Part shown: positions 1 through 62,000 of the stretch, one piece after another
Layout of the letters: each line of letters opens with the position of its first letter
How positions within the stretch are numbered: the stretch's first letter is position 1
Assembly (NCBI RefSeq): GCF_004010195.1
Contig: NC_057758.1
Location: 5,015,066-5,077,065, forward strand
Reading direction: 5' to 3'
DNA from: Chiloscyllium plagiosum
Taxonomy: Eukaryota
DNA length: 62,000 nucleotides
The notes under the pieces: generated by a model
Seen by the model: only the letters and a program-made list of their open reading frames with translations
The model's database searches: none
What the model was told of the DNA's origin: nothing
Program-made: the position numbers and the translations under genes

Positions 1-2199
1 GCTGACTTCCGAACTGTCTGGATCACGCAGCAAGAAAAAGTAAGAAAAATAGATCATACAATGGCAATGTTCGCTGACACCATTCCTGCAATATGACAGA
101 ATGTTTGTACAGCACAATAAGCCGTGTTCCAGGGGAAGGTGTTTCGCATCAGCTCCTACTCAGACATATCCCTGGCAATGTGAAAACTTACCAATTATTT
201 CCAAGCCACTCATTGGAGAATAATTAGAGTCTGACCAACTGCCAAACACTCAGTACCATCACGATAGGCAAATTAGTTAAAGTTCTTTTTTGACACAGTT
301 GTTCCATCAGCACAGAAATAACCTGCTTTGTTGGATTCCAGATCGGTCTCCATATGAAGATCGTGCTGTTTTGTAAATGTTAATAATCCCGAATAGGGGA
401 ATGCATTGGCAGCTGGCGGAAGTTAAAAATCATTTAGAAATTATCGGGATCTGAAATCTGTTGTAAGTAATACTGATCTTGCAGCCAATGTCGATTGTAA
501 ACATCAATTTGCTTCTTCAAAATGCTTCCCGCAAGCAAATCTCCTGTACTTTCCTGGTTTGGCCGAAAAGTGACTCCAAACAGACAGACGTGTGATAAAC
601 TATTCAATGTTCTTTTAAGCGGCCAAGCAAGCCACTCAATTTTATGTAATTGCTCCGATAAAACTGGAAAGAAAAACGGGCCCCAGCCTCAGCATCGGAA
701 AAGGAAAGGGGAAACACAGTCATGTCAACACTGCAGAGACCTCCTTGCAACATCTGAGAGCTTGTGACAACATTTACATTGGTTTCCCACAGACTGCACA
801 GATATATCTGGAAAGGAGTACGCCAATCAATACGTTCAGCTTCCCCTATTCTAGTACACGACCGAACATCTCTTCAATGCACTTTTCCCCCACAATGCAC
901 ACATCGCTTAATGTGATTATAAATAAAAAATACCAACTTCTCTCCAACCCTTTCGCGTCTAGAAGTACCTAATTATATTCCATAGCTCTACGTGGTAGTG
1001 AATGCCCCAATTCAATTGTCTCAGAATGCAGACATTTATTCTCTTCTCAATGCAGAAACAAAGGTCCACAGCATGAGGGACCGGCAGGCCACTCTGCATT
1101 GAGTTGAGTATAAATGTCTGCACTCAGAGACTGGAAGTCTCCACCACATAAGGCTGTGGATGACAAGGTACTGAGTGTAAACAAGGTTTTCTGGACACTA
1201 TAGCGATGATGGTTGAACAGGGGTTTTGTGTGGAGATAGAAGATCAGCCGTCAGTAAACTGATTGGGGGAGAAAACGCAATGGACCAAAGGGACTAATGC
1301 AATTCCCATTTTGCATTTTCTTTTCCCAAAGATTCATTACTGTAAATTTTTTATGGGCGGGTTGACAAAAAAAAGTAAGTTTCAAGCTGAAAGGTGGGGA
1401 GGTTTAAGGGAAAGCTCTTCAGAAAGTGGATAGTGCCTGCCTGGAACACGTTATTAGCGAAGGTGGTCGAAGCAGGTACGATAGCATCCTTTATGATGCA
1501 TCTAGACAGATGCATGAATGAGCAGTTAGCAGAGGGATACAGATTCTTGGGGAGTTGGCGATAGGTGTAGATATAGGATCTGTATCGGCGCAGGCATTGA
1601 TGCTGATTTTAATGTCAGGTTCACTTGACAGCAGAAATAGTATAAAATGCAGTGAAGGGCTTTCATTTGTCTTCACATAAAGGCAGATACTTTCAGAGCA
1701 CAGAAAAATGAAAGGTATAGCTTGAAGAGAGTCTCTTGGTCCTGAGTTCCGAATCACCGTCAAAGACGTCTGTGCTGCCATCTATCTATAATAGCATCAC
1801 TGCAGTGCTTATTTTCCTCCACCGACGCTTCGTTGCCTCCAATGCCAGACCCAACAAGTTCAGAATCATGACTCTCACCGCTGAGCCCAACTCATCGATG
1901 GTGCTGTGATGCCCTTCCACAACTGTCTCAGTCTTACTTGTGTCGGCCTCAACCAACAACAAATTTGCTGATCCTCAGCCCTCATCATTTGTGTCTGGGC
2001 CAACGTCCCCAAAGTCGTCTCTACCGACGTAGCCGCCACCGATCCCAAGTCCACAACTTGCTCCGGGCAAGCAAGTAGGGATAGACGTTGCTCCACACTT
2101 GGCTTACTCGTTGTACATCCTAGCCACCGCTCGAAGTCTGCTTTATTTGCCCTGCTACATTATATCCACTCTGTCCATGTCCCTCAGAATCGTTTCCTT

Positions 2200-4560
2200 C
2201 TAAATTATACCCACCTCAGCCTTCACACCTCCAAAGCAAATAACCCGGGCTTATTCTCTTCATTGCTTATATGCTTCACCCCAAGGAAAATCCTGGACAT
2301 CCTCCTTGGCACGAATGACAGTGGAATAACATCCTTCGTGTAATGTGGTGACTAGAACTACACAGGTTTGTCTTTGTCTTGCCAAAGTCCAGTATATCTC
2401 TTATGATCTGCACCAAGATGAAAAAGTCAGTGCTTACGGCCTATGATCCCCAGTGACTTCTTAACTGTTCTATCATTATCAGTCACATTCAGGGATCTGT
2501 GGAGAAGCACCATTCGAGCTTTCTCATTTGCTGCCATTCATTGAGTACTCCGCTCTCTGGCTCCTTCTTCTGAACTGCATCGTCTCTGTATCGGGGTTAC
2601 ATTCCATCTGCAATTAATTTGCCGAACTGTCCATTGCATCTACAATTTCATGTAAAATTACACCTCCCTCCTCACTGCAACTACCCGGACATATTTATGT
2701 TAAACACAAACTTACACTTCCAAATTTAATGAATATTTAATGAATACCAAAAATAATACGAGACACAACACCGATCTCTCTAATGTACCAGCCGACCCTG
2801 TTCTCTCGTGACACAAACAACCTTCTACCAGCTGTCTCCTGGTACCAAGATAATATTCGATGTAACTTGCCAAGTTACACTTGATAACAAGAGATTATAC
2901 TTTACTTATCAATTTCCCACGTGGGGCTTTGTCAAAGGCCTTGCTAAAAGAAAACATACAAAGCAGCGCCTCGGAAAATTAATCAAACACATTCGTTCAG
3001 AATCACCACCTTCTGATACCTTCATGCTGATTATTGCAGATTAAACATGCTTCTTAATGTATGTTGATTTTCTCCTTCGCTATTTTCTACAATAATTTCC
3101 CTAACGCTGATCTGATATACATTTGTCTATATTTCCCTGATCTATCTTCACCACCCTTTCTGTATACAAGAAACACATTAGCTGTTCTCCAGCTCTCTAC
3201 CAGCTCCACTTTGGCCAAATTCTACTTAAACATTTGGCTCCTTGCTTTTCCTCCGTGGTCTCCCACATCAGTCTAAGATGCAACTCATCCGTGGATTTGT
3301 GCAATTTTGAATCAAACAATGCCATTAATCTCCCCACGCATATTGTATCAATCTGTTCAAGAACTTCACAGTCCATCTTCTCGAATTCTTTGCTTCATCC
3401 ATCTACTCCCAAGTAAGGCAGATACGAAGCTCTCATGTGACAATAAATCAATGTTCTTCAGCTTGACGCAGATTGTCTTCTTAGTTTCTAATGGGCCGTT
3501 ATTTTTCCTGGTTAAACTGCTGCTCTTGGTGTACTTGTAGAATATCTTGGGAGTCACCAGAATTTTGCTTGGAAGCACTCTGCATGTCGCCATGTTCGTC
3601 AATCCCATTTGTGTTAATTTTCTATGTTTCATTGCCAATACCTCTCATTATTTCGAAGACTGGATAATACTGGCCGAGTTTCCTCCTCAGACATCCTTGC
3701 CATCAAACAGAGAACATAGAACTTTGCAGCACAGGAAAGGCCAGTTCGGCCCACACCGTTATGCAGAACATGACGCCAAATTAAATTGATCCTTTGGACT
3801 GCCCTTGGCTCATAACCCTCCGATCCCTGCATATTTATGTGCTTATTCAAACGTTCCTTTAATGCCCTAATAGTGTCTGCCGCCACCACCACCCATGGAA
3901 GCACGTTCCAGACACCTACCACACTGTCTGTAAAAATCTTGCTCGTTACATCTCGTCTGAACTTGCCCCTCTCACATTAAATACATACTCCCTGGTATTA
4001 GACATTTCAAATCTGGGAAAAATAATCTCACCGTCAACCCGATCCATGCATCTCATAATTTCATAGACTTCTATCAAGTCTCCCGTCAGCCCTTCTTCTT
4101 GCCTCTCCTTATTGACCAGTGTTGCAGCTGTATTGAAAGCATTTCAGAAGATATATCACGAGATTGATTTCAGGTATGAGGAGTTTGTCTTATGGAGAGA
4201 CATTGGGCAATTCAGTTCTATACTCTCTGGGGTTTAGAAGCATGAGAGCAGAAGTTGCTGGAAGTGATTTACAATGTGATTGTGGAGTAGATATTTCCTC
4301 ATGTGGGCGAATTAAGAACAAGCAATCACAGTTACAGTGTAAGGCACACAGATTTCAAACTGGCGTGAGGAGAACATATGTGTCCAAAACTGATGAGAAT
4401 CCGTTCATTATCTACCGCAGACTGCAGCGAATGTTGTGACAATGCGTACATAAAGGTATGGTGAGCGAGCAGAAATGTGGAACTGAGGCCGCAATGACAT
4501 CAGCCAATGTTACGTTAAATGGCCGAGCAGACTTGAGGGGCTGAATTGCCGCCTGATGCT
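2200..4560. mobile_element. Cluster of degraded CR1 fragments (mostly minus; plus from about 4110)
   Basis: CR1 3' ORF2-like peptides (VVGVWN.LP..VV.A; LIEVYEIMR.MDRVD; LSYGETL). Confidence 0.6.
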
Positions 4561-5359
4561 CTTTTTTCGTTTTCAGCTCTTCGGATGTGCGACACAGGTA
4601 TGTGGTCGGACTGGTTATCAAACAGGAAGCAGGTATTCGGGATAAATCAATTCTCACATTAAATACATACTCCCTGGTATTAGACATTTCAAATCTGGGA
4701 AAAATAATCTCACCGTCAACCCGATCCATGCATCTCATAATTTCATAGACTTCTATCAAGTCTCCCGTCAGCCCTTACTGCTCCAAAGAAAACAATTCGG
4801 GTTCTTCTTGCCTCTCCTTATTGACCAGTGTTGCAGCTGTGTTGAAAGCATTTCAGAAGAGTACCACGAGATTGATTTCAGGTATGAGGAGTTTGTCTTA
4901 TGGAGAGACATTGGGAAATTCAGTTCTATACTCTCTGGGGTTTAGAAGCGTGAGAGCAGAAGTTGCTGAAAGTGATTTACAATGTGGTTGTGGAGTGGAT
5001 ATTTCCTCATGTGGGCCAATGAAGAACAAGCGATCACAGTTACAGTGTAAGGCACACAGATTTCAAACTGGCGTGAGGAGAACATATGTGTCCCAAACTG
5101 ATGCGAATCCGTGCATTATCTACCGCAGACTGCAGCGAATGTTGTGACAATGCGTACATAAAGGTATGGTGAGCGAGCAGAAATGTGGTACTGAGGCCGC
5201 AATGACATCAGCCAATGTTATGTTAAATGGCCGAGCAGACTTGAGGGGCTGAATTGCCGCCTGATGCTCTTTTTTCGTTTTCAGCTCTTCGGATGTGCGA
5301 CACAGGTATGTGGTCGGACTGGTTATCAAACAGGAAGCAGGTATTCGGGATAAATCAAT
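3970..5359 (+). repeat. Recent tandem duplication of about 700 bp
   Basis: 3970-4651 and 4652-5359 are near-identical; the first copy lacks about 27 bp (actgctccaaagaaaacaattcgggtt). Confidence 0.92.
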
Positions 5360-5828
5360 CTTGATACTTTTGAGGGACCAGTAAAGTCACACAGTGCCTC
5401 GTGATAGGTACTCAACTATTTGCAATTTGTGTCAATGATTTGGAGGGGTGAACCAAATGTATGATAACTGCATTTGGTGATAGCAGTAAGTTAAGCGGAA
5501 AATTAAAACATCTCGAGAAGGTCAACAGACTGCAAAAGAATAGAGAGATAAAGTCAATGGATAATAGTAAGCAGGTAATATATGAACTGACATTGTTGTT
5601 ATCCAAGGCAGAAAGGAAGGCAGTATGTTACGGAAACGAAGAGAAATTAAAGAACTTCTGGATATGTCGTCCCGTACTGCTTCGGAAGTTCTGGATCACA
5701 GAAGCAGTCACTGGCAGCTCGGTCCTCCCCTTGATATGAAGCTGCAGGTCGTGTTGGAGGATTTGACACCGCTCTTTGAATGGCTGCTTGTTCAATCAGT
5801 GTTCACTCATATTCTGCTTTTGGGTTAT

Positions 5829-5983
5829 TAGATTAGATTACAGTGTGGAAACAGGCCCTTCGGCCCAACAAGTCCACACCGACCCACCGAAGCGCAACCC
5901 AGCCATACCCCTACCCCTACATTTACATTTACCCCTTACCTAACACTACAGGCAATTTAGTATGGCCAATTCACCTAACCTGC
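5829..5983 (-). mobile_element. 5'-truncated HE1-like SINE flanked by an 89-bp direct repeat
   Basis: Near-identical to the 3' half of 21021-21315. Flanks 5740-5828 and 5984-6072 differ at one base. Confidence 0.85.
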
Positions 5984-7664
5984 AGCTGCAGGTCGTGTTG
6001 GAGGATTTGACACCGCTCTTTGAATGGCTGCTTGTTCAATCAGTGTTCCCTCATATTCTGCTTTTGGGTTATGTTTAGCTTTGGAAGCTGTTCATGGGAA
6101 AAGCCAGCTTAGACACAAAACATTCCTTCCAGACATATCCCATCCCCTTTAAAACACACACGCATACTCAGATGTGCTGTTGGCATTCTGATCTCGAAGA
6201 AGGCATTTAACAAGCTTACAGATGGTAGGCTAATTAGTATGGTTAGATAAACACGAAGAGGTCACGTTCAAGATAGAAGCACGCAATCCATTAACTGAGA
6301 AAATGTTGTAAAAACATGGAGAAAAAAAAGACAAGTGAAAATGTTGTAAAAACATGGAGAAAAAAAAGACAAGTGAGTGAGACTAACTGGAGATGTGAGA
6401 CCTTCGAGTCTCCAAATCACAAGAATGATAAAAATGAGTAAAGGTATTGCCAGATTAGCTGAAATGATTCGTGACATCAAATTCTGAAGAATTCGCGCTT
6501 TAGCAAAATGGTAGGATACAGAGGGAGATGGTGGAGTGTTACTTTACAGACTGGAGGAAACTGATCAGTGGTGTGCCATAAGGTTCATGGCTGGGTCCAC
6601 TGATTTTGGACATTTATGTAAATGATCTGAGTATAAATCTAGGAGGAATGGTTAGTAAGTTTGCAGTTGACAACAAAATTGGATGCATAGTGAAGTAAAG
6701 AAGGTTACCTCCGAGTACAACAGGAGCTTGTACTCAATGGGCAGGGGAGTTTAATTTGTCTAAATGTGATGTGCAGCATTTTGGAAAAGCAAATCAGGGC
6801 ACGACTCATACATTAAATGGAAAGATCCCAGCGAGTGTTGCTGAACAAAGACGTGACCCAAACCTGCTAAAACCCCCTGTCCCAATTGGAACACCACATG
6901 GGACACACAGGAAGTAAACATCAGCCGGATACATACCATTTCATTGCTTCTGGACTTCACAATGTCAATACTCGATATACTGGGGAAACAAAAATCAAGA
7001 GCAGGGAAAGATACAGAGGGGCAGAAGAGGTCACGTTCAAGGTAGAAGCAGGCAATCCATTAACTGAGAAAATGTTGTAAGAACATGGAGAAAAAAGACA
7101 AGGGAGTGAGACTAAATGGAGATGTGAGACCTTCGCGTTTCCAAATCACAAGAATGATAAAACTGAGGAAAGGCATTGCCAGATTAGCTGAAATGATTCG
7201 TGACATCAAATTCTGAATCTGTGTCACAGAACCAACTGAGACACCATAAATTGGGGCGAGATATGGCACAGCACGGAGAACTGTGCAGACTGTTACTGCA
7301 TAGATCAATCAACTTAACTATCTGCCCAGGATAGGGAGCGCTGCAAACTGTTGCCAAGATACTTTCATCGTATCTTAATACTGTCTGGCATGGGAAATTT
7401 TGTAGCCCATACTGTGAATGACACTAAATGGGCCTCTGACAATTAGGCACAGAGATCCCAGTGCAGCTACATGCCCTCGTCTGCCTTATCTGGAACGAGG
7501 GGAGTATCCAGGGAGAGCTCCGAGATGTCACCAGAAGAGGGAACCATTCATACTGTGGTAACTACAGGGATCACCCTGCTCTGGAATGTTGGAAAACTCA
7601 TTGCTATGATCTATGTCACCCATCTCCTCCCTGTGGCTGATTAACTCCTCCCAGAATCACAGTG

Positions 7665-8265
7665 AGGCTACTGGCCATGGAGGGACACAAGCGACATGAT
7701 TTTCACCGTGTGACAGCTGCAGGAGATGTGCATAGAACAAAACCTCTAACTGTGCATGGTCATCTTCGACCTTACAAATAACTTTGACTCAGTCATGTGG
7801 AATACATTATGGAGAACCCTACTTCACTTTGGCTACACCATGAGGTTTGTCCCCGTTCTTCCCCATGACTGACACGAGACTCGCCAAGCAGGTGCTCTAC
7901 TCCGAGCTCCGAACATGCATTCGAGCTCCAGTTGGACAGAGGAACAGCTTCATGGTTACCCTCAAGGTCTCACTGGTGGACTGCAGCATTCCCCCGACAC
8001 CTGGGAACCACTAGGCCAAGACCGTCCAAAGTGAATGAGGAGCATTGGGAAGGCGTCGAGCAACCTCGGACTTGCCGACGGGAAAAACGGTAATCCAGGA
8101 GGAAACAGAACAAGGAGCGCATTGCTACCCTACCGCCCCACCCACCCCCTTCCCACGGCCACCTTCTGCTCCAAGTGTAACAGAGTCGGTGCAAGGCCAC
8201 ATAGGTTAATATAGCACCCAACAGACACAGCTTGAGCGAGTGTTTTCCTCGTCTGTGACCCATCA
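7665..8265 (+). mobile_element. RTE-clade LINE remnant
   Basis: Degenerate RT segment (GTSDMIF..QLQE.C.EQ..FDL...FDSV...LW..L..FG) joined to C-terminal RLAKQVLYSEL. Confidence 0.65.
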
Positions 8266-8559
8266 CCAATGAGATGATGAGATGAGAAGACTAAATTCCG
8301 ACACAATTATTCCAGTGCTTTTGTTGCAAATTCCAATAATTCCCTGTTAAGGCAGTGTCTGATAATGTAATGCATTCAGGGGATCTTCGCACTGTGCTTC
8401 TACTTTTGTGTTCTGACCCTTACTACTCAGAATGTGCATTCGTTCTCATTCACAATCTGAAACCTCATATTTATTATTAATTGCATTGCTAACCTTAACT
8501 ACGGGAGCTCCCCATGCTGCTTCCCATTCTGCCTTGATATCCACAATGCTGTGTCGCGC

Positions 8560-8700
8560 TGAATGCTAATGCACCCCTGATGTTCACCCTGTGACCAGGT
8601 CTCCCTAATGGTGATCAGACAGAAATCCCAAATCCGCAGTGCATATACCTTATTGAAGAGACATTGTGCATTCAAATCAAGAAACAGTACTTTACTTCTT
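8560..8700 (-). mobile_element. CR1 endonuclease N-terminal remnant
   Basis: LNAQCLFNKV...ITIRETW resembles the CR1 motifs NARS..NK and ITETW. Confidence 0.5.
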
Positions 8701-10049
8701 AAGCACAAACTCCTGTCACATCCCTATTTGCCACCGTACAAATTTAAATCAACTTCGTCTCTTCCTATTCCTTTCTGCTTTTCTTCTGCCACATCCCCTT
8801 GGTTTTCTGAAATTTCAAACTTCTCGTTTGACTTTCCATTTTCCTTTCACCTTGTGCCGTGGCCCTCCTCGTCGGTGTCAGATAAAAAATTGTGCATATT
8901 CTTTGTAATATAGTTGACCAGGGCACTAGCCCCAGTATAGTATCAGAGGAACCCATTCCAATATAATAGCACACGTATCCCTTCAATGTCGTAACAGTGC
9001 CCACTGAACGAAAACCACTTCTTCTGACATTATTGTTTAATCTTGAAATCCTCCTGCTTTTTTGTGTTATCAGTGTATCTGTAACTCTCCATGTGGTATC
9101 TTCATAAAGCCCTGCAATCTCGCCTGTCCCTATAAGCCCCTCTTACCAGAAAAAAATCAACTCATCCTTATATGTGAATTTGACTCTAATCCCTGTATAC
9201 TTCCCAATCTGAGTAATCTTCTCCAGCCTTCCTTATCTATGCAAACATGTCTTCAGCACCTCTCGCCATTCCTGTCAGTGTAATCTTTTCCAGACTGGAA
9301 AACCTCCGTAACATTGTAACAGCCTGAATTTCCTACTCGCAACATGATCATTGTAACTTTCCCTATAACTACACAAAAAGCGCCCTACCTTTGTCACCTC
9401 CTCCCCTTGTCTCTGTACCATATGCAGAGCTGTCCTACGTCTCACGTCACATAGTCTGTACAGTCATAATGATGATTGTAAAGTCCTCCTGTCGCTAAAT
9501 CACATTCAATCTCTGTAAACGCTGATGATATGTATTCATGTAATCGCTTTCTGTCACAGGACTACTTTACACATTTAACTTCTTTCAGACGTGACAACAC
9601 TGTTTTGTTTCCTTAAGAAGGGCTCATGCCCGAAACGTCGATTCTCCTGCTCCTTTGATGCTGCCTGACCTCCTGCGCTTTTCTCGCAACACATTTTTCA
9701 ATTCTGTTTATTTTCAATACCAACATGAACTCCCAAAATACTCCCTGTGACTGTAACGTTTCCCCATCTCTGCACATCTCAGTCTCTCTTTTAAGCCCTC
9801 ACATTTCCAATGATTTGTCTTTTGCTGTCACCTGTTCTAGCCTCCACAGCCCTCCGTATCTCCAGTTACTACAGCTTCCCTTTCCCTAACTGCCACCAGT
9901 CACTAAAGTATCAGAGTGCCTGGTGAGAGCAGGAACAGTGCACACAGTTAGAAGACCTGTTGTGATCTCATTGAAAGTTGACGCAGGCTCGAGTGGCCAA
10001 ACGGTTGCCACCTGCTACTTTTCCTATGTTTGCCTGACATCTCAATAAA

Positions 10050-12085
10050 CGCCTTCAGTCCCCACGTCCCTTCCTACCTATGAAACCTCCTTCAGTCCTC
10101 ACGACCTTCCCCATCTGTGTAACCTCCTTCAGACCCCACAACCTTCCCCATCTGTGTGACGTCGTTCAGTCCCAACGATCCTCTGTATCTGTATAAACTC
10201 CTTCAGCATCCACGAGTCTCCTGACCTGGTTAACCTCCTTCGGTATACATGACTCTCCCTATCTCCATAATCTCCTTCATTCCCCACGATTGTGCTTATC
10301 TGTGTAAACTTCGTCAGTCCCCATGGCGATCCCTATTTCTGTCTCCTTCAATTCCCACGTCACTCCCGAATTGTGTAAACTGCTTCAGTCTCCACAGCCC
10401 TCATGATGTGTGTAATTGCTTCATTGCCCTCGACGCTCCTTACCTAAATAACCCCCTTCTGTGCCACAGCCCTCCTTAATTCCCTCACCCCTCCCTATCT
10501 GTGTAACCTCCGTCAGACCCCAAGTCCCTCCCTGTCTGTCTAACCTTTTACAGTCACCACGGCTATCCCTATCACTATAATCTCCTTTAAGTAACCATGC
10601 CGCTCGCTATCTATGTAACCTACTTCAGCCCCCACTGCCATCAGGATCTATGTAATTCCTTCAGTGCCCACGGTCCTCCTTATTTGTGAAAACTCCTTCA
10701 GTGCCTACGAGCCTCTTTATCTGCGTAACGTCCTTCACTGCCCACGACGCTCGCGCTCTATGTCACCACCTTCAGTCTCCACGAGCCTACCAATCTGAGT
10801 AACCTCCTTCAGTGCCCACAAAACTCCGTATCTGTGTAGATTCCTTCTGTGCACACGACTCTCCTGATGACCATAATCTCCTTCAGTCTCCACGACCCAG
10901 CTTATCCATGTCACCTCTCTCATTCCCCACGGTTCTCCCTCTCAGTATAATCTTCTTCAGTCCCCACGACCCTTCTAAGTTCCATAACCTACTTCAGACC
11001 CAACGACACGCCTTAACTGTGTAAACTCTTTCGGTACCCATGGCTGTCCCTCGCTGCGTTACCTCCTTCAGTCGCCACGCACTCCCTTTCTCCATAACCG
11101 CTACCAGTTCCCACGGACCTCCCTATTTGTGTAACCTCCTTCAGTCCATACTACGCTTCCTATCTGTATAGCCTCCTTCAGAATCCACGGAATTCCTTTC
11201 CTGTGTGAACTCCTTGAATCCCCACAGTACTCACTTCTTGTGTAATCAGCGTCAGTCCCTAAGACTCTGCCTTGCTACACAAACTCCTTTAATCTCCAAG
11301 ATCCTCCTTATCTGCGTAACTTCCTTCAATCCCCATGACACCCCCTGTAATGTTCTACCGTCCCTACGACTGCCATTTCCATGTAACCTCCTTCAGTTCC
11401 CCATGACACACCCTACCTGCCATACTTCCTTCAGTCCCCATTACCCTCCCCATCTGTGTAACCTCCTTCAGTCCCCACGGCCCCATTATCTCTATAACCT
11501 CCTTCATTCCCTCGACCCTCCCTATCTGTGTAATCTCGTTCAGTCCCCACGGACCTCCCCTTCTGTGTAGCATTCTTCAGTAACCATGGCCCTCCCTAAC
11601 TCCATAACCTCCTTCAGTCCCCACAATACTCTCTATCGGTGTAACCTCCTCAGTTTCTACAGCCCTCACGATCTGTTTTACTCCTTCAGTGCCCACGGCA
11701 CTCCCCGTCTGTGTAACCTCCTTCAGGACCCACCACACTCCCTATTTGTGTAACCTCCTTCAGTCCCCACGTCCTCCCGTTCCATGGAAATTTCTTCTGT
11801 CCCCACGACAGTTGCTCTCTGTATAACCTCGTTCAGTTCCCACGGTTCCCCTATCTACGAAACCGGCTTCACTCCCCACAGACCTCCCAATCTGTGTAAT
11901 CACGTGCAGTCCTCACGGCTATCCCTATCTCTGTGACTTCCTTTAGTCCCCATGCCCCTAAATATCTCTATAACCTCCTTCATTGACTGGACCCTTCCAA
12001 TCTGCGTACACCCCTTCAGTCCCCACTGCCTTCCCTATCTGTCCAGCATACTCAAGCTCCCTATCACTGTAAACTCCTTCATCAA
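10050..12085 (+). repeat. Degenerate minisatellite, 37-bp unit (consensus about CCTCCTTCAGTCCCCACGACCCTCCCTATCTGTGTAA), roughly 55 copies
   Basis: Unit starts at 10086, 10123, 10160. More decayed similar sequence extends left toward about 9100. Confidence 0.92.
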
Positions 12086-12199
12086 AGCCTAGAACACCCC
12101 CAGAGTGAAGAACTTCCTTCCCATCTCTGTGCTCAATGGGTGAGACCTTGCTGGGATTTTATGCCCTCTGGTTACAGATTCTCACACAATCAAAAACAA

Positions 12200-12930
12200 A
12201 GAAAGTGGCAAAAGTAATTATTGCAGACGACAACAAAGTTTGTGGAGTTGTGCACAATGAGGACGGATATCAATGGTTGCAGCAGGATAGAGTTCGGTTG
12301 AAATGTTTAGGTGGAGATAAGGCAAAGAGAGTTTAACTAGACATATCTAATATCTTCGCGCTTGTGTATTGCTCCATGAAAGTGACAATACAATTTGGTG
12401 AGTCTGGATAAAAAGCAGATGGCATGGCTGCCCTCATCGTCCACAAAACTGAGAAGGAATGTTTGCATGTCATGGTGTAAGTAAATTAAACTTTTGTTTG
12501 GCCATATTTGAAATAGCATGTGCAGTTCACATCGCCACACGATAGGCAGTATATGGAGGATTTGGAAAGGGTGTAAAAACAGATTACCAATATGTCGCCT
12601 GTATTACGTGTTTTCACAGTGTATTTGATGTAAGGTAAGATTGAACAAATTTGGACTGTTTTGTTCGAGTCGATTGCGAATGGATTCCCGTGTGGATTTA
12701 TATAATATTAGTGAGAAGCAAAAAAAACGTGGATAGTCGAAATCTCTTTTTCAGTGTAGAAGAGTTAAATACAAATTTGCACAAGATTGTGGTGAGATGG
12801 CTAAAGTTTAAATGAGAATTGCGAAGTAAGTTTGTTTTTGCAATGAGGATGGAAAGTGCCTTGGGAACTACTCAATGCAGAAATGAGAACCCAGTCTTTA
12901 AGTGGCACCTCAATAGACACATGTGGGTTG
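12200..12930 (+). mobile_element. Degraded CR1 ORF2 3' fragment
   Basis: IADDNKVCGVV.NEDGYQ.LQQD followed by CR1 3'-type sequence. Confidence 0.6.
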
Positions 12931-12944
12931 GGTGTACAGAAAGG

Positions 12945-14625
12945 GGGGCGTTGAGAGGGAAAGAAAGGGAGAGAGAGATATTGGTCAGGTTTGAGAGAGA
13001 ATCGGAGGAGAGAAGAGAGAGAGAGAGGGAGAGAGNNNNNNNNNNNNNNNNNNNNNNNNNNNNNNNNNNNNNNNNNNNNNNNNNNNNNNNNNNNNNNNNN
13101 NNNNNNNNNNNNNNNNNNNNNNNNNNNNNNNNNNNNNNNNNNNNNNNNNNNNNNNNNNNNNNNNNNNNNNNNNNNNNNNNNNNNNNNNNNNNNNNNNNNN
13201 NNNNNNNNNNNNNNNNNNNNNNNNNNNNNNNNNNNNNNNNNNNNNNNNNNNNNNNNNNNNNNNNNNNNNGAGGGTTACGAGAGCATTGGGTCGGGGTAGA
13301 GAGATAGAAAGGAGGAGAGGGTATCTAGGGTCAGAATGAAAGATTGGGAAGAGTGCCGACATAGAAGGAGGGGAGTCAGAGAGAAAGAGATGGTAGGGGA
13401 TACAGGAAAGAGAAAGGGACTTAGAGATGGAGTGCGACGGGTATCGAGAGAGAGAGTGCGAGGAGAGTAGGGTCTGAGCCAGAGAGAGAGAGAGGGAGGG
13501 TTAGGGATAGAGGGTGGGAGGGGGTAGAGAGCAAAACCAGAGGTGCAGCGTGAGAGAGAAGGAGTCTGTGAGACGAGTCGATATGGAGACAGAGACAACG
13601 TGAAAAGGGGGCAGAGAGAGATTAAGCACTAATACAGACGGGGAGAGTGTGTGAGAGCGTAGAGACAGAGTATGAGAGTTTCGAGAGAGGCGTGAATTGA
13701 GAGAGAGTGTGGCAGGCTTGTAGAAAGAGAGACACAGAGAGAGAAATTGTTAAAATGTGTATGGAGAGCTAGTGATTGTGCGAATATAGATTAAGAGGTG
13801 AGAGAGAGTGGAAAGGATGTCGAGAGAGAGAAAATAAGAGGGATGTAGAGAGACAGTTGGTGGGAGCCACAGAGAATTGGAGGATATCAAGAGTGGGGTT
13901 AGAGCGCGTGGGAGTAACGTAGGGAGAGTTGGATGGGTCGATAGAGAGAGTAGGGGTGCAGAGAGAGGGAGATTAGGAATGGGTTAGATAGCGAGAGAGG
14001 GAGAGGAGAGTCTGTGGGATGTAGAAAGGCAGGGAGGAGAGTACCGAGAGAGAGATTGGGAGGGGCAGAGTGGGAAGGGATAGAGACAGAGAATGGTAAG
14101 GTAGAGAGCGCATGGAATGGGACCGACATAAAGGGAGACGGGTAGAGGAAAAGAGAGACAAAAAGAAGGGAAAGTGGATTGTGGAAGGAGACAGAGAGTG
14201 GCAGAGCAGTGAAGATGGACAGAGTGGGAGGGGCTAAAGAAAGACGGGGCAGAGAGTGGGAAGTGTGCTGAGAGAGTGGGAGAGGTAGAGAGGGAGTGGG
14301 TCTGTAAACAGAGGGATGAAGTGGTTTAGAGACAGGCAGCGTGTGAAAATAGAGAGTGAGAGTGCGCGTGAGGACACAGAGAGAGGGGAGGAATATAGAG
14401 GGAGGCGTGTGGAGAGAGAGTGAGACAGAGTGAAGGGAAGAGAGAGAATGGGATGGAGATAGAAAGAGTGGCTGAGGTGCAGGGAGCGAGTAAGCTGTGA
14501 GGACACAAAGGGAAAGACAGTCGGACAGTGTAGAGTGGGAATCGGAGTTTAGAGAGAGAGAGAAAGTGTGAGGCAGGCAAAACAGAAACAGAAAGAGAGA
14601 GGGATGGGTGTACAGTCAGATTGAG
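12945..14625 (+). repeat. GA-rich (polypurine) low-complexity tract
   Basis: Almost entirely degenerate (GA)n on the + strand. Contains one N gap and ends at another. Confidence 0.9.
13036..13269. other. Assembly gap
   Basis: Run of N. Confidence 1.
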
Positions 14626-15125
14626 NNNNNNNNNNNNNNNNNNNNNNNNNNNNNNNNNNNNNNNNNNNNNNNNNNNNNNNNNNNNNNNNNNNNNNNNNNN
14701 NNNNNNNNNNNNNNNNNNNNNNNNNNNNNNNNNNNNNNNNNNNNNNNNNNNNNNNNNNNNNNNNNNNNNNNNNNNNNNNNNNNNNNNNNNNNNNNNNNNN
14801 NNNNNNNNNNNNNNNNNNNNNNNNNNNNNNNNNNNNNNNNNNNNNNNNNNNNNNNNNNNNNNNNNNNNNNNNNNNNNNNNNNNNNNNNNNNNNNNNNNNN
14901 NNNNNNNNNNNNNNNNNNNNNNNNNNNNNNNNNNNNNNNNNNNNNNNNNNNNNNNNNNNNNNNNNNNNNNNNNNNNNNNNNNNNNNNNNNNNNNNNNNNN
15001 NNNNNNNNNNNNNNNNNNNNNNNNNNNNNNNNNNNNNNNNNNNNNNNNNNNNNNNNNNNNNNNNNNNNNNNNNNNNNNNNNNNNNNNNNNNNNNNNNNNN
15101 NNNNNNNNNNNNNNNNNNNNNNNNN
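14626..15125. other. Assembly gap
   Basis: Run of 500 N. Confidence 1.
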
Positions 15126-16225
15126 CTTCCCTGGCCCCCAACGCCTTATCTTCACCATGGACATCCAGTCCCTGGACACCTCCATCCACCATCACGAAGG
15201 CCTCAAAGCCTTCCGCTTCCTCCTTTCCCGCCGAACCAACTAGTACCCTTCCACTGACATCCTCCTTCGACTGACTGAACTGGTCCTCACTCTTAACAAC
15301 TTCTCCTCCCAATCCTCCCACTTCCTCCAAACCAAAGCAGTAGCCATGGGCACCCGCATGGGCCCTAGATATGCCTGCCTTTTCGTTGGATATGTGGAAC
15401 AGTCCATCTTCCGCAGCTACACTGGCACCACACCCCACCTTTTCCTCCTACATTGATGACTGTATCGGCGCTACCTCGTGCTCCCACGAGGAGGTTGAAC
15501 AGTTCATCCACTTTACTAACACCTTCGACCCCGACCTCAAAATTACCTGGACCGTCTCAGACACCTCCCTCCCCTTCCTAGACCTCTCTGTCTCTATCTC
15601 GGACGACCGACTCAACACGGATGTATACGATAAACCGACTGACTCCCACAGCTACCTAGATTACACCTCTTCCCACCCTGCCACCCGTTGTGGACACCCG
15701 CACCAACCAACCCAACCGCCCTGTGGCTAAACACTTTAATTCCCCTCCCACTCCGCCAAGGACATGCAGATCCTTGGCCTCCTCCATTGCCAGACCATGG
15801 CAACACGACGCCTGGAGGAAGAGCGAATCATCTTCCGCCTAGGAACCCTCTAACCACAAGGGATGAATACAGATTTCTCCAGCTTCCTCATTTCCCCTCC
15901 CTCCACCTTTTCTCAGTCCCAACCCTCAGACTCAGCACCGCCTTCTTGACCTGCAATCTTCTTCGCGACCTCTCCGCCCCCAACCCCTCTCTGGCCGATC
16001 AACCTCACCTTAACCTCCTTCCACCTATCGCATTCCCAACGCCCCTCTCCCAAGTCCCTCCTCCCTACCTTTTATTTTAGCCTGCTTGGCACACCCTCCT
16101 CATTCCTGAAGATGGGTTTTTGCAAGAAACGTCGATTCTCCTTTGATGATGCTTGAGCTGCTGCGCTTTTGCAGCAACACATTTTTATTCTCAGATCCCC
16201 AGCATCTGCAGTCGTCACTTTATCC
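15126..16225 (+). mobile_element. Penelope-like element fragment (RT, internal deletion, GIY-YIG C-terminus, 3' end)
   Basis: FTMDIQSL.TSI, LVLTLNNF, AMGTRMGP.YACLFVG, YIDDCIG, LPFLDL, KPTDSHSYLDYTSSHP, then RLEEERIIFRLGTL. Ends in a CTGAAGA...GAAACGTC motif. Left end lies in an assembly gap. Confidence 0.9.
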
Positions 16226-17519
16226 AAGGAATCTCCAGCAATGTACTTATCGGACTCGTTAGCCAGATCCAACCACATTTCCCACAGGTCAGTCATTAAC
16301 ACCCTCTTCCCTTACACAACCATGATGGAATTCCCGTTGACGACTATCCCACGTATATCCTCATCCAGAGGATGATTCGTCGCCACTTCCGTTCCCTCTG
16401 GCAGAATACCACAATCAGAAACATTTTCCCTACCCTCGCTTGTGGGCAAGAACCATTCCTTCTGGAAAACCCTGGTCCATTCCTCCTTCAATCCCAAAAT
16501 GTTCTCAGAGGCACATCTTCCCGGAAGATGCAATGCCTGAACGATTGGTTAATGCCTCTCCTATGGTTATCTAAGATTGCAAATATACCAACACACCAAT
16601 CTATTTTCTGGCATAGATCTCTGTCTCAAACTTGATCTAGCGAAGTCCAAAGTAAGCTGGAAGACCAGCACCCCATTTTCCGCTTCGGAACGATGCAGCT
16701 TCTTGGACACAGTATCTAGATCAACAATTTTAGGGCGCAAGATATTTTGCACAACTCTTTACCAAAACCCACACACCAGACTGTATAAACACATGGTCTG
16801 CTACCACTCACGTCCGATTTCTAGCCATTAATAGGCCCCATAGCAGCTAATTATTTTCCCAGGCTGACTACTAAAGACTCCTTTATCTGTCCAAAGTCTT
16901 TTTTATTTCTCTCTTTTAGTATTTCCAACCGTTATTTAATCTCCCCTCCCACCACACGATATATTAATCTTTCCTGTTGTCATTCACACAAAAAAAGAAG
17001 GAAAAAGAAGCAGGTAATGTACAGATACAATAAAATAACAACACGTGACACTACCTAAGTTGATTTCATGATTGGGTATTTCAGAGCCGTAGGTGGGAGT
17101 TTCGTTGTTGCTTTGCTCTATAGTGACATTTCGAACATACTTCACATTTCACGAAGATAAAGACACTCGGATGTTTGACTTTGTTTTTCATTATCTGAGC
17201 TTCTGAAGATCAGTTAATGTGCTTAGACGAGTGATTGCAAGTAATCAAGGATGAACAATCAAATTCCATCTTGCAGAAAACACCATCCAACGCCAAAATA
17301 ATATTCTGACGACTCAGCGACAGACTGACTGACTCATCCACAAGGTTCCTGTTACCGTGTAACATTTGCCATCTGCAAATTTCGCGACTTACTGGGACTA
17401 ATTCCCAGGCACTGACAATATTAACAGTCAACTTCTGCAATATCTTTGAACATAATCCTTTACCGACGTGACGAAACATCAGCAGAAACCTTTGATCAGA
17501 AATAAAATAGCAATTCACC

Positions 17520-19900
17520 TCCAGGCTTGGCCTCACGAATAGTTACACCACAATTCAAATATTATGTTCAATTCTTCTCGAATCATTGTAGGTAAGATGT
17601 GGATTCTTTAGAGCGTGTCCAGAGGAGATTTACAGGGATGCTGGCTAGACTGGAGGGCATGTCTTATGACGAGAGGTTAAGAGAATTAGGGCTTTTTACG
17701 CAGGAGAGAAGAAGAAAGAGAGGAGCCTTGGTAGAGATGTGCAAGGTTCTGAGAGGTGCAGACAGAATAGACGTCCAGAGACTTTTACCAATGCCAGTCA
17801 TGGGTGTCACGAGGGGTCATAATATTAAGCTGTTGAAGGAAGACGTACATTAGATGTCAGAGTTTTATGTCAAGCAGAAAGTGGTAGGTATGTGGAAGGT
17901 CCTGCCAGTGGCTCCACTAGAGTCAGAGACATTAGGAACATTTAAGCGACTGGTGGACAAGCAAATTGTCGGGAGTAAATGGAGGGGTGTGCAATTTAGG
18001 TTTATTTTAGATAAAGATAAATGCTCGGCGCAACATTGTAGGCTGAAGAGCCCGTATTATTCGATGTGTAATGTTCTATGAAGTGGGTGTGAACTTACTG
18101 TGTTCGACTAATTGCTGAGATGGCGTAACTGCGTTCACTAGAGATTGGACAAATGGGTGGGAAAGGGGAATTACCTGATAGATATCTACAAAATGTAAAT
18201 CAGAATAAGAAAGGGAAACGCATGAAGGATGTTACTGATATTCGGGGATTCCAGATTGTCACAGTCTAAGGATGAAGTGGAGGACTGACATGAGGACAAA
18301 CGTCTTCACGCAGAGTGNNNNNNNNNNNNNNNNNNNNNNNNTCTGATCTTCGCACATTTGATTGCCAAAGGCAGATACGACTCAAGCTTTACAGAGTGAA
18401 GGAATGAACTTGATACATGACATTGGCGCTATACACATTCAATAATTTCTTCATGAACTTTGCAGACCAAGATCTTTATATCCTCGCTGGCTTCTGTAGA
18501 TATCACAGGGGATTGGTGATTAGCTAATGTTCTTTCTCTTTTCTTCAAGGTAAATAGGGTTTACCGGTAAGGCGTGCATGGTTGCTTGGGTAGCTATTGG
18601 ATGGATTACTTAGCGATATCTTTTACGTGTATTAGGCAAAGAATGGTTTAATTCGGACGAGTGAGCAGGGCTTTGTGCTGGATATGACATGCCTGATAAA
18701 AATGATTGCATTTTTTCCAGGAGATGTCGAAGGTGATCGATGTGAAGTAGTGGGAATTGTAAACGTCGATTTTAGTGAGGTTTTAGAGTATGTTCCTCAT
18801 TGTAGGCTCAACCAGAAGATTAAAAAAGCATTAGGTCGACGATAGTTTGTTCTCGAGTTGGCTTGCTCAGAGAAGAAAGAGGGCAGTGGTGGAACGGCCT
18901 TTTTCTCGATGGAGGCGATAGACAGGGGGCGCGCTGCAGATAACCCCTGCGATTTGTGAAGAATACAAATGATTTGAATGAAAATGCACTTGGTGGGGGT
19001 GAAATGGTATGTTGTGGACGTTACAAATATCAGCGGATTGTGCATAGATTGGAGGATTTTCAAAGCAAGAAGTGCAACATAAATTAATTGGACATATGGG
19101 AGGAGAAATGGCAAAATTATTCAATTTGGGTAAAGGTGTAGTGCTGCACTTTTGGCAATGAACGCTTAAGGAAAAGGATATAGTTATTGGCATGACGCTG
19201 GAAGTGTTGATGCACAGAGGGATCTTGGGGTTTGGGTTTATAGCTCCCTGAACATAGCCGCGATAGAGTTTAAAGTAATCACAGGGCATGCTTGCCATTT
19301 TTGATCATGAATTTTTGAAGAAAAGTCACGCTGTCATGTTACAGCTTTGTAGGAGTTACGTTAGGCCAGTCTTGAACTGTTGCATTCAATAGTATTGAAG
19401 GTTGCAGATGTTTTGCAAAGGGTGTAAGAGAGGCTTTTCAGGATACTTCCTGGATTAACGGATATGATATATAAGCGGATAATGAAAAAACTCGGATTTG
19501 TTTCTTTGGAGAGGCGGAGGCTTGAGGAGAATTGATGGAAGCCTTTAAAATAATGATTTACATAGATAGGGCACACGGTCTGAATTTTATTATCAGAGTT
19601 CAATTTCTTTGCACATGCATTTACGGTGAGAGCGAGCAAGTTCAAATGAGCTGAGAAGCGCATGTATTTGAGATAGTCAGTGCTGGACTTCTGGATAGTT
19701 CTTCCAGTGGTAGTGATGGAGTCTGATAACGTAGGGAGTTTAAGGGTCTCTTAGACAAAAACATGAAGATTCCATGATAGAAAGATATGTACTAAAGACA
19801 GAAAAGAGGATTGGATTAATTCAATTTGGCGTCATGTTAGGCCCGACATGGTATTTTAAAGACTGTGCTGTAATATGTTATATTCTATGCTCGATGTTCT
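17520..19900 (+). mobile_element. Several degraded CR1 ORF2/3'UTR fragments
   Basis: LERVQRRFTGMLARLEGMSYDERLRELGLF (17599-17853) with a ttctatg-type tail near 18075, and a second degraded RT from about 18440 to 19900. Confidence 0.7.
18318..18341. other. Assembly gap
   Basis: Short run of N. Confidence 1.
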
Positions 19901-20054
19901 GTGCTTCCAAAACTGTTTCCACTTCCAATATCCGGATACAGAAGTTCAACAAAGGAAAAGGGACAGCAGCATGGTGTGTGGGGAGTGAACAATTGAAAGT
20001 AGGCTCATAACCTAAATGTAGCTTTACAGTCAATGATGGAATAGAGTGACTTCC

Positions 20055-20350
20055 AAGAAACTCCAACGAAACCAATAATAATATAGCAATAAAAATCAAT
20101 AATCTAAAGCAGTTATTGTACTTTAAATCGTAAGGAGAGGTGATCATACAATGAAAAGATATCAGGATAGACTCTTGAAAGGACTTGGAGACATCAAGTC
20201 CATGGGTTACAGATTCTGTTCGTTGAAGGAATGCTCCAATCCGTTGTTCCCAGATTCACATCTCTTGGAGGATCTTTCCAATCGTTTCTTGTCAGATTGT
20301 GTACACTTATTTGAAGTTCCAGACTCTTGCTCCCAGATTCTAATCTCTGT
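20055..20350 (-). pseudogene. Degenerate first exon of GPR139-like gene, copy C
   Basis: One frame reads ...VHNLTRNDWKDPPRDVNLGTTDWSIPS...SLYDHLSLRFKVQ*LL*IIDFYCYIIIGFVGVS. The junction GTTGGAGTTTCTT|GGAAGTCACTCTATTCCATCATTGACTGTA aligns to copy A GTTGGTGTTCCTG|GTGAGTCTCTCTATCCGACCATTAACTCTA. Three stops (20194, 20113, 20104), and the donor GT is mutated to GG. Confidence 0.72.
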
Positions 20351-21020
20351 CTATCTCTTTCTCGCTCCATCTCTGTCTTTCCAGAATGAGGGATCCATCT
20401 AACCGCGGAGAATATCTTCCCACCGACACTATGGAACATCCATTGAAAGAAATGGCTTTTTAAACACAAGATGGAAATCTTCCAGCGACAACGTTTGGAT
20501 CCACAGCAACTTATGATAATTGCAAGCTTGAAACAAACTGTTTCACATAACCTCGTTCGCTGCAAAAACATGTGTAACAGAACAAATACCGAGATGGAAA
20601 TATAGATCACCACTGACTGTTCAAGTAAACGACGGTGACTGTTGTCATCTGTTAATACTCCCTGTGTGTTACGGAGCTGTTTCATATTCCAGTTGTTCCC
20701 ATACTACCACACCGTTATAAACTGTAAATAGGTGTAAACACTAGAACTCAAGACCAGTCGGTAGGATTCCTGTAGGAAAATTTGTTAGATCTGAAAATAA
20801 GGTTCACAGCCTAAGATTACAGGTTACGGTGCTTAGACAGAGATGAGACGATATATTTTCACACAGAGAGTAGGGTACTTGTAGAACTACCCACCACAGA
20901 AAGTAGTTCATGCCAGAACATTGAATATTTTCAGGAAATAGATATGGAAGGTTCTTAAAGTGAAAGTAATTTATGGCAAAAAAGAGGTGGGGACAGGGTA
21001 CTGACGAGGTTGCTCATTTC

Positions 21021-21315
21021 TTAGATTGCTTAGATTAGATTACAGTGTGGAAACAGGCCCTTCGGCCCAACAAATCCGCACCGACCCGCCGAAGCGAAAC
21101 CCACCCATACCCCTACATTTACCCCTTACCTAACACTACGGGCAATTTAGTATGCCAATTCACCTGACCCTGCACATCTTTGAACTGTGGGAGGAAAGCC
21201 ACGCAGACACGGGGAGAACGTGCAAACTCCACACAGTCAGTCGCCTGAGGCGGGAATTGAACCCGGGTCTCTGGCGCTGTGAGGCAGCAGTGCTAACCAC
21301 TGTGCCACCGTGCCG
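21021..21315 (-). mobile_element. Essentially full-length tRNA-derived V-SINE (HE1-like)
   Basis: 5' GGCACGGTGGCACAGTGGTTAGCAC (A box), GGTTCAATTCC (B box), V-domain TGTGTGGAGTTTGCACGTTCTCCCCGTGTCTGCGTGG, and (TAATC)n tail. Confidence 0.9.
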
Positions 21316-21774
21316 TCTTGCAGGTCACGAAGAACATGACATAGATTCCCAGCTCCTTGGAAATACTGAACAACGATGGGTACCCTGTCGGTTGCAGCAC
21401 GTCCAAATCAAGATAATCAGAGAATGAGATATGGTGGACATTGAGAGCCTTTGTCGTCGGATGGTGATGGCTAGCACGGGCTTTAAATTGAGAGGTGATA
21501 GGCAGAGGACAAATATCTGATATCTCTTTTTTACTCACAGAGTAGTTGGGACATGGAACGCACTGCCTGCAACTGTACTATACTCGTCAATTTTATGCGT
21601 ATTTAGATATTAATTGTATGAGCACACAGATGAAAATGGAATAGTGTCATAAAGATAGGGTTCAGGTTCGTTTCACACGTGAAGGCAACATCGAGGGACA
21701 AAAGGCCTGTACTGCGCTGGAATGTTCTTAGTTCTATGTTCTACAACATACTGTGAAAAATCCCAATGCTGCTG

Positions 21775-23930
21775 TTCTTGCAACGGCTTGTCAACCTAGA
21801 TCAATCTACGTCAAGTCCGTCCTTCCAGCAAGAGCTTCCAAACAATCATTCACTCTGTTCCCCTTGCAACAGCTGTGAACCCATCCTGTCTCTGTTATTG
21901 TAGAGAAAATGCCTGTGACCCTATCGCCATCTATTTCCCTAGCAACAGCCTGTAGCCCATCCCTACTCTACTATTTGAGAAATGACCTGCGAACACATTC
22001 CCACTCTGTCCCTGGAGCAAAGGCCTGAAGACTCATCATACTCTGTTTTCCTTGCAACAGAATGTGAAACCCCATCCTGTGAATATTCTCCGAGCAATGG
22101 CATTTGAACACATTTTCACACTGTTCTCCTCGAAGCATCCTGTGACCCTATACCAACTCTGTCTCCCTCGCAACGGTCTCAGAAACTATTCCCACTCTGT
22201 TCCCCTAGCATCGACCGGCAATCACATCTTCATTCTGTTCCTCAAGCAACGAATTGCGGACAACCATGTAAAGTCTGTTCTGCCAGCAAGGGCTTGTGAA
22301 CAAACTCCCACTGTCCTCCCATCAAGATACTGTGAACCAATTCCTCCCTGTGACAACATCGTCACTCTGCTTCCTTTGGAACAGCCTGTCAGCCCATCGG
22401 CACAGTATTCCCTGAATAATGGGTTAAAAACAATGACTGCAGATGCTGGAAACTAGATTATGGATTAGTGGTGCTAGAAGAGCACAGCAGTTCAGGCAGC
22501 ATCCGAGGAGCAGTAAAATCGACGTTTCGGGCAAAAGCTCTTCATCAGGAATACAGGTAGAGAGCCTGAAGGGTGGAGAGATAAGTGAGAGGAGGGTGGG
22601 GGTGGGGAGAAAGTAGCATCGAGACTCCCCTAATAATAGCCAGTGAAACCATTCGAAAGCTCTTCTCAATGCAACAGACTGTGCACTTACTCAGAAATGT
22701 TCTCCCAGCAAAGGCCTGTGAACCCATCGTAACCTTTTTCACCCACGAGCGACTTGTGAACTCACCCTCACTCTGATCCTCTCTAAACATCCTGTGAAAG
22801 CAGACCAACTCTGCTCTCCTACAGACTGTGAACCTATCATAAATCTTTCTCCGAGAAACAGCCTGTGAACCCATCCCCACCCTGTTCCCTAAGCAAAAGT
22901 CTGTAAGTCCATTTCCACTCTGTTTCCTTGGAAACGGCTTGGACACGCATTGCTGTTCTGTTTCCCCAGCAAGTTCCTGTGGATACATGCAACCGTTGGT
23001 CATCTCCAACGGCCTGCGAACGCATCCCCAAATTGTTCCACTAAGAATACCCTGTGAAACCGTGTCCACCCAGTTCTCCAAGCAACTGTCTGTGAACCCA
23101 TCCGCAACCTGTTTTTCGAGCAGCGGCCTGTGAATCAATTCTCATTATGTTCGCTGAGCAATGGCTTGTGACAATATCCCCATTCTGTTTACTGAGCAAC
23201 TGCATGTGACCCCTTCCACACTCTGTTGTCGTCGCAACTGGCTGTGACCCCAACCTACATCTGTTCCTCTCAGAAAAGCCTCTGAACACATCCTCACTAG
23301 ATTCTCATAACAATGACCCGTTAAGTATCACAGCTCTTTTCTCCTGGGAACAGTGTCTCGCGAGATACCCACTCTGTTCCATTAGTAACGGCCTGTCATC
23401 TAGTCACCAATCTGTCCCCAGCAAAGGACTGAGTACCCCTCAACGTGTGTTACCATAGCAAAGCCCTGAACACTTCGCTATTGTGTTCTCGTAGCAACCG
23501 TATCTGATGCATCCTCCTTTTGTTCGCTTTTCAATTGCCTGTGAACCGATCCCCACTCTGTTCCTCTAGAAACAGCTTGTAACTAAGTCTCCACTCTGTT
23601 TCCGTAGGAGTGGCCTGTGGATCCATCTCAACACCTGGAAACGGCCTGTGACCGCTATACCACTGTGTTTCCCTGGCAACAACATGTGAACACATTTCCA
23701 AGCTATTATTTTATTAACGGCCTATGAAACAATTCCAACTCTGTTCTCCCAGAAGCATCCTGATAACCTATCTTAAATCTGTTCTCCGAGCAACGGCTTC
23801 TGAACACATCCCAACTCCATTCTTCTACCTTGGCCTCTAAACCAATCCTCATGATGTTCCCCACGCTCTTCTCCTTGCAACGGACTGTGAACCCCACCCC
23901 TCTGTTCACCCAGCAATTGACTGCACCCAT
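21775..23930 (+). repeat. Degenerate minisatellite, about 38-bp unit (consensus about GCAACGGCCTGTGAACCCATCCCCACTCTGTTCCCCGA), roughly 50 copies
   Basis: Recurrent cctgtgaacccatc...actctgttc at 37-38 bp spacing, interrupted at 22424-22620. Confidence 0.88.
22424..22620 (-). mobile_element. Penelope 3'-end fragment with a hammerhead-like core, inserted in the 38-bp array
   Basis: Minus strand reads CCTGATGAAGAGCTTTTGCCCGAAACGTCGATT at about 22517-22549. Same family as 30562-30750. Confidence 0.8.
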
Positions 23931-24369
23931 AATCACGGAACACAAGCCAAACGTACGTTAAGTCAGGATGAGGGTGATTGGGTGGTAGAGAGAAAGGGAA
24001 AGAAGGAGAGAGAGTGAAGTAGACTTGGGAAGGTTGTGCAACACCAGAAGCAAGAGCAAGGGCAGTGTGAGTTAAACCCCACTCCTCAGCTCCGGCCAAT
24101 AGTACTCGCTTCCCTGAGTATCAGGACGTGGGGCAGAGTATCTCTCTCTCCAGTTCAGCTTTTACAACACAATGGAAAATAAGAATATATTTCATGCTGC
24201 TATTTTGCCCCTTTTAATAAAGATTTTTATTATTTGCAAATTGAAGTGATGGATACAGTCAATGGGATGGTGCATTTTCTCATTGGTCCCTGAGTTGAGA
24301 GAAAGATTGAAATTGGTCCTTGTAACCCCCTGTGGGATAAGGTTGGACAATCCAGCACTACCCGCAGTC

Positions 24370-25196
24370 TGTTACGAAAGCGACAGGCTGCTTCATTTCT
24401 GATACATTGATTAGAGAAGAGAAAATCTCGGAAGAATTAATGAGAGAAACATATTTTTAGATGAATTTTGGAATAGTTTTCAACACGGGATGAATCTCTC
24501 TGCTAATTTAAACCTGTAACAGAGAAAGATTTACCCCGTGCGGTAATCTGTAATAATTTAGAAGATAATAACTATTTTAAGTCACAAGTTAAAGTAAAAA
24601 TTAACTATTTCTTAATGTCTAAGAGACAGTAAGTAATTACCAAATATTCACAACTCCTTCCTCTCACCCATCTTTTACTTTCACTTCCATAATACTAAAC
24701 CGCTAAAACGCCAGAGTACCATGGACATCAAATACTGATTTCACGACCAGGGAGCTGTCGAACCATTTGTATCCTCCTGTATAGAGTTTCATCTTCTTAG
24801 GGATTATTGTGTCAAGGATATACATTCTTGTGGCTGTTAAAGGCATCTTTAAAAAAGCTGTGTGTCTGGTAGTCTGTACATGTTAACGGCTTGTCAATTC
24901 TCCCTAATCTATTTACGTTTTCCCAGTATTATATCGCTAAAGCATCGGACTAAGTCACTGTTTTTTTTTTAATATTTTCAATGTGCTAAGTTAAAATTTG
25001 ATTGTAGTATGGTATTTAGGGATACAGTTTAAACTGATTGCCCTAAGTCCATTGTTTGCTCTCTGCAGTCAACCAGCTACACTAGCGGCTGGAACAAAAT
25101 GTTACATTGCATCTTGTTCAGAACACTTCGTGTTGTCAGGCAGTTCTGCTATTTTGTAACTCTCTTAAAGGTACAGTACACCCAACTTTCACAACA
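24370..25196 (-). mobile_element. Putative solo LTR (about 830 bp) abutting the GPCR exon-2 3' end
   Basis: TG...CA ends with imperfect 11-bp terminal inverted repeats (TGTTGTGAAAG...CTTTCGTAACA, 9/11 match) and an AT-rich interior. No TSD seen. Confidence 0.5.
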
Positions 25197-26067
25197 AACG
25201 GCACATTTCAGCACATTCTTCAACTGCTGTCTGAACTTTGTCTGGATCATGGCATAAATCGCGGTGTTTGTGCAGCAACTGAGAAGCTTCTGCATAAAGG
25301 CCAATTCCAGAATAAAGTCATTGAGATGCACAGATTGATATCCAATGTCATACATCCGATACCATATGGAATACACCATTAACGTTGGCCATAACAGTAT
25401 GAACTTGGCCGCAATGACAAACAGTAAAATAATGGATTTTTTCCGATTTTGCATTTCTGTGTCAGACTGAGCGTTTCCATTGGTGTGAGCCCGGAGTCTC
25501 CTGCGGACTCTGCTGGTCATTAATATATGTTTAATGGTGAAAACATTGAGCAGCAGAATCAGGAGAAATGGGAGAGCCGGAGTTAGAACGTGATGAAGGA
25601 ACTCCATTGTGGCCCAGACAGGAGAGTACTTGACAGTGAGTGTTACAGCACAAAACCAGGGGGAGTTCCATAGCCAATACCGAGACGTGTACATAAAATA
25701 CCAGAAAATGTTCTTTAAGCAGCTCAGCACATTGACTGTTCCCAGAACTATAGCCGCCGTTTTCTCACTGCAATATTTGTTTTTCAGCTTCTGGCAACAA
25801 AGGGCCACGAATCGATCAAAGGTCATAGCAACGGTGTACCAGACAGAACAGTCAGTGGTTGCATAAAGCAGGACTGCTTGGATATACACACGGGGATGGA
25901 CCTCACGAAATGAAACTGTTTCGGATAAACAATGGGTATGTGTCTCAATATCAGGTCGAGGATAATGACCAATAGGTCTGCCACTGCCATGGCCCCAAGG
26001 TAACGTCTGATACACGGAGACAATCCACAATCTTTATAAATCAAGACATAGATCGTCATTACATTTA
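25149..26067 (-). pseudogene. Second exon (TM1 end to TM7 and tail) of a GPR139/GPR142-like GPCR, with a 1-nt frameshift
   Basis: Acceptor TTTGTCTTTTTTCACAG|TAAAT. The first frame reads NVMTIYVLIYKDCGLSPCIRRYLGAMAVADLLVIILDLILRHIP...PVC, switches frame near 25885, then continues IQAVLLYATTDCSVWYTVAMTFDRFVALCC...LLSCCTNTAIY. DRF replaces DRY and NTAIY replaces NPxxY. The coding sequence is split over ORFs 25823..26089 and 25149..26030. Confidence 0.9.
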
Positions 26068-26743
26068 CTGTGAAAAAAGACAAACACACAACTTATACAT
26101 CAACCTGGAGTCAACGTTACCGGTTTGATTGATAACACAATGAGAGTTTGAAACATGTCACTGCATTCAGATATTTATTGAAATAATTGGAGCTTAAATA
26201 TAAAACAGGAAGGTCTGAATTACTCAGAAAAATGCGATATGAAACGCAAGAAGTCTTCCCTCCCCAACGAGACACAGACACATCAATAAGGACAGAATGG
26301 TTTCTGGAACACTCCTACATACTCAATCAGGACACTTTCCTCATTCCTGAAGAAGGGCTCATGGCCGAAAGGTCGATTTCCCTGCTCCTTGGATGCTGCC
26401 TGACCTGCTGCGCTTTCCCAGTGGCACATTTTCGGCTACATACTTAATCACTCGCGGGTAGACACCGGTCACTTCATCCCACTTCTAATATGGAAGGTGA
26501 AAACATTGTGGTCCTGAAGTATTCTATCCCAGTATATTGAAGGCAAATGGCGTTTGGAAATTTCTGACCTTTCGTCTCAATTGTGGTCAATTGTATGCCA
26601 TGAAGAAATGTAAATGATGGGAAAACGTATTCATTCCTTTAATTGCCAGAGGGAAGATCAAAACAGTGTTTCTTTCTCAATGGAAGGGGATCCGTTCCCT
26701 CAGGGTCTTATCTTTCTTTTTCAGTTTACTAATATCGGAGGTT

Positions 26744-26949
26744 GGAAATGTGTTGCTGGAAAAGCGCAGCAGGTCAGGCAGCATCCAGGGAACAGGAGAA
26801 TCGACGTTTCGGGCATAAGCCCTTCTTCAGGAAGGGCTTATGCCCGAAACGTCGATTCTCCTGTTCCCTGGATGCTGCCTGACCTGCTGCGCCTTTCCAG
26901 CAACACATTTCCAGATCTGATCTCCAGCATCTGCAGACCTCACTTTCTC
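26744..26949. mobile_element. Short palindromic Penelope-end element with a hammerhead-like core and 15-bp TSD
   Basis: 82-bp inverted arms (26744-26825 and 26831-26912, one mismatch). Flanked by CTAATATCGGAGGTT at 26729-26743 and 26950-26964. Confidence 0.85.
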
Positions 26950-26974
26950 CTAATATCGGAGGTTCACAAATCTG

Positions 26975-28225
26975 GGCTGCCGGGAGTAGAATGTTCTGGA
27001 GAATATCGGGTACAGAATGGTCCAGGGAATGTTGACTCCAGAATGTTCCGTAGCATACATGGTGTAGAACATTCCAGGGAATGTAGGCTAAAGGATGTTA
27101 TGGGCAATGCCAATTCCAGAATTTGTTTAGTGAATGCCAGGTCCCGATTGTTCTGGGGACTGCAAATACTGAACGCTCTGGCGAATGTCAGGTATAGAAT
27201 ATCCAAAGGAATGTCGGGTAGAGAATGTTGAAGGGAATGTCGGGTAGAACATTTTCCAGGGAATGTCACGGAGAGAACACTCCGGGTAATGCCTGATATC
27301 GAATGTTTTGGGGAACATTGGGTATAGAACCTTTCAGAGAAGGTCAGGTATAGAATGTTCTGAGAATGTCAGTTACAGAATCTTTCTGAGAATGTTGGGT
27401 ATGGAATGATCCAGGAAATGCTGGCTAGAGAATGTTCTGGGGAACGTCAGGTATAAAATGGTCTGGTGAATGTTGGGTATGGAATATCGCTGGAAATGTC
27501 ATTTATAGAACGTTCCAGGGAATGTCGGGTATAGAATATTCCGGGGAATGTCTGCTACAGAATGTTCCACAGACGTTGGGTACGGCATGTTCCGGAGTAT
27601 GTCGGTGCAGAGTGTTCTGTAGGATGTCGGTAACAGAGTATACAGAATATGCTGGGAATGTCAGTTATAATCAGTTATGGGAACTGTCGGATGCAGAACG
27701 TTCTGGAGAATGACAATTTCAGAATATTCGGGAGAACATCGGGTATAGAACGTTCCGCAGAATTCCATTTACAAATGTTGCGAGGAATGTCAGGTGTAGA
27801 ATATTCCAGGGACTGCAGTTTATAGAATGTTCCGAGGAGTATCGGGTATGCAATGTTCTTGACAATGTCAGCTGAAGAATGATCTAGAATGTCATTGTCT
27901 AATGTTCTGGAAAATGTCGGGGACAGAACATTTCAGGGAATGTCAGTTACAGAATGTTCTGGAGAAATTCGGGAATAGAATGATCCGTGAATGTTGGGTA
28001 TACAACGTTTGCGGAAGATCAGGTGTAGAATCTTCCAGTGAGGGTTGGTTGCAGAATATTCCAGAGAGTGTTGGGTATAGAACGTTCCATGGAACGTTTT
28101 TTTACAGAATGTTGCAGGCATTGTTGGGTGCACAAAGTTCTGGAGATTGTTCGGGGTATTTTTGTTTATACAATGTTCCGATCAATGTCGGTGCAGAGTG
28201 TTCCAGTGAGTGTCAGGTATAGAAT
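26975..28225 (+). repeat. Degenerate minisatellite, about 26-bp unit (consensus about TATAGAATGTTCCAGGGAATGTCGGG), roughly 48 copies
   Basis: Recurrent tagaatgttc...gaatgtc at 25-27 bp spacing. Confidence 0.88.
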
Positions 28226-28509
28226 GCGACAAATTTATAAATATCAACATCTCAGAATCTCTTGTGCCTGTTAAGTTTGGTGAGATCCGCTCAGCTGCAC
28301 GGCGGTAATCTGTCTCCAAGCTCAACCCAGCTGGTATTTTTAAACTAAATACAATAAGATTCAGTCAATACCTTCATTATTTCATTCAAAATCCTCCTCT
28401 ACGGTTAGACACAAGCCATCCCTTATTCGGATAATTACTCCATCTTTGTTGTCACTTTTGTGGAACACTCCCAAATTTCCTGGACATTCAGTTCCCAATA
28501 TTGGTCACA

Positions 28510-29190
28510 GTCTGGATTTAGGCATTCTCGCTGAGCTGGCAAGTTCATTTTCACACATTTTGTAACCAAACTAAGTAAAGCCATCAGTGAGTCTCCGAAT
28601 AAAGTACTGTTGGTCTAGGTCGTTCCGTATTTAGATGTTGGGTTTCCTTGGGTTGGTGATGTCATGTCCTGTGGTGGCATCTTTCCTATAGTGATGTCAT
28701 TTCCTGTTCTTTTCCTCGGGTGTGGTACATGCGATCCAAGTCAATGTGTTTGTTCATGGAGTTCCGGCTGGAATGCCATGCTTATAGGAATTCTCGTGCA
28801 TGTCTCTGTCTCTTGTCCGAAGGTGGATGTTTTGTCCTAGTCGAAGTGGTGTTCTTCCTCATCCATATGTAACGATACTAGTGACAGTGGGTCATGCCTT
28901 TTTGTGGCCAGTGAATGTTCACTTATGCTAGTGCCCAGTTGTCTGCCTGTTTGTCCAATGTAGTGTTTGTTACAGTTCTTACAATGTATTTTGCAAATGT
29001 TATTAGTTTTGCTTGTTGTCTGTAAAGGGTCTTTCAATTCATTAGGGGCTGTTTTAGTGTGTTGTTGGGTTTGTAGGCTATCATGATGCCAAGGGGTCTG
29101 AGTAGTCTGGCAGTCATTTGCGAAGTGTCCTTGATGTAGGGGAGAGTGGATAGGGTTTCTGGAGGTGTTTTTTCTTCTTGTTGGCTTTAC
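28510..29190 (-). mobile_element. Penelope-like 3' fragment (GIY-YIG endonuclease) of a second family
   Basis: ORF 28837..29037 reads NNICKIHCKNCNKHYIGQTGRQLGTSISEH, a Penelope-type GIY-YIG with CxxC. Confidence 0.8.
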
Positions 29191-30527
29191 CCCAAATTAT
29201 TCAAGCGAAACTTGAAGTTTTCAGTGATACCAATAGCTGGACTTTTTTGTTTTAACCGTCAAACATCGGAGGATGAAGCATGACCTTATAGATGTTTTCA
29301 AAATCATAAGCAATATTGATATTTTGAGTAGATGATGTCCCTTCCCTATGGCAGAGTGATCTGAAAGTAGACGGTATATTTTTAAGGACATAGGGGAAAG
29401 GTGTAAAAATTTAAATGACTTCTGAGGGGCAACTTTTTTCTTCTAATAAGTGAATGGTGCATGTATGTACCAAGCTGCTGGAGCAGTTCTGGATTCAATT
29501 GCAATTACAGTATCTAAAATAAATTGAACATGTGCATCAATAGGAAAGGTTTATAGTGTTATGCACAAAAAGCTGGTAAATGGACACACAGTTTAGGAAA
29601 CCTAGTGAGCATGGAAGAGTTGGTCGGAAGGGTCTGTTTGCATATTGTATAACTCTGTAACTCCAATTTCATGACCAATTATTCATTACCCTTAATTCAC
29701 TTAAAGTCAAACATAATCTTTAAATACTTTCACTGATCGAGCTCCTCTAACTTTGAATCGAGAATGCCTGACATTTTGTGCTGGTTGTAGACCACAGCCG
29801 CAGCAGAGAAAGAATTGTATTCAGCGACAATCTGTAACAGTGTCCTGCGATAATCGGTCAGGCTACCACCATTATCAAGCCAATGTGTGGTTCAGTGACG
29901 AGTGTGGGTGACCATGCAAGTATCAGGCGTACCTAAACCTGATGAGAACCCGTTGAAGATACTGCACATGGCTGCTTACATTCCAGACAGCAAAACTAGC
30001 ATCGAAAACAGGGGGAAATGATCCCAGAACCAACATGTGCAATCGAAGTTCCAAAGCCCGGACTCATCCGGCCATAAATGACAAGGGTCTACTGAAAATT
30101 TCACTGGAGGGGAAGTCTGCACAAATGACCTCTTAGACACTAGAACAGCACTGTACATCAGTGCAAAAGGCAACGATATCGTATCTGCACCATGTGGAAA
30201 ATCACTCAACTATGTCCCTTTCGTTGAGAGGAAAATAATTGCAATCAGGTCAATTACCACCCCCTCATGACAATCACGATGGTCAAATTGGTGGGAGTTT
30301 ATTTGACAGAACTGTCAACCAGCACAGAAATAACATGCTCAGTGCCACCTGAAAGGTTTCAAAATGGACATGGTGCTGAGGTGGAAATGTCACTGGCTTA
30401 CTAAATCAGGACAGGCTGTTGCTCTGATAGTTGGTGGAAGTTAAAAACAATTATTAAAATGTCGAGATCTCAAATCTGGCGTCAGTAACTTTGACCCAGA
30501 AGCCAAAGTCGATGGAAAACAGCAGTT

Positions 30528-33500
30528 TGCAGTATGTTTGAGGTAGGGGTGTCCATCGATACCTGGATTAGTGGTGCTGGAAGAGCACATCAGTTCAGGC
30601 AGCATCCAAGGACAGGCAAAATCGACGTTTCGGGCAAAAGCCCCGAAACGTCGATTTTGTCTGTCCTCGGATGCTGTCTGAACTGCTGTGCTCTTCCAGC
30701 ACCACTAATCCAGAATCTGGTTTTCAGCATCTGCAGTCATTGTTTTTACCCCGTTTCGACCACCGATACTCCAGTCAGATCCTGCTCCTCACAGAACGAG
30801 TTAGGGAACTGGAACTGGAGTTGGATGAACTGAGGATTATTCGAGAGGCTGAGAGGGTGATAGATAGAAGCTACAGGGACATAGCTACGCTATGCTAGTT
30901 TTGCTGTCTGGAATGTAAGCAGCCATGTGCAGTATCTTCAACTGGGTAACAGTTAGAGGTGGGAAGGGGAGGAAGCTGGCAGTGTAGGGATCCCCTGTGG
31001 TCGTTCCCCTAAACAATAAGTATACCGCGTTGAATACTGTTGTGGGGACGGCCTAGCAGGGGTAGGCTGCAGTGACCGGGTCTGTGGCGCGAGGTCCTGC
31101 TCTGAGACTCAGAAGGGAAAGAGGGAGAGGAGGAGAGCGCTAGTTATAGGAGACTCTCTAGTTAGAGGGACGGACAGGCGGTTCTGTGGACATGGGCGAG
31201 ACTCTCGGATGGTTCGTTGCCTCCCGGGTGCCAGGGTCCGAGATGTCTCGGACCGTGTGTTCAGAATCCTTAACGGGGAGGGTGTGCAGCCAGAGGTCGT
31301 GGTGCACGTTGGCACCAACGACATAGGTAGGAAGAGGGGTGGGGAGGTCATTCAAGAGCTCAGGGAGTTAGGCTGGAAGCTAAACGCTAGGACAGACAGA
31401 GTCATCATCTCTGGGTTGTTGCCGGTGCCATGTGACAGTGAGGCAAGGAATAGGGAAAGAGTGCAGTTGAACACGTGGCTGCAAGGATGATGTTGGAGCG
31501 AGGCCTTCAGGTATTTGGGCAATTGGACTGCATTCTGGGGAAGGTGGGACCTGTACAAGCAGGACGGGTTGCACCTGAACCAGAAGGGCACCAATATCCT
31601 GGGGGGTAGGTTTGCTAGCACTCTTCGGGGGGGTTTAACTAATTTGGCAGGGGGATGGGATCCGGACTTGTAGTCCAGCAAGTAGGCTAGCTGTTTGTCA
31701 GGATGTCCAAGAATGTAGGGAGGCTGTGAAGAAGGTAGCACTGACAGGGAATACTTGCGGACACAGCGATGGGTTCAAGTGCGTATGCTTCAACGCAATG
31801 AGTACCCGAATTAAGGTGGGTGAACGTAAGGCGTGGATTGGTACCTGGGACTACGATGGTGTGGCCATTACGGAAACGTGGATAGAAGAGGGACAGGAAT
31901 AGTTGTTGGAGGTTCCTGGTTACAGATGTTTCAGTAAGATTAGGGAAGTTGGTCAAAAAAGGAGGGGGGTGGCGTTGCTAATTAGAAATGGGAGAACGGC
32001 TGCAGAAAGGCAGTTCGAGGGGGATCTGCCTTTGGAGGTAGTACGGGCTGAAGTCAGAAATAGGAAAGGAGCAGTCACCTTGTTGGGTGTTTACTATAGG
32101 ACCCCCAATAGCAGCAGAGATGTGGAGAAACAGATTAGGAAACAGATTTTGGAAAGGTGCAGAAGTCACAGGGTAGTAGTCATGGGCGATTTCAACTTCC
32201 CAAATATTGAATGGAAGCTCTTTAGATCAAGTAGATTGGATGGGGCGGTGTTTGCGCAGTGTGTCCAGGAAGCTTTTCTAACTCAGTATGAAGATTGTCC
32301 GACCAGAGGGGAGGCCATATTGGATTTGGTACTTGGTAATGAACCGGGACAAGTGTTGGGCTTGTTAGTGTGTGAACATTTTGGTGATGGTGACCACAAT
32401 TCTGTGACTTTCACCTTGGTTATGGAGAGAGATAGGTGCGTGCAACAGGGTAGGTTTTACAACTGGGGGAAGGGTAATTACGATGCTGTAAGACAGGATC
32501 TGAGGAGCATAAGGTGGGAGCATAGTTGGGAAGGATGTCGTGGAAATGTGGAACTTTTTCAAGGAACAGATACGACGTGTCCTTGATATGTATGTACCTG
32601 TCAGGCGGGAAAGAAATGGTCCTGTGAGGGAACCTTGGTTGACGAGGGAGGTTGAATGTCTTGTAAAGAGGAAGAAGGAGGCTTGCATAAGGTTGAGGCA
32701 ACAGGATTTAGACAGAGCAGTGGAGGGATACAGGATAGCCAGAAGGGACCTGAAGAAATGGATTAGGAGGGCTAAGAGAGGTCATGAAAAATCTTTGGCG
32801 GATAGGTTCGAGGATAATCCAAAGGCATTTTATGCGTAAGTGAGAAACATGAGAATGACGAGAACGAGGGTTGGTCCGATCAAGGACAGTAGTGAGAGAC
32901 TGTGTATTGAGTCGGAAGAGATAGGAGAGGTCTTGAATGAGTACTTTTCTTCAGTATTTACGAACGAGAGGGACCGTATTGTTGAAGAGGAGAGTGTGAA
33001 ACGGACTGGTAAGCTAGAGGAAATACTTGTTAGGAAGGAAGATGTGTTGGACATTTTGAACAACTTGAGGATAGACAAGTCCCCCGGGTCTGACGGGATA
33101 TATCCTAAGTTTATGTGGGAAGCAAGAGAGGAAATTGCAGTACCTTGGCAATGATCTTTTCGTCTTCACTGTCAACGGGGGTGGTACCAGGGGACTGGAG
33201 AGTGGCAAATGTTGTGCCCCTGTTCAAAAAAGGGAAAGGATATCCCCGGGAATTACAGGCCAGTTAGTCTTACTTCGGTGGTAGGAAAAGTAATGGAAAG
33301 GGTACTGAGGGATAGGATTTATGAGTATCTGGAAAGACACTGCTTGATTAGGGACAGCCAACACGGATTTGTGAAGGGTAGGTCTTGCCTTACAAGTCTT
33401 ATTGAATTCTTTGAGGAGGTGACCAAGCATGTGGATGAGGGTAGAGCAGTGGATGTAGTATACATAGATTTTAGGAAGGCATTTGATAAGGTTCCCCATG

Positions 33501-34572
33501 GTAGGCTTATGCAGAAAGTCAGGAGGCATCGGATAGAGGGATATTTGGCCAATTGGATAGAAAACTGGCTAACCGGTCGAAGTCAGAGAGTGGTGGTAGA
33601 TGGTAAATATTCAGGCTGGAGCCCAGTTACAAGTGGAGTTCCGCAGGGATCAGTTCTGGGTCCTCTGCTGTTTGTAATTTTTATTAATGACTTGGATGAG
33701 GCAGTCGAAGGGTGGAAAAGAAAATTTGCAGATGATACGAAGATTGGTGGAGTTGTGGATAGTGAGGAGGGCAGTTGTCGGCTGCAAAGGGACTTAGATA
33801 TGATGCAGAGCTGGGATGAGGAGTGGCAGATGGAGTTCAAACCTCCCAAGTGTGAGGTTGTCCATTTTGGAAAGACACATAAGAATGCGGAATACAGGGT
33901 TAACGGTAGGGTTCTTCGTGAGGTGGAGGAACAGAGGGATCTTGGGGTCTATGTTCATAGATCTTTGAAAGTTGCCACTCAGGTGGATAGAGCTTGTAAG
34001 AAGGCCTATGGTGTATTAGCGTTCATTAGCAGAGGGATTGAATTCAAGAGTCGTGAAGTGATGTTGCAAATGTACAGGACTTTGGTTAGGCCACATTTGG
34101 AGTACTGTGTGCAGTTCTGGTCGCCTCACTTTAGGAAAGATGTGGAAGATTTGGAGAGGGTGCAGAAAAGATTTTCCAGGATTTTGCCTGGAATGGAGAA
34201 TAGGTTGTACGAGGATAGGTTGAAAGTGCTAGGCCTTTACTCGTAGAGGTTTATAAGATGATCAGAGGAATAGATAGAGTAGACAGTCAGAAACTCTTTC
34301 CCCGGGTACAAGAGAGTGTTACAAGTGGACATAAATTTAAAGTGAAGGGTGGAAGGTATAGGGGAGATGTCAGGGGTGGGTTCTTTACCCAGAGAGTGGT
34401 GGGGGCATGGAATGCGCAGCCTGTGGGAGTGGTAGAGTCAGAATCTTTGGTGACCTTTAAGCGGCAATTGGATAGGTACATGGATGGGTGCCGAAGCCAT
34501 GACAAATGTTCGGCACAACATCTTGACCGAAGGGCCTGTTCTGTGCTGTATTGTTCTATGTTCTATGTTCTA
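30528..34572 (+). mobile_element. Near-full-length CR1 LINE (ORF1 SGNH esterase; ORF2 APE endonuclease plus RT), inactivated
   Basis: ORF1 motifs GDSLVRG, VHVGTNDI and QDGLHLN. Endonuclease motifs ITETW, LGVYYR, MGDFNFPNI and DGDHN. RT motifs NYRPVSLTS, YIDFRKAFDKVPH, GVPQGSVLGP and FADD. 3' tail is (TTCTATG)n. Several stops and frameshifts (e.g. near 32525, 32837, near 33150). Confidence 0.95.
30562..30750. mobile_element. Palindromic Penelope-end element inserted in CR1 ORF1
   Basis: Inverted arms ctggattagtggtgctggaagagcac...gtgctcttccagcaccactaatccag around cgacgtttcgggcaaaagccccgaaacgtcg. Confidence 0.8.
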
Positions 34573-35039
34573 ATAGCTGTACTCCAGTTCTCTGGCACCT
34601 CTCCTTTGGACAGATTCTACTTATGTCTTTGACTCAGAAGGTTTACAACGTTTCTCTCACAACAGCCTATGATTCAACTCATCCAGACATGCCAATGAGT
34701 CCAGTTTCATACCAGCCAGTGTCTCCATCCCTACTTTCATATTAATGTGGTCAAGAGATTGATTTCTGCACCTGGCTCCTCCACTTCTCTGAATCGAAGG
34801 CTCACCACAATATCTCGCTTTTTTTCAGAGACAATTCCTCTCTTCTAATGCAATTTAAATATTTTTTTTAACTGTCGTTGTGTCTTCTTTCTTTTGTGCT
34901 GTTTGGTCTGTGGTGAGTATTTGTACAACTTACATGCCGTAGTTTTTATTTAAACAACAGACATTGCCTCTCTTCCTTTCATCTTTGTCGTGTACTTTTG
35001 CAGTTCGCTGAAGTGATCTAACGCCTTATAGGTTTATAA

Positions 35040-37985
35040 TAAACAAAAAGTTGGCTGACAGAACACTGCAAGCCAGGCAGCATCCAGAGTTGGAGACGTC
35101 CACGTTTTGGGCTAACTCTTCTTCAGATCTGTGGTTGGATGTAAAGTGAACTGCAGATAAAAGTGGTGGCGGGGGCAGTGTCGTGAAGTGGACGTATATG
35201 AAGACAGGTAGAGGGTACCACCTGGTTGGTCATTGGGGAAGGGAGATGAAGGCTGCAGGTGTCTGGGAGGATTGAAGGGAGGGGAAGGGGCAGGGAAGGA
35301 ATTCGAGTGATGGGATGGGAGGTTATTTGAAATTGAAATACTCAATTTGGAAAACTCTGGGCTGCAGGTTGCCCAAGCGAAACATAAAGTGTTGTTCTTC
35401 CAATTTTCCTTTAGGTTCATTATGGCTGTAGAAGAGGCGAAGGATCGTTGAGTCTGTATGGGAGTGAGAAGGCGATTTAAAAGTGTAGTGGCTGGGAACA
35501 CCGTTCGTCGCCTGCAGGCCCAGCCGTGATGCTTGGCGAACTGTTCCCTAATTTTACGTTTGATCTCCCCGATGCAAAGAAGACCACATCACGAGCACCT
35601 GATGCAGTTAACTATGCAGAGAGGCATGTCAACATTTGTTTCAAATGGATGGACTTCTTGGGGTTCCGAAAGGATGTGAGGGGTTGCTGTACGGACATAT
35701 TTTGTGCCTTTTCCTGTTGCAGTGGAAAGTCTCTGGGGATTCGGGAGGATTGGTGGGTTGAAGTGAGCAAACCAATGACTGGCAAAGGGGGTGATCCTCG
35801 TGGAAGCCAGAGAGGGAAGGGGAGGGGAATATGTCCTTGCAGGAGTGGTCTGATGGAAGTTGGCGAAAGTGTTTAAGTATGATGTCTTGGATACAGAGAT
35901 TGATGCGTTAGTAGGTGAGGGTACGGGGGTGGTGGTGGGGGGGCTGTATGTTTATTGCTCAGAAAGTGGTATTTCCAGGCAGTTGAAAGGGGAATGGAGT
36001 TGATGCGGGGAGTTCTATTGAATTACGGAGGGAAAAAAGCACGTTGTTCGAAATAGGCGGCAATCTGGAGTGCTCACGAGTAGAACGTCTCCTCGTGTGA
36101 GCAGATGCAGCGTAGGTGGAGGACATGGGAGAATGGGATGGAGCTCTTGAAGGATACTGGGTGGCAGAAGTTGTAATCCAGGTATTTAATGGGGGTCTGT
36201 AGGTTTATCGTAAGCGTCCCTTTGGAGACAGTCACCCAAAGTGGAAATGGAGTGGTCAAGAAAGTGGAGGGAGGTGTCCGAAATGGAACAAATGAATTTG
36301 ACGACAAGGTGGAAATGGTGGATGAAGATGATGAACTGCTCCAGTCCAATCTGGGTGGAGGTTGCTGTGCCGATGCAGTCATCAATGTAACCGCAGTAGG
36401 GTTTTGGCACAATGCCTCTGTGGGTACTAAAGAGGGCTGTTTGAAGTACCCAAAGTAGAGGCATGCATGACTAGGTTCCATCCGAGTGCACATGGACACC
36501 CGCTTGGATTTGGAGAAAATGGGAGGAATTAAAGGAAACATTACTGAGGGTGGGGAATAATCGGGTGGGCGGAAGAGGGTGTGGAAGAGGAAGACTGGAT
36601 GTTTATATTTGGAGAGGAAGAAGATGAGGACCTGGAGGCCATCCTTGGTCGTTTTGACGTGTCTAAGGACACGACGTCCATCGTGAATATCCCGTGCTGG
36701 GGGACGGGGTACTGGAATTCTGAAGAGATAGAGATAGTGGTTGGTGTCAGGGATTCAGGTGAGAAGTGACTGAACCAAAGGGGTGAGGACAGAGTCGAAA
36801 CAGAATGAGATGATTTCGAAGGGGCTGGAGAACGCCCAGACGATATGTCGGACAGGGTGGTTTGGGCATTTGGATCTTAGGATGCAGGTATACTCCGGCA
36901 GTGGCGGGGGGGGGGGGGTTGAGGGACGATGAGATTGGAGGTGGTGGAGGAGAGATCACTGCATGCAATAAGGGCACAAACAATGCGCGTAGATTTGGCC
37001 TGATGGGATACGGTGGGGTCGTGATCAAACGGGAGGTAGGATGTGTAGTTGGATAGTTAGCATTCAGACTCTGCGAAATACAAAATCGTTCTCCAGACTA
37101 TCACCTTCGTCAACGCTTGGGTTAACCATCACAAAGTGAGTAGAGTGCTGCATGTTTGGACGCGATGAATGTTGAGTGCGTTCATGTGGTGGAGATAGTG
37201 AGGTTGATGTTACATCGGCAGTCTGCAAGATAGAGGTCTGGGACAGGTACAAGTCCTTCAGATGGTGATCAGGTGGAGAAGCAAGGTTGGAGGCGGGAGA
37301 CGGGGTCCTCCGAGGGAGGTTGGGAGGGTTTGGCAAAGAAGAAGACATGGAAAGAGAGGGCGAGAAAGAAGAGCTCCACGACGTGACGGGTCCTGCATTC
37401 GTTGAGGTGGAGGTAGAGGGGTAGGAATCTGAGCTTTATCTTGAGGACAGCCCGTTGGGCCACCGAGAATTCGAGGTTGTGGCGGCAGCGAATTAGTTTG
37501 AGGGGCTCGTGGTGGGTTTTAGAGGGAGTCCAGAGTTTGCTGGTGGGGAGAGCTGGTGTGCTGGTTAGCTGTAGGTCGGCAGTAGGACTCAGTGATGACC
37601 CTGAGAAATGTAGACTGAAACTTAATTGCAGAGTGGGCGGAGCCAGTGTTAGAGGTGGAAGCTGGAGGAACTTCAAATTTGGTTGGAGTGTTGCTGTCAG
37701 CAGAAGCCGGGCAGTGTTGTTGGAGAGGTCCGGAGCAGAGACTTAGGTTCTGGGTGAGTACTTGGGGTTCCATGTCAGTGCTTTGACGGCCTGGGTAACA
37801 AGCCGGAAGGTGCGTCTGACCCGGAAGTAGCTTTGGACTGGAGAGACCCAGTGCTGGATGGAGGTTCCACGTGGATAATATTCGTGGCACCAATGTAAGG
37901 CGGGCCTGCAGGCGGCCGGAACCAGGGCACAAATTTCAAACAGCGAGCAAGTTCTGTGCATAGAGGTGAGGGGAGCACAGTTTCC
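35040..37985 (-). mobile_element. Long degraded Penelope-like element
   Basis: RT remnants (TRMEPSHACLYFGY, YIDDCIG, HFLD, KPTD) at about 36100-36700. GIY-YIG-region remnants (CIRCSRCGLLCIGE; KLEEQHFMFRLGNLQP) at about 35340-35650. Terminal CTGAAGAAGAGTTAGCCCAAAACGT at 35101-35126. Confidence 0.8.
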
Positions 37986-40900
37986 CAAACTTCAGATTTG
38001 TTTTCCATCTGGAGGTGTTTGTCGCAGAAATGTGGATGTCGTCTAGTATTTCACATTCAATGGAAAATCCACCAGTTAAACAAACGAATGCATTTCATAC
38101 ATTCATGGCTTGCACGACTTAGGTTAATAATCGTAATTTCTAAAAAAAAATCATTTTGAATTAAGCCATCATGTAAAATTCAATATATTATTCTCACTAT
38201 TTCTAAAAACTTCTTCACTGCAGGGTTTTCAAGTTCTGGCAATATAAACCATCTCTTAGTTGTTAGTGAGATCACATCCAAAGGAGTGTGCACAGATCTA
38301 TGCTCCTCACTGAAGAAAGGATAGCGTTACTTTGGAAACAGCTCAGAGATTGGTCCCTGAACACATTCCTGCAAAGAAGACGTTGGCTTTTAAAGAAAGG
38401 ATGATCCTGTTGATCCAATAGCTGTTGGAGTTGTCAAGAATGTAAGATCGTCTTCATTTTATGTGGAACACCAGAAGGAGTCAGCAACAAAAGCCAATTA
38501 CACAGCAAAGATGAGAGATTAAGCAAATTAAATAATCAAGAGGAGGTGGAGAGTATTTAAGTGGACAGAAACAAGTAGGGTAAATGGATCATAATTAGAC
38601 AGGTGGAATGTAGCATGATGCGTACACTGTCTTATTTTCCAGGAAGAATGGAAGACTGGATGCTACTGCAATGGAGAGGGATTACAGAACTTACTGATGC
38701 AATGTACACTGGAGAGTTCACCCTGACATGCTCAGACATCGGGAGTGTTGCTCCATTTCCCAGATGTTTTGTTCCCTGATATTCCCAGTGACCCCAATGC
38801 TCTCAGTAGACACAGTGTTGTTGACGGTGGGGAGTTGTGAAGGGAGGGTATTTTGATCTGTGTATCATGGAGAGGGTCTCTATCTGAGAGGCCGTCTTTT
38901 CATTCTACTTGGAGAATCTAACACAATGGGATTGGCTGACTACTTCTGAATGAAGAGGGTATGGCTGCTGCCAGGAGAATGGGCATTCATAAACATGGTG
39001 GACTGGGAATGCGGAAAATGCAGCATAAATTGAGTGAGAGGTCAATCTGTTCCTGTACTGGGCCAAGCCTCACGAACGCACCAGGTCCAGGCTCCCGTCC
39101 GCACCAGGCCAAGTTGGTCTCATCGTGTTGAAGGAGATGACATCGCTCTGTCATCAGCTTCATGTTCAATCAGGATCCTCTCACGCTCTGCTCCTGGATT
39201 ATGTTTAGCTTGGAAAGTTGTTCTTGGAAAATCCTGGGTGGATGCGACAGATCCCTTTCCCCACACACACTCACTCCGTGGTTTCTGAAGTTCCCATCTC
39301 TGCATCCTGCACTCCATTTTGTGTTCATGCTATAGACCAACGTGCTGTAACTATAGTCCCAATGCTCCATCCAGAGTTGGGTTTCCAAATTCTCAGTCTG
39401 AGGCAACTCACAGAACAACCTCAAGCAAACCGACCCCAGCAGCTCTTTCAAGAACAGGAGACAGTCAGAGGCCCTTTGTAGTACACGGTAATTGGCCACG
39501 CGATCAATAAGTGAGCCAAACAGTGGACAGTCACAAGCATGTTTTAAAGATGTGAGTTACAGCTGCTGAATCCTCCTGCCCAACATGGCACACACCGGGA
39601 AGTGATGACATACCATTTTATTGATTCTGAGCTTCACAATGCCAGCACTCGATACAAACACGAGGCCAGGAAAGATACAATGGGACAGAAAAATTAACAT
39701 TAAAGATTTAAACAAACAATTAATTAACTAATAACATGTTTCTGAAACATAGGCAAGAAGACGTGAGAGTGAGACCTTTGAGGCTTCAATCACAAGAGCG
39801 AGAACATTGCAGAAAGGCATTGCCAGATTAGCTGAAATGGTTTGATGCATCAACTTCTGAACCTGCCTCACAAAATGAACTCAGAAACCATAAACAAGAC
39901 ATCACAACATGGCAGCCCAACAACGACAACTGTGCAGACAATACTTGAGCATGCTCGGTAAACTGACCTATCTGCCCAGCTTGGGAATCAGTGAAAAATT
40001 ACAGCAGTATGTTGCTACCATACTTGCACGAGATAACTGCCTCACATGGGAAAATATTCAGCACATGATGTGAATGACAGTAGATGGGGCTCCCACAAAA
40101 TAATGTCTCCATTTATCCCCTACAGCAGAAAAAGGCAAGAAAGTGTGTGCGTGCATGTGAAGTGCTGGCAGGGGGACTGTGTGTGGGGTTGTGTGTGTTG
40201 TTGTAGTTGAATGTGAAAATCATTGTTTGAGAGAGAGAACGCATGGAGAAAATGAGTTTGAATGTGAACAACTGGAGGAAATTTGGCAAATCGATAGGGA
40301 ATGACTGAGGGACGTTTCATGAACAAATATGATGATATGCTTTAGAATATTAAAATAAAATCATTACCAGACCGAATGACAATATAGATCAGTGCGTTCA
40401 AGATGGGCAGATAGATGGGACTTTGGGTGTGAGTTTGAATATAAGCCGTGGAATACCGACTCAGATTTGCTTCTGCAGGTGTGAAACTCGGAGAGTCAGA
40501 GCAGATTATTGGCATCATTAATGCTGCATTTCATAGCTAAAGTTTAAGAGCAGATTGGTTGAGTTATTGAAATATATTCTGGAGGTGTCACTAATTAAAA
40601 TTAGGAATGGCAATTTGGCGTGAGCTCATGGTCAAAGTGACCCAGGTTTGATGCGTCTGTATCAACCTCAAATATTGTCCCTGGACGGGATGCAGTCAGA
40701 AGAAGGAAATGGAGTTCAGAACCAAAGCATAAGACAGCGACGTCCATGTTCCCAATAATTAAGTAATAAAGGCATTGATACAATGAACAGTATTTCACAC
40801 CTGAATAGGTCAGCTTAAAGACACATGAAGGATATTGCCAGAAGCAAAGCGGGAGAGAGTGAATGAACGAGTTCACTGATGCGGTTCGTAATCGTCTGTA

Positions 40901-41015
40901 AAGTGAACAAATTGATCCAGAGTTAGCAGGAACAATGACAAGGCGTGCACAGCAGGTGAAACAAATAGTAATGCAATCTATGCCTGGTTTTATAGAAATA
41001 ACATCTGAGACTGAC

Positions 41016-41173
41016 CAGAGACATCAATGATAGCCAGAATAGGACAATAAGAAAAGAATAATGAAAAATGCAATACAGATTCATGATAATAATGACAACC
41101 AATATGTAGCAAGTTTCCAAACATTCTCAGATAAACCCCGTTCCATCATTATAATTCTCGGATTCTGATCCAT
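41016..41173 (-). pseudogene. Disabled first exon of GPR139-like gene, copy B
   Basis: Reads MDQNPRIIMMERGLSENVWKLATYWLSLLS*ICIAFFII, then a frameshift, then YCPILAIIDVS+G|GTCAGT, homologous to YFPILAIVGVP+G|GTGAGT of copy A. In-frame TGA at 41081-41083. Length 158 nt is out of phase. Confidence 0.8.
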
Positions 41174-41299
41174 TGTTCGAACATTCCAGCCTAATGTTCT
41201 GAGATTCCCATCTCTGTTCTCCCTGTCTCTGGAGCTGCTTAACCGTGTTACCGCTGTCGTTGACGCTTCTCCTCATATAATGTGATATCATATTGAACA

Positions 41300-41392
41300 G
41301 AGTTTATTTATCATTGAAAGATCAAAACCCTTCACTGGGATAATTAGAACCCAATGAGACTGACATTTATCATCGTCACCCAACAAACAGGA
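41300..41392 (-). promoter_or_regulatory. Putative promoter block upstream of first exon B
   Basis: Homologous to 60340-60430 (shared GACTGACATTTAT...GTCAC...CAAACAG), at a similar distance from the ATG. Confidence 0.45.
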
Positions 41393-41729
41393 TGGGTTTA
41401 CCCTTTCATTCCTTTACTTTTCATATCACAAGAAAAGGGAACATTTACACAGTTGCGTATGGAATGCATGACACTTGCAGAGGGATGGACAATGAATCTT
41501 TAAATCTTTTAAATCTGTCTTCCTTGTATGTGGGAGTATTGCCAGAACACTGCAGGGTTGTACATGTTCCACTCTGTTTACAAAAGAATGCAGAGATATA
41601 AGAACAGATCAGCTACATCAAGTGACTGGTGGGAGCAGTGCTGGTCGCAGGACTTCAGTACAAATATACGACCCTCCACAACCTCCCCGCCACTTTATCT
41701 CTCACTTCCGGCCAATTATCTCCAGCGAA

Positions 41730-41805
41730 CCGTGAATTCCACAGTGCCAGAGACTTGGGTTCAATTCCAATCTCGGGCAATTTTCTATGTGGTGTTTGCA
41801 TATTT
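41730..41805 (+). mobile_element. HE1-like SINE 5' fragment
   Basis: cacagtgccagagacttgggttcaattcc...tgtggtgtttgca resembles the SINE head at 21220-21290. Confidence 0.55.
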
Positions 41806-43369
41806 TGCCTTAACAATAAGCAATACTTCATATTTAACTGATATAAATTCCGTCAGCCTCTCTTCGATATTGCAGCCCATCTGAAAAAGGTCCCGCTGTA
41901 TTCTGAGGTAACCTTCTTCACTGTCGACTGCACCACACGTTTTGTGGTTATCTATAAACTTACTAACTATTCCTACGATGTTCACATCGAAATCGTAAAC
42001 ATAAATGAAAACATCCAATGGACCCAGCATTAATTCTTTTCGCACATTGTTTAAATCCACCCAGAAGCAGATAGAATGTTTAACTGTGACGTGCCCTTCC
42101 TTTTCCCTCTTAAAATGTGAAGACTGAAAATACTGGAGATCAAAATCGAGAGTGTGTTGCTGCAAACGTTCAGCAGGTCAGGCAGCATCCGAGGAGCAGC
42201 AATATCCATGTTTCGGGCAAGAGCCCGTCATCCTTTTCACTTCCCGATGAATAATATCCCCCACTCCAAACTTTGATGGAGAGGGCTTTCAGCTCGAACT
42301 GACCCGTCTGCTGCACTTGTTCCCTCAACCCTTCCCCTCCGTCCCAGATCAAGTCAACCTTTACTACTGCAGTAAACACAATACTTTCTGATCTAAAATA
42401 AAACACAGAATTGCAGATGTTGGAGATCTGAGACAAAACATCTTTCAATGAAGAGTCCCTAGATTTGACATGGTATCTCCGCTTTCTTCCAACAGGTGCA
42501 GTCAGAACGGCTGCGGCTTACAAACAATTTCTTGCAGATCTTATTTCCTGCTTATAACAAGCACAAAATTTGCCCTGCAGATTTGACTTAGACATATAAA
42601 TTCCACCAGTGATTTTTAAAAAAATTCCATGCTGTTTCGATGATCCACCCAAATTGTTTCTGTGTAATCTTAGCACTGTTGTCTATAGTGATGTTCATGG
42701 TGTATTCCATGATGTGTTTTCTGAGGCCTTTTTAAATATTAAAATAATCCCACTGCCTGTCCTTCGTTATTCTCAAGGGGAATTATGAGATTGTCCCTGA
42801 CTCTCCCCTTGTGCAGGCAGGGTGGAAAGGGACAATGTTTGCCCAGCAATGCTGGCCATTCGTCCCGATGGCTTATAATACTGTAAACTGGATTGTGGGG
42901 GAGACAACCAAAGAGCAGGCAAGCATGGTTTGGTTTCATGGCTTCCATCCTCGTCCCAGACCAAGGGGAAGTCATGCTTATGACCTCCCCACCCAGAATG
43001 AGCTTCGTGACCATTTCCACAATGCAAGTTTAGGGAGGACAGTAAATTTCCCCCTGCATATCAGATGCAGGCTCAATATCAGGGCTGTGCAATTCAGTTC
43101 CGCATGGACTGTGTTTGTCCCGGTGCACGATGGAGCTTTCACAGATGACGCTAGTTTCCGGGATGCTGGGTAAGTCAGGACTCCGGTAAATGACAGTTGC
43201 TCTGGGAATTATTTACAGTAAGCAGTGGGAACGACCCGACAAGATTATCACTGTGAGGCCTCAAACACATGTATTGAGTTTGGTGAGATTCACTTAGCCA
43301 CACAGAGGGAATCTTGCCCCAAACCCAACTCAACTGGCACTTTGCTTAAAGTACGAAAAGATTTATCTA

Positions 43370-45135
43370 ATACATAAGAACATAAGCACATGGAGCAGGA
43401 GTAGGCCATCTGTCCACTCTGCCATTCAATAATATCATGATTGATATTTTTATGCGATCAATATAGCCCTTAATTCCTGCACTGCTTAAAAAAACGAACT
43501 ATTTTCTCCTTAAAAACATTCAACGAGGTAGCCTCAGCTGCTTCGAAAGGCAGGGAATCCCACAGATGCACAGGCTTTTCGGTCAAAAAGTTCCTCATCA
43601 ACTCAGTCTTAAATCTGCTCCCCCTTTTTTCAGGCAATGCTCATTCATTTTAGTTTCATCAGCCAGTAGAAACAGCCTCCCTGTTTTAATCTTATCTACT
43701 CCCTTCATAAGCTTGTATTTTTCTGTCAGATCCCCCTCATTCTTCCGAATAGCAATGAGTATAGTCCCATTCTACGCAATGGTTTCTCATAAGGCAAACT
43801 TCCCAACTCCAGAATCGACCTCGTGAAGCTGCTCTGCACCCACTCCAGTGCCAGTACATCCTTTCTGACGGAGAGAGATCACAACTGAACATATTACTCC
43901 AAGTTTAGCCTCGCCAGCACACTATATAGCAGCAACATTACCTTCTTGTTTTCAATCTCATCCCTTTACCAACTAAAGACAACATCCATTTGCCTTCTTG
44001 TTTATTTGCTGCACCTGTAAACCAGCTTCTATTAATTCATTCGCAAGGACACACAGATCCCTCTACACAGCTGAATGTTGCATGTTTTCTCCATTTGAAT
44101 CTTACTTCATTTTGCTGTTCGTCTTAACAAATTATTCCAGCAAAATGGATGACTATACATTTACCAACGTTGTACTCCATCTGACAGATTCTTGCCCACA
44201 CACTTTACTAGTTAAGACTTGTTACTGGAATCTTGGAGTCATAGAGTCACAGAGATGTACAGCATGGAAACCTAAACCTACCCTTCAGTCCAACCAGTCC
44301 ATGCCGACCAGATATCCCAAACCCATCTCCTCCGACCTGTCAGCATTCGGCCCATATCCCTCCAAACTCTTTCTATTCATATACCCATTCAGGTGCCTCT
44401 TAAAAGTTGCAATTATACCAGCCTCCACCACTTCTTCTGGCAGATCACTCCATACACGTACCACCCTCTTTGTGAAAAGAATTGCCCCTGAGGTCTCTTT
44501 TACATCTTGCCCCTCTCAATCTAAACCCATGCCCTCTAGTTCTGGACTCCTCGACCCCAAGGAAAATACTTTGTCTATTTATCATATCCATGCCCCTTAT
44601 GATTTTTAAACCTCTATGTGGTCACCCCTCAACCTCCGACGCTCCAGTGAAAACAGCCACAGACTCTTCAGTTTCTCTTTATAACTCAAATCCTCCAACC
44701 CTGGCAACCTCATTGTAAATCTTTTCCGAACCGTTTCAAGTTTCACGACATCTTTCAGACAGGAAGGAGACCAGAATTGCATGCAATATTCCAACAGTGA
44801 TCTGACCAATGTCCTATACAGCCGCAACACAACCTCTCATCTTCTGTGCTCAATACCCTGACCTACAAAAGAAAGCATCAAAAATGCCTTCTTCACTATC
44901 TTATCTCATTGCGACTCCACTTTCAAGGAGCTATGAACCTGCACTCCAAATTGTCTTTGTTCAGCAACACTCCCTCGGACCTTACCATTAAGAGTATAAG
45001 TCCTGCTGAGATTTACATTCCCACCTCACATTTATCTGAATTAACTCCAACTGCTACTTCTCAGCCCATTGGCCCAGCGATCAAGATCCTGTTGTAATCT
45101 GAGGTAACTTGCTTCGCTCTCCACAGCATCTCAAG
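43370..45135 (-). mobile_element. Nested CR1 3' fragments
   Basis: MLRLYRTLVRSLLEYCMQFWSP...LFSLERRRLRGD (44606-44830). Tails cataagaacataag (43372) and gagtcatagagtca (44236). Confidence 0.75.
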
Positions 45136-46589
45136 GATAACATAGTTTATATCAGTTTATCAAAGAATATGGACTGCAATGATACAGTGATCAGTGGTGG
45201 ATTCTCAACGATTTGCATGTTATGTCAACAGTTTAAATAAATTGGTGGATGACACTAACGTAGGCAGGAAACTGAGTTATCAAGAGGAGGCAGCGAATCT
45301 GTAAATGAATTTAAAATGGACATCAACTAAGCAGTTGGAATATAATGTAGGTCACTGTCGACCTGTTTTTTTTTCCAGGAAGAACAAAAGGCCGTATATT
45401 ACATAAATGGAAAGAGTATATCAGGCTTAATGATACAGTGTGCGCTGGAGGGTTCATTCTGAATTATTCAGACATCACAGCTTGGCTTCATCCACCAGAT
45501 GGTTTACTCCCTAATGTTCACGGTGCCCACCTAGCTCTCAGTACACAAGGAATATTTTGATGTGATTGGTTGGCGGGGAGGCGGGGAAGTGGTGAGTGGG
45601 AGGGTTTTTTGCCGCGGTGATGACATTTATCCGTGTCAGTGGAGAGCCGAAAACGATGGGAATGTTTGACTGCTTCTTAATGAAGAGGCCGTGGCTGCTA
45701 CCTGGACAGTGCGTATTCACCAAAATAATGTATTGTGCATGCTCACATTGCAACATTAATGGAGTGAGAGATTGAGGGCCCAGTCACAAGAATGACAACA
45801 TAAAATAAAGTCATTGACAGATGAGCTGTTATAATTAGTTATATCATATTCTCAATCCCCCTCACAGAACCAGTCCAGGCACCATAAATCCAGAGGACAT
45901 ATCCCTTCAGCATGCAACATTATATAGATCAAGCTCTGTTCGATCCAACCCCGAAATTCTAACCAGAGTAGAACACTGTGCAGACCATAGTAGAATATGA
46001 TATTTCAACACGGACTAAATATCTGTACCCCAAACAGGAGCTATGCAGACAACAATAGGATCATTCTATCTTGGCCACTCTAAGTGAAGTACGTTGGAAG
46101 AGATTGCGATAAATTTTATTATACTTTCTGGAACTTCGCATGTGTTTTGATGTACTCTTCCAAATTATAGTGTGAATGGATTGTAAACTCCTGAAAAAAA
46201 CCCAATGGCAACATACGGGTCAGAAATGTGCATGTTCATCTCCTTCTGTTAATATCACAAGGACAACATTGCAAGGAATCGGACAAAACTGCTCTGAGTC
46301 TCCAAAGTAATTCTTTAAAGAAGAAAACAGCCATGAAATGCTCTAAAGATGATGGCAGAGTCAGTATGTCCCAGCCAGAGTTCCTCTGCTACACTGCTCT
46401 TTGATTTTTATTCTCTTTATGGAGTTATTTCATTCCCCAAACAGTTCACGTTCTAAGGTTACTTGGTGGTGAATAGAGGGGGTGAGTCCCAGACCAGGGT
46501 TTGACCTGGGGGAATGAGGTCTGGGGCAATGAGTCCTGGAGGCGAGTCGTAGACCAGACGCTGGTCTGGGACGTGAGGCCTCAGGTTTT

Positions 46590-49270
46590 GAAACCTGATC
46601 CAGTCTGGAAATTGGCTCGGTGCGGTCTGGAGACTCGACCCTGCGTTGGTCTCTGCACTGGGCCCGTTGCAGTCTGGCGACTGTACTCAGTGCTGTCTGG
46701 AGACTGGGCCTGGTGCGGTCTGTGTACTAGCCCCAGTGCTGTCTGAAGACTTGGCCCAATGCTTTGTGAATATTTCGCTTAGTTTGGTCCAGAGATTCGG
46801 ACAGCATGGAGACTCTGTCTGGTGCGGTATGGACACTGGGCCCGGTGTAGTCTGGAAACTTGACCCAGTGTGGTCTGAAGACACGGCACGGTGCGGCATG
46901 GAGATGCAGTCTCTTGTGGTACGGAGGCTGAGCCCGGTGCTGCCTGGAGACTGAGCCCATTGCGAACTGCAGACTTGACCTGATGTGGTCTGGAGGCTGC
47001 AACTGGTATGGCCCAGAGGCTGGGCCCGTTCCCGTCTGGAGATTGACTCTAGCGTGGCCTGTAGACTAAGATGGCTCAGTCTTGAGACTCGGCCCAGTGC
47101 GATCTGGAGACAGGGCCCGTTGTGATCTGCAGACTTGACCTGGTGCATTCTGCAGACATGAACTGATGTTGTCTGGAGATTGAGTCTGGTGTAGTCTGCA
47201 GACTGAGTATGGTGCAGACTGGATACTGGCCCCAGTGCGCTCTGGGTACTTGGCACATTGAAGTTTTGAACTCGATCTGGAGCAATCTGGTGATTAGGCC
47301 CAATGCAGTTGGACTACTGGAGACTGGGATTGGCGCAATCTGCTGACTCTGCCAGTTATGGTCTGGCGACTTGGCCCTGTGCAGTCTGGCGACTTGGCCT
47401 GGGGTGTTCTGGAGTCTGGGCCAGTGCGGTCTGGAGACTCAGCTAGGTGCCCAATGCAGTCTGGAAACTGGGCCCAGCATGCCCCTAAACTGGGACAGAC
47501 TAGACACAGTGCGGTCGGGAGATTGGGCACAGTAGAGTGTGCAGACTTGGATTCTTGCAATCTGGAGACTTGGAATGGTGTGAGCTGGAGACATGGCACA
47601 CTGTGTTCTGGAGACTCAGCCTGGTGCAGTCTGGAGACTTGGCCATGTGCGGTTTGGGGATTTGTTCTGGTGTCGTCTGGAGACTAGGCGCAGTGTGATG
47701 TGAAGACTCGGACTGGCGCGGTGTGAAGACTTGGAACAGAGCAGTCTGGAGACTCGGCCCGGTCCAGTCTGGAGAGACGGCCTGGTGTGGAATGGAGAAT
47801 TGGTCTGGTGCGGTGTAGAGACTAGGCACAGTGCGGCCTGGCGACTGAGCCCTGTGCAGTCTGGAGTCTGAGCCCGGAGTGATCTGGAGACTGGGTCTGG
47901 CGCGATCTGCAGACTTGGCAGGGTTCAATGTGGAGACTGGGTCCGCTGCAGTCTGGAGACTTGATCTGTCGCTTTCTGGTTACTTAGACTACTGTGGTCA
48001 GGAGAGACGGCCACATGTGATCTGGATTCTTGGCTTGATGTGGATTGGATACTGGGTGCAGTGCGGTCTAAGGACTGGATCTGGTGCAGTCTGGAGACTG
48101 GCCTGGGTGCGGTCTGTACAGTTGGCTTTCTGCCGTCTGGAGACCTGGCCCAATGCAGTCTGGAGACTTGGCCCAGTGTGATCTGGAGATTTGACAGTGC
48201 GCAGTCTGGAATTTCGGCCTGGTGGAGTCTGGAGACATGGCCTGCTGTGGTCTGGAGACTTGGCCCAGTGCAGTCTGGAGACTGGGCACAGCACGCCCTT
48301 AGACTGGGACTGGTCCATTCTGGAGAATGGAACTGGTGCGGTCGGAAGACTGGGCTCAATGCGGTCAGGAGATTGGGCACAGTAGTGTATGCAGACTTGG
48401 CTTCTTGCAATCTGGACACTTGGCGTGGTATGTTCTGGAGACTGGGCCCAGTGCGATCTGGAGACTTGGCCTGGCGTGGTCTGGAGACTGGAGCCCATGT
48501 GGTCTAGAGACTGGGCTCAGTGCAGTCTGCAGAACTGACCAAATGCGGTATGGAGACTTGGCTCAGTGCGTCATTCAGGCTTGATCAGGTCTTATCTGGA
48601 GACTGCACCCGGTGTGGTCTGGAGACTGGGCACGTTGCAGTCTGTCGACTCGGCCGGGTGCGGTCTCGAGACTGGGCACAGTCTGATCTGCAGACCTGGT
48701 CTGGTGTAATCTGGAGACACAGCCAAGTGTGCACTGGAGATTTGGCCTGATGCAATGTGTAGACTGTGCCCAGTGTGATCTGCAGACTTGGCCTGGTGCG
48801 GTCAGGTCACAAAGCCTGATGTGGCCAGGTGACTGTGTCCGCAGCAGTCTGTGGACTGGTTTTGGTGCAGTCAGGCGACTGGATATGTGGCCCAGGGCGG
48901 TCTGGAGACACGGTCCACTGTGATCTGGAGGTTTGGCCTAATGCAGTCTGTAGACTGGGCCCAATGTGACTTGCAATCTTGGCCAGTTGAGATCAGGAGA
49001 CATGACCTGGTGTGGTCTGGAGACGAGGACCAGTGTTGTCTGAAGCCTCGAACTGGTACAGTGCGGACTTGGCCTGGTGCAGTCTGGAGACATGGTCCGA
49101 TGTGTTCTGGACACGGGGTCCCGTACAGACTGTGGACCAGGTACAGTGTGGTCTGGGGACTGGGCCCTGTGCGATCTGAATACTTTGTCTCGTTCGGTCT
49201 GGAGACGTGGCCCAATGCAGTCTGGAGATTGGACCTGGAACAAGGCAGATGGATAATGGGTATCCTGGAG
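46590..49270 (+). repeat. Degenerate minisatellite, 23-bp unit (consensus about CTGGAGACTGGGCCCAGTGCAGT), roughly 115 copies
   Basis: ctggaga recurs every 23 bp (e.g. 48160, 48183). Confidence 0.92.
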
Positions 49271-49479
49271 ATGTAATTTCTCTGGACTGCTGTAAGTAAT
49301 TGATTAAGGTGTAGGACAAATAGTAATTCCGTAAAATAAACGCACACTATTTTGGAATAATTTATCAACTTGAATAGAAGATCAGCCAAACAAAATAACG
49401 CATTGAGATGGAATAGATGCATCGTTTTCTGGCAGATTTTGGGGTGCCATAGAGTTCGATTCCCAGGCTCCAACACTTT

Positions 49480-52380
49480 GCAGTCTATTTGATGTATTGA
49501 TTGGGAGAATAGAAAATAATACAGCCAGATTTACAGGTGATGTTCTAATAGGTGGAAAAATAGATTGTAATGAAGATATATGACATTTACAAATGATAAT
49601 GAATGGGTCAACATCTGACAGATGAAATTTAACATGGATATGTATTCAGTTTTGCATTTTGTACAGAGAAATACAAAAGCAACTTATTAGCTTAATGTAG
49701 AGAAACGTTATCGAGTTTAGCTGCAGAAGGATCTGTGTTTCCTCGTTTTAATCACGAAAAAGGTAAATGCATGTACAGCAGGCATTGAGGTCGGCAAACA
49801 TAATTAAGGCGTTTATTTGGAAAGAATAAAGATTAAATGTAAGAAAGTATTTTTGCATTCATTCAATGCATTAGCAAAACGCAACAGGAGCACTGTATAC
49901 TTTATTGAGGAGAGATGCAGCTGCACTGGAGGCAGTTCGGAAGATTTTCATTAGTTTGTTTCCAGTGATGAGAAGTTTGTCTCATTAAGAGAGATTGGGC
50001 AGTTCATATCTATACTGCCAGATTAGATTAGATTACTTACAGTGTGGAAGGAGGCCCGTCAGCCCAATGAGGAGATTGCATTGAAGTCTGAAAAATACCA
50101 AAGGCGATTGACGATGTAGTTTTGATTTGATATTTCCTCATGTGAGGCAATCTGGAACATGCGATCAGAATTATAGAATAAGAAGGAACAGATTTAATAC
50201 AGGGGTGAAGAGATCTTCCTTCTCTCAAAGCGTTGTGACTCTGTGTAATGTACTGACCGAGAGTGCAGTGAATGCTGGGATATTGAGTAAATGAAGCAAT
50301 GTGGAGACTGGATAGGAAAATGGAACTGAAGCTAAGATGACATCAACCATTGCTGTTTCAAAATGGTGGAGCAGGGTCAAGTGGCTGATTTGCCGACTTA
50401 AATACTCTTCGTTCCTGTTCAGTCCTTCAAATATGCTACAGGAATGCGGGAGGGCTGGTAATCAAACAGGGATCAGGCACGGGGGAATAATCAGTCTTCA
50501 TGAGTTTGACAGAACGAAACAAGTCGAGTTACACAGTGACCAGTGCTGGGTACTCAACTATTTGCAGTCTATATCAATAATTTGAGTATAAGGCCATAAG
50601 ATATAGGAGCAGAATTTGGGCCACTCAGCCGATCGAGTCTGCTTCACCACTCAATCGTGGCTGATATATTTCTCAACCCCATTCTCCCGCTTTCTCCACA
50701 CAAATCTTGATCTCCTTGATGTGCAAAAATCTACCTGTTTCAGTCTTAAGTATGTTAAATGAACTCGTCTCGACGGCCTTCTCTGGCAATTAATTTCAGA
50801 AATTCACCGCTGTCTGGCCGAAGATGTTTCTCCTTATCTCTGTTCTAAAATGTCTTCTCTTTCCTCTCAGGCTATGCCTTTGGATGCTATTGCATCCTAC
50901 CAATGGAAACATATTCCAACCACACATCCAGTCCACGCTATTCAGTATTCTATAAGTTTCAATTACATCCTTCCTAATTTTTTGAAACAACATCGAGTAT
51001 TTACCCAGAGTCCTCAAAAATTCATCGTGTGATAAGCTCTTCATTCCTGCAACCTCCTCTCAAAGCCACACAGAAAGCCAGTACATCCTTCCTGAGATGC
51101 GGTGGACAAATCTGCGCAAAGTGCGCTAAATATGGTCTGACCAGAGTCTTATTCACCCTCAAAAGTATGTACATGCTTATATATTCATGTCCTCACAAAA
51201 TAAATGTCATCATTACATTGGCCTTCTGGCTCAAACTGCAAGTTCACCTTCAGAGAATGCTGGACGACAGCACCCGAGTCACTTTGCACTTCTGATTTTC
51301 TCCCCATTTAAAAAAAATGCCCATATCTCTATTCTTCCTCCCAATGTGGATGACCTCACAATTTCCTTAGTTGTAATCCATTGTTTTGCCCACTCGACCA
51401 AAACGTCGAACTCTTTCTGCAGACTCCTCCATGTTACGGGTCAATCTACCTATTTTTGCATCATCTTCAAATCTATCTAAACGCTTAGTTGCTTCATCCA
51501 GAATGTTAATGTATAAAATTGAAAGTTAGAGGAACAAATTTACTGTAACTAGTGTCTGACGTAGCAAATAAGGTAAGCAGGATCTGAAGTACCAAGAGAA
51601 GGTGGAGAGTTTGTGAATGAAAATAAACAGACAAATTTACAGTATGTCAGCATGAATACAGGCCCTTCGGCTCAAACGTGTCTCTGCTGACAATAGTGCC
51701 CACTCAACCGGGTCCAGTTGTCCGCATTTGGTCCATATCCCCTTACCGTACCGTTAGAATTTTGTTTTTTTTTAGTTTGCTATTGTAACCGGATCAACCA
51801 ATCTCTCTGGCAGCCCATTCCATAAACACACTGTTCTCTGGATGAAGACGATGCCACTCAGGTCATCCATAAATCTTTCCCGTCTCACATTAAACCTATA
51901 CCCACTAGTTTTCCATTCACCATTCCTGGAAAGGAGAATATTTTTCTTCTTCCTATCAATGTTCACTCATCGTTCTCCTGAATTCTGAGAAATAAAGTCC
52001 TATCCTGGTCAAATTCTCCATATAATTCAAGCCTACTTTTCCTGGCATCATTCTCGTTAAACTTATTTGCAGTCTTCCCAGTTTAACTGCGTGTTTCACA
52101 TAACAGGGTGACCTCATTTGTACGCAATTTTTCAATTGTGACCTCACCAATAAAACTGTAGTTAACATTCCAACTCCCATACGCAATACTACGACAAATG
52201 AATGCCAGCATGTTAAATCCCTTCTTCACCATCCTGCTTACCTGTGACGCTGCTTTCAATGAACTATGTATTTGTATTCTTCGACCTGTCTGCTCCTCAG
52301 GACCTTAAACATTTCCTATATAAGGCCTATCTTGGTTTGACTTTCCAAGTGCAACACCTATCAGTAATATATACTGAATT
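49480..52380. mobile_element. Degraded CR1 fragments in both orientations
   Basis: CR1 3' peptides in ORFs 50796..51044, 51772..51966 and 51956..52186. Confidence 0.6.
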
Positions 52381-53544
52381 CAGTTTGGAGATGTTTCAAA
52401 ACAATGCCAGGTATATTTCTGTTGCAATTTATTTCAAAATGCCATTGACAGACCACCGGCTCATGGTGGATAGCTTGTCTGTAGTCTCATTCTTTTGTCA
52501 AAGACGTTCCTCTGAAGGTAAGACGTATTGCAAGACCGTTCCTGTTGATAAGACATGTGAAACTTCCAGGATATTCTCTATCTAACCAGTGTGATAAACT
52601 ATGTAAAATGCTGGTTAGCATTATCTATTTTTTCTCACTTTTCCTGACCGGGAATCGCCAGTTTCATCTTCCAAATGTGCCAAGAAGGCTTCAGCTGCTC
52701 TCTTATGTTTTATTTATTTATACATAGCACTTCGTGCTATTTCTCGTTGTTTACAGGCAATTTATTTTCCTAATTAGTTTCCTCCAATTTTATCTGTTTC
52801 AAATCGGTCAATTGCTGCATCGGTAAAAAAATGCAGTTATCTTGCCTACCAGCAGTGTTCATCATTTGGTGTGTTTTTTTTTCTATTGTGCACTTATGTT
52901 GATTACTTTTCTTAATCATGGAAGGGTCATCGTCTTACAGATTCCTCTTCGATCATTATGAAACATATTGTCAGTTACCTGCCTTTGTTTATCAAATAAG
53001 CTTCCCCTTCGTCCTTTTTTCCAGCTCATGTCGATCATTAAGTAAGTAAAAGTGACTGAGCTGCGGATTTGACACTTTTCTTTTCTCAAGCCGTCAAGGG
53101 GTGGGTTCCAGGAGGGTGAGGATGGGTGAGGGCTTCCTAATCTGGTTAAACACATGATCACCTTAACAGTGAAACACTCACTTTCAAAGGATAGCCAGAA
53201 AACACGTTTCAAAGACAAAAGTCAAACTTGCTGGAATGCCCTGTCTCGGAAGGAGAACCAAGTGTGATATACTGGCAAGTAAATAACAGTACAAGCAACA
53301 CCATGGCACCACTGAATTAACAGAGGATACATTCACGTTTAGTGACGGTAACAGAGGGAAACACATTAGTTTCAAACATCGCTTTAGGCAGCGCTGAAAG
53401 GGAGAAGGGTTGACAAAGACATTAATAAGGATATGGAGGAATAGACTAAATTGAAAAGTGATGCCAAAGTCGAACCCTCATAAGAATAATCACATAAAAA
53501 TAGGTATTAGCACAGCAGAATTCAGTGCAGGTTAGCAATCATCG

Positions 53545-56500
53545 CAGTGATGGGCGAATGGGGCAGTTTCGATCACCGAGTATATGGAAGATGGGTGAAT
53601 GGGACAGGGTAGGTCCGTGTGCACAGGGATGATGGATGACTTGGACAGTGTCAGTCACTGTGTACAGAGGAGATTGGTGAACGGACAGTATAGTAAAGGG
53701 GTGATGAGTGAATGGGACAGTGTAGGACAGTGTGTTCAGGGATGACCAGTGAATGGGACAGTTTAGTTCTGAAATTAAAGGGGTGCTGGGTGAATGGGAC
53801 TGTGTAGCTCCGTGAGTACAGCGGTGTCTGAGCAACGCCCATGTGTAGGTTATTGAGTGCAGTGGTGATGAGTGAACGGGACAGTATAGATCAGTGAGGA
53901 CAGGTTTGATGTGTGAACTGGACAGTGCAGCCCAGTGAGTACAGGGGTGATCGGTGAATGGGTCAATATAGGTCAGTGTTGGTCAATGAGTACTGAGGTG
54001 ATGTGTGAATGCGACAGTGTAGGTCAGTGGGTAACAGGGAAATTGGTGAAAGGGACAGTGTAGGTAAGTGAGTACAGGGGTGATGGGTGAATGGGACACA
54101 ATAGATCAGTGAGTATTGAGGTGAAGGGTGAATGAGACAGTTTAGGTCACTGAGTACAGGGTGAATAGTGAATGGGACATGTAGGTTTCCGAATACGGGG
54201 TGATGGATGAGCAGTTCTTTGCAGTTCAATATGTACGGGGTGATGGGTTAACGGGACAGTGTAGGTCAGTGGGTACACGGGTTACGGGTGACCGCGACAG
54301 TGTAGGTACATGACCACAGGGCTAATGGGTGAAGGGGATAGTGTAAGTCAATGAGTTCAGGTGTAATGGATGAATGACACAGTGGAGATCAGTGCCTGCG
54401 TGGGTGTTGGGTGAATGGAACGGTGTCGGTGAGTTAGTTCAGGGATGTTGGCTGAATGAGACACTGCAGGTCAGTAAGTGCAGGGGTGATGGGTGAACGG
54501 GACAGTGTAGTCAGTGACGGGAGTGGTGATGAGTGAATGGGATAGGCTAGGTCCGTGGGCAAAGGGATGATGTGTGAATGGAAGAGTGTAAGTCAGTGAA
54601 TGCAGATGTGATGGGTGAATGGGACTGTATAGGTAAGTGATTACAAGGACTGATGGGTGATTGGGACAGTTTTGGTCAGTACGTACATGGTTGTTGGGTG
54701 AATGGGGCAGTGTAGTTCAGTGAACATGGGGTTCTGGGCATAGGAGATGGTGTAGATAAGTGAGCACAGGAATGATGGGTGAACAGGACACTGTAGGTCA
54801 GTGAGTGCAGGGATCATGGGTGAATGGAACAGTGTGTGTCAGTGATACCGGGAGTGATGTGTGAAACGGATATTATACATTGGTGAATACAGGGGCATGA
54901 GTTTACAGGACAGTGTATGCCAGTGATTACCGGGAGTGTTGGGCGATTGGGACAGTTTAGGTCAGTGGGCTCATGGATGATGGGTTATTGGGGCAGTGAA
55001 AGTCATTGAGCACATTGTGTCGGGACCGTGTAGGTAAGTGAGCACTAGGGTGATTGGAGATTGGGATAGTGTCGGTCAGCGAGTATAGTGGTAATGAGTG
55101 AATGGGACAATGTGGGTAAGTGATCACAGGGTTGATGGGTGAATGGAACAGTGCAGCAAGGTAAGTATCAGGCGTGTTGTGTGAATGAGATTGTGTAGGT
55201 CAGTGAGTACAGGGGTGATGACTGAATGGGATAATGTCGATCAGTGAGTAAAGGGGTGTTGGGTGAACGGGACAATGTAGGTAAATAAGCACGGGGTGAT
55301 GTATGAATGGGACAGTGTACGTCAGCGAGTCGTGGTGTGTTGGGTAAATGGGACAGTGCAGGCCAGTGAGTACAGGGGTGGTGAGTGAACGGGGATATGT
55401 AGCTCATTGAGGACTGAGTTCTTGGTTGAACGGGGTAATGCAGGCCAGTGAGTAGAGGGGTAATGGGTGAACGGGATAGCGTGCGTCAGTGAGTTCAGTG
55501 ATGATACCTGAATGGGAGCGTGTAAGTTAATGAGTACAGTAGTGATGGGTGATCGGGACAGTGTGTGTCAGTGATTACCGGGAGTGATGGGTGATTGGGA
55601 CAGTTTAGGTCAGACGAATGGGGCAGAGTATGTCAGTGAGTACAGGGATGATGGGCGTTCTGAACTGTGTAGGTAAGTGAGCACGGGGTGATGGGTGATT
55701 GGGACAGTGTCGGTCAGTGAGGAGAGGGGTGATGAATGAGTGGTACAGTGTAGGGAGGTGAATGTAGGGGTAATGGGTGAACGGGATAGTCTTGGTCAGT
55801 GGCACGCGGTGATGCGTGAATGGGAGAGTATAAGTCAGTGAATGCCGATGAGAGATGTGAATAGGATTGTGTAGGTAAGTGATTATTAGGGTGATGTGTG
55901 AATGAGACAGCGTAGTTACATGAGTACAGGAATGGTGGGTGAACAGGACAGTGTAGTTCTGTGAGTAGCGGAGCGGTTGGTAAAACGGAGAGTATCGCAC
56001 AGTGAGTACAGGATTGATGGGTGAATGAGACAGTGTAGGTCAGTGAATACAGGGTGATGAGTGAATGGGACAGTTTAGGTAAGTGAGTGCAGGTGTGATG
56101 GTGAAGGGGACGGTGTCGGTCAGTGAGTAAAGTGGTGATGAATGAATGGGACAGTGTAGGTAGGTGACTATAGGGATAATGGGTGAGCGGGATAGCCTAA
56201 GTCAGTGTAGGTGATGCGTGAATGGGAGATGGTGTTTGTGACAGTGTCGGTCAATGAGAAGAATGGTGATGAGTGAATGGGACAGTGTAGGTACTTGTGC
56301 ATAGGAATTATGGGTGGATGCAAGAGTGTAAGTCAGTGAATGCAGATGTGGTGGGTGAATGGCACTGTGTAGGTAAGTGATTATCAGGGTGATGTGTCAA
56401 TGGGACAGTGTAGGTAAGTGAGCACGGTGTTATTGCTGTTTGTGACAGTGTCGTGACAATGAGAAGAGTGGTGATGAGTGAATGGGACAGTGTAGGTACG

Positions 56501-56705
56501 TGAGTACAGGGATGATAGTTGAACAGGACAATGTAGTACTGTGAGTACAGGAGCGGTAGGTAAACGGGACGGTGTCGCTCAGTGAATGCAGTTGTGATGG
56601 GTGAATGGGACAGTGGAGGTCATTCAGTACAGGGGTAACGGGGGAACAGAGCTGTGTAAGTCTATGAGCACAGGGGTGATGTGTGAACCGGACAGTGTAG
56701 GTCAA
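53545..56705 (+). repeat. Degenerate minisatellite, 41-bp unit (consensus about GGGTGATGGGTGAATGGGACAGTGTAGGTCAGTGAGTACAG), roughly 77 copies
   Basis: cagtgagta at 55201 and 55242; the pattern persists throughout the span. Confidence 0.93.
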
Positions 56706-56709
56706 TCTG

Positions 56710-57050
56710 TACGGGAAGAAATGTGAGTGATGATCGGTCTGAGTTGTAACATAGGCAATAGAGTTGAGGATGAGCTGAAAGATATGGACAGTACAACTAC
56801 GATGTCACTAAGATTAGTATTGAACAGGTTTAGTCTCGATCTACCACAGATATTGAGAACGATTTTTTTTAGCAGCGGGTCTGAAGCACAAGCAGAAAAG
56901 GAGGATTTAATTGACGTGGAAGTAGGTTAATGTCTTGGTGGTAGAATTGAAAAGTGGTAAAAAACACAGTTCAGTGTGAAGTAGAATGCTGACGTTGTAC
57001 ACCAACTGGTTCAGAATCAGATATTGGCTAGGACAGGAATAAAGTCAGTA
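56710..57050 (-). mobile_element. L2 LINE ORF2 remnant contiguous with the 41-bp array
   Basis: The minus strand gives TYFHVN*I and SRLN.FN, resembling the L2 motifs AYFHLRNI and SRLDYxN that precede ITPVL..LHWLP. Confidence 0.6.
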
Positions 57051-59177
57051 TGTATGGGAGACAGTGTGTAGAGATGAACGATGTCGGCTCCTCCGGTTTA
57101 ATTGCACACTCAGAACTCATTAATTCAGTAATTATCATGGAACATGAGGCAGAAACAGAAATGAATTTACGGAAACAGGAAACAACACTTATTCCATCTT
57201 TGGTGTGATGGTTATGGTAAGTGTTTCACTATTTGGACAATGCTATAATTTCCAACCGATGGTTCACCATCACATGGCACAGTTTGCGTAATATGCAGAG
57301 CACAGCTCCCTCATTATCTTCCTGGTGTGGAGATTTAAAATTGCAGTAAGGATGCCATACTACAGTTTTACAAGACATTCGTGAGATTACATCCTGAATT
57401 CCATGTGCAGATTTGGACAGTAGCTTTTTTTTTTGTTTCTGTAAACATGTTGGCGACTGGCCAGAGGGAGGAAAGTTGTCAAGCTGGCGTTGTTTCCATG
57501 GGTGTTCTGATGATTGAGGAGTGACTTTATAATTTCCTGTAAAATCTTCGCAATGTGTGTGCGATAATGATCAATTAGCTTGTTGATGAGTTTTCGGCCA
57601 GCACAGGCACTCGGGTTCAATCAGTCGTAATCATATTGAATATCAGAATGGAGGGGCCAAATGCCCACTTCAGCTCGTAGTCCCTGTGGATCTCCCTGTA
57701 CAATTACTTTCTGGATGATATCCTTTTCATCAATACTAACTTCATCTAATTATTCGCAAGTACTCCTTGTGGAATCTATAATGTCCTCTGTGGAAAGTCA
57801 GCAGTGTTCCTAAGACACCATCTTCTAAAACTACAAACACATCGATCGAAAAGTAGAGTGCAGTATGCACATCGGAACACCATCATTTACGAGGTCTCCT
57901 CCAAGCCACTTGCCATCCTGACTTGGAAATATATCAACATATCATTGTTCTTTCAGGGTTTCTCCAAATCCTGTAACACCTCTCCCCCCTCCCCCACCCC
58001 TCACACACCCGCCCCACTGAATGGTATTATGTTTCAATCTACACCAACTGGACTGCAGCAGGCCAACAAATAGCTGACTGCCATTTTGTTCCAGGCAACT
58101 TTGGATAGAAAATAAACGCTGGCCCAGCCAATAACACACACAATCCATAGATATGTTAAACTTAATACAAGTTACTCAGTTCACTGGTACTGCTCGGTGA
58201 TTTTCTCTCCTCCATCCATAATGACAGAAACAATGTGTACAGCTACCATGCAGCAGGTAACCTGCATGACCTAATGGATACCTCGAAGGATTGCATCCTG
58301 GGAATTGATGGAAATCATATTCACGTCTGCCTGGGAAGTTCCACATCATAGAAATTCACTAAAACTGTGACGTTAATGGCCACTGGAAACACATCCCTCA
58401 ACGTGGTGTGACACTGAATATTTAGTTGGAAGTGGTGACCCAGCTCTGACACCACCTCCTCTTTGAACCAGGCTTGCCTCACTCTGCTGTTACAATTTGT
58501 GGGAAACTTTTCCTGCACGTCAGGATTTATCAGGTGCACAAATTGCCTCACGTCCTCAATTTACCCCACCATCTTCCTCCTATTTCTTTTCTGAGCTTTT
58601 CCTCTCTGCAGTCTTTGCTTAGTTTTTCACTGACTTTTCAGCTCCTCATTGAATCGATGCCGCAGCTCAAACGCAACCGCAACAAAAGCATGCACAGCAC
58701 CGACGCAAACTTTCTGATGGTTCAAGTGCATTACATTTCAAAAACACAGAGGATGCCCATTCGCTATTTAGCAAACCAGTCTCCTTTCCTTAACTTTGCA
58801 CCTTTATGTTAATTCCATTTTCTTAAGAAATACTTTCAGATTTGAAAATTGGACTTTTCATCCTTCCATAGAAGTATTTGACAGTGTAGCTCGTACTGTT
58901 TACTGAAGTGCAGCTTCTCGAACACCAGTGGTGCCTGTTGAGGTAAACACCACACTCAGACAAAGAAACAGAGGGAAAGAAATTCTCTTGAATAGGGTAT
59001 TGCATATGTATGGAAATGGAAAGAATTTTCTGGACAAAATGTTAAGGCCGAGGAAAAGGACTCATCTTTCTTTTCGGTAATTTTTTAAAACATATGGGCA
59101 ATATGGGAAATAGCAGTTTTTCGTGTCAATCCTGTAATTCCCTGAATTGGGAGGCTTGCTCAACCATTCTGGAGGAC

Positions 59178-59356
59178 AAGAGTGTGGTGCTGGAAAAGCA
59201 CAGCCCGGCAGGCAGCATCAGAGAGGCAGCAGAATCGACATTTCGAGCATAAGCACTTTGTTAGGATGTCCTCGGATGCTGCCTGACCGGCTGTGCTTTT
59301 TCAGAACCAAACTCTTTGACTCTGAACTCAAGCATCTGCAGTCTTCACCTTCTCCT
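59178..59356. mobile_element. Older palindromic Penelope-end element
   Basis: Imperfect inverted arms. Flanked by attctggaggac and attccagaggac (degenerate 12-bp TSD). Confidence 0.7.
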
Positions 59357-60036
59357 ATTCCAGAGGACACTTCAAGGCCAATGACATTTTTGCTTTCCGA
59401 AGTCACAGATAAGACAGACCGAGCAAAGAATGTTATAATATTTTTCTAATGGACATGCACGAACCACGTAATTCACTAAAATCTACTTTCAGTCATGATG
59501 ACCGCAGATTTATTGTTAATTATCGCAGCTGCAAGTGTGTGGGGTAGAATTTGCCCATGCCACCACAGCACGAACCTGTGGATTTGGGTTATTGTATATC
59601 ACAACAATACCGTCGTGTCCCAAGATAATGTCATCTGTTGGCAGAACAACAGGTAAAGTTCCCTGTTGAATTCTTACTACTAGAAGTGGAGAGGGAAAAG
59701 TATTGGAATACAACTTGCATAGGAAATAAGTACAGATAATTCAGCAGCTGGAGTGAGACTGATATGGAAACAAGAGATATTGTGCAGTCAATAATGTACA
59801 GTATTATTGCTGGGTCGAACATGGAGACAAAGTCAATTCAGGGCAAGGTTACTCATGAAGGTTGTGAACTGTTTTTTTTCCTCCTTTGGTTTTAGCTTTA
59901 AACTTGTTTGATGAGAAATAAAGTTTATGAATGAAAATGATTACAGTTGCTTCAATCTTTTCTGAACTTAAATAAATAGGACAGTAATTCAAAGCAACAA
60001 GGTAAGTAGAGTTAATGGTCGGATAGAGAGACTCAC

Positions 60037-60217
60037 CAGGAACACCAACGATAGCGAGGATAGGAAAGTATCCAGCTTGGACCACCCAAAATGCACCCCA
60101 GAGCCGATAGGATAATGGTATTCGATCACGAAAAAGCCAGGAAAGACCCAAAGGTAAACTCCTGTACATTGTTGGAACATTCCAGTTTATTGATCTAAGA
60201 CTCTGATCCATTGTCAT
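60037..60217 (-). CDS. First coding exon (N-terminus to mid-TM1) of a GPR139/GPR142-like orphan class A GPCR, copy A, apparently intact
   Basis: Reads MTMDQSLRSINWNVPTMYRSLPLGLSWLFRDRIPLSYRLWGAFWVVQAGYFPILAIVGVP+G, then a canonical donor CCTG|GTGAGT. Length 181 nt (phase 1) matches the phase of the exon-2 acceptor at 26067, and joining gives ...GVPVNVMTI (TM1 Asn). Confidence 0.85.
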
Positions 60218-60339
60218 AACGTGCCAGTCTGAAATTTTAAGATTCTGACCTCTTGTATGCTTTGCTGTGTAGCTGCTGATACCTGTTCGTGTCGGAGGTG
60301 ATGCACACGATCATTCTATGGAGTAACACATCGAGCGCA

Positions 60340-60430
60340 GTCCCTTATTCATAAGAGTGATAAATCCTCCAGTGACACGTTTTGAATCATGGGGACTGAC
60401 ATTTATTACAGTCACTGAGCAAACAGATCC
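60340..60430 (-). promoter_or_regulatory. Putative promoter block upstream of first exon A
   Basis: Non-coding block shared with the other copies: gactgacatttattacagtcactgagcaaacag vs 41358 gactgacatttatcatcgtcacccaacaaacag, and aaatcctccagtgacacgttttgaatc vs 20475 aaatcttccagcgacaacgtttggatc. Confidence 0.5.
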
Positions 60431-62000
60431 ATTTAACTCCTTTTATTTTAACACATGTTCTCTCACAATAAACATAATATCGAGCCAATCTGGGTAGAAG
60501 GCATTGCAGAGAATGCGGGAAACATATATAGAAATAGGAGCGGGAATGAGCAGAAACATTCTATCCTCAGAGGACATAATCGATTCAGCAGATGATTGAA
60601 GAGTTGTACAGAAAATAAAATGATATAAACACTAGAAAAATACCCATTGTTTTCATAATCATCAAATAATTTTGGAAAATTCAAGAATGCAAGATGTGGA
60701 GAAAAGAGTTGCTGTTCAGAAAACATACATTCATAAGGAAAATAAAGCAATCTGTGTTTGTGAATAAAAAAATTGTACCGAGTCCATTCTGTCCTTTGAC
60801 AGAGTAGCTTGCAGTGCGTATTATGAGATGGAGATCATTATGCCTCAAGGTGCATCAGAACCTAATATAATGTCATTTAGTTGAACTTGTTTAGGAAACA
60901 GAATCCAATCAATTGAAGTGGTGTGAGAAACTGGACATGGCATTGAACAAAAATACAGAAAACAGGGAAGTGAAGAGAGATGGTTGTTCTGATATTAATC
61001 ACTTGGCATCAGTATTTGTGCAGTGCATTTGTGGAATGATATCAAATAAATCAAATGGAGAGTTCACTGAAGGAATCCAGAGGAATGAAATACAAGATCT
61101 GACATTGTAAAAGAAAACAAAAGACTGTGAGCAGGAAGACCGGGACATAAGCGTGTCAGAACTGGGTTTCTCCGTTTCAAACATCGAGTCTCCAAATGAC
61201 AGGAGGTACTTATTCGCCCAGATTTCATTTTCACCATTTGAAATTTTTCTATCAGGGAGTAACGGAGACTTTTTATTCGTATTTTAATGGTGAGTCAAGT
61301 CCTGAATACGTATTACACCCGAAACATTGACTTCATTTCCTGATGCTGCCTGGCCTACTGTGTTCTTTTAAGCCCGTGCGTGTCTACCTTGGATTCCTGA
61401 ATCCCCCGTGTTCTTTGCCTGGAACATGTTTGAACATCTGAAATGACTGCATTTGTTCCTATGTTTGATCTTGTAAAACACAGCTTCTACTTTGTTGAGT
61501 AGGAACACAATTTAGAAGTAATAAATCTCCATTTTAAGATTGACGAAAGGATATAATTTCCTTCTTAGAATTAAGCTCTATTTAGCATTCTGCTTGCCAG
61601 GGAGGAGGACAATCTAATTCACTGACGGTACTCAAGTTTTACCTTCATAGTTTGTTGATGGAAAAAGCATTAATGTTTACTTAGATGGGACAGGAAAGGA
61701 GTGTTCCGCCACAGTCAGATCAGCCATGAGCATTCTGAATAGTACAGTAGGCGTGTGGGGCTCAATGACAACTGCTGTTTTTACACATGCTTTTGACTTT
61801 TAATCAATACTTTAAGGCTGCTATTGTGGCCAAAGAATAGACGATTCAACCAATCAGGATTGTTACCCTCGGAAAGAGCATTTGTTTCCTCTAAAATTAT
61901 AAACAGCCGTACAATGATATAATTGAATTCTCTGATTATGTTACACGACACAGAACGATGACTATAAAATTCCAAGAACAACAACAGAGATTTCCTACGC

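What the first reader, a model, noticed from the sequence alone, without database searches (positions are those of the whole stretch)
9611..61331. About ten dispersed Penelope-end elements carry a minimal hammerhead-ribozyme-like core
Seen: the motif CTGA(A/T)GA-A-GGGC-N4-GCCC-GAAACGTC recurs at 9611(+), 16106(+), 22521-22548(-), 26347(+), 26802-26830(-), 30625-30651 (CTGANGA deleted), 35101-35126(-), about 42210(-), about 59237(-) and 61301(+), in various states of decay. Two copies are termini of recognisable Penelope elements; the rest are solo. Known: CUGANGA, stem II and GAAA followed by a GUC cleavage site form the hammerhead core. Penelope-like elements carry minimal hammerheads whose palindromic stem III is thought to act as a dimer. 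Inference: this is a high-copy non-autonomous ribozyme-bearing family. Minus-strand copies in the GPCR introns could cleave pre-mRNA. Caveat: stem I looks only about 2 bp long.
Basis: partly seen in the sequence, partly recalled or inferred. Interest (0 to 1): 0.7.

Follow-up and report, generated by a model that had tools for sequence, protein, structure and literature searches.

The report
Penelope ribozyme stubs, capped run-off copies
These ten repeats are short, mostly decayed end-pieces of a very common Penelope-type jumping gene that carries an already described minimal hammerhead (predicted self-cutting RNA) motif; they likely arise when the copying enzyme runs off the capped start of the element's RNA just in front of the motif, and they are unlikely to cut the host gene's RNA.

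Summary
In detail: 10 loci (13 arms) match a Penelope-like element (PLE) terminal repeat (pLTR) with a minimal hammerhead. One core is perfect and one nearly so. The window is typical of its genome: 87,506 exact cores genome-wide (control 0) and 358 arms in 1.6 Mb sampled. Four families keep the core while stems I and II and the stem III palindrome change in a compensatory way, so master elements were likely selected for the fold. Single copies decay at CpG sites. This is the known PLE minimal hammerhead. Most copies are stubs of about 95-130 bp. Their 5' ends pile up at the ribozyme's front edge, with an extra G specific to one position (G:A 1855:592, against 274:327 one base upstream), which likely records a capped RNA start. 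About 20% of insertions are head-to-head palindromes with exactly one 'tail', likely built anew from two cDNAs. Cleavage of GPCR pre-mRNA is unlikely: the only intact sense copy is predicted to be locked in a perfect hairpin, and the exon is frameshifted. This scan reported the same family and the cap-G reading before, on other DNA. Cleavage itself is untested.

The parts
9590..9708 (+). Solo pLTR stub without tail; core 9612-9639 with G5>U (predicted dead)
15126..16225 (+). 5'-truncated, internally deleted PLE remnant (RT part 15126-15682, endonuclease C-terminal part 15693-15916) ending in a tailed pLTR; core 16106-16133 with broken stem II
22432..22615 (-). Tailed pLTR stub with about 65 nt of upstream pLTR; core 22521-22548 intact, one A.C mismatch in stem II; lies downstream of the GPCR stop codon
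26329..26438 (+). Solo pLTR stub without tail, 9-bp target-site duplication (26315, 26436); core 26347-26374 with broken stem III; antisense in the GPCR intron
26737..26951 (.). Head-to-head palindrome, 15-bp target-site duplication (26729, 26950); minus arm has the only perfect core (26803-26830) and no tail; plus arm lacks CUGA and carries the tail; folds as a perfect hairpin
30561..30743 (.). Head-to-head palindrome; both arms begin in stem II and lack CUGANGA; one tail
35053..37104 (-). Older, diverged PLE remnant (RT, linker, GIY-YIG; many stops and frameshifts) ending in a pLTR; core 35099-35126 with G12>A and H17>G
42114..42232 (-). Tailed solo stub starting inside the core (lacks CUG), H17>G
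59175..59356 (.). Decayed head-to-head palindrome, one tail
61298..61400 (+). Old stub of a sister subfamily with a longer stem I (AAGUC/GACUU); G8 mutated
25149..26067 (-). Host context: second exon of a rhodopsin-family GPCR, one frameshift near 25,900 (pseudogene or assembly error); first-exon candidates near 41,049 (decayed) and 60,037-60,169

Best explanation
The ten repeats are insertion stubs of the terminal repeat (pLTR) of endonuclease-bearing Penelope-like retrotransposons, carrying the known minimal hammerhead motif, and most were likely made when the element's reverse transcriptase started about 95 or 128 bases into a capped sense RNA and ran off its 5' end just in front of the motif. 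Shown by sequence: PLE link, hammerhead anatomy, cross-family compensation, copy number, CpG decay, fixed 5' hot spot, position-specific extra G, one-tail rule, target-site duplications. Inferred: (1) a pLTR promoter starts the RNA at the A of AUUC, so the first four bases of the RNA are the 5' strand of stem I, which would explain the short stem I; (2) the protein nicks both target strands and primes one cDNA at each of the two start sites; one surviving cDNA gives a solo stub, two joined by microhomology give a palindrome with one tail; (3) the template is usually uncut; (4) the ribozyme would act only in element RNA, as a dimer through ACGU and probably with protein help, where a cut 32 bases from the cap would remove the cap or trim read-through RNA. 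The dispersed copies are most likely passive debris.
For: PLE ORF remnants run straight into the motif in the window and in related loci (RVT_1 at E=1.5e-4, below the curated cut-off; GIY-YIG above cut-off). A stem-free core scan of 160 evenly placed 10-kb stretches gave 228 hits against 24 in reversed DNA, clustering into families of 120, 33, 13 and 6. Stem I, which the scan did not require, pairs in each: position 2.1-1.1 in 97/120, 29/33, 13/13, 5/6; position 2.2-1.2 in 109/120, 30/33, 12/13, 6/6, with C-G/A-U, U-A/A-U/C-G swaps. Stem III is ACGU or AGCU. N7 and loop II vary most; G12 is kept in only 80% of 199 arms through CpG decay. Solo 5' ends: stop rate 0.025-0.040 per base around the front edge against 0.003-0.008 elsewhere; 92 of 207 end there; same place for 106 tailed and 101 tailless copies (P=0.15), while a fixed-length model is rejected (P=3e-5). 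Base just 5' of AUUC in truncated copies genome-wide: G 1855, A 592; one base further upstream G 274, A 327; background G:A 0.70; Fisher P=4e-44. The second family has TATAAA 32 bases before its matching A in 7 of 8 long copies, and G before that A in 4 of 9 shorter copies. RNA reads of run X19 have their largest 5' loose-end class at exactly this A (99 reads). Palindromes: 59 of 299 insertions; one tail in 46 of 50 classifiable (P=2e-10); duplications of 8 bp or more in 39 of 59 against 1 of 59 controls. In 60 copies of two recurrent junctions the tail is on the full-core arm in 24, on the partial arm in 33, on neither in 3, on both in 0. This fits in vitro work on a lizard PLE: both strands cut and extended, two internal starts, tail between them, ribozyme not needed for insertion (PMC11167929). 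An extra G marks capped L1 templates (PMC11702581).
Against: No cleavage, cap or transcription start was measured. About 15 of the first 100 G-class matches (hand tally) are explained by palindrome symmetry or stem I microhomology; the excess remains after removing them. Only 44% of solo ends fall in the hot zone, which is about 25 bases wide, so other starts or ordinary truncation contribute. The main family has only an AT-rich TTTTAT box at about -30, not a canonical TATA. The family-B G count is small. The extra G could be non-templated addition at any blunt RNA end. A smaller bump of 5' ends lies at the predicted cut site (14 of 207 at positions 104-108; 24 of 100 by hand tally, about 9-10 at neighbouring positions), so some templates may be cut, though 8 of the 24 are microhomology junctions. 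The 3' stem I match is weak in the main subfamily (U.U at position 3 in 70 of 120). Only four families support the covariation, and they share ancestry. No intact full-length element was recovered.
Confidence: 0.75

Rival explanations
1. The stubs are a non-autonomous family: short capped RNAs made from the many dead pLTR copies, not from protein-coding elements, are mobilised in trans by PLE protein (SINE- or retrozyme-like).
For: Stubs far outnumber copies with an ORF attached (about 29 of 207 solos reach more than 180 bases upstream of the core). Any pLTR that keeps its promoter would yield the same RNA start. pLTRs can mobilise unrelated DNA in trans (PMC3846280). pLTRs are related to retrozymes (bioRxiv 10.64898/2026.07.22.740005).
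Against: No fixed master structure: junctions vary, the tail falls on either arm and one junction recurs on several haplotypes. Tandem units, which define retrozymes, are rare (9 same-strand pairs within 300 bases among 204 arms). A stub that starts at the A lacks the upstream box.
Confidence: 0.25
2. The 5' hot spot reflects the reverse transcriptase stalling at the folded or dimerised hammerhead, or joining at ATT microhomology with the target, not the RNA's capped start.
For: The stop zone is fixed on the template and lies at the ribozyme edge. Several solo junctions share 2-7 bases with the target duplication. The lizard enzyme prefers ATT targets (PMC11167929).
Against: Neither stalling nor microhomology predicts a G at one position only, nor TATAAA 32 bases upstream in the second family. 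The enzyme passes through the ribozyme before stopping.
Confidence: 0.12
3. Palindromes arise by fold-back (self-priming) of a single cDNA or of an antisense template.
For: Junctions sit on short self-complementary patches (737 and 759 exact copies of two junctions). The two arms almost always share a haplotype: C/T discordance at a 65:52 site in 2 of 58 pairs. Self-priming was proposed in PMC3846280.
Against: A fold-back copy cannot be longer than its template, yet the partial arm carries the tail while the full-core arm lacks it in 33 of 60 cases. A later nuclease trimming step would be needed.
Confidence: 0.1
4. Sense-strand intronic copies cleave the GPCR pre-mRNA and regulate it.
For: One perfect core (26803-26830) lies on the GPCR's strand, upstream of exon 2. 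Family RNA is present in both orientations in run X19.
Against: That core is predicted to be sequestered in a perfect hairpin (-194 kcal/mol, z -25.7). The other sense intronic copies are dead. Single motifs do not cleave in vitro (PMC4209133). Density in the window (13 arms in 62 kb) matches the genome average of 232 per Mb. Exon 2 is frameshifted.
Confidence: 0.04

Closest known systems
Minimal type I hammerheads (min-HHR) in pLTRs of metazoan Penelope-like elements (Cervera and de la Pena 2014, PMC4209133; review PMC6765202)
   Same: CUGANGA core, extra base between positions 9 and 10.1, G10.1-C11.1 pair, no helix III loop with palindromic 15.2-16.2, short helix I, location in pLTRs, mostly dispersed single copies, some pairs on opposite strands, several consensus families per genome.
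   Different: Stem II is 4-5 bp in the two largest families (7-8 bp in Schistosoma). Copy number is about ten times the largest reported there (87,506 exact cores of one family against about 9,000 motifs in Xenopus). No cartilaginous fish is named in the main-text parts read; supplements were not read.
EN+ PLE insertions with inverted pLTR, one-sided 30-40 bp tail and TSD (PMC3846280; PMC8557442), Neptune/Nematis type
   Same: 5' truncation, inverted 5' copy, tail at one end, TSD, DKG motif, C-terminal GIY-YIG, CX4CX2C linker.
   Different: Here the stubs are reduced to 95-130 bp and the one-tail rule is quantified. Those papers explain palindromes by self-priming and the tail by endonuclease resolution; the present counts favour two separately primed cDNAs.
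Poseidon element of Anolis (PAc), in vitro mechanism (PMC11167929)
   Same: Two internal RT starts bounding the tail, both strands extended, uncut RNA used as template, hammerhead near the RNA front.
   Different: Different clade by linker motif. The passages read do not report a cap-derived G or the one-tail rule.
Non-LTR retrozymes (bioRxiv 10.64898/2026.07.22.740005; PMC7229834 seen as search listing only)
   Same: Type I hammerhead, PLE pLTR origin, non-coding.
   Different: Retrozymes are tandem arrays; these copies are solo or head-to-head and flanked by TSDs.

Membership tests
PLE minimal hammerhead (min-HHR) | Core CUGANGA ... GAAA ... UH with extra base after A9 and G10.1-C11.1 | tested here: met
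   only 2 of 10 window loci keep it whole
PLE minimal hammerhead (min-HHR) | Helix II and helix I with compensatory changes | tested here: met
   across four families; little stem II covariation within the main family
PLE minimal hammerhead (min-HHR) | Palindromic 15.2-16.2, no loop III | tested here: met
   ACGU in three families, AGCU in one
PLE minimal hammerhead (min-HHR) | Located in the pLTR of a PLE | tested here: met
   (tested for the main family and the 35126 family; not for the other three families)
PLE minimal hammerhead (min-HHR) | Self-cleavage as a dimer | not testable with these tools
   cofolding puts an intermolecular helix over ACGU but says nothing on catalysis
EN+ Penelope-like element | RT with DKG motif followed by C-terminal GIY-YIG | tested here: met
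   pieces from different decayed copies, no intact ORF seen
EN+ Penelope-like element | Inverted pLTR, one-sided tail, TSD | tested here: met
Neptune/Nematis clade | CX2-5CxxC linker between RT and EN | tested here: met
   CX4CX2C in L038; degenerate in window 35928-35695 (motif definition from PMC8557442)
Neptune/Nematis clade | RT phylogeny with reference elements | not tested
   no reference PLE proteins were fetched
Non-LTR retrozyme | Tandem repeat units each with a hammerhead | tested here: not met
   9 same-strand neighbour pairs within 300 bases among 204 arms; no tandem in the window
Non-autonomous element with its own master copy (SINE/MITE-like) | Fixed ends and structure inherited from a master | tested here: not met
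   trans-mobilisation of pLTR transcripts remains open
Rfam hammerhead families | Covariance-model match | tested here: not met
   no hammerhead match at E<=1; expected for motifs lacking helix III (inference)

The most novel reading that the evidence does not exclude
PLE transcripts begin at the first base of the hammerhead's stem I. A dimeric protein primes two cDNAs from the two target nicks, one at each RT start site of one RNA haplotype, and both run off the cap. This single mechanism would make solo hammerhead stubs, head-to-head palindromes and the one-sided tail, would fix the template as the capped, uncut sense RNA, and would recast the ribozyme as a decapping switch at the RNA's front rather than a tool that releases the template.
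Probability: 0.6. Interest if true: 0.55.

Novelty: new member of a known kind. Interest (0 to 1): 0.3.

Why it matters
The ribozyme motif in PLE ends is published, and dispersed copies like these are debris. The value lies in what about half a million copies record about the unresolved PLE replication cycle: which strand is copied, where the RNA starts, why the tail is one-sided, and what the hammerhead is for. The cap-G and one-tail counts make these questions directly testable with the existing in vitro PLE system. I found no paper stating the cap-G point (searches, 77 of an open-access library only), but earlier notes of this scan reached it on this and other genomes.

Tried and rejected
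Rfam scan: no hammerhead family match. Pfam on 12 window ORFs: no match for the PLE fragments; only the GPCR and a LINE were named. Monomer folds of six copies: none gave the full hammerhead, z-scores from -2.3 to +1.9. Idea that the two arms come from two RNAs of a mixed pool: suggested by L001, L002, L006, L010 and L024, but those loci were chosen by a query carrying a rare allele. In 50 random pairs the arms differed at 13.6% of polymorphic sites against 39.6% for random pairs, and in 58 unbiased pairs only 2 were C/T discordant at a 65:52 site. Rejected, though two RNAs from one locus remain possible. Idea that copies start at the cut site: minor bump only, confounded by microhomology; one search's listing was not tallied. 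Apparent G excess at position 71 proved to be a subfamily variant. 5' extents of palindromic arms were contaminated by inverted homology and were dropped (100 of 319 arms; 12 more were dropped for N upstream). Search for an intact full-length element: long open frames were mostly runs of N. Sequencing runs: no RNA holder listed. Of two raw-read runs, X20 gave no reads and X19 showed no pile-up of read ends; a poly(A) single-cell library is not a test of cleavage. Lunse et al. (PMC5785218) is not held and is known only through the review.
Full report
Observation. The motif is present at all ten stated loci. A profile built from genomic copies finds 13 arms in the window at E<1e-3, since three loci are head-to-head palindromes. 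Only 26803-26830(-) has a perfect core and stem II; 22521-22548(-) has an intact core with one stem II mismatch; the other eight are broken or incomplete. Rfam gave no hammerhead match. The window comes from a 3.56-Gb assembly; 'shark' is the label used in earlier scan notes and was not tested here.

What the repeat is. Translated searches with related loci place PLE reverse-transcriptase and endonuclease remnants directly upstream of the copies at 16106(+) and 35126(-). Of 21 loci and stretches fetched around RT matches, 20 hold the same pLTR. The proteins carry the DKG motif, a CX4CX2C linker and a GIY-YIG domain, which points to the Neptune/Nematis type by the definition in PMC8557442 (passages read). 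No tree was built and no intact ORF was seen.

Hammerhead anatomy. In standard numbering the motif reads stem I 5' strand AUUC, C3-A9, one extra A, 4-bp stem II, G12-A14, then A15.1-C-G-U16.1 and C17. This is the minimal type I hammerhead of Cervera and de la Pena (PMC4209133; parts 1-2 of 4 read, figures and supplements not seen). They report no cleavage for single motifs and low cleavage for dimers. To test structure I scanned 160 evenly placed 10-kb stretches (1.6 Mb, 59 kb N) for the core alone: 228 hits against 24 in reversed DNA, clustering into four hammerhead families of 120, 33, 13 and 6, three small unrelated clusters (7 hits) and 49 singletons. Stem I pairs in all four families with different letters; own-family pairing is 2-3 of 3 positions against 0-2 across families. 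Within the main family position 2.3-1.3 is U.U in 70, G-C in 14 and U-A in 13 of 120. Stem II differs between families but keeps G10.1-C11.1. Stem III is ACGU or AGCU. This suggests selection on master elements (inference; four related families only). In single copies the core is no better kept than the downstream pLTR, and the CpG positions, including G12, have lost 20-30% (199 arms), as expected for neutral decay.

Copy number. Exact main-family cores number 87,506 genome-wide, control 0. The sample holds 358 arms, 232 per Mb (CI 203-264). Exact cores are 1.4-fold denser in the sample than genome-wide, so the total is about 0.6-0.8 million arms. The window, with 13 arms in 62 kb, is average.

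3' ends and palindromes. 3' ends fall in two groups about 33 bases apart, matching the PLE 'tail', which in a lizard element lies between two RT start sites (PMC11167929; parts 1-2 of 4 read). Solos are 118 tailed, 111 tailless, 11 unclassified. Palindromes make up 59 of 299 insertions; 46 of the 50 classifiable have exactly one tail, and 39 of 59 have duplications of 8 bp or more against 1 of 59 controls. Two junctions recur 737 and 759 times. In the first 30 of each, the tail lies on the full-core arm in 24, on the partial arm in 33, on neither in 3 and on both in none; several haplotypes share a junction; and the two arms nearly always share a haplotype. So palindromes are likely built anew at insertion. 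Simple fold-back cannot give a copy longer than its template, and there is no sign of mixed templates. Two cDNAs primed on opposite target strands, one at each start site, fit best (inference). PMC3846280 (passages) proposed self-priming instead.

5' ends. Among 207 solos, ends pile up around the ribozyme's front edge (92 of 207), at the same template position for tailed and tailless copies. An earlier scan note (e1-8639255) suggested a capped RNA, which I then tested. The base just before AUUC in truncated copies is G 1855 times and A 592 times; one base upstream the counts are 274 and 327, near background. About 15 of the first 100 G matches are symmetry or microhomology cases (hand tally). 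The A sits in an initiator-like TCATTCC (consensus recalled), with an AT-rich box about 30 bases upstream (read from the reference copy). The second family has TATAAA 32 bases before its matching A in 7 of 8 long copies. In RNA reads of run X19 the largest 5' loose-end class lies at this A; these reads come from many passively transcribed copies and re-show the junction, not the cap. An extra G marks capped templates in L1 (PMC11702581, passages), and a pLTR promoter with an initiator is known for Drosophila Penelope (PMC2377424, passages). A smaller bump at the predicted cut site is ambiguous.

How it likely works. A pLTR promoter makes a capped sense RNA whose first bases form stem I. The protein binds near this end, nicks both target strands, starts at about +95 and +128, and runs off the cap. 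One retained cDNA gives a solo stub; two give a palindrome with one tail. Longer insertions would start in a downstream pLTR. The ribozyme is not needed for this. In element RNA it would cut 32 bases from the cap, as a protein-assisted dimer; this role is untested.

The GPCR idea. A rhodopsin-family exon lies at 25149-26067(-) with a frameshift; first-exon candidates are near 41,049 and 60,037. The only intact sense copy in the intron folds into a perfect hairpin. The other sense intronic copies are dead, and 22548(-) is downstream of the stop. Cleavage of this pre-mRNA is unlikely.

Novelty. The motif, its PLE setting, inverted ends and tail are published. A search for hammerhead, shark and Penelope found one paper, which names sharks only for the ribozyme's shape. 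The bioRxiv retrozyme study includes one chondrichthyan genome (part 1 of 5 and passages); its supplements are closed and may list this family. Searches for twin priming, start site and cap, and untemplated G with Penelope found no paper making the cap-G or one-tail argument (listings only). Earlier notes of this scan did make it, on this and other genomes. Verdict: new member of a known kind, interest 0.3.

Noticed in passing
window 25149-26067 (-), 41,049 (-), 60,037-60,169 (-), about 20,100 (-): Two-exon rhodopsin-family GPCR with a frameshift in exon 2 and several first-exon-like pieces, suggesting a decaying tandem cluster (GPR139-like by recall, not tested).
   Followed up: partly
window 28849-28989 (-): Weak match (36% identity, E=5e-4) to a PLE GIY-YIG domain, likely a third, more distant PLE remnant.
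   Followed up: no
window 31020-34632 (+): LINE with a GDSL esterase-like ORF1, endonuclease and RT.
   Followed up: no
window 46600-49300 and 53500-56800: Long degenerate repeat tracts giving many overlapping open frames.
   Followed up: no
L064, L069, L075, L094, L107, L185 and others: Second PLE family with an AGCU-palindrome hammerhead, TATAAA 32 bases before the inferred start, and AATAAA about 10 bases after the cut site in part of the copies.
   Followed up: partly
L088, L107, L102, L081: Two further hammerhead families with longer stem II; in the family of 13 the upstream sequence is kept in the copies seen, so it may not share the front-edge hot spot.
   Followed up: no
main pLTR, model positions 126 onward (window 26872 onward, +): A conserved ATG opens a frame that stays open through the tail; it may be the ORF's N-terminus, as in other PLEs. 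No copy with the continuation was found.
   Followed up: no
L069, L075, L141, L185, L186, L201: The second family forms the same head-to-head palindromes that turn at the hammerhead's front edge.
   Followed up: no

What the first reader, a model, noticed from the sequence alone, without database searches (positions are those of the whole stretch)
20055..60430. Hidden tandem cluster of GPR139-like receptors: three first exons with promoters but only one second exon
Seen: three paralogous minus-strand exons end in the same TM1 motif and phase-1 splice position (YFPILAIVGVP|, YCPILAIIDVS|, CYIIIGFVGVS|). Each has a homologous upstream block. There is only one TM1-TM7 exon (25149-26067). The exon ends of copies B and C are invisible in the ORF track. 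Known: GPR139 is normally a low-copy, two-exon amino-acid-sensing orphan GPCR. Inference: this is part of a lineage-specific birth-and-death receptor repertoire with highly divergent ectodomains, a pattern typical of chemosensory or immune receptor families.
Basis: partly seen in the sequence, partly recalled or inferred. Interest (0 to 1): 0.78.

Follow-up and report, generated by a model that had tools for sequence, protein, structure and literature searches.

The report
First-exon swap in shark receptor array
This stretch of shark DNA holds one recently broken copy of a receptor gene from a family of more than a thousand copies, and the intact far-upstream first exon likely took over from a long-dead nearer one, so the extra first exons are mostly fossils, while the family itself is a possible but untested set of chemical sensors.

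Summary
The three first exons (A, B, C) and the single second exon are real, but no whole gene in the window is intact. A is intact. B has a stop and a 2-nt deletion, C has stops and no GT donor, and exon 2 has a 1-nt deletion with neutral decay (10 N : 3 S). They belong to a shark/ray class A GPCR family with at least 1,102 exact motif copies in this genome. It is separate from the single GPR139 and GPR142 genes. New here: B's lesions are shared with copies 83% identical, yet exon 2 stayed under purifying selection after that split (dN/dS 0.29). An A-type intron also lies upstream of dead B in two other copies. A therefore likely replaced B as first exon across a 34-kb intron. No spliced read shows this. 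A protocadherin-like choice among live first exons is not supported: 6 of 8 first exons in a 400-kb sample are dead. Tissue and ligand are unknown, and my olfactory-promoter test was weak. The scan found this family before on other DNA (31 findings, at least 11 genomes). Ten paper searches found no description of it.

The parts
60037..60217 (-). First exon A: intact ATG-to-donor frame of 60 codons + 1 nt (N-terminus and first half of TM1), GT donor; likely working first exon of the gene ending at 25149
   Evidence: three copies about 90% identical are also intact
60218..60625 (-). Conserved upstream (promoter/5'UTR) block of A
   Evidence: nhmmer profile
53520..56720 (.). 41-bp satellite in A's intron, shared with A-type copies
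52370..52390 (.). Junction where identity to paralogous copies switches from about 90% (A side) to about 83% (B side); deletion or unequal crossover into a repeat fragment
46650..49300 (.). 23-bp satellite upstream of B; the same satellite lies upstream of other first exons on C8
41174..41589 (-). Upstream block of B; keeps a TAATTA motif next to a TCCCAGTGAA site at about 41346
41016..41173 (-). Fossil first exon B: TGA at 41083-41081 and 2-nt deletion near 41055, both shared with copies about 83% identical in the flanks
31020..34632 (+). Broken LINE (esterase-type ORF1, endonuclease, reverse transcriptase) inside the intron
   Evidence: Pfam
25149..26067 (-). Second exon (rest of TM1 to TM7 and tail), 7tm_1; 1-nt deletion at 25884/25885; recent pseudogene
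20055..20262 (-). Fossil first exon C of a neighbouring dead gene: two stops, donor lost; all 6 close copies examined are also broken
20263..20569 (-). Upstream block of C
14626..15125 (.). 500-N gap that could hide a remnant of C's second exon

Best explanation
The window is part of a tandem array of a two-exon class A GPCR family with over a thousand copies in this shark, and it holds one recently broken gene that likely used first exon A, spliced over the long-dead first exon B, plus the fossil first exon C of a neighbouring dead gene. Shown: family size, separation from GPR139/142, the lesions in B, C and exon 2, the age of B's lesions, purifying selection on exon 2 after B died, and A-type intron sequence upstream of B in other copies. 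Inferred: B was exon 2's original partner. After B died and A's own second exon was lost, A's donor would splice to the next acceptor 34 kb away, giving a chimeric receptor with a new N-terminus and outer TM1. This copy then lost a base in exon 2. Inferred and untested: intact members are cell-surface sensors with a conserved signalling core and a diversifying outer face, most likely a chemosensory repertoire.
For: B's stop and deletion occur in C101247, C101259 and C100415. C101259 and C100415 are 79-86% identical to the window and overlap C100411 at 96-98%. Exon 2 is open in C101247 and C100411, with 24 N of 667 sites against 23 S of 197 (dN/dS 0.29, Fisher p 5e-5), no indel in 914 nt and 93.9% identity, against 80-87% with many indels in the intron. 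The branch to the window's clade has 9 N: 17 S; two dead copies give 0.71 by a similar count. C91440, which carries an intact A-type exon, overlaps the upstream end of C100415 at 97.5% over 1.46 kb. C90919 joins A's intron (99%) to a B copy in one gap-free contig. No exon 2 was found between them. A 33-kb intron is normal for the nearest A-type gene on C39. The window's exon 2 is sister to a gene with a B-like first exon (SH-aLRT 95). The window copy shows 10 N: 3 S since its last duplication.
Against: No read or contig shows A joined to exon 2. No canonical exon-1/exon-2 junction was among the loose ends listed in either lay; 315 and 30 rows were not shown. The C91440-C100415 overlap lies in repeat-containing DNA (next-best hit 87%), and both contigs have gaps. 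A's region is 10% diverged from its copies while B's is 17% diverged, so A and B were not copied as one simple unit. Other A-type copies continue into different sequence that I could not follow. Exon A itself shows dN/dS near 1 on few sites, and the C100411 branch is 13 N: 5 S. On C8 two intact exon-2 copies also show dN/dS 0.37 with only dead first exons in view, which other mechanisms could explain. A- and B-type first exons are scattered on a poorly resolved exon-2 tree (7 changes, 25 labelled rows).
Confidence: 0.55

Rival explanations
1. A is an orphan whose own second exon was deleted. B plus exon 2 is simply a dead gene, and exon 2 looks conserved because of gene conversion from close, unassembled intact paralogues.
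For: The junction at about 52,380 looks like a deletion or crossover. A shows dN/dS near 1. The assembly is fragmented: by eye about 90 of 150 top exon-2 hits and about 75 of 150 top exon-1 hits lie on small contigs.
Against: 75 derived sites shared by C101247 and C100411 are spread along exon 2, against wholesale conversion from the main family. All 4 other B-type copies found are broken or cut off at a contig end, and all 4 A-type exons are intact.
Confidence: 0.25
2. Exon 2 of this clade was kept alive by a non-family upstream exon or an internal start, not by A.
For: Contigs from runs guessed to be RNA join non-family sequence at the exon-2 acceptor of paralogues (X7; X5). Intact C8 exon-2 copies have only dead first exons in view.
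Against: These are single contigs of other paralogues in other organisms, and RNA status is a guess. Without a family first exon the outer half of TM1 is missing (model).
Confidence: 0.1
3. Protocadherin- or UGT1A-like system: several live first exons with their own promoters share one constant exon.
For: First exons outnumber second exons in contiguous samples: 6 vs 5, 2 vs 0 and 8 vs 5.
Against: Only one of three first exons here is intact and C is downstream of exon 2. 6 of 8 first exons in C8:40.0-40.4 Mb are dead and were copied as parts of segmental duplications.
Confidence: 0.05
4. The exon-2 frameshift or the whole layout is an assembly error, or the window and C101247 are two haplotypes of one locus.
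For: The one DNA run laid showed only a C101247-like contig in the 3' flank (14 of 17 listed differences match C101247), so the deletion was not confirmed in reads.
Against: Independent decay on the window branch (10 N: 3 S, hitting conserved residues). The copies differ by 4-7% over 26 kb and their flanks differ.
Confidence: 0.05

Closest known systems
GPR139 and GPR142 (class A orphans; GPR139 is activated by L-Trp and L-Phe, PMC5430874 abstract; PDB 7vug, 9m42)
   Same: Best solved-structure hit by sequence (E 1e-10). Same intron position in TM1. H187 and W241 are kept (38 and 39 of 39), and F109 is Y in 36 of 39.
   Different: Separate clade. This genome has its own single GPR139 (C21) and GPR142 (C24). 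N271 is F in 36 of 39 and R244 is L in 33 of 39 (R244's role is recalled). Over a thousand copies against one.
RefSeq/UniRef models auto-named 'probable G-protein coupled receptor 139' or 'neuropeptides capa receptor-like' in sharks and rays
   Same: Same family: 1,533 proteins at E<=1e-10; the named ones among the best 120 are all from sharks; skate and stingray members.
   Different: Machine names only. No record carries this clade's tail or exon A.
GPR210A/B, orphans near GPR139/142 in coelacanth, gar and teleosts (PMC6504862, passage read)
   Same: Same neighbourhood: single-copy coelacanth, teleost and salamander orphans are the nearest non-shark relatives.
   Different: That survey has no occurrence of 'shark' in its text. 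The shark keeps its own single genes for the coelacanth-type and anchovy-type orphans (C26, C98156); the expanded family groups with the salamander orphan, on a long branch. I could not map the paper's Ensembl ids, so identity with GPR210 is untested.
Vertebrate chemoreceptor repertoires (OR, TAAR, V1R, V2R)
   Same: Clustered, large, many pseudogenes, variable outer face. Cartilaginous fishes have only 20-62 such genes (PMC10869828, passage).
   Different: Not in these families by Pfam (7tm_1 only) or by structure (nearest folds are peptide and chemerin receptors). TM3 is nearly invariant. The coding region is split by an intron. Expression in a sense organ is not shown.
Variable-first-exon loci (clustered protocadherins, UGT1A; recalled)
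   Same: Several promoter-plus-first-exon units lie upstream of one downstream exon.
   Different: Here only one upstream first exon is alive, so this is replacement over evolutionary time and not a regulated choice.

Membership tests
Class A (rhodopsin-like) GPCR | 7tm_1 domain, seven helices, D/ERY-type motif | tested here: met
   Pfam 3e-11; model of intact relative P0010, pLDDT 83.8, seven TM helices; DRF motif
GPR139 orthologue | Groups with GPR139 to the exclusion of GPR142; single copy | tested here: not met
   GPR139+GPR142 100/99; family plus salamander orphan 100/99
GPR139 orthologue | Activation residues F109, H187, W241, N271 | tested here: inconclusive
   Three kept or conservatively changed, N271 lost (PMC5430874 abstract)
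GPR139/142-related orphans (wider group) | Shared TM1 intron position and best structural-sequence hit | tested here: met
Birth-and-death multigene family | Many clustered copies, recent duplicates, frequent pseudogenes | tested here: met
Chemosensory receptor repertoire | Diversified extracellular face with conserved core | tested here: met
   pN/pS 1.35 in loops vs 0.33 in core, 21 copies, 210 non-independent pairs; entropy profile of 39 models
Chemosensory receptor repertoire | Homeodomain plus O/E (Lhx2/Ebf) promoter motif | tested here: inconclusive
   My ad hoc strict pattern is in 2 of 27 A-like promoters and in B, not in A or C; the motif logo of PMC5608512 is a figure and was not seen
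Chemosensory receptor repertoire | Sparse expression in sensory neurons; response to external ligands | not testable with these tools
   Tissues coded; catshark atlas supplement unreadable
Variable-first-exon / constant-exon locus | Two or more intact first exons spliced to one shared exon | tested here: not met

The most novel reading that the evidence does not exclude
Sharks carry an undescribed chemosensory repertoire of roughly a thousand two-exon GPCRs, and it diversifies partly by first-exon capture: when a gene's first exon dies or a neighbour's second exon is deleted, an upstream promoter and N-terminus are spliced onto a different transmembrane body. This window would record one such swap.
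Probability: 0.25. Interest if true: 0.85.

Novelty: new variant of a known kind. Interest (0 to 1): 0.6.

Why it matters
Cartilaginous fishes are reported to have 20-62 olfactory receptor genes despite many sensory neurons (PMC10869828, passages). A family with over 1,100 copies and a diversifying outer face is an obvious candidate for the missing repertoire, or for an unknown immune one, and existing tissue RNA can test it. The window adds two points. Long-dead first exons ride along in duplications, so exon counts and open second exons both overstate gene number. And a second exon can outlive its own first exon, which points to exon swapping as a source of new receptors. The window's own copy is dead.

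Tried and rejected
Hidden second exon in the window: none by tblastn, HMM or Pfam on 32 chosen ORFs of the 123 listed. RNA: no holder on record as RNA was listed. Single-cell run X20 gave 105 of 13.0 million reads on exon 2, all under 95% alike (paralogues), with unspliced ends at the acceptor; X21 gave none on L004. Runs guessed to be RNA gave 9-54 contigs. None of this bears on tissue. A database protein with exon A was not found (a weak search). Following the A-type copy past the junction ended in a 1-kb contig. The first loop/core partition missed ECL2 and was redone. Literature: ten searches found no paper on the expansion. Supplement searches of PMC11372145, PMC13188829 and PMC13113109 found no family name; PMC13689627 listed only single gpr139 and gpr142 rows. 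The supplement of PMC11979771, a catshark organ atlas that could show tissue, was unreadable. No AU test or site-model selection test was run.
Full report
Observation. The window is G000:C49:5015066-5077065; best hits place the animal among carpet sharks. A DNA profile from 27 other first exons finds A, B and C with their upstream blocks at E 5e-140, 1e-66 and 9e-28, with nothing in a reversed control. Only A is intact (60217-60037). B has an in-frame stop and a 2-nt deletion. C has two stops and no GT donor and lies downstream of exon 2. Exon 2 lacks one base at 25884/25885. Since its last duplication the window's exon 2 has gained 10 replacement and 3 silent changes, against 2 and 2 in the duplicate, so the break is likely real. 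It was not seen in reads, because the one DNA run laid held the duplicate's type in the flank.

The family. The exon-2 peptide gives 150 of 150 scored hits at 71% identity or more, from 7,453 candidates. An exact TM3 motif occurs 1,102 times (control 0), and a strict first-exon-plus-donor motif 360 times (control 0). Databases hold 1,533 relatives at E<=1e-10 under machine names. The genome has one GPR139 (C21) and one GPR142 (C24), plus two more single-copy orphans. In a 42-row tree GPR139 and GPR142 form their own clade (100/99), and the family groups with a long-branched salamander orphan (100/99). All share the TM1 intron position. Of four residues needed for GPR139 activation (PMC5430874, abstract), H187 and W241 are kept, F109 is mostly Y and N271 is mostly F. 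A model of an intact relative is a normal 7TM fold whose nearest structures are peptide and chemerin receptors, with GPR139 at rank 8. Variation is on the outside: mean entropy is 0.18 in TM3 against 1.2-1.7 in the N-terminus and loops (39 models, my boundaries), and pN/pS is 1.35 in loops against 0.33 in the core (21 copies, non-independent pairs).

Why three first exons and one second exon. A 93-97% identical copy on C101247 spans window 47361-21315 and holds B and an intact exon 2. B's stop and deletion are also in C101259 and C100415, which are about 83% identical to the window and overlap C100411, where exon 2 is again open. B therefore died before that split. Exon 2 nevertheless shows 24 N of 667 sites against 23 S of 197 between the two clades (p 5e-5), no indels, and 9 N: 17 S on the branch toward the window; two dead copies give 0.71 by a similar count. 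Something other than B kept exon 2 in use. All four A-type exons are intact. C91440 links an A-type exon to the upstream end of C100415 (97.5% over 1.46 kb, in repeat-containing DNA). C90919 links A's intron to B in one contig, and no second exon was found between them. The nearest A-type gene has a 33-kb intron, so 34 kb is ordinary. Exon 2 is sister to a gene with a B-like first exon. I infer that A replaced B. Against this: no spliced read; unequal divergence on the two sides of a junction at about 52,380; dN/dS near 1 in A on few sites; 13 N: 5 S on the outer branch; and two C8 copies with conserved exon 2 (0.37) but only dead first exons in view, where gaps could hide a live one.

C belongs to a different, long-dead gene. 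All six close copies examined are broken, and two have exon-2 fragments about 14.5 kb downstream. Its partner in the window is lost or inside a gap. A surplus of first exons is common (6 vs 5, 2 vs 0 and 8 vs 5 in three contiguous samples), but 6 of the 8 on C8 are dead, and my profile misses first exons of divergent subfamilies. This is debris, not a live variable-exon array.

Function. Expression could not be assigned to a tissue. A homeodomain-plus-O/E-like pattern is present upstream of B and in 2 of 27 A-like promoters, but not upstream of A or C, so the olfactory-promoter idea from earlier notes is weak in this subfamily by my ad hoc test. The catshark atlas reports no GPCR among its top 50 brain-plus-olfactory genes and never names this family in its main text (PMC11979771, passages; supplement unreadable). 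I favour a chemosensory repertoire on size, clustering and outer-face diversity, at about even odds against immune or other roles. This step is inference.

Novelty. Ten searches found no paper on the expansion; subscription papers are not covered. The nearest printed mention is GPR210A/B in bony fishes (PMC6504862, passage). Verdict: a real but broken locus in a striking, apparently undescribed family; new variant of a known kind; interest 0.6.

Noticed in passing
G000:C26:36600769-36601743 and G000:C98156:21305-22210: Two further single-copy orphan receptors near GPR139/142, grouping with coelacanth/silverside and anchovy proteins; candidates for the GPR210 subtypes in a shark.
   Followed up: partly
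G000:C8:40150000-40265000: Inverted 35-kb duplication (92-96% identical); each arm has two dead first exons and an intact second exon with dN/dS 0.37 between arms.
   Followed up: partly
runs X7 and X5 at the exon-2 acceptor (window 26062; L004:1311): Single contigs join non-family sequence to exon 2 of paralogues; X14 skips 163 nt just upstream. Possible alternative 5' exons.
   Followed up: no
window 25149-25200: This clade (window, C101247, C100411) has a C-terminal tail unlike the rest of the family and absent from database records.
   Followed up: partly
window 60217-60170 and family N-termini: The N-terminus is built from a 14-residue repeat, often with an N-glycosylation sequon, in variable copy number.
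   Followed up: no
window 10000-12000, 22080-23800, 26970-28090, 46650-49300, 53520-56720: Five different satellites (37, 38, 26, 23, 41 bp); the 23-mer recurs about 2.5 kb upstream of first exons on C8.
   Followed up: partly
   Followed up: no
G000:C49:4922397-5132146: Neighbouring second exons include divergent subfamilies (one with its first exon about 1.6 kb away) and two broken copies.
   Followed up: partly
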